Shown: positions 1 through 64,000, numbered from the stretch's first letter. The stretch: DNA of 64,000 nucleotides from Octopus sinensis (GCF_006345805.1 NC_043015.1:6882001-6946000), one strand, 5' to 3'. Made by a program: numbers and translations. Notes: a model not told the origin generated them from the letters alone.

Positions 1-15
1 TCTTCTTCACTTTTG

Positions 16-197
<182 letters not shown>

Positions 198-939
198 GTT
201 GGTACGTACGCACTGACTTGAACACATTTTTTTGTCATCGATTTTACAGATTTTAATATATTACCAAATGAAACTTCATGGAATTTCTTAGACATAAACA
301 TGAACATCTGTGTATGTAGACTTCAAAAGAAATGAAAAAGTCTTATTGTCTGTTTTTTTGTTGCCTACACTCATCCACAATTGGCTATGCAGTGGGGTCA
401 CATGAATCTAAAACAAGGTATTGAAGGTTAAGGTAATTCACAGGTGTTTAAAAAACAGAAAGTCAGTAAAAACTTTATCTTCATATATTAAAAAATTATT
501 TTTGCTCTTTTCTTTTAAAAATTACCCTAATGCGGAGAATTCTAGCGACGTGTTTACTAACTACCACAAATCTCATATTCCCAATGTTACGAAAAGAAAA
601 TATTTTATGTCAGCATTGCACGTAAAGGAAAGTTTATCCTTTGCAAATTATGTCGTGGGTGGAACTTAAACACATACAACGCAGCTGAAAGAGCAACTGT
701 TATGCGACACAAACGTAAGTGCGTTTTACCTGATGTCATCACAAACTTATAAGAAAATTATATATTTGTGATTTGCAAAATTACAGGATCTAAACATATG
801 CTCACGAAAGATCAGTCGGAGACAACCTTTGCCTACGTACAATTATACTGTCTATAAGACTGATCAGATTGATTTTCCTGAATTCCTATTACATTTATGT
901 ACCTTTTAAGTGTACAGAAGACTGGAGACAGAACAAATA

Positions 940-1400
940 TAGAAGTTAAACTCGTACGAATGATAAGTGAAATATCATAATACTCTTCGGATACTAAAGA
1001 AAAACCTGCTGCTACATATACAAATCTTGGGTCATTTGCGAAATTATCCATCAGAGTAGTATAGAACATCGAAGAAGAAAAACAGTACAGGGTGCAATGG
1101 TAACAGTTGGCCATGGGTATTGTTGTTTTCAGTGTACTACTAGTGCGGATAATTCGAAGTGTACATCTTTTCCTCGGATGGAAGGACCGACAGGGAGAGT
1201 GATCAAATGGAAACAGAGGGTTCTTTTTCTTGGAAAGATCCAGAGCATCCATTCTCCGCTTTGTTACAATGAAGAAATACAAAATCTGTAATGACTGTAT
1301 TATGTCGGAGACTAAGGGGCAACTTAGAAAACAACTATCCCTCCACATATGACAAACCACAATGAAAGGCAAGGAAATGTGTGAGAAGTTCGATTCCTTG
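940..1400 (+). pseudogene. heavily decayed Penelope-like element C-terminal / GIY-YIG region
   Basis: Stitched + frames give VKYHNTLRILKKNLLL...GCNGNSW and KICNDCIMSETKGQLRKQLSLH, which resembles the PLE C..C...YIGET...L..R...H motif. It lies just upstream of a hammerhead motif, as in PLE pseudo-LTRs. It carries many stops and frameshifts. Confidence 0.35.
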
Positions 1401-1491
1401 GGGTCCTACTGAAATTCACATTTATAAATATTATTTAAATATATATATTTGCGAGGGCTTGGCAAGTATCTCAACTAGCAGGACTTACTAC

Positions 1492-1537
1492 CCTGGACTG
1501 ATGACGGGCAAGACCCAGAAACATGCATGTCTTCAGG
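1492..1537 (+). ncRNA. minimal type I hammerhead ribozyme
   Basis: Stem I CCTGGA(1492-1497)/TTCAGG(1532-1537); core CTGATGA 1498-1504; stem II GGG-caaga-CCC; GAAA 1518-1521; palindromic stem III ACATGCATGT; GTC cleavage triplet with the cut after 1531. Confidence 0.8.
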
Positions 1538-2442
1538 TGCTAATCCTAGCAGGTGGGGGTGCTAGCCTCCCCTTCGCAAATATAAGGACACAGGAAATGT
1601 GTCAAATCCGACAGGAAGCGCCGATGCTTCCTAGGGCTAAATAGCGGTGGTATTTTTTCCCTTTACGGGACTGTCACGTTATGTTGATAGTATACAACCA
1701 CTCTATCGCTCCTCCACCGCTCATGTCTCTTTGAGACATTTAGAAATTCAATATTTCTAATATCATTTAAATATTATTAAAATTATTTCCTTTGATTTTT
1801 ATATAACTTTAAGTTGCTTAAAACTGAGGTGGAACGGACAGAGAAAATGAGTTACTACTTTACAACCCTGCGTAATAGCTAATCCCGTAATAAAATAAGA
1901 CAAAATATCAGACTCAGTGAGAATGACATTGGACATTGATCTCCTTTCGCTCGATGAAAATCTCAGCACACTATGAGAATGTGCTGGATACCACTTGATG
2001 AAATGTAGACGAGTCACGTCTCTGTAGACATAAAAGAATTGATTCGAAACAACGAATCAAATACGCAACTTTGACGTACGCCATGTGCTGAAAGCAAACG
2101 TCTGTATGACTTGATGTGTAATACATGTATTACACAGCACAGTATGTACCATATATTGCATTACTAACTACATATCAGCCGCAGCTGATACACATATAGT
2201 AGTAATTTCAAAGTTTTTTGCTCCAAATATCTGGAGGAGCTGAGCAGAACAATTCAGAAAACAACAAAACACTCTACAATGTTGTGTAAATGAGATGTAG
2301 CTGCTATGTTTAGCTTCCTATAGAAGCTTCGTTGTTAGCTTGAATCAGACTGGTCAGTGTATCTCTCGTGTCTACTTCGCGCTATCCTTTATCTCCAGAA
2401 ACAAACTTATTAGTTAATGCAATTTCATGCATACCCTTTCTT

Positions 2443-2662
2443 TCTCTTTTACTTGTTTCAGTCCTTTGACTGTGGTCATGCTGGAGCACCGCCTTTAACC
2501 GAGAAAATCGACCCCAGGACTTATTCTTTGTAAGCATAGTACTTATTCTATCGTTCTCTTTTGCCGAACAGCTAGGTTACGGGGGCGAAATCACACCAGC
2601 ATCAGTTGTCAAGCGATATTGGGAGGACAAACACAGACACACAAAGATGCAAATACACGCAC

Positions 2663-2693
<31 letters not shown>

Positions 2694-2696
2694 GTA

Positions 2697-2745
<49 letters not shown>

Positions 2746-2898
2746 GACGGGCTTCGTTCAGTTTCCGTCTACCAAATCCAATCACAAGTCTTTGTTCGGC
2801 CCGAGGCTATAGTAGAAGACAATTGCCCAAGGTGCCACGCAGTGGCGCTGAACCCGGAACCATGTGGTTTGTAAGCAAGCTACTTACCACACAGCCAC
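2443..2898 (-). mobile_element. SINE family B (tRNA head, CORE-like segment, internal microsatellite, TAAAAGAG tail)
   Basis: Near full-length copy. Sense head GTGGCTGTGTGGTAAGTAGCTTGC..GGTTC, then GTGGCACCTTGGGCAA (CORE-like), internal (TA)n(TG)n, and tail TGACTGAAACAAGTAAAAAGAG. Many similar copies occur in the window. Confidence 0.85.
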
Positions 2899-3835
2899 AT
2901 GAATATAAACGTCTCTGATCATAAATCAGTTCTATGAGGGCTGACCTGGGGCGAAAAACAGATACGAGACTCCTGATAGAAAAAAAAAATTATATTTCAT
3001 GTTTATGCTCTTTTCGTTTTTTAGTTTTTTTCTTTTTTTCCTTTAGTTAATGATCTATTCTTCAAACTTTTGATGTTCATGCCAACCAAAGACGTCGTAT
3101 ATTTTTACAGAAACAATGTCTTAAGTGATTAAATAATACAATGACACATTGTGAAATCTGATAAGTTAATCAAGAAAATAATAAAAACAGAAGTAAATAA
3201 GAATGTAATAAGAACTGAAAACTGGATAAACGTGCAAAATAAATAGCATTAGCTCGCATATTCTCATTATCTGTCATAAAGGAAATTCGAAAAGAGAAAA
3301 AACAAAACCCACGTAATTTCATTTCTATTCGGAAGTTGGTTTTTCTTTTCTGTAAAAATCGTCATGAGAGCTTTGAAAGAATTTATTTCGTTTCAGACCT
3401 TCATATTAATTATAGCAGTATATTATAAGGCTGTGGCGACAATGGAAAAGAAGAGAAGACGAATACAATATGCATACACACGAACACATGCATACACTCA
3501 TACATACATATATATATATATATATATACATACATACATGCATTCGAGTGGGTGGGTAAGTATGTATATACATACAGCCATGAATACATACATACATGGA
3601 GAAAAAAACCCATTCATTTGTGAGTGCGCTCTACATTCAAACTGAAGCATTAATAATTGAATATAATTAAAATATGATAGATAATGCCATTATGTCAGTG
3701 TCAAAGATAAATATTTCGTTGGTATATCGGGAACAGTTCTTAATGCACATATTTCACAAAAAGATCACTGCAATGGTAAAAACTTCAAATTTTGGTTCCA
3801 TAATATATAAGTATATGATCGATATACTGTATATT

Positions 3836-4252
3836 TATTTATCTGTTGCCCGCAGGGAGTTAAACAAAGAGGGACAAACAAGGACAGACAAAGGGATTAA
3901 GTCGATTATATCGACCCCAGTGCGCAACTGGTACTTAATTTATCGATCCCGAAAGGATGAAAGGCAAAGTCGACCTCGGCGGAGTTTGAACTCAGAACGT
4001 AAAGACAGACGATATACCTATTTCTTTACTACCCACATGGGGCTAAACACAGAGGGGACAAACAACAACAGACAAACGGATTAAGTCGATTACATCGACC
4101 CCAGTGCGTAACTGGTACTTATTTAATCGATCCCGAAAGGATGAAATGCAAAGTCGACCTCGGCGGAATTTGAACTGAGAACTTAACGGCAGATGAAATG
4201 CTGCTAAGCATTTCGTCCGGCATGCGAACGATTATGCCAGCTCACCACCGCC
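3836..4252 (-). mobile_element. SINE family A dimer
   Basis: Two body+tail units joined at 4018|4019 (GATATACC|TATTTC on +), with a single tRNA-like head at ~4195-4252. Confidence 0.85.
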
Positions 4253-4999
4253 CTATCATAAACATATATTTAAAAATGTACTATTTGCAAGAATATTCTC
4301 GGTATATCTATTAATACAAATAATCCTATAAAAACTACCATTATTATGGGTGAGCTGCCAGAATTGTTCACATGCCGTCTCAAAATTCATTGTACTTAGA
4401 ACGTCTTTATGTTCTGGGTTCTAATCCCACCGAAGTCGACTTCGTCTTTTATTCTTTCGGAGACGATAAAGTAAGTATCAATACAACGCCGAATTTGATG
4501 GCCATGTGACAAACTTTAAAATTATTATTCATATCAGCAGCAGCAGCATGTTCTACTTATGAGTTTACTTATCATGAGGATTTCTGAATGAAGAGAAAGG
4601 TTTATTGTATATAATATTAAGCATATACGAAAGGCAATCTATATTTCATGGCGTGTCGTTTACAACATTGCTAATCTACTCATAATTTTCTCTCTATCAC
4701 CTCTGATTAAGGCAATCTAAACCTCAATCTACAGTTCACTCTCAACATCTACATATATATATATATCTACATTTAAGATGTACACGCACACATATTTACG
4801 TGTGTCTGTTGTGTCTATGTTTTTATGTGTGTCTATGTGTCTATACACACACCCAAACATATACATATATTTGAGAGTTATGCGTGATGCATGTATATGT
4901 GTGTGCTTGTGTGTATATATATCTATATGTATGTGTGTGTATAGGTTTATTTACATATATATATGTGTGTGTATGTATGTATGTATGTATGTATATATA

Positions 5000-5546
5000 G
5001 TGGACCATCCCATAAATAATGTGCACTTTTTTCAATTGCATGTCCTAAAAGTCGGAGGGAGACCGGATAAACTACTTGAGTCAACTATCTATAAAAGCAG
5101 ATACAAGTTTTGAAGAGTGTAGTTCGATTTTAACAGATATCTTTTTAAAGGTGCATATTCAGCATATTTTGGTTTATGAGTTCAATAAAGGCAACAAAGC
5201 AACAGAAAGTTCGGGGAATATCAATGCAATATATAGGGATCGGACAATCAGAGTAAGCCACTGTCAACGGTGGTTACAGAAATTCAAGTCGGAAACTACA
5301 TCTTCGGAGACGAACCACGTCCTGAAAGATATGTAGAGCTCGACGAGGATGTCCTGCAAACCCTGGTGGAGTAAAATTCCATCTTAATTATTGAGGAACT
5401 TGCAGAGAAGCTTGGATTTGGTCTTTCAACCATTCATCGACACCAACATGACATCTGAAAATCGGCAACTTGGGCAATGGGTTCTTCACAAACGTTCCGA
5501 GTTGAATCTCACACAGAGTGAATGTGTGCTCTTCTCTGCTGTCACG
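5000..5546 (+). mobile_element. mariner (Tc1/mariner) transposon 5' remnant with degenerate transposase N-terminus
   Basis: HIQHILVYEFNKGNKATES..NINAIY...CQRWLQKFK (HTH), then EPRP..VELDEDVLQTLVE*..EELAEKLGF and GQWVLH (5472-5489, WVPH-like motif). A TIR-like 5' end lies near 5000, and the element is truncated at a (TA)n run. Confidence 0.85.
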
Positions 5547-5622
<76 letters not shown>

Positions 5623-6124
5623 CTGTGTAAATTTAAACACATAAGAGATGACCATCATAGGACACCTAACACGCTAGAAGGAGTAACCAAAACTCAAACC
5701 ACTAATAGGGATATATTTCGAAGGGAATGAAAAATATAAACATTCACCATCTATCCCCTGGACCATGGTTTCCCACCCTAAATTAGTAATAAAGTAATTT
5801 GCTAGGCGGAGCTCTCAGCAGCAAGGACGCCAAGATTAACATATAAATACGAGGCAATACAGTGCATGCCTCGTGCTTACATATCATAATTTTTTCATAC
5901 CCACCGCGCAGGCGCAGTTTTTTGTCGGCAGCAAATAAAAATAATGCATACTTGCTTCGAAAATTTGCTAAAAATTATTAATAATACTGTCCTGATATTT
6001 ATTAATGCATATATATGTGTGTGTTTGCGTGTGGAGAAAGAGAGAGAGAGAGAAGGAAAATAATAACAAAATTAGAAAATCTAATATCTGTGATTGCTCA
6101 AGAGATAGATAATATTATTTAAAC

Positions 6125-6481
6125 TTCGAATGTAAGAGTGAAAATGTGCTTTGTAGGTGTAAAGTTACATCAGAAGACAAAAGGAATTTCTACATGTCTC
6201 ACGTATTATTAAACAATGAAAAGCTAATCACGAAAAGTCTTTGAGGACAAGGACAAGGAAATTACACTAGTCTAAGTAAATTAAATTGGTTGCTGAAAGG
6301 TTGTAACAAAATATATTCAATTGGATGGGATATCATTAGTAAGGATAAACCTTATATAATAGGAGGTTAGAGATGCGACTCTTGCGTAGAAGAAATGTAC
6401 CAAATTTTTATTTGTAAATTTAATCCAATAAACACAAGACAAGAACGTGCTCTAAGATGCTTTCATGCAAGTAAGTTGTGA
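6125..6481 (+). pseudogene. Penelope-like element (Naiad-type) GIY-YIG endonuclease / C-terminus remnant
   Basis: Across frames: ECKSENVLCRCKVTSEDKRNFYM; NYTSLSKLNWLLKGCNKIYSIGWDIISKDKPYIIGG*RCDSCVEEMYQI...NTRQERALRCFHASKL. This matches the PLE C-terminal pattern T.LSK.IW.LK...W.I...C..C..E...N.R.E...C.H. Confidence 0.7.
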
Positions 6482-6639
6482 AAACAAGAAGCGAAATTAG
6501 ATCAAACTTGATTGAAAAGCTCTAAACTAAGAATATTCTCTTTGGAATTAGTGTAATGGTAAACTTCTAATAGTAATGACAAATCTATTTTTTTAAAATG
6601 TTTACATTTGGCGGATATTTGTCTTCATGTTGTTTATGC

Positions 6640-6690
6640 ATAACACGTTTCGCCTGATATACTCTCCAGCCTTCATCAGGTGTCTTGGGG
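6640..6690 (-). ncRNA. decayed minimal hammerhead motif downstream of a PLE endonuclease
   Basis: The minus strand reads AGACAC-CTGATGA-A-GGCTGG-agagtata-TCAGGC-GAAAC-GTGTT. The core and stem I partners (GACAC/GTGTT) are present. Stem II has a mismatch and there is no room for stem III or the cleavage triplet. Confidence 0.5.
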
Positions 6691-6733
6691 AAATTTCGAA
6701 CCTGGGTTCTCATTCGTAAAGAATTTTTCGAGG

Positions 6734-6784
<51 letters not shown>

Positions 6785-6789
6785 TCACT

Positions 6790-7151
6790 GCCTGCACTCG
6801 GTCTGCTTAGGAGGATGTTGTGTTCTAGCATATGTGCTGCTTCTTTCTGTTTTCGTATTTTCCGGGGGTGGTTTTTGTCTATTATTTTAACTTCATCCTA
6901 CAGGAGGAGGTGGTCACCATTTTCCATACATGATTAGCTATACCCGATTTATAAATATCTACTTGTATCACAGATTTCCGATGTTCTTCTATCTTTATTT
7001 TGAGGGGGCGGAATGTTTCGCCTTTGTATAACCTACCACAGCTGCATGGCATGGAATACACGCAGTTTTTGGTCATATTCTCTTCTATTGGCGGTTTTAC
7101 TTGAAAGATATTTGCGAAGTGTTGTATTACTTCAAATAGGAGCGGGGTCAA
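6790..7151 (-). pseudogene. Penelope-like element GIY-YIG endonuclease fragment
   Basis: ORF 6882..7151: VKPPIEENMTKNCVYSMPCSCGRLYKGETFRPLKIKIEEHRK...KSGIANHVW. After a frameshift it continues as GDHLLLYDEVKII...KEAAHML. Confidence 0.85.
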
Positions 7152-7322
7152 TACAGGGATGATGCACTTTCCAACCTGATTAACGCTTCAAACCTAGAGA
7201 TAGGGTGGTATAGAGAGTTATTTTTTAATTCTTAAAGAACCTGGAATTATCCATATCACTAGAAGAACGAACACAACTGAGTCAAATTTCTTGATGTTAC
7301 TTTAGATTTATGTGCAGGGATA
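7152..7322 (+). pseudogene. Penelope-like element reverse transcriptase fragment
   Basis: YRDDAL at 7152-7169 (catalytic motif) and KFLDVTLDL around 7284-7310, spaced as in PLE RTs (GLYRDDGL...NFLDVTLDL). Internal stops are present. Confidence 0.65.
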
Positions 7323-8125
7323 TATGTAACTAAATGTATGTTTATGAATACATATGTGACATATGTGTGTGTACAAACACATACACACACACAAACATAC
7401 ATGTATATGTATATATATATATTAGCACAGACATCTGAGAGTGTAAAGATAGGTGTTTAGAGTTTAAACCAGTCAAAAGATACTGGACAACTTATCTATA
7501 GTATATCGCATAGAAACTATCACAAACACATATAAGTGATTAAAATTAAGCGTGAATAGTTCATTAGTTGTACGCAGTAGAAATAAACCACGGAAAACAA
7601 ATCATTGATAAATTACTTGTGCGCTACTAACGCACGTCCCTTCAACGACAACTATTCATACATTGTCATCATGCCTTCTCTATACTGCCTACCTTCCGGT
7701 CTATCCCTCACTTATTAGGTATTGTCTAAAAGATAATATATTTAGCGATCAATTAAAAACATAACTGTCCGTCACACGCTTTGTAAAATACACACTAAAG
7801 CCAGTGCCTTTCATGCGCTGTCTTTGGTGTGTTTAATTCATCTCATCTGATTGATATATAGATATGCACACACACACACACACACACACACGACTTCTGG
7901 CCGGAATCAGATCGCCATGTTGAATCGCTAGCTTCTGCACGCATTCTTTTTCTCTCCTTGTTTCTCTCCGTGTTTCTTTTCTGTGTATCTTTCTGTTGAA
8001 GAGCGTAGGCTCGAAACGTAAAAGACTTGTTTTATTTATATTCATGAGCGCCATACTAATACAATTGTTTGTTTGTTTGTACTCCACCTGCCTTCGTCTT
8101 TTGTTCATTTTCATAAAGCTTCCCG

Positions 8126-8164
<39 letters not shown>

Positions 8165-8201
8165 TATATGTACATATATATGTGTGTGTGTTCATATCTG
8201 T

Positions 8202-8235
<34 letters not shown>

Positions 8236-8702
8236 GTACATATATGCACACACACACATATATACGTACAGATATGATTATATGAACGTATTGACATACA
8301 TATAAGCACGCACGTATTTTTATATGTATACATGCATGTGTTCAAACGTTATATGCTTGTACGGTTGTGTTTGTATGTAGGTGTGATCGTATATATATAT
8401 AAGAATAGAACGAAAAGGGAGGCAAGGAGAGAGAAAGATAGAGAGTGAGAGAGTTAAAAGACGGAGCACAGAATGAGAAAGGCAAAAGAAGAGAAAAAGC
8501 TTATTAATTTACTCTAGGTTGAAAAGTATTCAGGAAAGACTAATCGAAATTTAATTGTAGCTTATGTGCATGACCAGGTAATTAACGATGAGTGTTTTAA
8601 TTAAGATAAGGGATTGTTTCCAATTGTTAAAATACAACATATAGATACACATTAGTGCAACTATATGTGTGTTTATGAATATATATATGCAAACTTACAT
8701 AC

Positions 8703-8747
<45 letters not shown>

Positions 8748-8961
8748 ATATATATACACATATAGCTACATATATACATACAAATATATAGCTATATATA
8801 TGTGTGTGTGTGTGTATGCATACGCAGATATACACATATATATGCATTTGTATAGTATGGTCTTGTCTTCATTGGCTTGTGAATAGAATAATGCAAATAT
8901 CATTTATTTTATTCTCAAAATGGCTCCTCTTCACAGTATATATATATATATATAATATATG

Positions 8962-9024
<63 letters not shown>

Positions 9025-9709
9025 TTGTATGTATGTATGCTTCCTTAATTACATTCTTTGAATTTCTCTTCATTATCAGTGACAAATTAGAAATCTTTTA
9101 TCATTAGCCATGGGTACGGAAAAAATAGCAAAATATTTCCTGTTCTACACACATACACAAATACACGCATATAAAACAAGGTACGCACTGGCACGAACGT
9201 GCAGGGGAAAAATTCAAATAATGAGAAATTTTGCTCATTAATTTTTTCCTTCTTTGGTTTTATTGTTAAGGCTTACGCTATTTTACTCATTTCTTTCTTT
9301 TTTTATCTTTATTAACAGAGAGTTCGCTCTAGAGATTGTATATGTTTGTGTTTGTGTGATTGTGCGTTAGTGGATAATAGGATGTGTGTGTGGAAATGTG
9401 TGTGTGTATAAGTGTTCGCAGCAATTTTCAGTGTTAAAAATGGGCGATATTTTTCTCTAAGTTACGCATAAACCAGAAAGGATCTCCATTCTCAAAAAGG
9501 TTTGATCCAGTGATACTCATCAGGATCCATGTGGTCCCAGGGCGTCCGTATAAGATTTTCTTCTTTTTTTTGTGGTGGCGTCTTCATAACGAAATAATGG
9601 ATTGGAGATCGACAATTGTACTTTAAGGGCCCCTGAAATTATTTGCTTTAGATGTATGCACTGGTTTGTTTGCAAGAAGGGGATGGGTTTTACCTTTTTT
9701 TTGTGTGTA

Positions 9710-9773
<64 letters not shown>

Positions 9774-9860
9774 CGTGTTGGCAGTAATATCTAGTGTTAC
9801 AAATTGACGATGTTTTCCTACGATACGCATAAGATCAGAAATATCCAGGAAAGTTTGACC

Positions 9861-10207
9861 CACTGATTCACAATCGGTGCCATATGGCACCTGATGGTCC
9901 GTATAAGATTTTGTGCTATCCACACAATGAAATGATAAAGTGGAAATCCACAATTTTATTTTAAGCGCCCCTGAAAAAGATTGCTTTATATATATATGCA
10001 TTGGTAGGTATTACAAGAAACAGCTAGGTTTCTTTCTATAACATTTTACGAAATTCAACCTACACAATGTGTGAAAATCAAAATAGGTATTTTGAAAGAA
10101 GGATCTATAAAACTAGTTTTTAAAAATCAACGCGCGATGGGGGTCCACCAGAGTAAAATATTAATCGAAAAGGTCCATAGGTAAAAAAAAATGGTTGAGA
10201 ATCGCTG
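9861..10207. mobile_element. old MITE with CAG...CTG-type termini (hAT-like); truncated second copy at 9508-9680
   Basis: 5' CACTGATTCACAATC versus the reverse complement of the 3' end, CAGCGATTCTCAACC (11/15 match). Internal GTCCGTATAAGATTTT and GCCCCTGAAA motifs are shared with 9508-9680. No TSD is recognisable. Confidence 0.5.
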
Positions 10208-10340
10208 ATTTAGGCGAATATTAGAAGACAATTGCTTGACAAAAATTGACAATGAGAAACGAAAACGCACGCATCCATTTCTAAGTAAGACTGTTCTTTA
10301 TATATATATATATATATATATATAAAAACAAGAATTCTTA

Positions 10341-10472
10341 TGAGTATAATTATAATTAGGGTTTAGCAAAGAAATTTGCTTCACCACATAGCGAAATTTA
10401 AAAATAGCAGCCAACACTCGCTATTTCTCTACCAAAAGAAAATCTTCCAAACCCTGATTATAATTATGCTCA
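10341..10472. mobile_element. 132-bp MITE with TA target-site duplication
   Basis: TATGAGTATAATTATAATTAGGGTTT (10339-10364) is the inverted match of 10449-10474, with 2 mismatches in 26. TA is present at both ends. Confidence 0.75.
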
Positions 10473-11984
10473 TAATTATAAGAAATTTTGTTTAAGTTTT
10501 ACCGACAATGGTTCTTTTAACTTACCGAACTACTTGGTAAAATTATTAATTAATTAATTAATTAATTAATTAATTAATTAATTTTTCCCTTTACCATCTA
10601 TCTATCTCTTTTCCGTAACTTTTTTTTCACTTGCGGTACACATATTTTAACTAAAAGCATATCTAAAACTATATGGAAAACTATTATATGTGCTGTCTTT
10701 GTGTATTCAGTTCGTGCATTTAAGAAAATATTCTGAAAGACTGGTAAGGAAATTTGATGCTAAATATCGAGCAATTCCTGGATTACAGATTTCTAAACCT
10801 ACAATATATTCTGCATAGTATGTTCTCTGTCTTTTATACATTCATATACGCACATATATACATATATTGTGTGAACATACGTGTCTGTCTGTCTATGTAT
10901 GTATGTATGTATTTGAGAGATTGCAGTTGTGCTACAGATTAAATCTATTGTAACCAATTACGCATGTGTCGGCTTTCACTTTGCAAGTGTAACTGTGTAT
11001 GGTTGTTCTATATATATATATCTATATATATATATATATATATATATATAGATATATATATATGCATATGTGGTGTATGCGCGTCTTTATGTATGCATAT
11101 TCATACATACATCCATGTATGTTCATTATATATTTTAATATTTGTGAATAGTTTGATAACAATGCATATGTACCTGGGCGAACGTTTGCGCATCAGTGCG
11201 TGTGAGCCAGCATATACGAGATTATCTCCATGTGTTAGCAGGAAGAGGGAACATTATTTATCCCCAGTGAATTGTACGAAGAAATTCGAACGAAGTCCAT
11301 GGCTTTCATTTTGTATCTCATACAAAGAAAGTGTCTTGAAGCCCTCCGAGAGGAAATTCTGTGAATATACTGAGAGAACACATAATAAACTTAGAATGGG
11401 TCTTTCTTTTATATTTATCTAAGCAAATTATATCTGATAAATGAGCGAAGAAATATGCCTGTGCGGTCATTGGCAAAAGTTCACGGTGGTGCCTATTATA
11501 ACAAAGAAAAACCAAAAATGTTTTCAATAGCTTTATCTGCATTGTTGGCGTGGGGAAGCAACGTAAAGACCCTTTCTAAGAATACCGATAATGGGAAGAA
11601 TTCATAACCAAACCGAAGACCTGGGCGGATTTATTTCAATGGTGGACTACACTAAATGCACATATGTCTCTTTTGCTTTTGTAAAATTATAAAATAAATC
11701 TCGTTCTACTGAATATAATTCATCAAAGACACAAGGCTTAAAATTTGTAGGAGAGATTAGTCAATGCTAAAATGCTTCTGCAGTTGACCTTGGAAGTATG
11801 AAGGGCAAAGCTGAGCTTCATGGGATTTGAAATTAGAATGTAAAAAGCCGACAGCAAGATGACGATCTACGATGCATCAGTAAATGCTGTGCATAACAGA
11901 GACATGATACCTAACTATTAATTAGGAGATGGTTATTAGATACTATTGATTTACAATCTTGATACGAGGCCAGCAATTTTGGGA

Positions 11985-13215
11985 GAGAGTATGAGTAAAT
12001 TGCATCGACCCCCAGTGCCCAACTGGTACTTATTTTATCAATCCCAGAAAGATGAAAGCCAAAGAGGACCTTGATGGATTTTGAACTCAGAACGGAAAGA
12101 CGGATGAAATCCGGATAGACATTTTACCCGAAGTGCTAACGATTCCGCCAGCTCGCTACCTTAATAATATTCTTTTCTACTGTAGGCACAAGACCCGAAA
12201 TTGGGGGGAGGGGCCAGTCGATTAGATCGACCCCAGCACGCAACTGGTACTCACTTTCTAGACTCCGAAAGGATGAAAGGCAAAGTCGACCTCGGCGGAG
12301 TTTGAACTTAGGGCGTAAAGATAGACGAAATACCTGCTTCTTTATTACCCACAAGGGGCTAAACATGGAGGGTACCAACAAGGACACACAAACGGATTAA
12401 GTCGATTACATAGACCCCAGTACGTAACTAGTTCTTAATTTATCGACCCCGAAAAGATGAAAGGCAAAGTCGACCTCAGCGGAAATTAAACTCAGAACGT
12501 AACGGCAGACGTTGGAGAGAGAAAGCGTGTCAATTACATCCGGTATGCTAATGACTCTACCAACTCACCGCCTTTAATAACCCCTTTCTAGTATAGGTAC
12601 CATGACTGAAATTGGGGGGGGGGCAGGTAGGGCCTAATCAATTACAACAGTCACAAAGCTCAACAGGTACTTATATTCTTTTCTATTCTAGGTACAATGC
12701 CCTAAATTGGGGGGCATGGGGCCAGCTGATTAGATTGACCCCATTATGCAACTGGTACTTAATTTAATCGACCCCGAAAGGATGAAAGACATAGTCGACC
12801 TCGGCGGAATTTGAACGCAGAACGTAAAGACAGGCGAAATACCTATTTCTTTACTACCCACAAGGGGATAAACACAGAAGAGACAAACAAGGACAGACAA
12901 AAGGGTTAAGTCGATCACATCGACCACAGTGCGTAATTGGTACTTAATTTATCGACCCCGAAAGGATGAAAGGCAAAGTCGACCCCGGCGGAATTTGAAC
13001 TCAGAAGTAACGGCAGACGAAATATCGCTAAGCATTTCGCCCGGCGTGCTAACGCTCATGCCAGATCGCCGCCTTACAACGGCCACTTATATTAGCGAAC
13101 CCGAACGGAAGAAAATCAAAGTCCATACCGGCGGAATTTGAAATTAGAATGTAAAGACGGACTGAAATATCGTTAAGGATATTGTACGGCTTGCTAACGA
13201 CTTTGCCACTTTGCA
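11985..13215 (-). mobile_element. cluster of SINE A-core copies, including two chimeric dimers (12166-12572, 12673-13075)
   Basis: The core GACCCCGAAAGGATGAAAGGCAAAGTCGACCTCGGCGG repeats. Junctions GAAATACC|T lie at 12334 and 12843, and two different tails are present. Confidence 0.85.
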
Positions 13216-13482
13216 GGATTTTCTCAACTTCTTGTAAAAGTAAAGGTAAGTTGATTCGGATGGAATGTGAACTCGATACGTTATGATCTGGAAGAATAAC
13301 TGCAACGCTTAGCACCCGGGGCAGTAAATCTTCTGCCTCTTCACCGCCATTTTGTTGCAATAGAATCGTGATGCGACTTTTATGCTCAGTTGTGTGTGTA
13401 ATGTCGATATCCTCATACGCATGCAATCGATAGAATGGAAGGATCAATGTTCGGTTTACGAGAAGATGGCCAGTTAGATTAT
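13216..13482 (-). CDS. candidate coding exon, product unknown
   Basis: About 89 stop-free codons of non-repetitive sequence follow a plausible acceptor (TTTCTGCATTTGTCAG|). The peptide ...VLSVAVILPDHNVSSSHSIRINLPLLLQEVEKILQ loosely recalls the start of ANF-receptor-type ligand-binding domains. There is no good donor before the SINE at 13215. Confidence 0.2.
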
Positions 13483-13679
13483 CTGACAAATGCAGAAAGA
13501 ACATACGGATCTAAGAAGTATAATTGCACACAATTTTTTTTTTCTGATGAACGATAAAATAACAATAGATAGGACTATTTTCTAAGATTCAGGTATGAGT
13601 AGATCCACAATACGCACAGACATGTACAAAACACACCCCACATATATCTAGGACTACTACAAAAGCACCCATATAATAT

Positions 13680-14012
13680 ATACACACATACATATATATG
13701 CATATATATATATATATATATAATATATATTATATATCACACAAACATGTGTATGTGTGCATGTAAGTATATTGTATATATACTATATATATATACATAT
13801 AGATATACATATAAACGGTATTATATATATATATATATATATAGAATATATATATATGCATATAGATATGACATATTACACATATGTATAAACATATATA
13901 TATATATATCATATACATATGTATAAACATATATATATATATATACATATACATATGTATAAACATATATATATATATATATATACATATACATATGCAT
14001 ATACACATGTAT

Positions 14013-14051
<39 letters not shown>

Positions 14052-14097
14052 ATATATATATACATATGCATATAGATTACATATACACATATGTATA

Positions 14098-14144
<47 letters not shown>

Positions 14145-14691
14145 TATACTATATATCATATAATACATACATATATATATTTATATACATAAATTTATAC
14201 AAATACATATTATGTACACACCACACAACGGAATATTTTTCTGAGGATGATGGAATGAATCAAGATGGCTTATTTATTTGCTGCATATTTTTTTTTTTTC
14301 ATCACTTGTAATGTAGCTCACGTATCGTTTGTGTCTTTGAGGAAAGTATTCACATCAGCTTAAGTACTATAACAAACATAAGCATCAAGAATGGATAAAG
14401 GATATACAAGACAATAAGTAGAGGATCAAATGACCTTTTAGAACCATCATTCTCATCGTTGGCGCGTTTTATCTCATCGTTTATGTACAGTAAAGACGTC
14501 TCGCGTATATATACATTTACTTATATACATATTATATATATATAATATATATATATACAGAAATATTTATATATAATATCTATATATATGTATGTATATA
14601 GAAATATATATATATATATACTATATATATATATGTATGGTATATTAGAAATATAATATATATATATATCTATATATATGTATGTATATAG

Positions 14692-14742
<51 letters not shown>

Positions 14743-14817
14743 GGAGGCGAAAAAGTGTTTGAGAGAAGGAGATAAATGCGTAACGCCACGCATTCTCTTC
14801 CAAGTAAGTTTTATCTA

Positions 14818-14850
<33 letters not shown>

Positions 14851-14870
14851 TGTATGTATGTATGTAGGTG
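13680..14870. repeat. long degenerate (TA)n/(TACA)n/(TATG)n arrays with local ~35-bp duplications
   Basis: Directly visible. It is the source of the YI-rich ORFs. Confidence 0.9.
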
Positions 14871-15494
14871 CGTATGTATATGAGTGTGTATGATACATAT
14901 TACGGGTCTATGTTTATGGAGCTGCGCAGCCTAGTGGTTAAAACTTTTCAGCTCCTGATCAAGGGATCATAGGATCATTGGGAGCGTGCGTGTTTTGCCC
15001 TTGGGCATAGCGCTATAGCTCACGTTGCTTCAGTTTATTAAGATAGAAAATTTACCGGATTTTCCTTCAATTCTTTCTTACGAAATAAGGAATTTTAGAG
15101 ACGAAAGTATGAAGAAATTTCTCTTATTCTCACTTTGTGTGTTTGAATCTAACTGGTTTTAGGAAATTAAATCCCATAAGAGTTATCTCCCTTAGATCAC
15201 CTCGTGCAACTCTAAGAATAAATTTAGCCCTGTGTATTCATAGTTCTCTTTTACTTGTAATAGTTAGTCCACAGATCACACCAAATATGAAAATATAAAC
15301 TATGCTCTACAGGTATTGTTATGATAAAATTTATAATTGCGCTGTGCTTTTTGCGGAAGAGAAAATCTCTTCCTAGACACGGTGTGTTAAAAAGAAAAGA
15401 ACAATTCTTTTCTTTTTATCGTTGTCGATCTAAATTTCATCGTTATGCGTCACTATTAAAAATAATATTATATTCAATTGAGTAGGCTTTGTAA

Positions 15495-15594
15495 NNNNNN
15501 NNNNNNNNNNNNNNNNNNNNNNNNNNNNNNNNNNNNNNNNNNNNNNNNNNNNNNNNNNNNNNNNNNNNNNNNNNNNNNNNNNNNNNNNNNNNNN
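15495..15594. other. assembly gap (100 N)
   Basis: Run of exactly 100 n. Confidence 1.
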
Positions 15595-16241
15595 TAATTT
15601 TTAAACCATGGTTAATGTTTGTTGTTAGTAAACAGTGTATAAAGTAGGGAGAGAAAACAGGCCTGAAGTGCTGGTAAATATTTGAGTCGCTAGAATAGGA
15701 AAAGTAGTAGGAAGGGAGGCGTGTATTTTTTAATTTTTTTTTTATGATTCTACAAAAGAAATAGAGGAGGAGAAAAAGAAAGATAAGAGGAGGGTAGCCG
15801 AAAACGGATTACGAAATTAAGTCAAGGGAATATGTGAGGGAGATAACTCTTGTTTGCATTATTTAAAGGGTAAACTGCAATTTAAACAGGCTTGCGTTTT
15901 GTAAAAGGATGCTGAGACACTGATAAAAGTTGAATTCATCTTTAACTACATCAAGCAAGAGTTACCTTACTTGTTATTCCTTTAACTCCCTTGATTACGA
16001 CACCCTTCTCTTTCTTCTATGATTACGAATCAAGATTTCCTCTCCTCTATTTATAGGCCCAGGATACTATATTTAAATTGCGACGTCTGTTGACTAAATT
16101 ACTAGCTAAAATTACCGCTAGAAATTGTCAAGGTTAGGAGTTTGCAATGACTGTAATTTGCTGCAAAGATGTTTATACGTATGTGTGTGGGGGGGGTGCG
16201 TGTAAGTCTGTGTACACACACAACACCATACATATGTATAT

Positions 16242-16286
<45 letters not shown>

Positions 16287-16929
16287 GATAAATATATATA
16301 TATAAATATATGTGCACACACAGAGACACACATACACAAACACGCAAGAGTGCGCGAGGTTGGGTGGGGTTGTTACAGAGTTTAAAAGCAGAGATGCATA
16401 GAGCGACACCTTTTAGCTTTTACTTGCGGTCATGCTGGGGCATCAGATTGACGAATTTTTAAACGAGCCACTCGATCCCAGAACTTAATTTTTGAAGCCC
16501 CGAAACTATTTTATCGGTCTTTATTTTTCCCCCTTTTGCTGGACGTAAACACACTAACACCGGTTGTCAAACGTTCGTGGGAGGCAAACTCACACACACA
16601 CACACACACAAAAAAAAACATGTGAACCCGGAACCATATGGCTGGGAAACAAACTTTTTTTCCATTCAGCCCTGATTATTCTTAATATATTAGATTCGCA
16701 TGTTTATGACAGCGATTGATCGTGTGTGTAGGTATGTACGCGTGGTTTCACAAAAAATCCTAAGCATTTGGTTGCCCTCCAACCATGAAAGCTGACAAAA
16801 ATACGAGCAGAAGATGGCAACAGAGACAGGCAGCAGAAGTGGCGCGGAGGAAGGGGTTTCTTCTGCGACAGCCGTTAACATCAACATTATCATCATCAAC
16901 ATCATCATCATCAACACAGCAACAACAAC

Positions 16930-17122
16930 AGCAATAGCAGTTACAGCACTGACAGTAGTAGTAGTAGTGGTGGTGGTGGTGGTAAAAGTAGTAGTAATAG
17001 TAGTAGTAGTAGTAGTAATAGTAGTAGTAGTAGTAGTGGTGGTAGTGGTGGTGGTTGTGGTGGTAGTAGTAGTAGTAGTAGTAGTTGTAGTAGTAGTAGT
17101 AGTGGTGGTAGTGGTGGTGGTT

Positions 17123-17164
<42 letters not shown>

Positions 17165-17215
17165 TAGTAGTGGTAGTAGTAATAGTAGTAGCAGCAGCAG
17201 CAGCAGCAGCAGCTA
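16930..17215. repeat. (AGT/GGT/AGC)n microsatellite
   Basis: Directly visible (poly-V ORF). Confidence 0.95.
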
Positions 17216-17487
17216 CAGAAGCGAGAGCAGCAGTGGAGGCAACAGGCGGATCAGTATCAGTGGCAAGAGGTAATCTGAGATGGAGCGACAGTAGTCAGGA
17301 TGATGGTAACTGAGTTAGAAATAGGAATTGTTATTTAGATATAAGTACGTTTGTAATTACGTTCGTGAATCTTATTTTGCAAGATTCCTGATGAGAAATC
17401 GTGTGTTGAATAAAATATTATTGTATTTCGGGACGGTCATTTCTTTTTTCTCTAAATAAACACACGCACGATATATTCGTACTTTAC

Positions 17488-17527
<40 letters not shown>

Positions 17528-17531
17528 CATC

Positions 17532-17761
17532 GTTGAGTGAGAGAGCAGTACATGCCATCAAGTGACACTGGGGAAAATATACGAAGCCCAGTATAGCCAT
17601 CATGACTACCCGTCTGATAAGGTACACCAGGCACATGCATCACAACCATTTGGTCCGCGACATGGTGATCTCATATCAAGATAAACAGCACATGACCTTA
17701 CAGGTGGGGCCTAGTTAGAATTTTCTTCAGGTCGAGTAGCCCATCCTGCTGAAAAGATCCC
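17532..17761 (-). mobile_element. ~230-bp non-LTR 3'-end-like insert flanked on both sides by (TAA)n
   Basis: Non-repetitive block between (TTA)n 17488-17526 and (TTA)n 17762-17791. There is no ORF, so the family assignment is inference only. Confidence 0.4.
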
Positions 17762-17934
17762 TTATCATTATTATTATTATTATTATTATTTATTCGTCAC
17801 ACAGCTGTGACCTTTTCAGCGACTCTACATCCCACGTGTCTCGTCTTGTTATAGGATGTAGAGTGGCTGAAGCGGTCACTGGGGTGTGAAGAAAGATTTC
17901 AGATAATAGACATAGAATAAGAACAATAATAATT

Positions 17935-18112
17935 CTTTTTACTATTGGCAGAAGTCCTGAAATTTTGGGGAGGGGGCTAGTCGATTACTTCGACTCCAGT
18001 ACGCAACTGGTACTTATTTTTTCAAACGCGAAAGGAAGAAAGGCAAAGTCGACCTCCGCGGAATTGAACACAGAACGTAAAGATGGACGCAATGCCGCAG
18101 AGCAATTTACCC
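17935..18112 (-). mobile_element. SINE with A-core and alternative tail ('tail B')
   Basis: TTTACTATTGGCAGAAGTCCTGAAATTTTGGGGAGGGGGCTAG tail plus the A-type core. Similar copies lie at ~22880-23220, 50560-50790 (+) and 54505-54700. Confidence 0.75.
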
Positions 18113-18959
18113 GGCCAAAGAAGTGAAGAACGAATTTATAGGGCGTGTGTTTATTTGGAAAGATATAATGACCGTCCCGAAATATATAATACGCTGGTGT
18201 ATCTCAGGCAACATGGTTATGGTATAGGATATAGAATAGAAAGACAATAGAATAACGCCGTTAGTACGAAAGGATGACGGGGTTTGACAAGAATAAGAGC
18301 AGAAGATGGCAGCAGAGAGTAGCAGCAGAATTGGCGTCGGAGGAAGGGGTTACCTCTGCGACAGCTGTGAACATCAACACCAGCAGCAGGTTGACAGATA
18401 GAGAGATAGAATATATATATTTAGCGGGTAATCTGCAGATAACCTTGTGAGGGGTTTCAGATCAGAGATCACTCATCAGACGTTCTTTCTTTATAGTAAT
18501 CTTAAGATAGAGAGGCGTGGCCTGGTGGGGCCAGTGAAGATAATGTACTGCTATACCTCAGGCAACATGGTTATAATATACGAGAAGGAGCTGAAAACTT
18601 CTTGGCTTGAAAGGCCTGGCTGGAGGTCATCCGAGTTCTTTTACAGGGGCTTGGAAGACCCGAAGGGTCGTTGCACTAGGTGTGTGAATCTAAGAGGGGA
18701 ATATGTTGAATAATTAATTGTATTTTCTTTAACCCGAACCAGGAACATTACAACAAACTCTCGTAGTCCCGGTCAATGCGACGATCGCACGCTACACACA
18801 TTCCTTCAAGCACTGCTATAAATAACTGAAGTGAGCCAGAATGTTAAAATCTAGTGTCCATGCACAGCAGAATTCAAGGTTAATCTGAGCCAAGCGTCTT
18901 TACTCTGTGTACTTTAGCTTCGTTACTAGGGCAACAGTCCGGATATTTACTGATCGGAC

Positions 18960-19028
<69 letters not shown>

Positions 19029-19829
19029 TGTTTCAAAATTTGGAACAGATACAAAAACAGAAGAAACTTTCGAACAGAGGACATTATTTTGCTAATTCTC
19101 ATCAGTTAGCGTCCAAAAGCTTCTTACATTTTCACACACACACACAAAACACAAACTTGCTAACTGTGTGTCTGTCTGTCTATCTGTGAGTGCGTATGTA
19201 TTTATCCATATGCCTTTCTATTTAATGTTATTACAGGTTTTGAATAATTATCTCCCCTTCTCATTTGGCTTCAATTATTACCAAATAATTAGTCTACCCT
19301 TTCTGGAAGAGGAGATAACTTCTATGAATCCACTACATACATACATACATACATACATACATACATACATACATACATACATACATACATACATACATAC
19401 ATACATACATACATGCACGCATACATGCACGCATGCATACATACATACATACATACATACATATTCCGCGCTAAATGAAGAAACTGTGCTGAGTGTTAAT
19501 ATTAATTACTATAAGCTTAATACTTATAAGCTTCAAGTTTACATAAAGTGTGTGTGTGTGTGTGTGTATGTCTGTATGTGCGTGTGTAATTAATTAATTA
19601 ATTGATTAATAAGGCTTAGTACGTCCAACATATCAGATCTGATAAATTACTGTGGCATATTTTGAAAATTTTAACCATATTCACAGAGGGATGCTAGGTT
19701 GCAGTATATAAAAAAATAAATGTGTGTATGCGTGTGTGCTTGTGTATGTGTGTCAGTGTGTATTTTAGGTGTTTGTATGCGTTTGGGCGTGTGATCGAAT
19801 GTGTGTGGTGTGGTGGGGGAATCCATGGA

Positions 19830-20210
19830 TGGAAGCACTCCATCGTTTACGACGACGAGGGTTCCGGTTGATCCGTATCAACGGAACAGCCTGCTCGTGA
19901 AATTAACGTGTAAGTGACTGAGCACGCCACAGACACGTGCACCCTTAACGTAGTTCTCGGGGATATTCAGCGTGATACAGAGAGTGACAAGGCCGGCCCT
20001 TTGAAATACAGTACAACAGAAACAGGAAGTAAGAGTGAGAGAGAAAGTTGTGGTGAAAGACACAGCAGGGATCACCACCATCCCTGCCGGAGCCTCGTGG
20101 AGCTTTGGGTTTTTCGCTCAATAAATACTCACAACGCCCGGTCTGGGAATCGAAATCGCGATCCTACGACCGCGAGTCCGCTGCCCTAACCACTGGGCCA
20201 TTGCGCCTCC
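19830..20210 (-). mobile_element. SINE family C, full length
   Basis: Sense head GGAGGCGCAATGGCCCAGTGGTTAGGG (A box) ...GGTTTCGATTCC-like B box. It is closely similar to 61101-61482 and has an approximate TSD (GGGG.ATCCAT). Confidence 0.9.
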
Positions 20211-21613
20211 ACTGGGGCATCCATATACGTATGTAATATTTAGGCTATCAGGCAAGAACTTCAACTCGCCGGACAATATGCTTAGCGACATTTCGTTCGT
20301 CTTTACCTTCATGGTCAAATGGCCACGAGGTCGATTTTCCCTTTCATTCTTTCGAGATCAATAAACTAAGTACCAGTTATGTCAAAACTGGAAACCAATA
20401 TTTAGTTGTATTTATCTTTTTGCCAATGGAGAAGGACCCGGTTTCTAACCTAGATATGAGGTTCCTTAATTGGAATTTCAACATTAGCTGCGTAGTTGTG
20501 CATGCTTGTCTATATATGGACAAGTATTTGAATCATTACAAATCCCGATCTGTATGCATCATTTTATGCATCATTTTATGTATAATAATATATATACTTA
20601 TACATCTATATATATATATACATATTAGTATATCTACGTATGAATATACTATGTATATGTACGTAAGTATAAGAATGTATATGTATACGTATAAGAGCGT
20701 GTGTGTGTATGAATGTATGTATGTATGTATGTATATATATATATATATATATATGTATTTATGTATGTTTTATGCGTGTATATATGTATATATGCATGTA
20801 TGAATGTATGTATGTATGTATATATTTGTATGTTCTATGCACTTATATATTTACATTTATTTGCTGTATGCACGCATACATCTGTATATGTATGTTTATA
20901 TGTATATCTGTATGTATGTTTGTTTGTACGAATATCTGTATATGGATGTACGTATGTATGTATGTATATATGTGTATGTACCTACCAGTTCATCAATCTC
21001 AGATGCTAAACTTGCACATTGACATCAATGAACATTTTGCCATAAAAGACGAGTAATTCACCATAGTGGCCAATTTAATCTTTAAATACAAATATTTATT
21101 TATTAATATTATTTTCTTTATTTACTTTGGATGACACGCTTCAAGCATCTCATATTGCATGTATTTGTATATATTATTTTATGCTATTTGTTATAACGAA
21201 GCTTGTTGGTTTAGATTCTGTATGTATAGATGTGTGTTGTTGTTTTGGTGGTGGTGGTGGTGGTGGTGCTGGTGGTGGCTTCGTCGGCGGTGGAAGGGTC
21301 TTTGAAATTTAGAACATGAATGAAGATGATTTAATTAAATGTCAATGCCAGGGGCATGTGAAAATTCTCACTCGCTTTTTCTCACTCACTCTTCCTCCAG
21401 CATACACTTTCTCTCTTTCTCTCTCTCTATCTATCTCCTATCTCTCTCTCTCTCTCTCTATCTATCTCTCTCGCTCTCTCTATCTTCTCCATCTTTCTTT
21501 CTCCTTCATCGTCTCTCACTGCTATCTCACTATATATAAATATTTATTTTTATGTGTGTAAATTTATGTATGCCGATATGTACATATGTATCTGTGTACG
21601 TAAGCATTTCCAT

Positions 21614-21650
<37 letters not shown>

Positions 21651-21698
21651 CACACAGATACACGCATGCGTACACGCGCATGCACACACACATAGATG

Positions 21699-21747
<49 letters not shown>

Positions 21748-22124
21748 TCAAACGGATGTGCTATAACTCTATTCTACATATACTTACATATGTATGCTTA
21801 TATAGACACACACACATATTTATGCACACACACATGTATATGCATATATATACATACACACACATATATGTATATATATAGAGAGAGAGGGGGAGAGAGA
21901 TACTCGTGTATACGCGTGTATATGTAAGGTGCACGATGGTATATGTATACACCCACAAAAATTGAGCTGTATTCTAAATACAAATCTATGGAACAATCAC
22001 CCATCTTCAAGTGAAAAGAATCAGCTATAAGCCGAAAACATGCTGGATGAGAAGGGAAGGAAAAAAGGAATAATAAAAGCATACCAATGACAGGCCCTTT
22101 ACTCACAACGACACAATATATACC

Positions 22125-22357
22125 TATTTCTTTATTACCCACAAGGGGGCTAAACACAGAGGGGACAAACAAGGACAGACATAGGTATTAAGTCGATTAC
22201 ATCGACCCCAGTGCGTAACTGGTACTTAATTTATCGACCCCGAAAGGATAATAGGCAAAGTCGACCTCAGCGAAATTTGAACTCACAACGTAACGCAGAC
22301 GAAATACCGCTAAGCATTTCGCCCGGCGTGCTAACGTTTCTGCCAGCTCGCCGCCTT
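22125..22357 (-). mobile_element. SINE family A monomer with 8-bp TSD
   Basis: Full head-core-tail. TATATACC occurs at 22117-22124 and 22358-22365. Confidence 0.92.
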
Positions 22358-23374
22358 TATATACCAGGTGCTCCAGAGTGGCTGCGGCACAAGCTATTGG
22401 TTTAAAATTGTAACATAAGGACAGCAATTTCGAGCGAGAGGTAAGTCGATAATATCGATGCTAGTGCTGCTCAATTAGTACTCATTCTATCGACCCCAGA
22501 AGGATGAAAGGTAAAGTCGACTTGCGGCGGAGTTTGAACACAGAACGTAATGACAGATTAAATGCTGCAAGGTGTTTTAATCCGTGTGCTCACGATTCTG
22601 TTACCTCGCCACCTTACTGCGCAAATCATTGGGATAGTAATATTTTGTATGTTGTGGTGGCCAGTTGGCAGAAGCGTTAACGCGCCGGTCTAATTGTTTA
22701 GCAGTATTTCGCTCGTCGCTACGTTTTGAGATCAAATTCCACCAAGGTCGACTTTGTCTTTCTTCCATTCGGAGTCGATAAAATAAGTACTAGTCGAACA
22801 CTTGGGTCGATGTAATCGACTCATCCCCACGAACCTATAAGCTTCCCTTGTAGCAAAAATTTGAAATAAATGTTATTTTGCTTTCTACTCGAGACACAAG
22901 GCCCGGGATTTTGGTGGAGGAGCCAGTTGATTAGATCGACCCGAATAGGCAACTGGTACTTAATTTATCGACACCGAAAGGATGAAAGGCAAACTCAACC
23001 TCCGCGGAACTTAATCTCAGAACGTAAAGACAGACGAAATGCCGCTAAACATTTCGTCCGGCGTGCTAACGTTTCTGCCAGCTCGCCGCTTTGAAACGTA
23101 GAAGGAATCTTTTCCACACTAGGCACAAAACCCGAAAATTTTAAGGAGGGGCTAGTCGATTAGGTCGACACCAGTATGCAACTGGTAATTAATTTATCGA
23201 AATTGAAAGGATGAAAGGCAAAGTCCCCCGCTCAGTTTCCGCCCAACAGATCCACTCGCAAGGCATTGGTCGGGCCGAGGCTATCGCTGCAGACACAAGC
23301 TCAAAGTACCTGCGGGACTGAACCCGGAACCATATGGCTGGTTAGCAAGCTACTTCCCACACAGACCTCTTCCG

Positions 23375-23469
<95 letters not shown>

Positions 23470-23716
23470 AATTTTCGTCCCCGAAATTTAACGTACCAAG
23501 ACTAAACGATTAACTACCGGGGTCGTCGTTTCTTTCGACCAAAATCCCTCGAGGCAACGCCCCAGCATGGCCACAGTCTAATGACTGAAACAAGTAAAAG
23601 AATGAAAGAATGTACGGGTGTGTGCGTGCGTGTGCGTATATCTATGTATGAATGCAATGCATGTGTACATACGTATGTGAACACGTGTGAACGCGCACTT
23701 TTGCAGATGTAGCACA

Positions 23717-24530
23717 ATTAGTAGAAGCAGCAGCAGCAGTAGTAGTAGTGGTATTGGTAGTAGTAGTAGTAGTAGTAGTAGTAGCAGCAGTAATAGTAGT
23801 AGTAGTAGGAGTAGTAGTAGTTGCAGCAGCAGCAGTAGCAGTAATAGTAGTAGTAGTAGCAGCAGCAGCAGTAATAGTAGTAGTAGTAGTAGTAGCAGCA
23901 GCAGTAATAGTAGTAGTAGTAGGAGCAGTAGTAGTTGCAGCAGCAGTAATAGTAGTAGTAGTAGCAGCAGCAGCAGTAATAGTAGTAGTAGTAGTAGTAG
24001 CAGCAGCAGTAATAGTAGTAGTAGTAGGAGTAGTAGTAGTTGCAGCAGCAGCAGCAGCAGCAGTAATAGTAGTAGTAGTAGCAGCAGCAGCAGTAATAGT
24101 AGTAGTAGTAGTAGTAGAGCAGCAGCAGTAATAGTAGTAGTAGTGGGAGTAGTAGTAGTTGCAGCAGCAGCAGCAGCAGTAATAGTAGTAGTAGTAGCAG
24201 CAGCAGCAGTAATAGTAGTAGTAGTAGGAGTAGTAGTAGTTGCAGCAGCAGCAGCAGCAGTAATAGTAGTAGTAGGAGGAGTAGTAGTAGTTGCAGCAGC
24301 AGCAGCAGCAGTAATAGTAGTAGTAGTAGCAGCAGCAGCAGTAATAGTAGTAGTAGTAGGAGTAGTAGTAGTTGCAGCAGCAGCAGCAGCAGTAATAGTA
24401 GTAGTAGTAGTAGCAGCAGCAGCAGTAATAGTAGTAGTAGTAGTAGTAGCAGCAGCAGTAATAGTAGTAGTAGTAGTAGTACTAGCAGCAACAGCATTGC
24501 TGGTGGTGGTGGTTGTGGTTAGCAGCGACA
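23717..24530. repeat. higher-order (AGT)n(AGC)n microsatellite array
   Basis: Recurring blocks AGTAAT(AGT)n(AGC)n and AGGAGTAGTAGTAGTTGC(AGC)n. Confidence 0.95.
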
Positions 24531-24755
24531 GCAGCTCGAGCCGCTGTAGTTAGCAGCACACACGTGTATTACGTGACTGGAATTATATAAGATCTTTTTA
24601 CTTGTAAGAATGTTTGCCGACGTAAGTTTTTCACTCTGTTTAAACTGAATTCCCTCCCTTTGTTCTTTCTTCTCAAATCTTACAGAAGAAATATCGAACA
24701 TGGGAAGAATAAAGAAAAATCGTCATTGAACAAATTAAGTGCGTCATATAGAAAA

Positions 24756-24800
<45 letters not shown>

Positions 24801-25074
24801 CACACACACAGGCATGCACGCACGCACACACACACATACATGTATCTATATTCATACATATATGCATATATGTAGATACATGCATCTATCTATATATGTA
24901 TATACCGGAGTAAACACATAAATGTGAAACAAGGTGGAAAAAAAGTATATATAAATATGTATATATGTATATATGTGTATATATATATGTATGTTTATAG
25001 GTATATATGTATTTATATATATATGTATGTAGATATGTATTTATATATATATGTATGTAGATATGTATTTATAT

Positions 25075-25119
<45 letters not shown>

Positions 25120-25569
25120 CACACATATATATATATATAATATATATATGTACATATATATATATATGTGTATATATATATGTGTGTGTATGTGTATATA
25201 TATAAATGTATATATAATCTATTATATATGTATGTAATGTATAATATGTATGTACATATATATGTGTATATATTTATGTGTGCGTAGTTGTAGGTATGTT
25301 TATATTTATACGTATGTATATATATGTCTATTATATATATTATATATATATATATAAATATATATATATATCTACATATATGTCTATATATATGTCTATA
25401 TGTCTATATATATATATATATATATATATAGATAAATATATATATATCTATACATATGTCTATATGTCTATATATATATATATAAATATATATATATCTA
25501 TATATATATATAAAACTTAGATATGTTTCGACAAAAGATTGGTCCAGGCCATGTCAAACTTTATAGCAC

Positions 25570-25602
<33 letters not shown>

Positions 25603-25943
25603 CAATGCAAACGTGATGATGTGGTCGAACATAGATACACAAATCTGTCTTTCTCTCTGATTGTCTGTCTGCCCATCTCTCTCAATATCTATTAGTCTGT
25701 CTTTCTATCTATTTATCTATCTGTAGATCAGTCTGTCTGTGTACGTGTGTGTGTGTGCGTGTGTTTGTATATGTCGGGTTTCTTTCCGTTTCTGTGTACC
25801 AAATCCACTCGCAAGTCCTTGGTGGGCCCAAATCTATTGTAAAAGACACTTGCTCATATTCCCACCAAGGGGATTGAACTCCTAAGCATGAGATTTGGAC
25901 ACAAACTTCTTCTCACACAGCAATTATTAACGCTTACATATAT

Positions 25944-26178
25944 ATTTCTTTACTACCCACAAGGGGCTAAACACAGAGAGGACAAACAAGGACAGACAAA
26001 GAGATTAAGTCGATTACATCGACCCCAGTGCGCAACTGGTACTTAATTTATCGACCCCGAAATGATGAAAGGCAAAGTCGACCTCGGCGGAATTTGAACT
26101 CAGAACGTAACGGCAGACGAAAAACGGCCACGCATTTCGCCCGGCGTGCTAACGTTTCTGCCAGCTCGCCGCCTTATC
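25944..26178 (-). mobile_element. SINE family A monomer with 15-bp TSD
   Basis: AACGCTTACATATAT occurs at 25929-25943 and 26179-26193. Confidence 0.92.
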
Positions 26179-26627
26179 AACGCTTACATATATCATAACC
26201 TCCACTTAGCATTCACTTCTAGGATCAAGGAGACAAACTACCCATTGAATTAGGGTGTGATTTGACGGAGCCTACCTCAGAAAGTGTTCCCTTAGAGAGA
26301 ATGTCCCTTAATAAAAGTCAGTGATACATGTTTTAAGGTTGGAATTTGTCTAAGCGGAGCTGAGTAATCCATGGGCTTCGATACAGTTTCTGTTTACCCG
26401 GAATCGTTAAGAATAATTGGATTTAACCTAATAATAGTTTCTCTGGCTCGAGATGAAAAGGAGTGGGGAGTCGAACCCGTCATCTCATGCTTGCGAAATG
26501 AAAATCAAAGCCACATGTATCCACGTTGTGCTTATGTATATACATATCTTTGTGCATATAAACACCTATAGACACATACCGATCACTAGATCAATAAAGT
26601 GAAGGATAGACAGACAGACAGACAGAC

Positions 26628-26683
<56 letters not shown>

Positions 26684-27087
26684 GGAGAGAGAGATAAAGA
26701 GATAGAGAGAGAGAGAATGATCTATGAAAAAACTGGGAGTCCCGAGGAAATTGAAAAAGGAATTTGTGCCAGATTCCACGCAGAGGGGCCAAATCCGAAT
26801 CCCAGTGCGGACTTGTTAGCCGTAGCATCTGTGCTTGTGCGTGTGCGTATGCAAAAGTGCGGTGTGTGTATATGAGTCTATGTAGGTGTGTGTGTGTGTG
26901 TGTGCCGTTAACTTTTACTTGTTTCAGTCACTACACTGCGGCTTGGTCACGCCTGTGGGGTAGCCATGAGGTGTTAAGTTGAATAAAGTGACCCCAGTAT
27001 TTATTTCTAATAACCTGCCGAGCAATGGGGACATAATCAAACCAACAGCCGTCATAACGTGGTGGTCGTGTCCAAACTCACACACAA

Positions 27088-27128
<41 letters not shown>

Positions 27129-27371
27129 CACGACGGGTTTCTTTCAGTTTCCGTCTACCAAATGCACTCACAAAGCTTTGGTGGACCGAGGCCACTGTAG
27201 AAGACACTTGCCCGAGATGCCAGTGGTCATAAACACAGAAACCCGTACACTATTCAGCACATTCACGCGAACACACCAACTAGCAAAAACTAGTAATTAA
27301 GAAACAATTAATAAAAAAACGAAATGAACCTTCAGGTGCGTCAATCATTTCTTGAACAGAACAGCTCACAA

Positions 27372-27764
27372 TATTATTTTCTACTCTAGGCACAAGGCCC
27401 GAAATTTTGGGGGATGGGGTCAGTCGATTAGCTCGACCCCAGTATGCAAGTGGTACTTAATTTATTGACCTCGAAATGATGAAAGACAAAGTCGATCTCG
27501 GCGGAATTTGAACTCATAACGTAAAGACAGACGAAATACCTATTTCTTTACTACTCACAAGGGGCTAAATACAGAGGGGACAAACAAGGACAGACAAACG
27601 GATTAAGTCGATTACATCGACTCCAGTGCGTAACTGGTACTTAATTATCGACCCCGAAAGGATGAAAGGCAAAGTCAACCTCGCGAATTTGAACTCAGAA
27701 CGTAACGGCAGACGAAATACGGCTACGCATTTCGCCCGGCATGCTAACGTTTCTGCCAGCTCGC
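27372..27764 (-). mobile_element. chimeric SINE dimer (tail-A unit upstream of tail-B unit)
   Basis: Junction GAAATACC|TATTTC at 27540|27541, with one head at ~27715-27764. Confidence 0.85.
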
Positions 27765-28651
27765 AGTATTTTATGAAAATATATACGGCTCAGATGTGTA
27801 TACTTTTTATGTGATGCCCGGGGAGAATCATGGACTCAATATTTTAAATTACAGAAGCAATCCAGCACCATGCGGTTCAAAACACGTTTTCTGCAACCCT
27901 ATTTCATTAACAAAGTTTAACTAGAACCAAATTTATCGTAAAATATTCATATGCAAAAACTCTTGCCTTAGGATCGAACCTGCTCTAAGATCGCGATTTG
28001 AAGCGAACATCTTATCCATTCGGCCGCAATTGCGTTCGCAAATGTTAGCGAGTAAATAACTTTACTACTATAGGGAAGAAGCAACAAAGTGGTGAGGAAG
28101 ATGACTGGTTAATTACACCGACCCAGTGCTCAACCGGTACTTTTTTTTTTTATCAAATTTGAAAGGAAAAAATGTCGAAGCCACCTCGGCGGGATTTGAA
28201 CTCAGAACGTAAAGCGGTGACAAATCGCTAAGCATTTTCGTCCGGCGCGCTAATGATTCTGCCAGCTACTGCCGAACGCCAGCGAAGAATAACTCAGAGA
28301 CGTACACATCGGAAGTCATATATATATATATATAGAGAGAGAGAGACAAACACAAGCATACACGCACACACACACACACTCAGACGTACACATTGGTATC
28401 ATAATATACGCACACACCCACATACAGAGCTATTAAGAGAAGCTTCATATACATAAACAGTAGCAGCAACAGGCATACACACACAGCAGCAACAGCAGCG
28501 ATAGTAGCAGTCTGAGCAGCAGCATCGGCATCGGCAGCAGCATCGGCAGCAGCAGCAGCAAGGTAGGGTGGGGGGAGACTGCGAGGGGGCGGAGGTGGCG
28601 CCATCAGCAGCGCAACAGCAGCAGCACTAGGTGCGGTAGTAGTAGTGGTGA

Positions 28652-28694
<43 letters not shown>

Positions 28695-28866
28695 GGTAGT
28701 AGTAGTAGTAGCAGCAGCGCTGGTCTCTGTGTCTGTGTGTCCGTGCCATTCTAAGCACTCTGTGATGTTGTGTAAGTGTGTCTGTTACACTCGACGGAAA
28801 GAAACCGCCCAAACTGTGTCTGTGTGTCCGTTCTGTACTTTCACTTTCCTTAGCTTTTACTGACAT

Positions 28867-29740
28867 GTGTTTTTTCCTTTTTCCTTCTTTCGTTCGTTCT
28901 TTCTTTCTTGCTCTCTTTTTTTCTTTCTTTCTTTGATTCTTCCTTTCTTTCTATCTATCTTTCTTTCTTTCCTTTCTTCTGTCTTTCCTTCTTTTTTCCT
29001 TCTTTCGTGTTTCTTCCTTCCTTTTTCTGTGTTCTTACTCTTTTATTCATTCTTTCTTTTTTTCGTTCATTTACTCATTCATTTTATTTTCATTCCTTCT
29101 ACCTTTCGTTCTGACTTTCATTACCTTTCCATTTTTTCTTCCTTCCTTCATTCCTTTTTATCGTTCGTTCATTCTTTCGCTTCTTAATCCTTTCTTCTTT
29201 CTGTCAATATTTTCCTTTCTTCCTTTCCATTTCTCTTTGAATCTTTATTTTTCTTTATTTATTTCTTATCTTGCTTCCTTCTTGCCTTCCTTCCTTCCTT
29301 TCTTTCTTTTCATTCTTTGTTATTTTTCAATTCTATTTTTTCCTTCAGTCTCATCCATCAAGCCACCTTTCTTTTCTTTCTTTTCTCCCTTTTCGTGTCT
29401 TCCTTTCTACCTTCCTTTCTTTCTTTCTGTCTGTCTTCCTTTCATGTCTTGCTTCCTTCCCGTTTGCTATCCTTCCTTCCGTCCTTCGTTCCTTTTTATT
29501 CTTTCTTTATATTTCTTTCTTTAATTCCACCTATAAATCCATCTTTCTGGCTTCCATTCTTTATTTCAAGATTTTTCTCACCTTCTTTTTCTTATTTTCT
29601 TCCTTTCACTTCTAGAAATTTCTTTCATCTTTCTTTTTTCCTTTCCTTTCATTCCTCATCCATTCTCTCATCATCTCATTTGTTGTCTTCTTTCTCTTCT
29701 CTACATACCGTTTACCTTTTATCTTTTACTTCTTTCGATC
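28867..29740. repeat. ~870-bp polypyrimidine (TC/TTC/TTCC) low-complexity tract
   Basis: Directly visible. It gives the F/S/L-rich ORFs. Confidence 0.9.
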
Positions 29741-31720
29741 ATTGCACCGCGGCCAAGCTGTAACACTGCCTTCTAGAGTTTAGTCGAACAAATTTACCCC
29801 AGTAATTATTCTATCAGTATTCTTTGCCAAATCGCTAAGTTACAGAAACGTAAACAAAGTACCGGTTGGCAAGCGATGGTGGAGACAATCACAAACCCAA
29901 ATACTCACATGCAGACATAGATACATGGTCGATGGACTTAATCAATTTCCCCTCCACAAAATCTACGAACAAAATATTAGTCGGCTCGAGGCCATAGTAG
30001 AAGACACTTGCCCAAAATGACGCGCACTGGGCCTGAACCCGGAACTATATGGTTTCAAAACGAGATTTTTTCTTTCTATTTTTCTGTATTGATTTATCTG
30101 TCTCTTTTCCTTTTCTTTGTCTATACGTGTAGGCATCCCATTTCTGTTTGTCCCTACATTCCATCAGCTTCAGAACCGGTGTTGGTGTGTTTAAGTCCTT
30201 CTAAATTAAGGTTTCGGCAGAAGAAAACGACAGAAGTACCCAGATTCACAAAAATTAAAAAATAACAATTCAATACTGGGGTCGATTCAATCGACTAAAA
30301 TTCTTCAAAGCGGTGCCCCAAAATGGCCGCAGATAATGATAGAGGCAAGCATAGTTGTGTACTTGAAAGCGCGCTTTGCAATCACGTCATTTAGGGTTCA
30401 GTCTTACTGCGTGGCTTCTTGAGTTCTACTATAATCCCAGTCCGTGTAATGGGTTATTACTAAATTGATAGACGAGAAAGTGCGTGGTATACAGGCCCGA
30501 AAACAGATGGCTCCAAAGTGAAATTAATAAAAATGATTGTATATTCATGGAGTCCAACTTTTGGTACATGGCCATCAAGTTCGAGGAAGCGGGTACGTCA
30601 ATTACATCCACCCCAATGATCAACTGGTACCTATTTTGTCGACGCCGAAACGATGAAAGGCGAAGTTGAACCTGGCGGAATTTTGAACTCCAAACGTAAA
30701 GACGGACGAAATGCTACTAAGCATTTATCCGACGGGTTAACGATTCTGCTAGGTCGGCGCCTAAAAGCAACAATATAATTACTGCAACAGTGTAATTACT
30801 ATATTAATTACTATATAATTACTATATTAACTATTTAAAATATATAATTAGAATAATTAGCAAGTAGGCGTAGTCATGACTGTGTGGTATGGAGTTTACT
30901 TCCCAACCACAAGGTTCCAGGTTCAGTCCCACATTCTTCCACCTTGCACAGGAGTCTTCAGCCTGAGGCTCAGCAAAGCCTTGTTAGTGTATTTGGTAGA
31001 AAGAAGCCTGTAGTAATTGTGTGTGTGTGTCTCTGGTGAGGTATGTGTGGCTGTGTGTATAAATATATACATATGTGTATGTATGTGTGTTTGTCCCCTC
31101 ACTGCTGCTTTACAACCGTAGCTGGTTTGTTTACGTCCCTGTAACCTAACGATTCGGCAGACGAGACAGAAAAATGGATTAGGGTTAAAATTAAATAAGT
31201 ATAGGGGACGATTCTTAAGCTAACATACTTGAAGGTGGTGCCTCAGCAGTGCTGCAGTTCAAAGACTGCAATAAGTAAATGGATGGTATAATCATGCGTT
31301 CGAATGCTGTTGAGGTCGGCAGGGATTTTAATCATCGTGGGTCGCTATGTTGAAATAAATAATAAGCATTAGCAATAGCAGTAATTGTTGTACCGATTGA
31401 GGTGGCATATAGCCAATTCCAACTGTGGCCATCCCGCATTATGGGGAGTTGATTAGGGAATAAATTAACCAACATATTCAAATTTTGCAGTGGGTACGTA
31501 TGATTTGGGGCAGATTTGGCTTTTATTTTCATTATTATAATTTTTTTTTGCAGATAACCGCCTGCAGGAGCAATTCTAATATAGTTTATTATTAATTAAT
31601 CCTAGGTCTGTTCTAAACGAACGCAAAGATGGATCAAAGAATCCCAACCAGGACGGTCGTGTTATATATGTATAGCAATAATAAATCTCTGAGCTAGATG
31701 TAAACTGTACCAGCACAGCA

Positions 31721-32120
31721 TCGTGAAATATATTTGACACCTAAATGCAGCTAACCCTTAGGGACGATGCTACTGTTGTTTATAGCCCCAGGAAGACATC
31801 TCCTCCAGCTGGCTAATCCGATCAGTATTTGCAAAGGGAAAATCATCGTTCCCATCTCTAGCCTTACGTGATGCACACATACTCGGCTTTCTGGGTAGTA
31901 AATCGTCATCAGCGTGTGGCAATGACAATCACCAGCTAGAAATGAGAACTGGTTCCAAACGCAAAATACTGTAGGCTCTTTCCAGTGACAAACCGTCGCT
32001 GATCTCGAAAAAAGGTGAAACAAGCAATAATAGATCATCTTTCCTATCTCTAGCCTTACGTGATACGCGTTACCGTCCCCTAAGGGTCAGCTACATTTAG
32101 GTGGCAAATATACATCATGA
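31721..32120. mobile_element. 400-bp fold-back element with ~46-bp imperfect terminal inverted repeats and an internal hammerhead-like motif
   Basis: TATTTGACACCTAAATGCAGCTAACCCTTAGGGACG (31731-31766) versus the reverse complement of 32074-32110, TATTTGCCACCTAAATGTAGCTGACCCTTAGGGGACG. There is a 31-bp internal direct repeat (31842-31872, 32034-32064). Confidence 0.75.
31874..31918 (-). ncRNA. decayed minimal type I hammerhead motif
   Basis: Minus strand: CACACG-CTGATGA-cgatttactaccca-GAAA-gccgag-TA-TGTGTG. It has a 6-bp stem I, an intact core and a UA triplet end, but stems II and III are poorly paired. Confidence 0.45.
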
Positions 32121-32135
32121 GATATATATATATAT

Positions 32136-32167
<32 letters not shown>

Positions 32168-32473
32168 GTGTGTGTGTATGTGTGTGTACGTGTGTGTACG
32201 AATGTACATATATATATATACATATATGTATGTACGTATATATATATGTATATATATTTATATATGTGTGCATATATATATGTATATATATGCATTTACA
32301 TATACATGTATATATATATATTTGTATATATATGTATGATGTATATATGTATGTATACATATATGTATGTATATATATGTCTATATGTATGTATATATGT
32401 ATATATATATGTCTATATATATATATATATATAAGTAGATAGATATGTGTGTGCATATATTTATATGCGCTTG

Positions 32474-32504
<31 letters not shown>

Positions 32505-33266
32505 AATATATACATACATACATATGTGTACTCCAAGAAAGTTAGGAGTTGTGGGTCCAACCCACTAAGGGATAATAGCTATCCAATAAACTGTTGGTAT
32601 AATACCCAATTATTAATACACAAGTGTTTTTTTTATTGCATTGCAATTAACTTACCTAGTGTATTAAATGGGTGAATTGTGTGTGTATATTTATACATGT
32701 GTATATATATATATATATAAGGAGAGAGGAGAAAAGGGTGACTAGCTAGATGGTTACATAGATATGAGTGTGTGCGTCTGTGACAGCGTGTTTTTATTTG
32801 TGCGCCAGTGTGTAAATATACACACATACATACCTGCATACATACATAAATACATATACGCACGTGTATGTATGTGTGCGCGCGCACACACTTATTCCTG
32901 CAGAAATAACAGGAAAAAAACTGACACTGATTATGAATATACCTCAAAGGAGTGCTATTCATATCCGGTAGCCGTTCACATAAAGATAGCGAGTCGTTGA
33001 GATAATCTGAGTTAATGAAGTTTTAGAACTCAGTTTATTACATAATCAAAAAGAGCTCAGGGAAATAACTTATGAAGGTCAATGCCATTAATTCTGATAA
33101 TTGACTAAAATGGTTTTGCACTGATTGCCTTGATTTTTTTTTTACCTTTTCCCTCTTGTTATATTTTATGTTTAATTTTATAAATTACACTTCATCAAAA
33201 ATATGGATAACACTTTTTCGTTGAATCGTAATGTATTTAGTAAAGTGCTGTCTCTGTTAAATTGTA

Positions 33267-33310
33267 GTTATACTGACGAGGTCATATATACCGAAACATA
33301 TGTCCATAGT
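33267..33310 (+). ncRNA. minimal type I hammerhead ribozyme
   Basis: CTGACGA 33273-33279; stem II GGT-catatat-ACC; GAAA 33293-33296; palindromic stem III ACATATGT; GTC with the cut after 33304. Stem I GTTATA/CATAGT is weakened (1 mismatch, 2 G-U). Confidence 0.75.
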
Positions 33311-34231
33311 GCTTTCTTGTCTGCTCTTTCTTTTAGCATGTAAAATAACTAGAGAAATTTATTGTTTTTTATCTTTTACTTGTATCCGTCATTAGACTGC
33401 GGCGGAGCTGGAACACTGCCTTCAAAAATGTTTCATCGAAGGAATCGACCCCAGGCTTTCTTTATCTTGGGAATTATTCTATCGAATCCTCTTGCCGAAC
33501 CACTAAATTACAGGGACGTAAACACACCAACACCAGTTGTCCAGTGATGGTGGCGAACAAACACAGACACAATCACACCCACACACTCACGCACACACAC
33601 AAACACACATATATATATATACGCATATATACGTATATAAATGACAGGCTTTTTTTCAGTTTCGTGCTTTCAAATCCAGTCACAAGGCTTTGGATAGCCC
33701 GAGGCTACAGCAGTAGACACTTGCCCATGGTCAAGCAGTGGAACTGAAACCAAACCATGAGTTTGGGAAGCAACATATACTTTTAGATCTTGTGAAATTT
33801 CTTTTTCTTTCCCCTTGCATTTTACTATCAATTATCACTAAAAATTTTTACTTCTGGTCTAATCGAAATATTTCGCGTTTTGAGTGTTTCAAGAGTACCG
33901 GAATCGTCCTACTCTCTTTAAAAAGACCAGTCATGTTCCGGGGTAATTTAATTATCGGATTACATTTACAAATCTGTGATGTTGAGGTCCTTAAAATGTG
34001 GACGGGTATTTATTAGGCTTCAATATGTTTAGTAATCTACAGTCTGCGCAACATTACGCCAATGCACCAATGGCGAAGACATGACTTTCTGGTTAAGAAA
34101 TCTGCTTTGGAAACACGTGATTTCCGTTCACATACTTTGCGATGCATATTTGGCAAGTCTCTTCTTCTATGGAGCCCTGGTAGTCTAATGCTTGTGAGTG
34201 GAATTGTTGAGAGAATCTACGTATAAATAGG

Positions 34232-34289
<58 letters not shown>

Positions 34290-34292
34290 TAT

Positions 34293-34501
34293 TAGAGACA
34301 AAACCACTATTTTGCAAAACAAACAAGAGGAAAGATTATCAAAACATAAATTTTAAAAATAGTCAAGAAAAATGAATAGTCCAACATACTCTTAAAAAGA
34401 TATGACGATCACGGTTAAAGTCCTTGCGATTATAGGTCTGCTGAGCCAGTATTGATTAAGTCTTTCCTTGTTTGTTTTGCAAAATAGTGGTTTTGTCTCT
34501 A
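34293..34501. mobile_element. fold-back element with 35-bp perfect inverted arms
   Basis: TAGAGACAAAACCACTATTTTGCAAAACAAACAAG (34293-34327) is the exact reverse complement of 34467-34501. It is flanked by (TA)n. Confidence 0.8.
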
Positions 34502-34593
34502 TAATATTTATAATATTTTACTATAAAATTGGATTTAATCCTAAATCTGATTTTTTTCCCTGTAATTTGGATTTATTCCCTAATATTATTATT

Positions 34594-34644
<51 letters not shown>

Positions 34645-35578
34645 TAGAGACGAGAGAGAGAGAGAGGGGAGAGATGAGAGAAGAGAGAGAGATACATTTA
34701 TAGAGAGATAGATAAATAGAAAGATAGATATAGAAATATATTTATAGATATAGGTGTATATATTTATAGGTATATATATATATATGTATATATATGCACA
34801 CAAACATATGTGTATGTGTGCGTGTGTGCGTGTGTATGTAAATATGTATATATATTATATATACTCATGAGAATCTGAAATTTATGGAACGACATCTAAG
34901 ACATAATCGTTAACATAATGAGGCACGTTTAAATGTTATATTTCAAATGGCTTTGTCTGTGGAACGAAATCGAAAACTTAATCGGAGGCTCGTCTAGCTG
35001 ATGGCGCCAAGAAGGATGGGGCCACTGAAGCCCTACAAATCATCATGTAGTTTATGAGTTGGGGAGACATAGCTGCTATTACTAGCAGACAAATCAACAA
35101 TATCGCTTTCAAGTTTTGCCACAAGGTCAGCAATTTCGTGGGAGTGAAATGCCAATTATTCCGCCGAGGTCGACTTTACCTTTCATCCTTTCAAGGTCGA
35201 TACAATAAGTTCAAGCTGGGGCTCAATGTAATTGAGTAGTTTCTTCCTCACTGAGTTCTAGGCTACTAGTTATGGTAGGAAAGATTATTTTATAATCGTG
35301 GGCTATGATCTGAGCGAGTGCTCGTAACTGTTTCAAGCAGGTTGAGCAACTGGTTTGAGACTCCCTTGTCAGCACGTTACAAACTCTGTTGTTTTTGTTG
35401 TTGTTGTTTGGTGGTGTTGGTCATCTTGATGTTGCTACAATAAATTTTGCCAAACATCCTTGGTCGACTTCTGGCTCAGCAGACCTATAATCGCAAGGAC
35501 TTTAACCGTGATCGTCATATCTTTTTAAGAGTATGTTGGACTATTCATTTTTCTTTAAGTGTTCCTTCTTTATCTCAG

Positions 35579-36055
35579 ATGCAGGAGTGACTGTGTGGTA
35601 AGTAACTTGCTTACCAACTACATGGTTCCGGGTTCAGTCCCACTACGTGGCACCTTGGGCAATTGTCTTCTAGTATAGCCTTGTGAGTGGATTTGGTAGA
35701 CGGAAACTGAAAGAAGCCTCTCATACATACACACATACTTCTTAATAGGTTGCATGTACCACGTCCTCGGTTCGTTGTTTTTTTTAGTTATATCCCCGTT
35801 TTTTTTGGGGGGGGTTGATTATATATACATGTATGCGCGCGCGCACGTGTGTGTGTGTGTCTTTGTGTCTGTGTTTGGCCCCCCGCTATCGTTTGAGAAC
35901 CAATTATGGTGTGTTCATGTCGCCGTAACTTAGCGGATCGGTAAAAAAGGCCGATAGAAAAAATAGCATGCTTACAAAGAATAGATCCTGCGGTCGATTT
36001 CTTCGACTAAAAAACCAGATGGCTGCGGTCAATGACCAAAACAAATAAAGGAATA
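35579..36055 (+). mobile_element. SINE family B, diverged
   Basis: Head GCAGGAGTGACTGTGTGGTAAGT, CORE-like GTGGCACCTTGGGCAA, internal simple repeats and tail TGACCAAAACAAATAAAG. Confidence 0.75.
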
Positions 36056-37068
36056 AATGAATGTGTGTGAGTATATGAGTGCATGTGTGTATACGCGCGA
36101 ATACTCTATACGTACACGTGTGCTTGATGCATATAAGAACACTCGTACATTATCTTTCGACCATATACGTGCGATGCAGATATGTGCCAGAGATACACGC
36201 GTACACACTCATAAATCACATATTCATACTCAAATATATGCATACACTGGATTATCAAGTTAAGAGACTGCATAAATATATGTTATGGTTATTGAAGGAT
36301 AGAACTTTTCTTTGGTAAATAAATCGGTTAGAAATAACAGCTAAAATCATCTCAAATCATCCACCTGTTGTCATAAAGAAAGCAACGAAAGTGACATTCG
36401 ATGTTGTGGGCCTAGAAACATTACAAGAAATAACGGCTAAATGTCCCTCAGATGATCCCCTACTATCTTCAATATTGAATGTAATGGTGGTTTGAGTAAG
36501 TCTATAAAATTGCTAGAAATGTCAGCCAAATTTTCTCCAAAGGTAGAGAATATCGTGTTGTTATATTTCAAGCCTAGAACTAACAGCCAAATAACCCTCC
36601 AAAAATCTTTATATCTTAAATAAAGAATGCAACATCACAGAGGACAATTTTATAAAAATGCTGGATACCACAGCCCAGTATCTAAAATAATGAAGATGAT
36701 AGCAACAGAGAAGGTCTGCAAAAAATAGCAGTGTATTTCCCTAAAATCAAATTCTGCCATCTCTTTTACTTGTTTCAGTCATTTGACTACGGCCATGCTG
36801 GAGCACCGCCTTTCGTCGAGCAAATCGAACCCGAGGCTATAGTAGAAGACATTTGGCCAAGGTGCCACGCAGTGGGACTGAACCCGGAACCATGAGTTAA
36901 GAATCTAGCTTCTTCCCATATAGCCATGCCTGCGCGCGCGCACGCACACACAAACACGCATACACATATACATGTATGCACGTGTGATGTTTAAATGGAC
37001 ATACATTTATATGTGTGTGAGTACACGCAATTCAGTGTTCATCTGTATGTGAGAGATACTCAACGATA

Positions 37069-37450
37069 TCTCTCTCTATATAAACGGCAGTTTGTCTGTG
37101 CGTGTTTCTGTGTGTCTGTTTGCTTGTACCCTCACCCTGACCACGGCTTTCAACCGATTCTGATGAAACTTGACACACACATAGACCAATGTCATAATTC
37201 AAAACTAACGCAGAGAAAATTTTGAAAAGTTCCCCCAGTTCTGAAAAAAATCGATAAATTCGACATGGGGTCGAGAATTAGAAACACAAACCGCAAACTG
37301 TCATGGGGACGCAACTCCACCTTTTTTAACTAAAAAAAAATTTACCATAATTTTTTTCCATTTTTTTGCTATATTTTGGCTATAACTCTCTAAACATGCT
37401 TTATAGTTATTTCCCTTACAAACCTGAGCAACGCCGGGCGATACTGCTAG
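37069..37450 (+). mobile_element. non-autonomous Helitron
   Basis: Host A(37068), then 5' TC, ...GCAACGCCGGGCGATACTG-CTAG(37447-37450), then host T. This is the canonical A|TC...CTAG|T arrangement, with a short GC-rich subterminal palindrome and internal (GTCT)-like repeats. Confidence 0.75.
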
Positions 37451-37477
37451 TTGTGAATATAATATACGTGTAGATTA

Positions 37478-37857
37478 GGCGCAGGAGTGGCTGTGTGGTA
37501 AGTAGCTTGTCTACTAACCACATGGTTCCGGGTTCAGTCCCACTGCGTGGCACCTTCTACTATAGCCTCGGGCCGACCAAAGCCTTGTGAGTGGATTTGG
37601 TAGACGGAAACTGAAAGAAGCCCGTCCTATATATGTATATATATATATATGCGTGTCTGTGTTTGTCCAGCTAGCATTGCTTGACAACCGATGCTGGTGT
37701 GTTTATGTCCCTGTTACTTAGCGGTTGGCAAAAGAGACCGATAGAAAATAGTACTGGGCTTACAAGAATAAGTCCCGGGGTCGAGTTGCTCGATTAAATG
37801 CGGTGCTCCAGCATGGCCGCAGTCAAATGACTGAAACAAGTAAAAGAGTAAAAGAGT
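37478..37857 (+). mobile_element. SINE family B
   Basis: Head-core-(TA)n(TG)n-tail, ending TAAAAGAGTAAAAGAG. Confidence 0.88.
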
Positions 37858-37894
37858 ATGCGAATCTGCCTATGTGTGCGTGTGAGCACATTCT

Positions 37895-38494
37895 TATTTA
37901 TTGCTCACGAGGGGCTAAACAAAGAGGGGACAAACAAGGACAAGACGAATGGATTAAGTCGATTACATCGACCCCAGTGCCTAACTGGTACTTCATTTAT
38001 CGACCCCGAAAAGATGAAAGGCAAAGTCGACTTCAGCGGAATTTGAACTCAGAACGTAACGGCAGAAGAAATACCTATTTCTTTACTACCCGCAGGGGGT
38101 TAAACAAAGAGGGGACAAACAATGACAAGACAAATGGATTAAGTCGATTACATCGACTCCAGTGAGTAACTGGTACTTAATTTATCGACCCCGAAAAGAT
38201 GAAAGGCAAAATCGACCTCAGCGGAATTTGAACTCAGAACGTAACGGCAGAAGAAATACCTATTTCTTTACTATCAACAAGGGGCTAAACACAGAGGGGA
38301 CAAACAAGGACAGTCAAATGGATTAAGTCGATTATATCGACCCCAGTGCGTAACTGGTAAATATTTAATCGACCCCGAAACGATGAAAGGCAAAGTCGAC
38401 CTCGGCGGAATTTGAACTCAGAACGTAACAGCAAAGGAAATAACGCTAAGCTTTTCGCCCAGCGTGCTAACGTTTCTGCCAGCTCGCCGCCTTA
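37895..38494 (-). mobile_element. SINE family A trimer with 12-bp TSD
   Basis: Junctions at 38075|38076 and 38260|38261. TGAGCACATTCT occurs at 37883-37894 and 38499-38510. Confidence 0.92.
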
Positions 38495-38870
38495 CGTCTG
38501 AGCACATTCTGCAGCGTGCAGGCATGCGAGAATATGTATGTATGTATGTGTGTATGAGAGAGTGGCTGTTATTTTTAGGGACTGTATCACTTCCCTATAC
38601 ATGCGTGCGTGCGTGTGGAGTGGATGTTTGCTTGAGTGGGCGTAAATGTGAGTGTGCTTAATATGATGTATTTATGATGTATTTATGATTGTGTACGTGG
38701 TTCAGTATATATACGTTAATGTCTCTAGACAGTTTCACACACACGCACAGCCAAGCACGCACACGCACAGACATATGGATGCATATCTACGCAACTTTTT
38801 ATATATGTGTTCATGTATATATATATATATATGTACACATTTATTTGTGCATGTATATATATATATGTGT

Positions 38871-38902
<32 letters not shown>

Positions 38903-39059
38903 ATAGTCAATTATATGAGTGCGTGTGTATAAGCGCATGCGTGTGCGAACCGGCGCGTGTGGTATAGAAACCAGTCTGCGATAGATGATAAACATTAAGT
39001 TTTCGGCATCTAAGGCGCTAGATTTTTGTGCGTGTATATGTGTGTAGAGTGCGTGAGTT

Positions 39060-39134
<75 letters not shown>

Positions 39135-39628
39135 ACTTGTGCTCAAGTAAATATGCGTAGCGTTTTGGAAGTATAAATCTAGCCTCGAGGAAAAAATCAT
39201 AAACAAAGCGCGTATGTTCCTGTGCGTACACGTATAAGTGTGTGTGTGTCTCCATGTTTTCAAAATTTACTGCTTATATTCTTCACACACACACACACAG
39301 CAGCACATAGATATGTATGTATATATGCATGTGTAAACGTGTGCATACATCAACACACACATACATACATATGTGCATGTATATATATATATTTGTGTGT
39401 GTGTGTATGTGTGTGCATATGCATATATATGTCTATATATTTATTATATGTGTGCATATGTATATATATGTCTATATATTTATTATATGTGTGTGCATAT
39501 GTATATATATATGTATATGTATATATGTATATATGTGTATATATATGTGTATATATGTGTGTAATATATGTATATATGTGTGTATATATATATATATGTA
39601 TATATATGTGTGTATATATATATGTATA

Positions 39629-39718
<90 letters not shown>

Positions 39719-39790
39719 CTTATATATAAACACATACATATATATATTTGTATGTGTATGTATATGTGTGTATATATATATGAGTATACG

Positions 39791-40075
39791 CGGAGGCGTA
39801 ATGGCCCAGTGTTTAGAGTAGCGGATACGTGGTTGTGGGATCGCGGTTTCGATTCCCAGACCGGGCTTTGAGAGTGTTTATAGTGCGATACACCTAAAGC
39901 TCCACGAAGCTCCGGCAGGGGTAGGTGTGGCGGTCCCTGCTGTACTCTTTCGCCACAAATTTCTCTCACTCTTTCTTCTGTTGGCCTTCTCGCTTATCCA
40001 GCGGAGTGGCGTCATTTGAAGGCTAAAACAATGTTAAGCGCATTGTGACCAGCGATGCGTAGCAACATCTGATTG
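39791..40075 (+). mobile_element. SINE family C head/core with alternative tail
   Basis: Same head and core as 19830-20210 up to TTTCTCTCACTCT, then an unrelated 3' part (..GGCTAAAACAATG..GACCAGCGATG..). Confidence 0.75.
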
Positions 40076-40224
40076 CCTGTGATATATGAATATATATATA
40101 TATCACTGTGATATATGAATATACATGAATATACACATAAATATATATATATATACACACACACATATATGTATATTATATCAGATATATATGTCATATA
40201 ATATACATACATATATATATTATA

Positions 40225-40270
<46 letters not shown>

Positions 40271-40902
40271 TATATTATATATATACATATATATATATAT
40301 ACATATATACACATATACACACACATTTGTGTATGTGTGTGTTTGTGTATGTATGCGTGTATGTATGTATGATATACTTAGGCACTCCGATGCCCATAGT
40401 TGCAAGGAAACGTAGACACACAGCAGACATACAAATTCGCAGACACACGCACATGCATTCATATATGCGTGTCTTGGCTTATATCTACTTTAACAGTGTG
40501 CCTGTTTGAGCTTATGTGCACCTGTATGTGCCTCTGTGTGCCTCTGTGTGTCTCTGAGTGCCTCTGTCGCTCTGTTTGTCTGTGTGTTTGTGTTAGCGTT
40601 GGAGACTTTGTGCCGGTATAGCTGCTTCTCTTCATTGGTATGTAATGATGTAATATCCAATATCTTACGTAAGCTCGCGGTTGAAGATTTACGGTAATGA
40701 ATATATAGAATTGTGTATAAGGTTATTCTTAATGCAATGTGGAGGGAATGGAAACCGTTTCTACTGGGAATCGAAATTGAGTTCTGGAGGTATTTCACAT
40801 AGAATTTGTAACAACGCGACAGACACAACAAACACCTCACTCTGTATTCTTGGCGCCAGTGAAATTCCATATATATGCATGTATGTATGTATGCATGCAT
40901 GC

Positions 40903-40943
<41 letters not shown>

Positions 40944-41208
40944 TATATATATAAATATATATATGCATACATACATCAATACTTACATGTATATATATAC
41001 ACTTATACACACATATACATGTGTGTGTACTTACATATAAACATATATTCATGCATATATGTGTATGTATACGTATACATACATTATATACTCAAGTGCA
41101 TACATATATAGACATTCATGCATGTGCAAACTTACATACATAAATACACTCCTGCATACCTCAACACACATATACATACATACGTTCATGTATATACATA
41201 TATATATG

Positions 41209-41249
<41 letters not shown>

Positions 41250-41944
41250 CTGTGTGTGTGTGCATATGTATATATGTGTGTGTATCTATATATATATTAT
41301 ATATTTGTACATATATATATGTGTATAGATAGATGGATGGATACATATGTTTGTACATAACAATATTCAATCCTTTTATTCTAATACCGGGGAACCGGCT
41401 CAGGCTTTTTCTTTTTACTTTTTAAAACGTCATGTCTATATATTGCATGACATTCTCTCTCTCTCTCTCTCCCTATCTATCTATCTATCTATCTATCACA
41501 CACACATACGCACACACAATCATATACAATGAAAAAGCGACAGGGTTTTATTTTTATGGATTAACTACTGTTGCGCCCCTCATTGTGACGTTTTCCGAGA
41601 CAATTTTCTCTGCACTCATCAATAATTTATACCCACAATCTATATTATTAACTATTTTCTGACAAAGTTGTGTGATTGGAAGGAGATTTTGCTGGTATTT
41701 TTCGCAGATCTGGTATCTATGTCTCCTATACTCAACGTACTCTATATTGTATCATATATGGTCTAAATTTTGTCATGATGTTAGCTGCTGTTAATGTAGA
41801 TTCGTGTTGCTGATGATGTTGTTTCGCTTCTATTTGATGATGATGACTATGATGATGATGATAACGATGTTGTATTCTTCTTCTTCCAGTCAGGACTCGC
41901 GCCATTAACCACATTGAATAATCTCTAATTCGAGCCTACTCTAA

Positions 41945-42362
41945 GCTACTAAGAATGCGTGTGGCAACTTGAAGATCCACCCTCCACACGCAATAGACTG
42001 GCGGTTGCACGGGCTAGAAAGCTACGTTGTTATCCTCATTCCGTAAACGGTGGCTTTTAACGGGTGGAGAGCTGAACCATCCTGGGGTACAGAGGATTCG
42101 CAATTTAGACTAGGGTCTGAAAGTTTGCCACACCATAGTGGGTTACACCATGGTTCCTCTGCTTTGTGGCAGAAGTAGGTAGAAAGAGTGAGAGAAAGTT
42201 GTGGTGAAAGAGTACAGTGGGGTTCACCACTACCCCTGCCGGAGCCTCGTGGAGCTTAGATGATTTTGCTCAATAACCACTCACAATGCCTGGTCTGGGA
42301 ATCGAAACCGCGTTCTTACGACCGCGAGTCCGCTGCCCTAACCACTGGGTTATTGCGCCTCC
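41945..42362 (-). mobile_element. SINE family C head/core with a third tail
   Basis: Head at 42300-42362 and core to ~42185, then a ~240-bp tail unrelated to the other C copies. Confidence 0.75.
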
Positions 42363-44292
42363 ACTGACTCTGTTGTGGCCGTTGTCGCCATAATTGTTTT
42401 GCTTGTCGTCATCTCGATCCTGTATTGGAATTTTTTTCAAAAATGTTTACAGAATTTTAACTCCTTCGAAATGTCCTTCTTATATTACAAAACCTTATAT
42501 GAGGAAGTTTGAGCAATTATTTTTAGCACTTCACCCCCTTAGTCCCTTATTTAATAGCTGCTTGCCTTGTTACTGATGCTGAATTTGTTTTTGTTATTTT
42601 ATGGTAACTTGGCAGAGGTCTTGTTAAATAAAATCATTTAAGAGATTATCCATTCTCCCTTTCAATGATTTGAATGAGATTGGCTGTGATTTCTACCAGA
42701 TCAAGAAATAACGTATAGACGCCCTTGTTCATTCGTAATGTTTCATTACATAGTAAATTCGTCGAGCGTGACTTAAATCAGACGTTGCGCAGTTGTTCAG
42801 ATATTTATAGCACCTCTTCCTTCTCTCACTCCCTCTTCCTCTCCCTCTCTCTCTCTCTCTCTCTTCCTCTCCTTTCTCTCTTCTCCTTTGACTTTGTCAC
42901 TATCTTTTTGCTTACCTTTTTCTTGCTCTCTATTTCAATCCCTCTGTCTACCTCTGCTTTCTATGTCTCGCTATCCACCTCCGTTGCTCTCCCTATCTCT
43001 GCCTCTTTGTCTATCTCTGTCCTTGTTTCTAACTCTGCCTCTCTGTCAACCTATCTTTATATCTCCGTCTTCTCTCTACCTCTATTTTTCTCTCTATCTC
43101 TGTCCCTCTGTCCACCTCAGTCTATGTCTCTATCTCTGTGTCAATCTCCGCTTGTTTTTCTCTCCGTCTGTCTGTCAACGTCTGTCTCTCTCCTTCTCTC
43201 TCCTTCTCTCTCCCTCCCTCCCTCCGTGTCACTTTACCTGTTTTGGCCTCTGCCTCGCTCCCACCTTTCTCTCCCTTGTAACTCAACCGTGATATGCTTT
43301 ATAAAGTCGATGTATTCAATATTGTTTCTATAACACTGCAAGCTATAAGACACCACCTTAACGGTTTTACTATAATCATTTCAGGTTTGCTGCCATCCCT
43401 AACAACAGGGCTTTGATAGCGATTGATTTAAAGCATTGGTTTTTCTTTCTTCCCTTCCACCTTTCTTTCTTTCTTCCCTTCCTTCTTTCTTTCTTTTTAT
43501 TCTCGTGTAACTTCAATCAGATGAAACTCTGTGATAGAACACACAGCACGTTATGCATCGGCAGGACCTGCATACTTGACAAATGTTAAATGTCTTCTTA
43601 ATTTGAATTCGCAGTGAGTTCATCTCTAGCAGAGTGTAAAGCAGGAGGAAGTAAAACAAAAAAAGTAATAAAGAATTTGATGAGCAGAATTACCTTAAAT
43701 GCACAACACTGAACACGATAACAGAACAAGGCAAAAGAACATTGCAGAGTTCATTTTGCAATATAATAATAGTTCAAGTCGCTAGGAACAATATCTACAA
43801 ACTGCTGGTATATTAAAAGTAGAAACTTCGCGAATATTCTGTACAAAGTATCCAACATTAACCGAAATTAAAGCTAACCTCCCATTTTTCACCCACTTTT
43901 GATATTTCTGGATAGATTAGATTTGCGAGCGGCGAGTTGACGAAGCGGTAGTGATATGAGTACGTTACAATGTCCGATAATATTTTTATTCAGTTGCGGT
44001 ATTTCGTCTGTCTTTACGTTCTGAGTTCAAATTCCGCTGCAGTAAACAGCTTGTGGATTCAAATCTACAAGGAATTATACCTACTGAAATAAAAATAATG
44101 GTTTCTCATGTAAGTACAAGTTCCTCGACCCTTGTGTATGACTGGTATTATATACACCTGACTCCAGAAGGATGAGAAGCAATGGTGGTCGGGACGGGTA
44201 TTGCACTCATAATTTAAAGAATCATAATAAATATCGAAAAGTATTTTGTCGAACGTTTTAGTCTTAACCAGGTCACCACTGAAGATAATTAA

Positions 44293-44512
44293 CCGTTTTG
44301 TTACTAACCCGGCCAAAACCGGCTCTGGCTCTGTGGTAAAATGTCTTGTTTTCATAAGTTTTGAATTAAAATATTCCACCAAGCCTTGGTCACAATTTAC
44401 GTTCCTAACACTAGATTAATGATAACTAAGTTATTTTACTAAATTCTTTGTTATATTTAAAATAATTGAAAGAAACGCAGAGCTTCTCAAAATAAATACA
44501 GTAACGAAAAGG
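44293..44512. mobile_element. piggyBac-type MITE
   Basis: TTAA occurs at 44289-44292 and 44513-44516. The termini CCGTTTTGTTACT and AGTAACGAAAAGG are inverted repeats (11/13). Confidence 0.75.
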
Positions 44513-46707
44513 TTAATATAAACCATGATCATGTTTTTATATAAATAATTATCTTATTGATATAGATTAATCTTAGGTACATTTATTGTATAATTATATT
44601 CCAAACTAGCTTTTTTTAATCTATGTTTAGAAATTTGTTAACGTTTTTTTTTTCTTTTTGGGTGGGGGCCAGGAATATTCTGTAGTATGTCATCGGATTA
44701 TAAACGTATGATAAGTTTATATTTTGGATCCTAGGGAAATAATGGTTTCGCTTTGCGTAGTTTCGCCTTTAGTTGCACCTGTCAAATTAAGTGAAATAAA
44801 TATCGCAGAGGCTTTGCTTCACGCAGAACTTGTAGGCGTTACTCACAGTTATTACATACTCGTTTGAATCCATCGCAATATCGGTAGCTTTTCCGTATCA
44901 TCAGCAGATATGTCAGGGTCACAGACATTTCGACCCTTAACCTGCACACTTCGCCCGAGGATGGCAGCTAGAATTGAATTATCCTTTGCTTGCGGAAGGG
45001 TTCCACTTTGCAGATGACAAGGTAGTTTGTCAATCACAACTAGCTCGTAATCAACATTTAGCAAAGAATGATTGTGTATAAGTGTGTGTGTATGTGCTTG
45101 TGTGTATGTATGATTGCGTAAATATATATGTATTACACACACACATTGTGTGTGAGAGAGTGTTAGAACGAATTCATATCTACAAACTAACCATATTAGG
45201 TCATCGCTACGCTAGCTTGCGTTTCATTATTAAAATCATTAATTGTGTTAAACCTTTATTGGCGGTAGTTTTGTTCAATCAGTTTTGCTAATTAATTTTA
45301 AATACGAATGTATATATTTGTCATGCTTTAAATGATTTACTGGGGTCGGGGGATGCTGTTTGGTCGGATGACTCTAATTTGACTACACGGGGTTGCAATA
45401 TTAGCATCGAGATTTTAAGTAGCATTCTGCTTTATGTCAATCATAACCTAAATCTAAATGGTCCTACGAAACACACTGCTGAGTGGATACCGAATCAGAC
45501 AAATGCATCAGGAAGTTGCAATTATTCTCTTTTAGAATATATAGGTTATCATCCTCGACATTATTTAACGGAGGAGGAAACCTCATCAAGATCTGCGATC
45601 ATAAGTATTCCAGCCGTGACCATTCCGTTCCCATTCCAACTTTTTATGAGGACGCAAAAACGGCATTATCTGATGTGCGTCGTCATTTTGTATGACAGTA
45701 GTTTCTGGCTTTAATGCAATGGTGTTACTGCCATTTCTAGCGGGTCAAGCACCCTCGTATATATTCCCTTGTTGATTCGCATAGTTTGCGTGTTCTCACA
45801 GAAATATTTTAAGAGCAATACTAAATACATGCCTTTCTAGAGAAATAATTCATTAAAATCTCTCTGGAATATTATGTAATAACTCTATTACCATGCCATA
45901 TAAATTGACTCGATATGAATAGATCGATTGTCAATTTAATGAGAACTCTATTGATCAGTTCTCTTTTTATGAAAAATATTAACATACATATTTTTCATAT
46001 TCATACTAAAATTAATTTTTTTTTCTTTTACCTCTGTAGGCTGACGTCAAAATGAGAAGGCATTTCAATTCAATACATCAAAGTAATATGGAGCTATTTG
46101 TTGAGTTCTCCGACTCACCCTTGCGTATGAAAGAAAGGCCTGGAGCACAATTTGCAACCAAATATATATAAATCCGTTCCAATTTCCGGACCCCACTTCC
46201 TATGATCTTCTCTAGTCTAGGACCAAACTTAATAAAGTCACAACTGCATCCCATTTTCTACCTCCGTTCTTATGAGTTCCTTGACAACACATAATTTAAG
46301 TAACATTCGACATAAACTATTGCTCCTATATTTGAGACGGTGTTCCTCCTGCTAGATCCAGAAATATCATAAGCTAAATAAAATAGCCCATGCTATAGAT
46401 TATTCCCAATGCAACCTTTGGGCTACAACACATTTATCTCTCCAAACAAGCTTCTTCTTCGCTTCTAGAGTGACGTCAATGTTTTTAATCAATTATTTGC
46501 AAATTCTTAATGACAGACACGTTGCACTACGAGCTAGCTGACTCTCCTTTCACTACTGTATTGGTCTCAGCTCTTCCAACTATTTAGTCACAAATACTCG
46601 TTCGTTAACACACTACAACCATTGCGCTACAACTTGTCTTTTCCCTTAGCCTTCTCTATCGCTGTTACACTTGCCCCGTTCTCTGTAGTAGCTGTCTATA
46701 CATTACC

Positions 46708-47490
46708 TATTTCTTTACTACCCACAAGGGGCTAAACACAGAGGGGACAAACAAGACAGACAAACAGATTAAGTCGATTATATCGACTCCAGTGCGTAAC
46801 TGGTACTTATTTAATCGACCCCGAAAAGATGAAAGGCAAAGTCGACCTCGGCGGAATTTGAACTCAGAACGTAGCGGCAGACGAAATTCCTATTTCTTTA
46901 TTACCCACAAGGGGCTAAACTTAGAGGGGACAAACAAGGACAGACAAACGGATTAAGTCGATTATATCGACCCCAGTGTGTAACTGGTATTTATTTAATC
47001 GACTCCGAAAGGATGAAAGGCAAAATCGACCTCGGCGGAATTTGAACTCACAACGTAACGACAGACGAAATACCTATTTCTTTATTACCCACAAGGGGCT
47101 AAACTTAGAGGGGACAAACAAGGACAGACAAACGATTAAGTCGATTATATCGACCCCAGTGTGTAACTGGTATTTATTTAATCGACTCCGAAAGGATGAA
47201 AGGCAAAATCGACCTCGGCGGAATTGAACTCAGAACGTAGCGGCAGACGAAATACCTATTTCTTTATTACCCACAAGGGGCTAAACTTAGAGGGGACAAA
47301 CAAGGACAGACATAGGTATTAAGTCGATTACATCGACCCCAGTGCGTAACTGGTATTTAATTCATCGACCCCGAAAGGATGAAAGGTAAAGTCGACCTCG
47401 GCGGAATTTGAACTCACAAGGTAACGACAGACGAAATACCGCTAAGCATTTCGCCCGGCGTGCTAACGCTTCTGCCAGCTCGCCGCCTTA
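46708..47490 (-). mobile_element. SINE family A tetramer with 12-bp TSD
   Basis: Four ~182-184-bp units with junctions at 46890, 47074 and 47256 and a single head. CTATACATTACC occurs at 46696-46707 and 47494-47505. Confidence 0.95.
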
Positions 47491-47794
47491 TGCCTATACA
47501 TTACCACCACCATTCCACCTCCTACTCATTTTACACATTCTGAGACTCATCCTTCACATGAACTACATCAGCTAAGAAAGCCAACTTCAAGTAAGCGTGC
47601 ATAAGCTGGCTACAAGATGTGGTCTGTGAGATTCCAAGAATAACCTTACATAGATGATATTCATTTGTGATGATCGTAGCTTGCAGCTATTTTGCTTTTC
47701 TACATTGTCATTGCCATTTATAATCATAGATTTATTCAGAAGAATGTATTGGTACAAACGATAGATCATTGAACAAAATGTCTCACGGCACTCT

Positions 47795-48036
47795 CTCTTT
47801 ACTCTTTTACTCTTTTACTTGTTTCAGTCATTTGACTGCGGCAATGCTGGAGCACCGCCTTTAATCGAGCAACTCGACCCCGGGACTTATTCTTTTTTTG
47901 TAAGCCCAGTACTTATTCTATCGGTCTCCTTTGCCGAACCGCTTAGTAACGGGGACATAAACACACCAGCATCGGTTGTCAAGCAATGCTAGGGGGACAC
48001 ACACAGACACACATACACACACAACACACACACATA

Positions 48037-48090
<54 letters not shown>

Positions 48091-48288
48091 TATATTATAT
48101 ATATATTATATATATTACACATATATACGACGGGCTTCTTTAAGTTTCCGTCTACCAAATCACTCACAAGGCTTTGGTCGGCCTGAGGCTATAGTAGAAG
48201 ACACTTGCCCAAGGTGCCACGCAGTGGGACTGAACCCGGAACCATGTGGTTGGTAAACAAGCTACTTACCACACAGCCACTCCTGTGC
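47795..48288 (-). mobile_element. SINE family B, full length
   Basis: (CTCTTTTA)3 tail, internal (CA)n(TA)n at ~47997-48127 and head ending at ~48288. Confidence 0.9.
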
Positions 48289-48802
48289 CTATACGATTCG
48301 ATTCTTTATGTTCCGCGTTCAAAATCCGCTAAGGACAATATTGACTTTCATCCATCTGCGGTCGAGAAAATAAAGTCGCAGTGTCAATATAATCAAGTAA
48401 CGCAATCTCCTCAAAACTGCTGGCCTTGCGCTTAAATTAAAATCCAGTTTATTATAATTGATAACCTCACTTTCTTACAGGAAACACATCAATCACTGTC
48501 TATGTTTGTATTTTGTTTTGTACTTTGGAGAACGAAGCCAAAAGGAATGGGGAGAGTGCGAAGCTAAAAGGGCTTCCAGTAAATTTTATGAAAAGTAAGA
48601 GACCTCTATAGTATATGCCTTTATGTTTGCAGTAAAAACTAAGGTTAGCTGGAGAAGCTCTATGCATTTGTTGCATCAAGATTATCGAGGATAGGCAGGG
48701 ATGCCCCGAATCATTGTAGTTTCCACACTAAGCAGCATTATTATTCTTATTTTGTTGTTCCATTTTGGTAACGTTGTTTTATTATGCGATTGTGTCTTTA
48801 CT

Positions 48803-49206
48803 CTTGACTCTTTTACTTGTTTCTGTCATTTGACTGCGGCCATGCTGGAGCACCGCCTTTAGTCGAGCAAATCGACCCCAGGACTTAATCTGTGTAAGCC
48901 TAGTACTTGTTCTATCGGTCTCTTTTGCCGAACCGCTAAGTTACTGGAATGTAAACAAACTAGCACCTGTTGTTAAGCGATGTTGGGGGAGGGGACGAAC
49001 ATAGACACACAAACATATACACACACATACATATATATATATATGATGGGCTTATTTCAGTTTCCGTCTACCAAATGCATTCACAAGGCTTTGGTCGGCC
49101 CGAGGCTATAGTAGAAGACACTTGTCGAAGGTGCCACGCAGTGGGATTGAATCCGGAACCATGTGGTTGGTAAGCAAGCTACTTACCACACAGCTACTCC
49201 TGCGCC
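48803..49206 (-). mobile_element. SINE family B, full length
   Basis: Same architecture as 47795-48288. Confidence 0.88.
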
Positions 49207-50870
49207 TATTATTATTTATCCCATTCGTTCACTCAATGAAAATACACTTGTTTCGTATTGTTTTTTTTATTATGCCTTTCCCCTGTAAACTCTTCTTGAT
49301 ATCTTGACATTTGCGACCAATGAAAGAAATCAATAGTGTTACCGGGGAAGGTTTAGCAGAAACGTCAGAGCGTCTGGCAATGTTTTGATCTAATTGTTTC
49401 GGCACTTTTGGTCCTGAGTTCAATTTGCCACGAGACAAACATCAACAGTCATTTATCAGGGGCCAATAAAATAAATGCAGTCGAGCGAAGACGTCGAATT
49501 AATCGACAGTTTCTCTCCTTGAAATATTCTAGTCAAGAAATATAAACAATATGATTTAGATCTGCGATGTGGCAGAACAGCTGTGGAGTCAGACAAAAGA
49601 TACATGTGAATATTTATTCCGGTTCTTTACAATCTGAAATCAACTCGCATCGGTAACAGTTTTTCTTTTCTTCCCTAGGGGTACATACAATAAAGCAGCA
49701 GTCATGTATGAAGCAACGGTGATTGGTAGTACCCTCACAAGAGAATATAGGACCTTGTGCCTAACTTAGATACTCTTGGCACAGTCGTTTGAGCGCCGCT
49801 CAAAATGTCTTGCATTATTTATTCCGGCTCAGTAGGATCTGCATTCAAATCCTAACGAGTTGAGCTTTCAATAGTAGCAGTAAAATATTGAGTCGCTTCA
49901 ACACATCAGTGAAATATGTAACTTTTTTTTTTTTGATAAGTGTTTCTCCCCCGTTACTTAGCCTCTCTGTAACGATTTCATGTGATTAGTAGAAGAGAAA
50001 ATTGAAGAGCGAGAGAAAAGAGGGGGAGAAAGAAAAGGATAGACAGAGAACGAAGATAAAGCAAAGACTGAAAGGGGAAGAGTGCTGTATATTAAGTCTA
50101 TAACATTGTGAATAGCGTATATAAAGTGTATATATAATGTGCCTTCAGTATTCATCATATTCCAATTTCCTTCACTTTTCAACGAGTAGCAGATGCATTA
50201 CACTTTCAGATTTTTGGATAAAGTTTTCAGAAATATCTCAATAAATTCACCATTAATTCCGAAAAAAACTATCCACGGTTCCCGATAGTCATTATTATTA
50301 ATATTATGAATCCGGGGAACTGGCAGAATCGTTAGCACACCGGGCAAAATGATCAGGGGCATCTCATCCGTCCTAAGCCATCTGAGTTAAAATTCTCCCG
50401 GGGTCAACTTTACCTGTCTTTCTTTCGGGCTCGATAAAATAACTATCAGTTAAACACGGGCATCAACGTAATCACCTCACCTCCTACATCGAAATAGCTA
50501 GTTTCGTACCAAATTTAAAACCAAAACCAAAACCACCATCATCATCATCATCATCATTATCATTGAGGCAACGAGCTGGCAGAATCGTTAGCACGCTGGA
50601 TGAAATGCTTAGCGGTATTTCGCCCGTCGCTACGTTCTGAGTTCGAATTCCACCGAGGTCAACTTTGCCTTTCATCCTTTCGGGGTCGATAACTTAAGTA
50701 CCAGTTGAACACTGGAGTCTATGAACACTGGAGTCTATGTAATCGATTAGTCCCCTCCCCCAGAATTTCTGCCCTTGTGGCAAAATTTGTAAATATAATT
50801 ATTAATATTATTAATTTTTAATGATAATAGCAATATTATTATTATTACTATTAATAGTAATAATTAATTG

Positions 50871-51048
50871 TGAAGGTGCATAGCTCAGTGGTTGGAGCGT
50901 CGAGTTTACGATTGTGAGGTTGTGAGTTCGATTCCCGGTATGCATGGGCAACTACTGGCCTTCCACAATCAACCTTGCGCAGACTTGTGCCTCGGAGGGT
51001 AACTTTCTAGGTGCAATCCCATGGTCATTTATGACTGAAGGGGTTTCA
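50871..51048 (+). mobile_element. further tRNA-derived SINE (internally shortened)
   Basis: A box TAGCTCAGTGG and B box GAGTTCGATTCC, followed by a non-tRNA body ending CCCATGGTCATTTATGACTGAAGGGG. Confidence 0.6.
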
Positions 51049-51076
51049 TCCACCACTATTACTATTATTAATATTA

Positions 51077-51116
<40 letters not shown>

Positions 51117-51172
51117 ATTGTTATTATTAATAATGATAATAATAATATTATTATTATTATTACTATTATAAA

Positions 51173-51221
<49 letters not shown>

Positions 51222-51763
51222 TATGAATTTTTTTCCCTTACATTCACTAGCCACGCTTCATATCTCACCTGTTTGTAAATAATCCTTTAATCCCATAAGT
51301 TTTGATAATGCAAGTGTAATCAGTACATTGCGTCGCATTTAATCAAATCACATTGCTGCTTGTAATCTACTAAATACAGATCTTATATTACCTACTTTTT
51401 TTTTCCTTAAGTAATAATTCATACTCTACTTTTTCCTTCTTTCCCCTATCTCTGAAGTTCTTTCCGCTTATATACCTTTATCTCACACATTTTTATTATT
51501 CGATTTAATTTATCGCAGCTAAGATATGAATTTTATAACGTTTTCTTAAATTACTGATTTCCACATCCCACCTCTTCCCTCTCTTTTTCTCTCTATATAT
51601 ATCTATCTCTCTTTACTACCTAGCACCACACATCCATACACATACATATATGTGTATACATACAGGCACATGCCTACGTAGACACACAAACACACTCTTA
51701 TATATATATACACACTTGTGTAAGTGTGTATGTGTGTATATATATATATATATAATATATAAT

Positions 51764-51796
<33 letters not shown>

Positions 51797-53784
51797 GTAT
51801 GTATATATTATAAATATATTTATAATATATATATATATATTTTAAATATATATATATACATTTATAATATATATATATTATAGATAGATAGATAGATGTC
51901 TATAATGTATATATGTATATACATGTGTGTATGTGCATACATATAAAAGCATACAATTGCACACAAAATGCGGACATACACAATTACATTATATATACTC
52001 AAACACATTCACACACACATGCATATGTGTGTGTGCTTGTACGTATGTATATATTTCGGTTAGGCATTACCTGTCTAATAACATATTAATGACATATATT
52101 TATGCTTCAGAACGAAGTGTTAGTCAAGTAATAAGAAAAAAATTGTTGACAAAAGAATAAACGATTATCTCAGGGACTTCATTATCTTACAGTTGTTTCT
52201 GTAAAATGCAGAGTAGATTCATAGCTGAATGTCTGTGTAACAGCGTATAGCTTCATCGGAGTCTTCGTAAGATAACCTTTTATCCCTTTGTCATCTTTTT
52301 TCCATGTGTGTATGTGTGTGCGTGTGAGTGCATTTGTTTGTTTGTATGTGTTTGCCTCACAAACATCGCTTGACAACCCGTAACTTAGCAGTTCGGCAAA
52401 TAAGACCGATTGAATAAGTACTCGGCTTGGAAAGAATAAGTCCTGGGGTCGATTTGCTCGACTAAAGGCGGTTCTCCAGCATGGCCACAGTCAAATGACT
52501 GAAACAAGTAAAATGAGTAAAAAGAGTAAAAAAGAGTGTATATATGTATGTATGTATAATGTATGTATATAACAATTTAAACTGATATAGTTATAAATAT
52601 ATTATCATTATCATCATTGTTGTTGTTGTTGTCATAATAATGCTTATATTTTAGTCTAATATGCTCCGTAAGATCTATTTATATTTACTGTTCTGAGTAG
52701 TTCCCTAGGTTTAGTATTAACATTATATTTCAGTTTTCAAGTCTAAGAATAGATTTTCCCCCTCCACCAGAGATGCTTACCGAAAGAAAATGTTGGATTA
52801 AGTTGGGTTTTTTTCTTCATAACGTAAAGTTTTTCCATTACTTTGGCTTCTCCTTCTCAAGATCTCCATCAACAACTTTATCAAAGGCCATTTTCATTTG
52901 AAGAAAATTTTCAGATTACAGAATCAAGTTTTGATAAATGCTACTACGTTCGACACCAAGTTGCAGCCAAAAATTATTTCCACTAATTCCCCAAACGACC
53001 TTCAAACATCTAAGAACATCATTCGTTCTTATGTCTTTGAGGCGTTTTGACTACGGCAGAAGAAACGCTTTATTACATTTCATAAAAAGCTATTAAATAT
53101 TTCAAATTTCAACTCTTACACTGTCGGAACGAGATGCACTCTAAAGATCAGAACGGTAAAACGATGATCAGATAAGCAACATCAAACATTAAAAACTGAT
53201 GATCAGATAAGAATCTTCAAAGGGAAACAGTAAGAAAAGGAAAACTATAAATAGACATATAAGCAAAGTTGCCAAACAGGCGTGGCCGTGTGGCTAAGAA
53301 GCTGGCTTTGCAATAATGTGGCTTTAGGTTCAATCCTACAGCATAATACCTTGGGCTGATCCAAGTGCCTTCTGCTCTATTGTTTTCCAGCTTAGCATCA
53401 TGACAAATGCCTTGTGAATGAATATAGTAGATGGAAACTGCAGAAGTCTTATATATGTACACAGACACAAACAAGCATACAGAACAAACACACTCACACA
53501 CATACCATACGAAATTTACTCACAAGACGTGGGTCTCGGGTAGTAGAAGAAACTATAGTAGAATATGTCTTCTCTAGTGGTTTTGTATGTTCCCCGCTCC
53601 ATGGTTTGACAAGAGGTGTTTGTTTGTTTATGTCCTTATAACATTAGTTGATCGACGAAGTCATAAAATGAGTATCACACGGAACATGGAGAAAAAACAA
53701 GGAAAAAACAACTATGACCGATTTGTTTGACTAAAATCTTCGAGACAGTGATATAGCAGAGCCGCAATTGAGTTACCATTCTAG

Positions 53785-54490
53785 TCACCACCACCACCCC
53801 CACCACCACTACCACCACCACTACTACCACCACTACTATCACCACCACCACCACTACCACCACTACTATCACCACCACTACCATCACCACCACTACCACC
53901 ACCACTACCACCACCACAACTACTACCACCACCACCACCACTACTACCACCACCACCACCACCATTACTATCACCACCACTACTACCACCACCACCACCA
54001 CCACTACAACTACTACCACACCCTCCACCACACACACTCTACACCACCACCACTATACCACCACCACCACAACACTAACTACCACCACCACCACCACCAA
54101 CCACCACTACCACCACACCACCACTACTACCACCACCACCACTACCACTAACCACACCACCAATTACTACCACCACCACCACCACCACTACTACTATACC
54201 CACCACCACCACCCCACCACACTACTACTGAACCAAACACTACTAACCAACTACTACCACCACCACCACCCCACCACTACTACCACCACTACACTACTAC
54301 CACCAACCACCACTACTATACCACCACCACCACTACTACTACCCACCACCACCACCACTACCACCACCACCACCACCACCATTACTACCACCACCATCAC
54401 CACTACTACTACTACTACTACCATCACCACTACTACCACCACCACCACCACTACTACTACCACCACCACTACTACTAAACTACTATTAAT
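53785..54490. repeat. degenerate (ACC/ACT)n microsatellite
   Basis: Directly visible (poly-H/V/G ORFs). Confidence 0.95.
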
Positions 54491-55109
54491 AATAATAATG
54501 ATAATCCTTTCTACTATAGGTACAAGTCCTGACATTTTGGAGGAGACTGTAAATCGATTACACCGGGCCTGAGTAATTAAGTGGTCTTTATGCTATCGAT
54601 CCCGAAAGAATAAAAGGCAAAGTCGACCTCGGTGGAGTTTGAACGCAGAACGTAAAGACAGGCGAAATCCCGCTATCGATACTGTCAGCTCGCCGCCTTT
54701 ATAAAAAAAACACAACAACAACAGCACCAGTGTTTGTAAGAGTACTTAGAAGGATTAAAAAACTATCTTATTTCAGAATGATCCCTGACTTACCATTCAT
54801 GCATGCAGGAGTGCAAAAGATTGTTTTGAGTAGTACGAAACACGTATTGAGAAAAGTATCGTCACTGAATGTTCTTTCCGTTTCATCCCCTTTCTTTGTT
54901 GTCTTGTTTCTTTTCTATTTGTTCATTTTTCCTTTTTCTCTTTCTTTCTTTCTTTTCTTTTTCTTTCTCTATCACCTATCTTGACTTTGTAAATGAAAAT
55001 CTGGTGTGTTTATTTTAATTACCTACGAATGTATACATTGGAGTTCGTTTTGCCGTAGGTATAGGGAAGACACTCGGGAAGAAATGGAACAAAATTGAAA
55101 GAAGAAACA

Positions 55110-55375
55110 TAATAATAATAACAACAACAACAACAGAAACAACAACAATGAATTAGAAGAAGAAAAAGAAGAAAAGCAAGAAGAAGCAGAAGAAAAAGAA
55201 GAAAAAGAAGAAGCAGCAGAAAAAGAAGAAGGAGAAGCAGAAGAAGAGCAAAAGAAGAAGAAGCAAAAGAAGAAGAAGCAAAAGAAGAAGAAGCAAAAGA
55301 AGAAGAAGCAAAAGAAGAAGAAGCAAAAGAAGAAGAAGAAGAAAAACAAGAAGAAAAAGAAGAAGCAGAAGAGTA
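55110..55375. repeat. (AAC)n/(GAA)n tract with a 12-bp AAGAAGAAGCAA higher-order repeat
   Basis: Directly visible at ~55250-55340. Confidence 0.9.
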
Positions 55376-55933
55376 GCTAAAAGAGGAAGAATCCTATAGA
55401 TATTTTGCCAGTGTTAAATTGTGTTTGTCATTGCTTTGATGATCATCACAATATCTTGATTCACAATATACCTGACAATTCATTCTTGAACGTCGTTCCT
55501 TCAATGCGATTAAGACTTCTAAGTTATTTAAAGAAGATAAACTACTTTCTGCAAACAATTCACTTTCATGATAAAATAAAATCCAATTCACCCGAGCGGT
55601 GTCAGCGGTTTCAATGACATTTGCTATCTACTTTTCCATTTTGTCTTCTGTTATTTACCATGACCAGGCGTTGAGCTGGTGGAATCTTCAGTGCGTCGGA
55701 AAAATCGCTTAGTGGGATTTCTTCCGGCATTTTTCAAATTTGCCTTTCGTCCACGCAGGGTCGATCAAAGAAACATCAGTCGAGCACTAGGGTCAATGTT
55801 AACCACTCATTCACACATACACACTCACACACAGACTAACACACACCATATTACAAACACACAAACTCACAAACAAACACATGCACAAATTTAAGCCTTG
55901 TACCCATTGCACAAGGCGTCAGAATCGTTAGCG

Positions 55934-56344
55934 GTGAGCTGGCAGATACGTTAGCACACAAGGCGAACTGCTTAGCGGTATTTCGTCTGCCGTTACATTC
56001 TAAATTCAAATTCCGCCGAGGTCGACTTAGTCTTTCTTCCTTTCGGGGTCGATTAGATGAGTACCAGTTACGCACTGGGGTCGATATAATCGACTTAACC
56101 CGTTTGTCTGTCCTTCTTTGTCCCCTCTATGTTTAGCCCCTTGTTGGTAGTAAAGAAATAGGTATTTCGTCTGCCGTTACGTTCTGAGTTCAAATTCTGC
56201 CGAGGTCGACTTTGCCTTTCATCATTTCAGGGTCGATAAATTAAGTACCAGTTACGCACTGGGGTCGATGTAATTGACTTCATCCCTTTGTCTAACCTTG
56301 TTTCTCACCTCTGTGTGAAGCCCCTTGTGGGCAATAAAGAAATA
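55934..56344 (+). mobile_element. SINE family A dimer nested in an older SINE head
   Basis: Junction GAAATA|GGTATTTC at 56160|56161. TSD ATCGTTAGCG occurs at 55924-55933 and 56345-56354, and an older SINE head/core continues at 56345-56470. Confidence 0.85.
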
Positions 56345-57854
56345 ATCGTTAGCGCAGAGGCCAAAATGCTTAGCCACATTTCTTCTGGCTTTACATTCTA
56401 AGTTCAAATTTTGGCAACGTAGACGTTGTCCCCTCCTCTTTTCGGTGTCTATAAAATAAGCAACTGTTAAATACTGGGTGAGATCTAATGGGCTAGCTCC
56501 CCCTACCGACACACCACAACACATCAGGCTTTGTAACCAAAACGAAAAGAGTTATTTTGTCTAACACAAACAACCCATACACAGATATACGGATACACAC
56601 TTATTGACCCCCATTACTTTCTTGTGTCACTCTAAATTATAGTAGGATTTAAGTATTATTTTCCCTAAATTCCTTCAGCCACAAAAATTGCAAAGAGAAG
56701 CTATGTAATTATTTTTGTCTGTAGTACTGATGCAAAGTTTGCTAAAGAAATATAATGGTGAATCCTATATGTTGGAAAGCTATATGTTCATCTGCTCCGA
56801 GGAGAGAGGTGTATTTCAAATTGGCGTAACTTTTTCATTGATCGATTAAATGGAGCCGTTTGAAACGGCCGTAATGCACTGATACCTGGACATCCTTGAT
56901 ACTTACTTGCTTTTTATTCACCTAACTTCGAGCTACGCGGTACATAGGTATAGAAATAAATATTTAGATATTCATACATGCTTGTACACTTATTATGTAT
57001 GTTCTATCATTTACCGTTTACTTGTTGCAGTCATTGGATGACAGCTATGCTGGGACAGCGGCTTCAAGGGATTTTAGTCAAACAATTTCGATCCCAGTAC
57101 TTATTTTTAAAGCTTAGTACTAATTCTATAGGTCCCTTTTATTGAACCACTATGTTACGGGAACGTAAAACAATTCGGATAGTCAGGTAGCGGTGAAGGA
57201 CAAATATCACTGAAAAACACACACACACACACACTACCACAGATGGAAACACACATAAACGATGAGCTACTTTTAGTTTCCGTTCAAGAAATCCGTTCAT
57301 ATGATTTAAGCTGGCGGTGTACTATATTAAATGACACTAAGCCTAGGTACCTCACACACTGTGGGACTGAACCCAAACTCACAGGCTTGAGGACCAAACT
57401 TCCTAACCACACAGCTATCCTTGCGTCGAAATATCTGCTCACTTTCTTATTATATGTTAGCTAGACAATGAACTTCGGAAATACTTCGCAAAAAATAAGT
57501 AGAATGTGGTAACATTTCCGACACATTTCACCATATTTCAAAGGAGTGGGTTAACTTGTGAAAGCATTCTGTGACGCCGAAGGAGCGCATTCTGTTAAAT
57601 TCATTTTACATCAATGATATTGCGGATTTCCTTTACGATCCTATGTCTATTTTATTAATTCCGACGTACAAGTATTCTTCATATTTTGTTCTCCTCTCTG
57701 ACACACCCCGTTTAATCTCTCACTACCCCCTACTCTCTCCCTCCCTTTTTCTATCTTTCTCCATTCTCTCTGTCGCTGCTTCTACATCTCTTTCACACTC
57801 ATACATTTTTTTAAGGAAAATAAAATGAGGCTAGTAACATCCTATTAATTTACA

Positions 57855-58078
57855 TGTACATACATCATACATACATGTATATACGCATATATATATATGT
57901 ATATACGCATATATATATATGTACATATACATATATATATGTACATATACATATATATATATGTACATATACATATATATATATGTACATATACATATAT
58001 ATATATGTATATATACATGTACACATGTGTATATATGCATACATATATATATACACATACATACATATATATATATAC

Positions 58079-58111
<33 letters not shown>

Positions 58112-58246
58112 AACATATATATACACACATACATATATATACATACACATACATACATATACATACACATACATACATATATATATATACATACATACAC
58201 ATACATACATATATATACATACACATATATATATATATATACACAC

Positions 58247-58278
<32 letters not shown>

Positions 58279-59085
58279 ATATATATATATATATACACAT
58301 ATATATACATATATATACACACACAAACATATATATATATATATCTATATAGAAATAGATAAATGTGTAGTGCGCGCGTGTGTGTACGTGAAAGAGAAGG
58401 ATGTGTGTGTGTGTTGTGTTTGTTAACATAGATGCATCCAGTAATGTTTACATAGGTATGCAATTGTAATACAGGTAAGTATTTTAAAACCAAGCTTTCA
58501 AGTATTGAAATCCACTAATGGAATGCTCCAGTGTAGTTGTATCTAAGAATGCTATGAGCATCGATTTCACTCTCCGGAATAATAAATGATAATAATCGAC
58601 GCATATAGACGCACATACGAGCACCTGCGCACGCAGTTACACACGCGCACACACCTCCTGTCGTATACACAACTGCAAGCTCATAACAGCAAATAACTAG
58701 AAACACATGTAAACTCCGAAACACACACACACACACACACATTAGTATGTTATATATGTATGTAGGTATGAATATATAGATACATATATAACTATACATA
58801 CATATACATATATAAATATGAGATCTATATATACACACCCTCATACTCAGTTACATGACATATATATATATATATATATATAGTTATATATACATATGTA
58901 TGTATAGTTATATATATATATATATACATATGTATGTATTCACAGACACATTTAGATTTGCATACATGCATATCCATTCATATATATATATACACATATA
59001 TATATATATATGTTTACACGCACACCCACACGAACACAAGCGCACATACACATATAGGTTGTATATATATATATATAAATATATC

Positions 59086-59140
<55 letters not shown>
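57855..59140. repeat. long (TA)n/(TACA)n arrays
   Basis: Directly visible. Similar arrays lie at ~20630-20980, 24900-25515, 32120-32520, 39310-39785, 40080-41340, 51690-51930 and 60250-60590. Confidence 0.9.
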
Positions 59141-59142
<2 letters not shown>

Positions 59143-60253
59143 AGTGAAAAGCAGTTGTATGATACAACGTGGGAGGCACGAGGGTTGCAAGGAAGCAAGG
59201 AAGGAAGGTAGGAATAATAAAAGAAAGGAAAAATGAATGAGTAAGTTTTTTTTCAAATGTATGAATATATGTAACAGAGTACGAAGGAAGGAGACCATAA
59301 TGGACAACCGGTACGAAAGGAGGTAGAGAGAAATACATATTAGATCAAGATGGTTGCTGACATTTAAAATGTCACATGATACGGAAGAATTTTTTTCCTC
59401 CCCTCCTGCCGCATTTCAGATTCTTTTATTTGTGTATTTGCTTATTTATTTATTTATTTATATATTTATTTATTATTATTCTTTTACAGTCTGTTCTGGG
59501 AAGCATTTTTGGGCTTCATCAAGAGGAGTGGTGCTTTTTAGATGGTGAATGGATGTATGGGTGAAGAAACATATGATACTTGATGGTTTAGGAATCTGAA
59601 TTGGAAGGTAGGTAGGTATTAAATAAGAAAACAAAAGTAAAAAAAAAAAAAAAGAAGAAAAAAAGGAAATTTAAGACATCGAAAGCTGTTACGGTATACT
59701 CCTTAAGATAGAAATTACCCTATCGGGTTTCCTGGCAAACTTACCATTCTTTCAATGGTTTAAGTATTTATTGATTTCTTTATTATCGATTTCCGAAAGA
59801 ACCTCTCCCTCCTCTTTTTCATTTATTATTATTATTATTATTATTATTATCATAACTACCACTATCATCATCATATTTTTCTGTAATTTTTATGACATTT
59901 TAGCATATTTCTTTAAATGAAACATTTAAGATTTTCGATTCTTGAGAATCGATTTGAATAAGTTTTAATTTTATTTTCATTTTTGCGTTGATTTTATTTT
60001 TTTTATTTAGTTCTCCTTTTCTTTCTTTTTTTTTCTTTTGGTAAGTTCAATATATTCTATGAAGTTTTCATAATTTTCACATTATGTTTTAGCCTTGATA
60101 ATCTGTTTCGCATTTTATTTCTTTTTCTCTTTCTTTTAGGTTACTTTGATATTTCCTGGTCTTTGATGAGTAACATTAGAAAAAATATTTTCCCCATAAT
60201 AGCAGCATAACACCGGAGAATGTTCATAATCTTCAAGTAAACTCGTAATGTAC

Positions 60254-60297
<44 letters not shown>

Positions 60298-60506
60298 ATA
60301 GATAGAGATAGATATAAACACACTCAAACATACGTAAAATATGTATGTATGTAGATATACATATACATATGCAAATTAAAATCGCATATAGAAAAGCGTA
60401 ACTGTATGTATGCATATACATTATATATATTATATATATATATATATATATTATATATGTACATATATATATATATGTACATGTATATATGCCCTCATAT
60501 AAGTCC

Positions 60507-60543
<37 letters not shown>

Positions 60544-61100
60544 TTGTGCACACACACATGTATGTAGCTATGTACGTATAAGCACATACGTACACAATTT
60601 TAATTTTTTGAAAATTAACCTCAACTTTATGGAGGAAAACTATTTTAATATTCTCACCTACTCTGCATTTCGATCGGTTTGATTTTTTGAAAGTCAACCG
60701 GTGAATTATTCTAATATGTTATGCTATGTACATGCATGAGCCTATCATTAAATGGGAGCAAAACTACCGCAACTTCACAAAAGTTGGGAGTGTAAATCTA
60801 TTCCTATGCTATCCCGGAATTTTACACGCGCGCGTATTATTATTATAGCCAAAATGGTAAGTGCGTCACCCAGAATGCCTTTGTGTTGTTTCGGTCTATG
60901 TTCGGTGAATCCTATTACACCCGATTCTCATTACTTTTCGTGTTTTTCTAAGAATGGTGAAACACGTACCAAGCATAGAACGAGAATTGATATAATCAAT
61001 TTAATCTCTTGAATACTCTCTATCTACTGCAATCTTGAAATACTCTCTATAAATTTTCATCAGAGAGAACAATACAAATATCATTCGGGAATTATTGGAT

Positions 61101-61482
61101 TGGAAGCACTCCGTCGATTACCACGACGAGGGTTCCGGTTGATCCGATGAACGGAACAGCCTGCTCGTGAAATTAACGTGTAAATGGCTGAGCACTCCAC
61201 AGACACGTGTACCCTTAACGTAGTTCTCGGGGATATTCAGCGTGACACAGAGAGTGACAAGGCCGGCCCTTTGAAATACAGGTACAACAGAAACAGGAAG
61301 TAAGAGTGAGAGAAAGTTGTGGTGAAAGAGTACAGCAGGGATCACCACCATACCCTGCCGGAGCCTCGTGGAGCTTTAGGTGTTTTCGCTCAATAAACAC
61401 TCACAACGCCCGGTCTGGGAATCGAAACCGCGATCCTACGACCGCGAGTCCGCTGCCCTAACCACTGGGCTATTGTGCCTCC
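61101..61482 (-). mobile_element. SINE family C, full length
   Basis: Near-identical architecture to 19830-20210. The approximate TSD is TCGGGAATTAT (61085-61095) / TCGGGGATTAT (61483-61493). Confidence 0.9.
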
Positions 61483-62003
61483 TCGGGGATTATATGTGTA
61501 TCTGTCTAATATTAGAATAGAAAATATTCTATTATTCAATCCATAATATAATAGAGACTGAGACAGGAACAATTTTAATGAAATACTTAGAATGCACATA
61601 ATATACCATACCGTAATACTGGACACGCTCCAGATAGGTAGCGAAAATCTTTAATAGAAATTCTGCTGGAACTAACCTAAAGATGTTTGAACGATATAAG
61701 ATCGTAGATTTCTTACTAAACTCCAAAATTATACGTACTAAACATCTGTGTAAACGTAAAATAGACTGTAGAAATAGAACTAAATGCTACTCTTTGTGGA
61801 AAGTTTTAACGTACTGTCCCGTTGGAAAATTTGTATATGGCTCGAAATAGGCGTACAGGATTAACAAAGAATGCGGCTTCGTTACACAGAAGCTAGAGCA
61901 ATTCAACATCATAATTAAAATATGTTTATTACAATAAAATGTAGCATTACTGGCAGTAATTTTAATTTCCGAATCCTTAAACGGTATATTCTGCGCTCAA
62001 CCC

Positions 62004-62037
<34 letters not shown>

Positions 62038-62062
62038 CGATAGATAGATAGATAGATAGATA

Positions 62063-64000
62063 ACTTTCTTTTATTAGCCACACAGGGCTGAATACAGAGG
62101 GGACAAATACAAATGCAGAGCTTTTCTTTTCGAGGGTGGAAAAAAATAAAAAATGTAAGATTGCGATCAAAAGGGATCGAAAGGAGGAAAAAAAAGGAAA
62201 AAAAAGAAAATCGTGTATCACAGAAATAATGGTGTAAACATTGATATAACAAGATTGGGTTCATCCGTGGGAAGAAAAGCCTACAGAAAAGACCACGGGA
62301 ACCCCAGTCAGGGAGGAAATAAACACATGAGGTCAAAAATGCTCTCTTTCTTTCTTTTTTACGATCTACAGGATCATGCTCAAAATGGTTTCGTTACTAG
62401 CACGCACCATCTTTGCAACATTCACCCATCTTTTTTTGAATCTTTCGCGAGACAAAACTTCCCTCTCCATTCTCACCTTCCTTTTCAAGTGGTACTTGAA
62501 AAAGTTGATGAGCGATTGGCCAGAGAGGTAAGTGTTTGTCTCTAATCCTTTCGCTCGAGTCCACCACACACATTCTTTCACCATGGCCACCAGTACGATG
62601 AAAACTGCCTTGCCTTCCGGTTGAGGGAAGGGGGCGGAGCAATTCTCACGATAGACTCGGCCGATAGGCGGATTCGTCCCACACGTGACAGCAGCCGTTC
62701 GGCATAAGCCCACAGGTCGGAAATGGTTGGACATTGCACGAGTGCGTGCAGAACGGTTTCGTCGCTCTGACCGCATCTCGGGCAAGTCGGTCCAGTGTGT
62801 CTGGAACCGTGTCTGTAGAGCTTATCCCGAACAGGTAATGCTTCTCGATAGCACTGCCAGGCCAGGGATCTTTGGTGATTGTTCATAGGTCCCGGCCCGA
62901 AAGTTGTCCTGAACAGGCGGGTCAGGTGTTCCTCGTCGACGCCCAGACTCTGCCCGAGTTCGTCGTCGCACCTCCCCTCCTCTAATCCTCTATAGAATGC
63001 CTTTGTTGTGATGGAGTCGCACAAGTTCGATCCCGGACGGCAGAGTTGCTTGAGAGCAACGCGACACTCGCGGTGCCATTCGCCTAGCCTCGGTCTCTGC
63101 TTGATCCATGACTGTAGTTCGTCCAAGGAGACGAGCTGCGGGAAAGCGCGCCGCACAAAAGGCGACCACCCCTGTTCACCGTTGTCTATGAAGCGCCGGA
63201 GATGTCGCAGTCTCAGCGCATGTCTGCGCATCATCAACCACGGCATGCCCAGCCCTCCATTTAGCGGGTGTTGGCAGCAAATGGATCGCCTAACCATCGG
63301 AACGTTTCCCTTCCACAAGAAGCGGAAGAGTATGGGTTCCAGTTTGGTGATGGTAGGGTCGGGACAAGGCACGACGGTCAGACGATACTCGATGACGGAT
63401 GCGATGTACGCGTTCGCCACCTCCGCCCGACCTTTTAGGGATAGCTTTCTCTCAGTCCATTTCTGGGTGAGAGTAGCCACCCTAGTCGTTATCTCGCCCC
63501 AGTTCTTCTCCATTTGGAGGTCCGGACCGAACCAGACCCCGAGCAATTTAACCGGTCCGTCCGTCCAGCGTCCCACGATGGAGACGCTGTTGGACGGCAT
63601 GGGCTTGCTTCTCCAGGTGCCGAGCCGCAAGCCCACTGACTTTTCCCGGTTAATTTTTGCTCCCGTTACCGCTTCGTATTCTTTCAGTGTCTCGCCGACC
63701 AGCTCGATGTGCTCGTAGCTCGACACTATTACGGTGACGTCATCCGCGTATGCAGACACGCTCCTCCCGCATCCCAGCTCTCGTGGGATGCCCCTCAGCG
63801 TCGCCAGTTTCCGCAGTAGTGGCTCAAGAGTCAGTACATACAGCAGCGATGAGAGGGGGCATCCCTGACGAACCGAACGCATGATGTTAAAAGGTCTGGA
63901 TAGATGACCATTTACGCGAACTACTGAGCGGATGCCGCTGTATAAGGCAGCGATCCAACCGCGGAAAACTGGACCGAAACCAGCCGCTTTGAGGGCAGCC
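62063..64000 (-). mobile_element. L1/Tx1-clade LINE, 3' portion (continues beyond window)
   Basis: RT ORF2 plus a ~300-bp 3' UTR ending AATAAAAGAAA followed by (TCTA)n. It is GC-rich relative to its surroundings. Confidence 0.92.
62366..63999 (-). pseudogene. LINE ORF2 (reverse transcriptase + zf-RVT), one apparent frameshift near 62600-62620
   Basis: RQGCPLS, YADDV, GAKINREKS, GGLG and CPRCGQSDETVLHALVQC (CCHC). The frame is open from the window end to 62578, and the natural C-terminus (KGKAVFIVLVAMVKECVWW...KRWVNV) is in another frame ending at 62366. Confidence 0.88.

What the first reader, a model, noticed from the sequence alone, without database searches (positions are those of the whole stretch)
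3836..62107. Candidate self-targeting SINE system: a Tx1-tailed SINE that inserts into its own tRNA-derived head
Seen: 10 multimer junctions of SINE A (after 4018, 12334, 12843, 27540, 38075, 38260, 46890, 47074, 47256, 56160) all fall at the same nucleotide of the head. In SINE sense this is tail-end GAAATA followed by GGTATTTCGTC, and each array keeps only one head. Seen: the SINE tail matches the 3' end of the Tx1-clade LINE in this window. Established: Tx1-clade LINEs include sequence-specific families targeting small-RNA genes and microsatellites (e.g. Keno, Dewa, Kibi, Koshi). Inference: the LINE machinery nicks the SINE head at GGTA, the new cDNA is resolved by annealing to the homologous old head, and head-(body-tail)n arrays grow in place as a SINE-seeded satellite. 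I do not know of this being described for octopus, but I cannot check that.
Basis: partly seen in the sequence, partly recalled or inferred. Interest (0 to 1): 0.85.

Follow-up and report, generated by a model that had tools for sequence, protein, structure and literature searches.

The report
SINE arrays joined at one head nucleotide
An octopus short retrotransposon (SINE) is repeatedly found as short head-(body-tail)n arrays whose units are always joined at one nucleotide inside the element's own promoter-bearing head, which points to a retrotransposition-coupled self-joining process, not ordinary DNA duplication.

Summary
All 10 junctions join the complete 3' end of SINE A (…AAAGAAATA) to position 55 of the 238-nt element (GGTATTTCG…). 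Each of the 7 arrays (2-4 units) has one head, and whole arrays are flanked by a single target-site duplication. The junction formed at least 7 times independently. Neighbouring units are usually no more alike than unrelated copies, and three arrays join a SINE A unit to a sister SINE with a different tail. Only A6 and part of A5 show local duplication. Position 55 is the boundary between the loop and the 3' arm of a 13-bp head hairpin. Joining correlates with GGTA at 55-58, and 2 of 5 ordinary SINE A insertions also start their target duplication with GGTA. The tail matches L1-like LINE 3' ends here and in O. sinensis; "Tx1 clade" could not be tested. Best reading (about 0.45): integration at GGTA in resident heads, with the 5' side resolved by homology. 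Main rival (about 0.3): one-step multimers made by reverse-transcriptase template switching at position 55. The window cannot separate sequential from simultaneous formation. "Satellite" overstates 2-4 units. No prior description was found.

The parts
3836..4249 (-). Array A1: 2 SINE A units, head at the 4249 side, junction after 4018 (GAAATA|GGTATATCG)
   Evidence: the two units differ at 26 of about 180 positions
12164..12575 (-). Array A2: a SINE A unit with a rearranged head, then a position-55-truncated unit with tail B; junction after 12334. It is part of a longer SINE chain at about 11940-13330
12677..13076 (-). Array A3: full SINE A unit, then a position-55-truncated B-tailed unit; junction after 12843. 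Flanked by a 16-nt TSD (12661-12676 and 13077-13092) inside another SINE
22125..22357 (-). Monomer M1 (SINE A), TSD GGTATATA at 22117-22124 and 22358-22365
25944..26178 (-). Monomer M2 (SINE A), TSD ATATATGTAAGCGTT at 25929-25943 and 26179-26193; head reads CGTT at positions 55-58
27366..27764 (-). Array A4: SINE A unit (head starts at consensus position 12, same subfamily as M2), then a position-55-truncated B-tailed unit; junction after 27540
37894..38494 (-). Array A5: 3 SINE A units, junctions after 38260 and 38075. Unit 1 is a different subfamily from units 2 and 3. 16-nt TSD at 37879-37894 and 38495-38510 (1 mismatch)
46708..47493 (-). Array A6: 4 SINE A units, junctions after 47256, 47074 and 46890. 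TSD GGTAATGTATAG at 46696-46707 and 47494-47505. Units 2 and 3 differ at only 5 positions, which indicates local duplication or conversion
55931..56344 (+). Array A7: 2 SINE A units of different subfamilies, junction after 56160. TSD AATCGTTAGCG at 55923-55933 and 56344-56354. Inserted in the head of another SINE, not at position 55
62065..64000 (-). 3' part of an L1-type LINE (RT C-terminal half plus zf-RVT ORF at 62578-63999, 3' UTR, and a tail resembling the SINE A tail). It runs off the window end
50566..50790 (+). Solitary B-like SINE with an intact, unoccupied GGTATTTCG at position 55 (example of a free target)

Best explanation
SINE A is a roughly 238-nt non-autonomous retrotransposon. 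It has a head with Pol III box-like motifs, a core body shared with several sister SINE families, and a roughly 45-nt tail copied from an L1-type LINE. Its integration machinery prefers targets that begin with GGTA. The best such site is GGTATTTCG at position 55 of the SINE superfamily's own head, exactly where the tetraloop meets the 3' arm of a 13-bp hairpin. Proposed steps (inferred): the bottom strand of a resident SINE (family A or B) is nicked at position 55. The SINE A RNA is reverse transcribed from its 3' end (…GAAAUA). Because the new cDNA is homologous to the resident head just upstream of the nick, the 5' side is sealed by annealing rather than by ordinary end joining. This leaves one head followed by body-tail, body-tail, and the original outer TSD. 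Repetition gives 2-4-unit arrays, and unequal exchange or conversion later duplicates or homogenises some units (A6, part of A5). Shown: the anatomy, the recurrence, the GGTA association, the single TSDs and the LINE-like tail. Inferred: nicking of resident DNA at position 55, stepwise timing, and the homology-based 5' resolution.
For: 1) The junction is identical in 10 of 10 cases, and the upstream partner always ends at the same nucleotide as de novo SINE A 3' ends. That fits a retrotransposition-type join, not DNA slippage. 2) At least 7 joins are independent. Within-array distances are A1 26, A7 29 and A5u1-u2 22 differences, against a between-array mean of 22. Arrays mix subfamilies. Three are A|B heterodimers whose downstream unit is B-type from positions 64-68 onward. 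3) All 10 upstream partners carry tail A, although B, C and other tails are about as common in the window (p about 0.001-0.004). B-type tails are never joined to position 55. 4) Target motif: 9 of 10 occupied sites read GGTA. Of unoccupied heads of the superfamily, 5 read GGTA and about 19 do not (Fisher p about 2e-4). 5) Independent support: 2 of 5 resolvable de novo SINE A TSDs start with GGTA (M1, A6), where GGTA frequency is 0.0028 per position (p about 8e-5). 6) The same tail family in Argonauta hians is followed by CTAT in most copies, and TSDs prove the motif is often in the target. Short-motif target choice is therefore a property of this LINE/SINE tail lineage. 7) Three rearranged heads have breakpoints abutting position 55, compatible with DNA breakage there. 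8) Known precedent: Tx1-type SINEs and LINEs that prefer a site inside another repeat and make tandem copies by sequential insertion (PMC4494074).
Against: No age gradient was seen. 5' units are not younger than 3' units by private-substitution counts, and A/B partners have similar divergence. Position 55 is used about 70-160 times more often per site than generic GGTA or GGTAW sites in the window, so a 4-5-nt motif alone is not enough; an add-on such as the hairpin, RNA-target pairing or homology-assisted completion must be assumed. Ten of 10 joins are seamless, with no sandwiched TSD, no duplicated head and no truncated insert. In 4 of 7 arrays the head-adjacent site is not GGTA (A1 AGCA, A3 GATA, A4 CGTA, A5 GTTA). 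The A4 head matches the incoming SINE A subfamily (same as M2), so the resident head must often be replaced. The two LINE 3' flanks seen do not start with GGTA. Zero-spacer tail-to-head SINE chains in this window and in Argonauta suggest that template jumping is common in these genomes. All evidence comes from one 64-kb window.
Confidence: 0.45

Rival explanations
1. One-step multimers by reverse-transcriptase template switching. During a single TPRT event the RT copies a SINE RNA (A or B) from its tail up to G55. It then switches to the 3' end of a SINE A RNA, possibly docked by pairing of its GAAAUA end with UAUUUC at positions 57-62. This can repeat until one template is read through to its 5' end. 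The whole multimer integrates with one TSD.
For: It gives exactly the observed anatomy: one head, complete internal units, a seamless 5' side and a single TSD. Units of an array look the same age. It needs no genome-wide targeting. It predicts that read-through (first) units are enriched for non-GGTA variants, and 6 of 9 are. The tail end GAAATA is complementary to TATTTC at 57-62, and position 55 sits at the top of the hairpin's 3' arm. Zero-spacer tail-to-5'-end chains of different SINEs occur here (11940-13330) and in Argonauta (L123:4890-5362, where spacers equal the RNA 3' extension CTATT rather than a 10-16-nt TSD). These point to frequent template jumping by related RTs. Chimeric retrocopies of the U6-L1 type are an established precedent (own knowledge; cited within PMC4494074).
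Against: It does not explain why 2 of 5 de novo TSDs begin with the same GGTA. No solitary copy starts at G55, and no array lacks a head. Switching would therefore have to be about 100% efficient at position 55, yet tail A is never joined to a native SINE 5' end (0 of 9). Tail type and junction type are tightly linked: A to position 55 in 10 cases and never to a 5' end, B to a 5' end in 3 cases and never to position 55. Generic end-to-end jumping does not predict this. No reason is known for an RT to stop at the loop after it has already unwound the stem. For heterodimers, the RT that initiated on a B tail would have to pick only A acceptors.
Confidence: 0.3
2. The junction was made once or a few times in a dimeric or composite master SINE and is inherited. 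Arrays are copies of multimeric Pol III read-through transcripts, with RT initiating at different internal tails, and copy-choice recombination shuffles the units.
For: The unit has no TTTT run, so Pol III could read through arrays (sequence). Junction-flanking sequence is nearly invariant. Twelve of 15 A tails are followed by GGTA, so most read-through RNAs would carry GGUA after the tail, which could also bias priming toward GGTA sites.
Against: Arrays combine different subfamilies in different orders: beta|alpha, delta|beta, alpha|B three times with different A heads. In all three heterodimers the B-type sequence starts within 9-13 nt of position 55. Homologous copy-choice over the 118-nt shared region would give this with p about 0.001. 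Initiation at internal tails can only shorten arrays. Unit number varies from 1 to 4.
Confidence: 0.1
3. Purely DNA-level tandem duplication (unequal crossing-over or replication slippage) of a single SINE, as proposed for TSD1-(SINE)n-TSD1 arrays in the clam S. broughtonii and for SINE-derived satellites in squamates.
For: A6 units 2 and 3 differ at only 5 of about 180 positions and show a mosaic pattern. A5 units 2 and 3 share private variants. Published cases exist (PMC11481361; PMC10702118).
Against: Neighbours are as divergent as random pairs in A1, A7 and A5u1/u2. Three arrays are heterodimers with different tails. The junction keeps the complete tail to its last nucleotide, whereas the bivalve arrays have truncated tails. 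There is no microhomology at the breakpoint that would give this join; the shared GAAAT would put it 7 nt upstream (sequence). It therefore explains later growth of some arrays, not the origin of the junction.
Confidence: 0.03
4. Rolling-circle or ribozyme-based amplification (a retrozyme-like circular RNA of the 184-nt unit copied into multimers).
For: Tandem units of about 184 nt, as in non-LTR retrozymes (bioRxiv 10.64898/2026.07.22.740005, listed).
Against: No hammerhead, HDV-like or any other Rfam family matches the arrays, even at E up to 10. Units of one array are mostly different sequences. Every array carries a head that a 55-238 circle could not supply.
Confidence: 0.02

Closest known systems
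SINEU / Tx1-Mar in crocodilians (Kojima 2015, PMC4494074)
   Same: Non-autonomous elements mobilised by L1/Tx1-type LINEs. They prefer a defined site inside another interspersed repeat, and tandem copies arise by repeated insertion at that site.
   Different: There the target lies in an unrelated DNA transposon, tandem copies sandwich a TSD, and each keeps its own 5' end. Here the site lies in the SINE's own head (and in sister families), joins are seamless, and only one head survives.
Tx1L inserting into Tx1D, and Keno, Kibi, Koshi and Mutsu (Kojima & Fujiwara 2004; Christensen et al. 2000, as cited in PMC4494074)
   Same: L1-like LINE lineages whose endonuclease selects specific sequences in multicopy DNA.
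   Different: Those are autonomous LINEs with long, strict targets. Here only a 4-5-nt motif plus context is evident, the LINE copies seen are not at that site, and clade membership is untested.
Chimeric retrocopies made by RT template switching (U6-L1 or U6-Alu type; Buzdin et al., own knowledge)
   Same: Two or more RNA-derived modules in tandem within one TSD. The upstream module ends at its RNA 3' terminus.
   Different: In those chimeras the downstream module is truncated at variable positions. Here it is always truncated at position 55, and the acceptor is always the same tail.
TSD1-(SINE)n-TSD1 arrays in the clam Scapharca broughtonii (PMC11481361) and SINE-derived satellites in squamates (PMC10702118)
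   Same: SINE multimers with one complete head at the 5' end, inside a single TSD. They show that SINEs can seed tandem repeats in molluscs.
   Different: Those internal units have truncated tails, are highly similar, and are attributed to unequal recombination. Here tails are complete, neighbours are mostly dissimilar, and heterodimers occur.
R1Bm/R2-type use of target-homologous 3' read-through RNA for precise priming (Anzai et al. 2005; Eickbush lab; own knowledge, partly cited in PMC4494074)
   Same: Because 12 of 15 A tails are followed by GGTA, read-through RNA could pair with nicked GGTA targets. The Argonauta data show such 3'-extension microhomology for this tail family.
   Different: Not shown here. 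SINE A RNA 3' ends are unknown.

Membership tests
LINE-mobilised (stringent-type) SINE | 3' tail derived from a partner LINE 3' end | tested here: met
   84% identity over 43 nt to the window LINE and 86% to an O. sinensis LINE 3' end. A small hairpin with loop (C)TTGT is kept through compensatory stem changes: CCC/GGG, GGC/GCC, AGCC/GGCT
LINE-mobilised (stringent-type) SINE | Flanked by variable target-site duplications | tested here: met
   TSDs of 8-16 nt for M1, M2, A3, A5, A6 and A7
LINE-mobilised (stringent-type) SINE | tRNA-derived head with Pol III A and B boxes | tested here: inconclusive
   B-box-like GAGTTCAAATTCC and A-box-like GAGCTGGCAGAA are present about 63 nt apart. ARAGORN and Rfam (including tRNA) find nothing.
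Target-specific Tx1-clade system | RT groups phylogenetically with the Tx1 clade | not testable with these tools
   Only the C-terminal RT half is in the window. It has RVT_1 and zf-RVT, and its best solved relatives are human LINE-1 ORF2p (E about 1e-15), well ahead of R2. No Tx1 reference set is available. The literature reports L1-Tx1 families in Octopus.
Target-specific Tx1-clade system | More than 20% of copies flanked by one kind of target sequence (criterion used in PMC4494074) | tested here: met
   Ten of 15 A-tail 3' ends abut position 55 of a SINE head, and 12 of 15 abut GGTA. This is one window only.
Target-specific Tx1-clade system | The autonomous LINE copies sit at the same target | tested here: not met
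   The window LINE 3' flank is TTATC(TATC)n and the O. sinensis LINE flank is TGGATG. With only n=2, and neither likely the actual partner, this is weak.
Target-specific Tx1-clade system | Tandem copies sandwich a TSD | tested here: not met
   All 10 joins are seamless, with no duplicated segment or second head
Template-switch chimeric retrocopy | One TSD around the whole chimera; upstream module ends at its RNA 3' end | tested here: met
Template-switch chimeric retrocopy | Downstream module truncated at variable positions | tested here: not met
   Always position 55
SINE-derived satellite | Long, homogenised tandem arrays | tested here: not met
   Arrays have 2-4 units, and neighbours are mostly no closer than random pairs
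Non-LTR retrozyme / ribozyme tandem repeat | Self-cleaving ribozyme in each unit | tested here: not met
   No Rfam hit at E up to 10 in array A6, and none at gathering score in the window

The most novel reading that the evidence does not exclude
A SINE whose preferred integration site lies in the loop/stem boundary of a hairpin in its own head, shared by sister families. Each new copy lands in an older copy, borrows its head by homology, and builds head-(body-tail)n arrays by retrotransposition rather than recombination. This would be a self-targeting SINE and a retrotransposition route from interspersed to tandem DNA. It may be guided by pairing between the tail end (GAAAUA) and the target (TATTTC).
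Probability: 0.4. Interest if true: 0.75.

Novelty: new variant of a known kind. Interest (0 to 1): 0.6.

Why it matters
SINEs make up more than 10% of octopus genomes (PMC13282606). If this family preferentially integrates into its own head, three things follow. It would be a natural example of a mobile element using itself as a safe landing site. It would give a mechanistic, retrotransposition-based origin for SINE-derived tandem repeats, which are usually attributed to unequal recombination. It would also offer a compact, sequence-defined target (a 13-bp hairpin with GGTA) for studying how L1/Tx1-type machinery chooses sites and how the 5' junction is sealed by homology. If the template-switch reading is right instead, it would be an unusually precise, sequence-programmed RT switch, which is informative for LINE RT biochemistry. 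Either way, repeat annotation of octopus genomes should treat these arrays as structured products, not as fragmented SINE hits.

Tried and rejected
Attempts to sample the genome more widely mostly failed.
- An exact-pattern scan of metagenome contigs with the 21-nt tail returned two chance hits.
- A 16-nt tail pattern in viral contigs returned only chance hits.
- A protein search with the antisense ORF that spans the junction found nothing.
- The window LINE has no identical or near-identical protein on record; the best hit is 76%.
- A second search with the O. sinensis LINE protein gave 7 hits.
- The O. sinensis locus L001 holds no SINE A array.
- Short JGI and ENA contigs stop before the LINE 3' end.

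Other checks that led nowhere or were negative.
- No host gene was found in the window that could lead to an orthologous locus.
- Rfam and ARAGORN found no tRNA or ribozyme.
- Searching papers for sequence strings of the SINE core gave nothing relevant.
- The filler sequences in the rearranged heads are unique.
- No outer TSD was found for the 11940-13330 SINE chain.

Hypotheses rejected.
- Rolling-circle or retrozyme origin.
- Pure unequal crossing-over.
- Homologous copy-choice onto multimer RNA at the hairpin base, because A3u2 already carries a B-type variant at position 64.
- Recombination at the GAAAT microhomology, because it would place the junction at the wrong position.

Full report
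**Observation.** The ten junctions are real. In SINE sense each reads …GTAGTAAAGAAATA | GGTATTTCGTCTGCCG…. Three have small variants: GAAGCA after 12334, GGTATATCG after 4018, GGAATTTCG after 46890. TRF reports periods of 183-185 nt.

A 238-nt consensus was taken from array A6: a 54-nt head-specific part plus a 184-nt unit. With it, blastn finds nine SINE A loci.
- Seven arrays: A1 3836-4249, A2 about 12164-12575, A3 12677-13076, A4 27366-27764, A5 37894-38494, A6 46708-47493, A7 55931-56344.
- Two monomers: M1 22125-22357 and M2 25944-26178.

Every internal unit starts at consensus position 55. Every upstream partner runs to position 238. Only the first unit of each array has positions 1-54. 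The assembly gap at 15495-15594 lies in unrelated sequence and touches none of this.

**Anatomy.** Whole arrays are flanked by one target-site duplication:
- A6: GGTAATGTATAG.
- A5: AGAATGTGCTCA(G/C)ACG.
- A7: AATCGTTAGCG.
- A3: ATATAAGTRSCYGTTG.
- The monomers have GGTATATA (M1) and ATATATGTAAGCGTT (M2).

The window holds many sister SINEs that share the head and core body but carry other tails. In A2, A3 and A4 the downstream unit begins at position 55 and carries tail 'B'. It is B-type from positions 64-68 onward.

The head folds into a 13-bp hairpin, positions 38-50 paired with 55-67, with tetraloop UAGC at 51-54 (ΔG -19.5 kcal/mol, z -2.9). The junction is therefore exactly the boundary between the loop and the 3' arm. 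After joining, the tail end GAAAT pairs with ATTTC to give a weaker mimic of that hairpin.

ARAGORN and Rfam detect no tRNA and no ribozyme. The 'tRNA-derived' label rests only on box-like motifs.

**The LINE.** The ORF at 62578-63999(-) has RVT_1 and zf-RVT. Among solved structures it is closest to human LINE-1 ORF2p. Relatives occur in Argonauta hians (64%) and Octopus sinensis.

Its 3' end is …TTTGTCCCCTCTGTATTCAGCCCTGTGTGGCTAATAAAAGAAAG. An O. sinensis LINE ends …CCCTTGTGGCTAATAAAGAAAT. Both resemble the SINE A tail. Tx1-clade membership could not be tested. Published octopus repeat surveys list L1-Tx1 families and abundant SINEs but describe no such arrays.

**Is it local duplication?** Mostly not. 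Pairwise differences over positions 59-238 are 26 for A1u1/u2, 29 for A7u1/u2 and 22-27 for A5u1 against u2 and u3. The between-array mean is 22. Only A6u2/u3 (5 differences), and more weakly A5u2/u3 (19), are each other's nearest relatives.

Arrays mix recognisable subfamilies. A6u1 groups with monomer M1. The A4u1 head matches M2. A5 and A7 pair a 'TTAAATAAG/GATATAATC' unit with a 'TAAATTAAG/GATGTAATC' unit. Counting the three A|B heterodimers, at least seven junctions formed independently.

The upstream partner always ends at the same nucleotide as de novo 3' ends. The join is therefore made during retrotransposition, not by DNA slippage. Recombination at the shared GAAAT microhomology would place the breakpoint 7 nt upstream.

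**What correlates with joining?**
- All ten upstream partners carry tail A, though other tails are about as frequent (p about 0.001-0.004).
- Occupied sites read GGTA in 9 of 10 cases. Among unoccupied heads of the superfamily, 5 read GGTA and about 19 do not (Fisher p about 2e-4).
- Two of five resolvable de novo SINE A TSDs begin with GGTA, which has a frequency of 0.0028 per position (p about 8e-5).
- In two Argonauta loci, the same tail type is followed by CTAT in most copies. TSDs such as CTATTTCAAGGAA and CTATTATCTTTSTGCC show the motif is usually in the target. One case shows part of it coming from the RNA, which indicates 3'-extension microhomology.

Short-motif target choice is therefore a property of this tail lineage.

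**Mechanism.** TPRT starts at GGTA at position 55 of a resident A or B head, and the 5' side is resolved by homology with that head. Later unequal exchange or conversion occurs in some arrays. This explains four things: the tail-A exclusivity, the GGTA requirement, the GGTA TSDs, and three rearranged heads whose breakpoints abut position 55 (43998, 54550, A2u1).

Its weak points are these.
- There is no 5'-younger age trend. Private substitutions and A/B partner divergences look equal within arrays.
- Per site, position 55 is used about 70-160 times more than generic GGTA(W) sites. Something beyond a 4-nt motif is needed: the hairpin, pairing of GAAAUA with TATTTC, or homology-assisted completion.
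- Four of seven arrays have a non-GGTA head-adjacent site, and the A4 head is of the incoming subfamily. The resident head must often be replaced.
- The two LINE flanks seen lack GGTA.

**Main rival.** One-step multimers could form by RT template switching at G55 onto the 3' end of a SINE A RNA. This yields the same structures and fits the equal ages.

It gains plausibility from zero-spacer tail-to-5'-end chains of different SINEs in this window. At 11940-13330, a B-like tail abuts the A2u1 head, and the A2u2 tail B abuts the head of a C-type SINE. It also gains from tandem full-length SINEs in Argonauta, joined by only CTATT or CCATTT (L123:4890-5362).

It fails on three points.
- It does not explain the GGTA TSDs.
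- No solitary copy starts at G55 and no array lacks a head.
- Tail type and junction type are strictly paired: A to position 55 in 10 cases and never to a 5' end; B to a 5' end in 3 cases and never to position 55.

Three other readings are disfavoured: an inherited junction from a composite master (different subfamily combinations; B-type sequence within 9-13 nt of position 55 in 3 of 3 heterodimers, p about 0.001), pure unequal crossing-over, and retrozyme-like rolling circles.

**Comparison with known systems.** The closest is SINEU/Tx1-Mar in crocodilians. It is a Tx1-mobilised SINE that prefers a site in another transposon and forms tandem copies by sequential insertion, but with sandwiched TSDs and a foreign target.

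TSD1-(SINE)n-TSD1 arrays in a clam and squamate SINE satellites look similar. They differ in having truncated tails and near-identical units, and they are ascribed to recombination.

I found no description of a SINE joined recurrently at a fixed nucleotide of its own head.

**Verdict.** The self-targeting interpretation is plausible and partly supported, but sequential versus simultaneous formation is unresolved from one window. 'Satellite' and 'Tx1' are not established. Novelty: a new variant of target-preferring LINE/SINE systems. Interest 0.6.

Noticed in passing
window 11940-13330 (- strand): A same-orientation chain of SINEs from different families with zero-spacer joins. SINE 'E' (B-like tail …GGGGTTATT) abuts the head of A2u1. 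The A2u1 tail A joins position 55 of A2u2. The A2u2 tail B (…ATTATT) abuts the head of a C-type SINE (12004-12163). E is itself split by the A3 heterodimer. No outer TSD was found. B-type tails join SINE 5' ends; A tails join position 55.
   Followed up: partly
L123:4890-5362 (Argonauta hians), also L123:3156, 13297, 13816, 13973: Three tandem full-length copies of a small tRNA-like SINE with the same tail type, joined as tail+CCATTT/CTATT+5' end. About 6 of roughly 28 tails in 43 kb are followed within 0-16 nt by a SINE 5' end. This suggests frequent template jumping or re-targeting in this LINE lineage.
   Followed up: partly
L122 and L123 (Argonauta hians), all tail ends: The A-like tail (…GGCTAATAGAGAAAT) is followed by CTAT in most copies. 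TSDs show CTATT is usually target-derived, but at L123:14207-14356 the CT is not part of the TSD, pointing to a 3' RNA extension and microhomology priming. CTATT is the reverse complement of AATAG in the tail, just as TATTTC is of GAAATA in the window.
   Followed up: partly
window 43930-44050 (+); 54550-54700 (-); 12512-12575 (-): Three SINE heads are rearranged with a breakpoint next to position 55. One has a 41-nt unique filler replacing positions 36-52 in a head-only fragment that ends at about position 96. One has a deletion of about positions 27-49. One has a 20-nt filler replacing positions 48-61 (A2u1). These could be scars of breaks at the site or instability of the hairpin.
   Followed up: partly
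window 62000-62064: The LINE 3' end (…AATAAAAGAAAG) is followed by TTATC(TATC)5 CGA (GATA)7, an inverted pair of tetranucleotide repeats in the same unit family as the Argonauta CTAT motif. The LINE 5' end is outside the window, so a microsatellite target cannot be tested.
   Followed up: no
window, all SINE A loci: Eight of 9 SINE A loci are on the minus strand (only A7 is plus), while sister families occur on both strands. This may reflect an orientation bias within a transcription unit.
   Followed up: no
SINE A tail about positions 210-232; tail B; LINE tails (window 62065-62110; L001:11027-11069): A small hairpin with loop (C)TTGT is preserved with different stems: CCC/GGG in A, GGC/GCC in B and the O. 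sinensis LINE, AGCC/GGCT in the window LINE. This looks like compensatory change in an RT-recognition element. The thermodynamic signal alone is weak.
   Followed up: partly
window 22442-22821: Two sister SINEs lie head-to-head as an inverted pair (22442-22616 minus, 22656-22821 plus) separated by about 40 nt, next to further SINEs at 22925-23225. This is a dense SINE pile-up adjacent to monomer M1.
   Followed up: no
window 50890-50960 (+): A different, clearly tRNA-like head (…GCATAGCTCAGTGGTTGGAGCG…GAGTTCGATTCCC) belongs to another SINE family or a tRNA pseudogene. ARAGORN does not call it.
   Followed up: no
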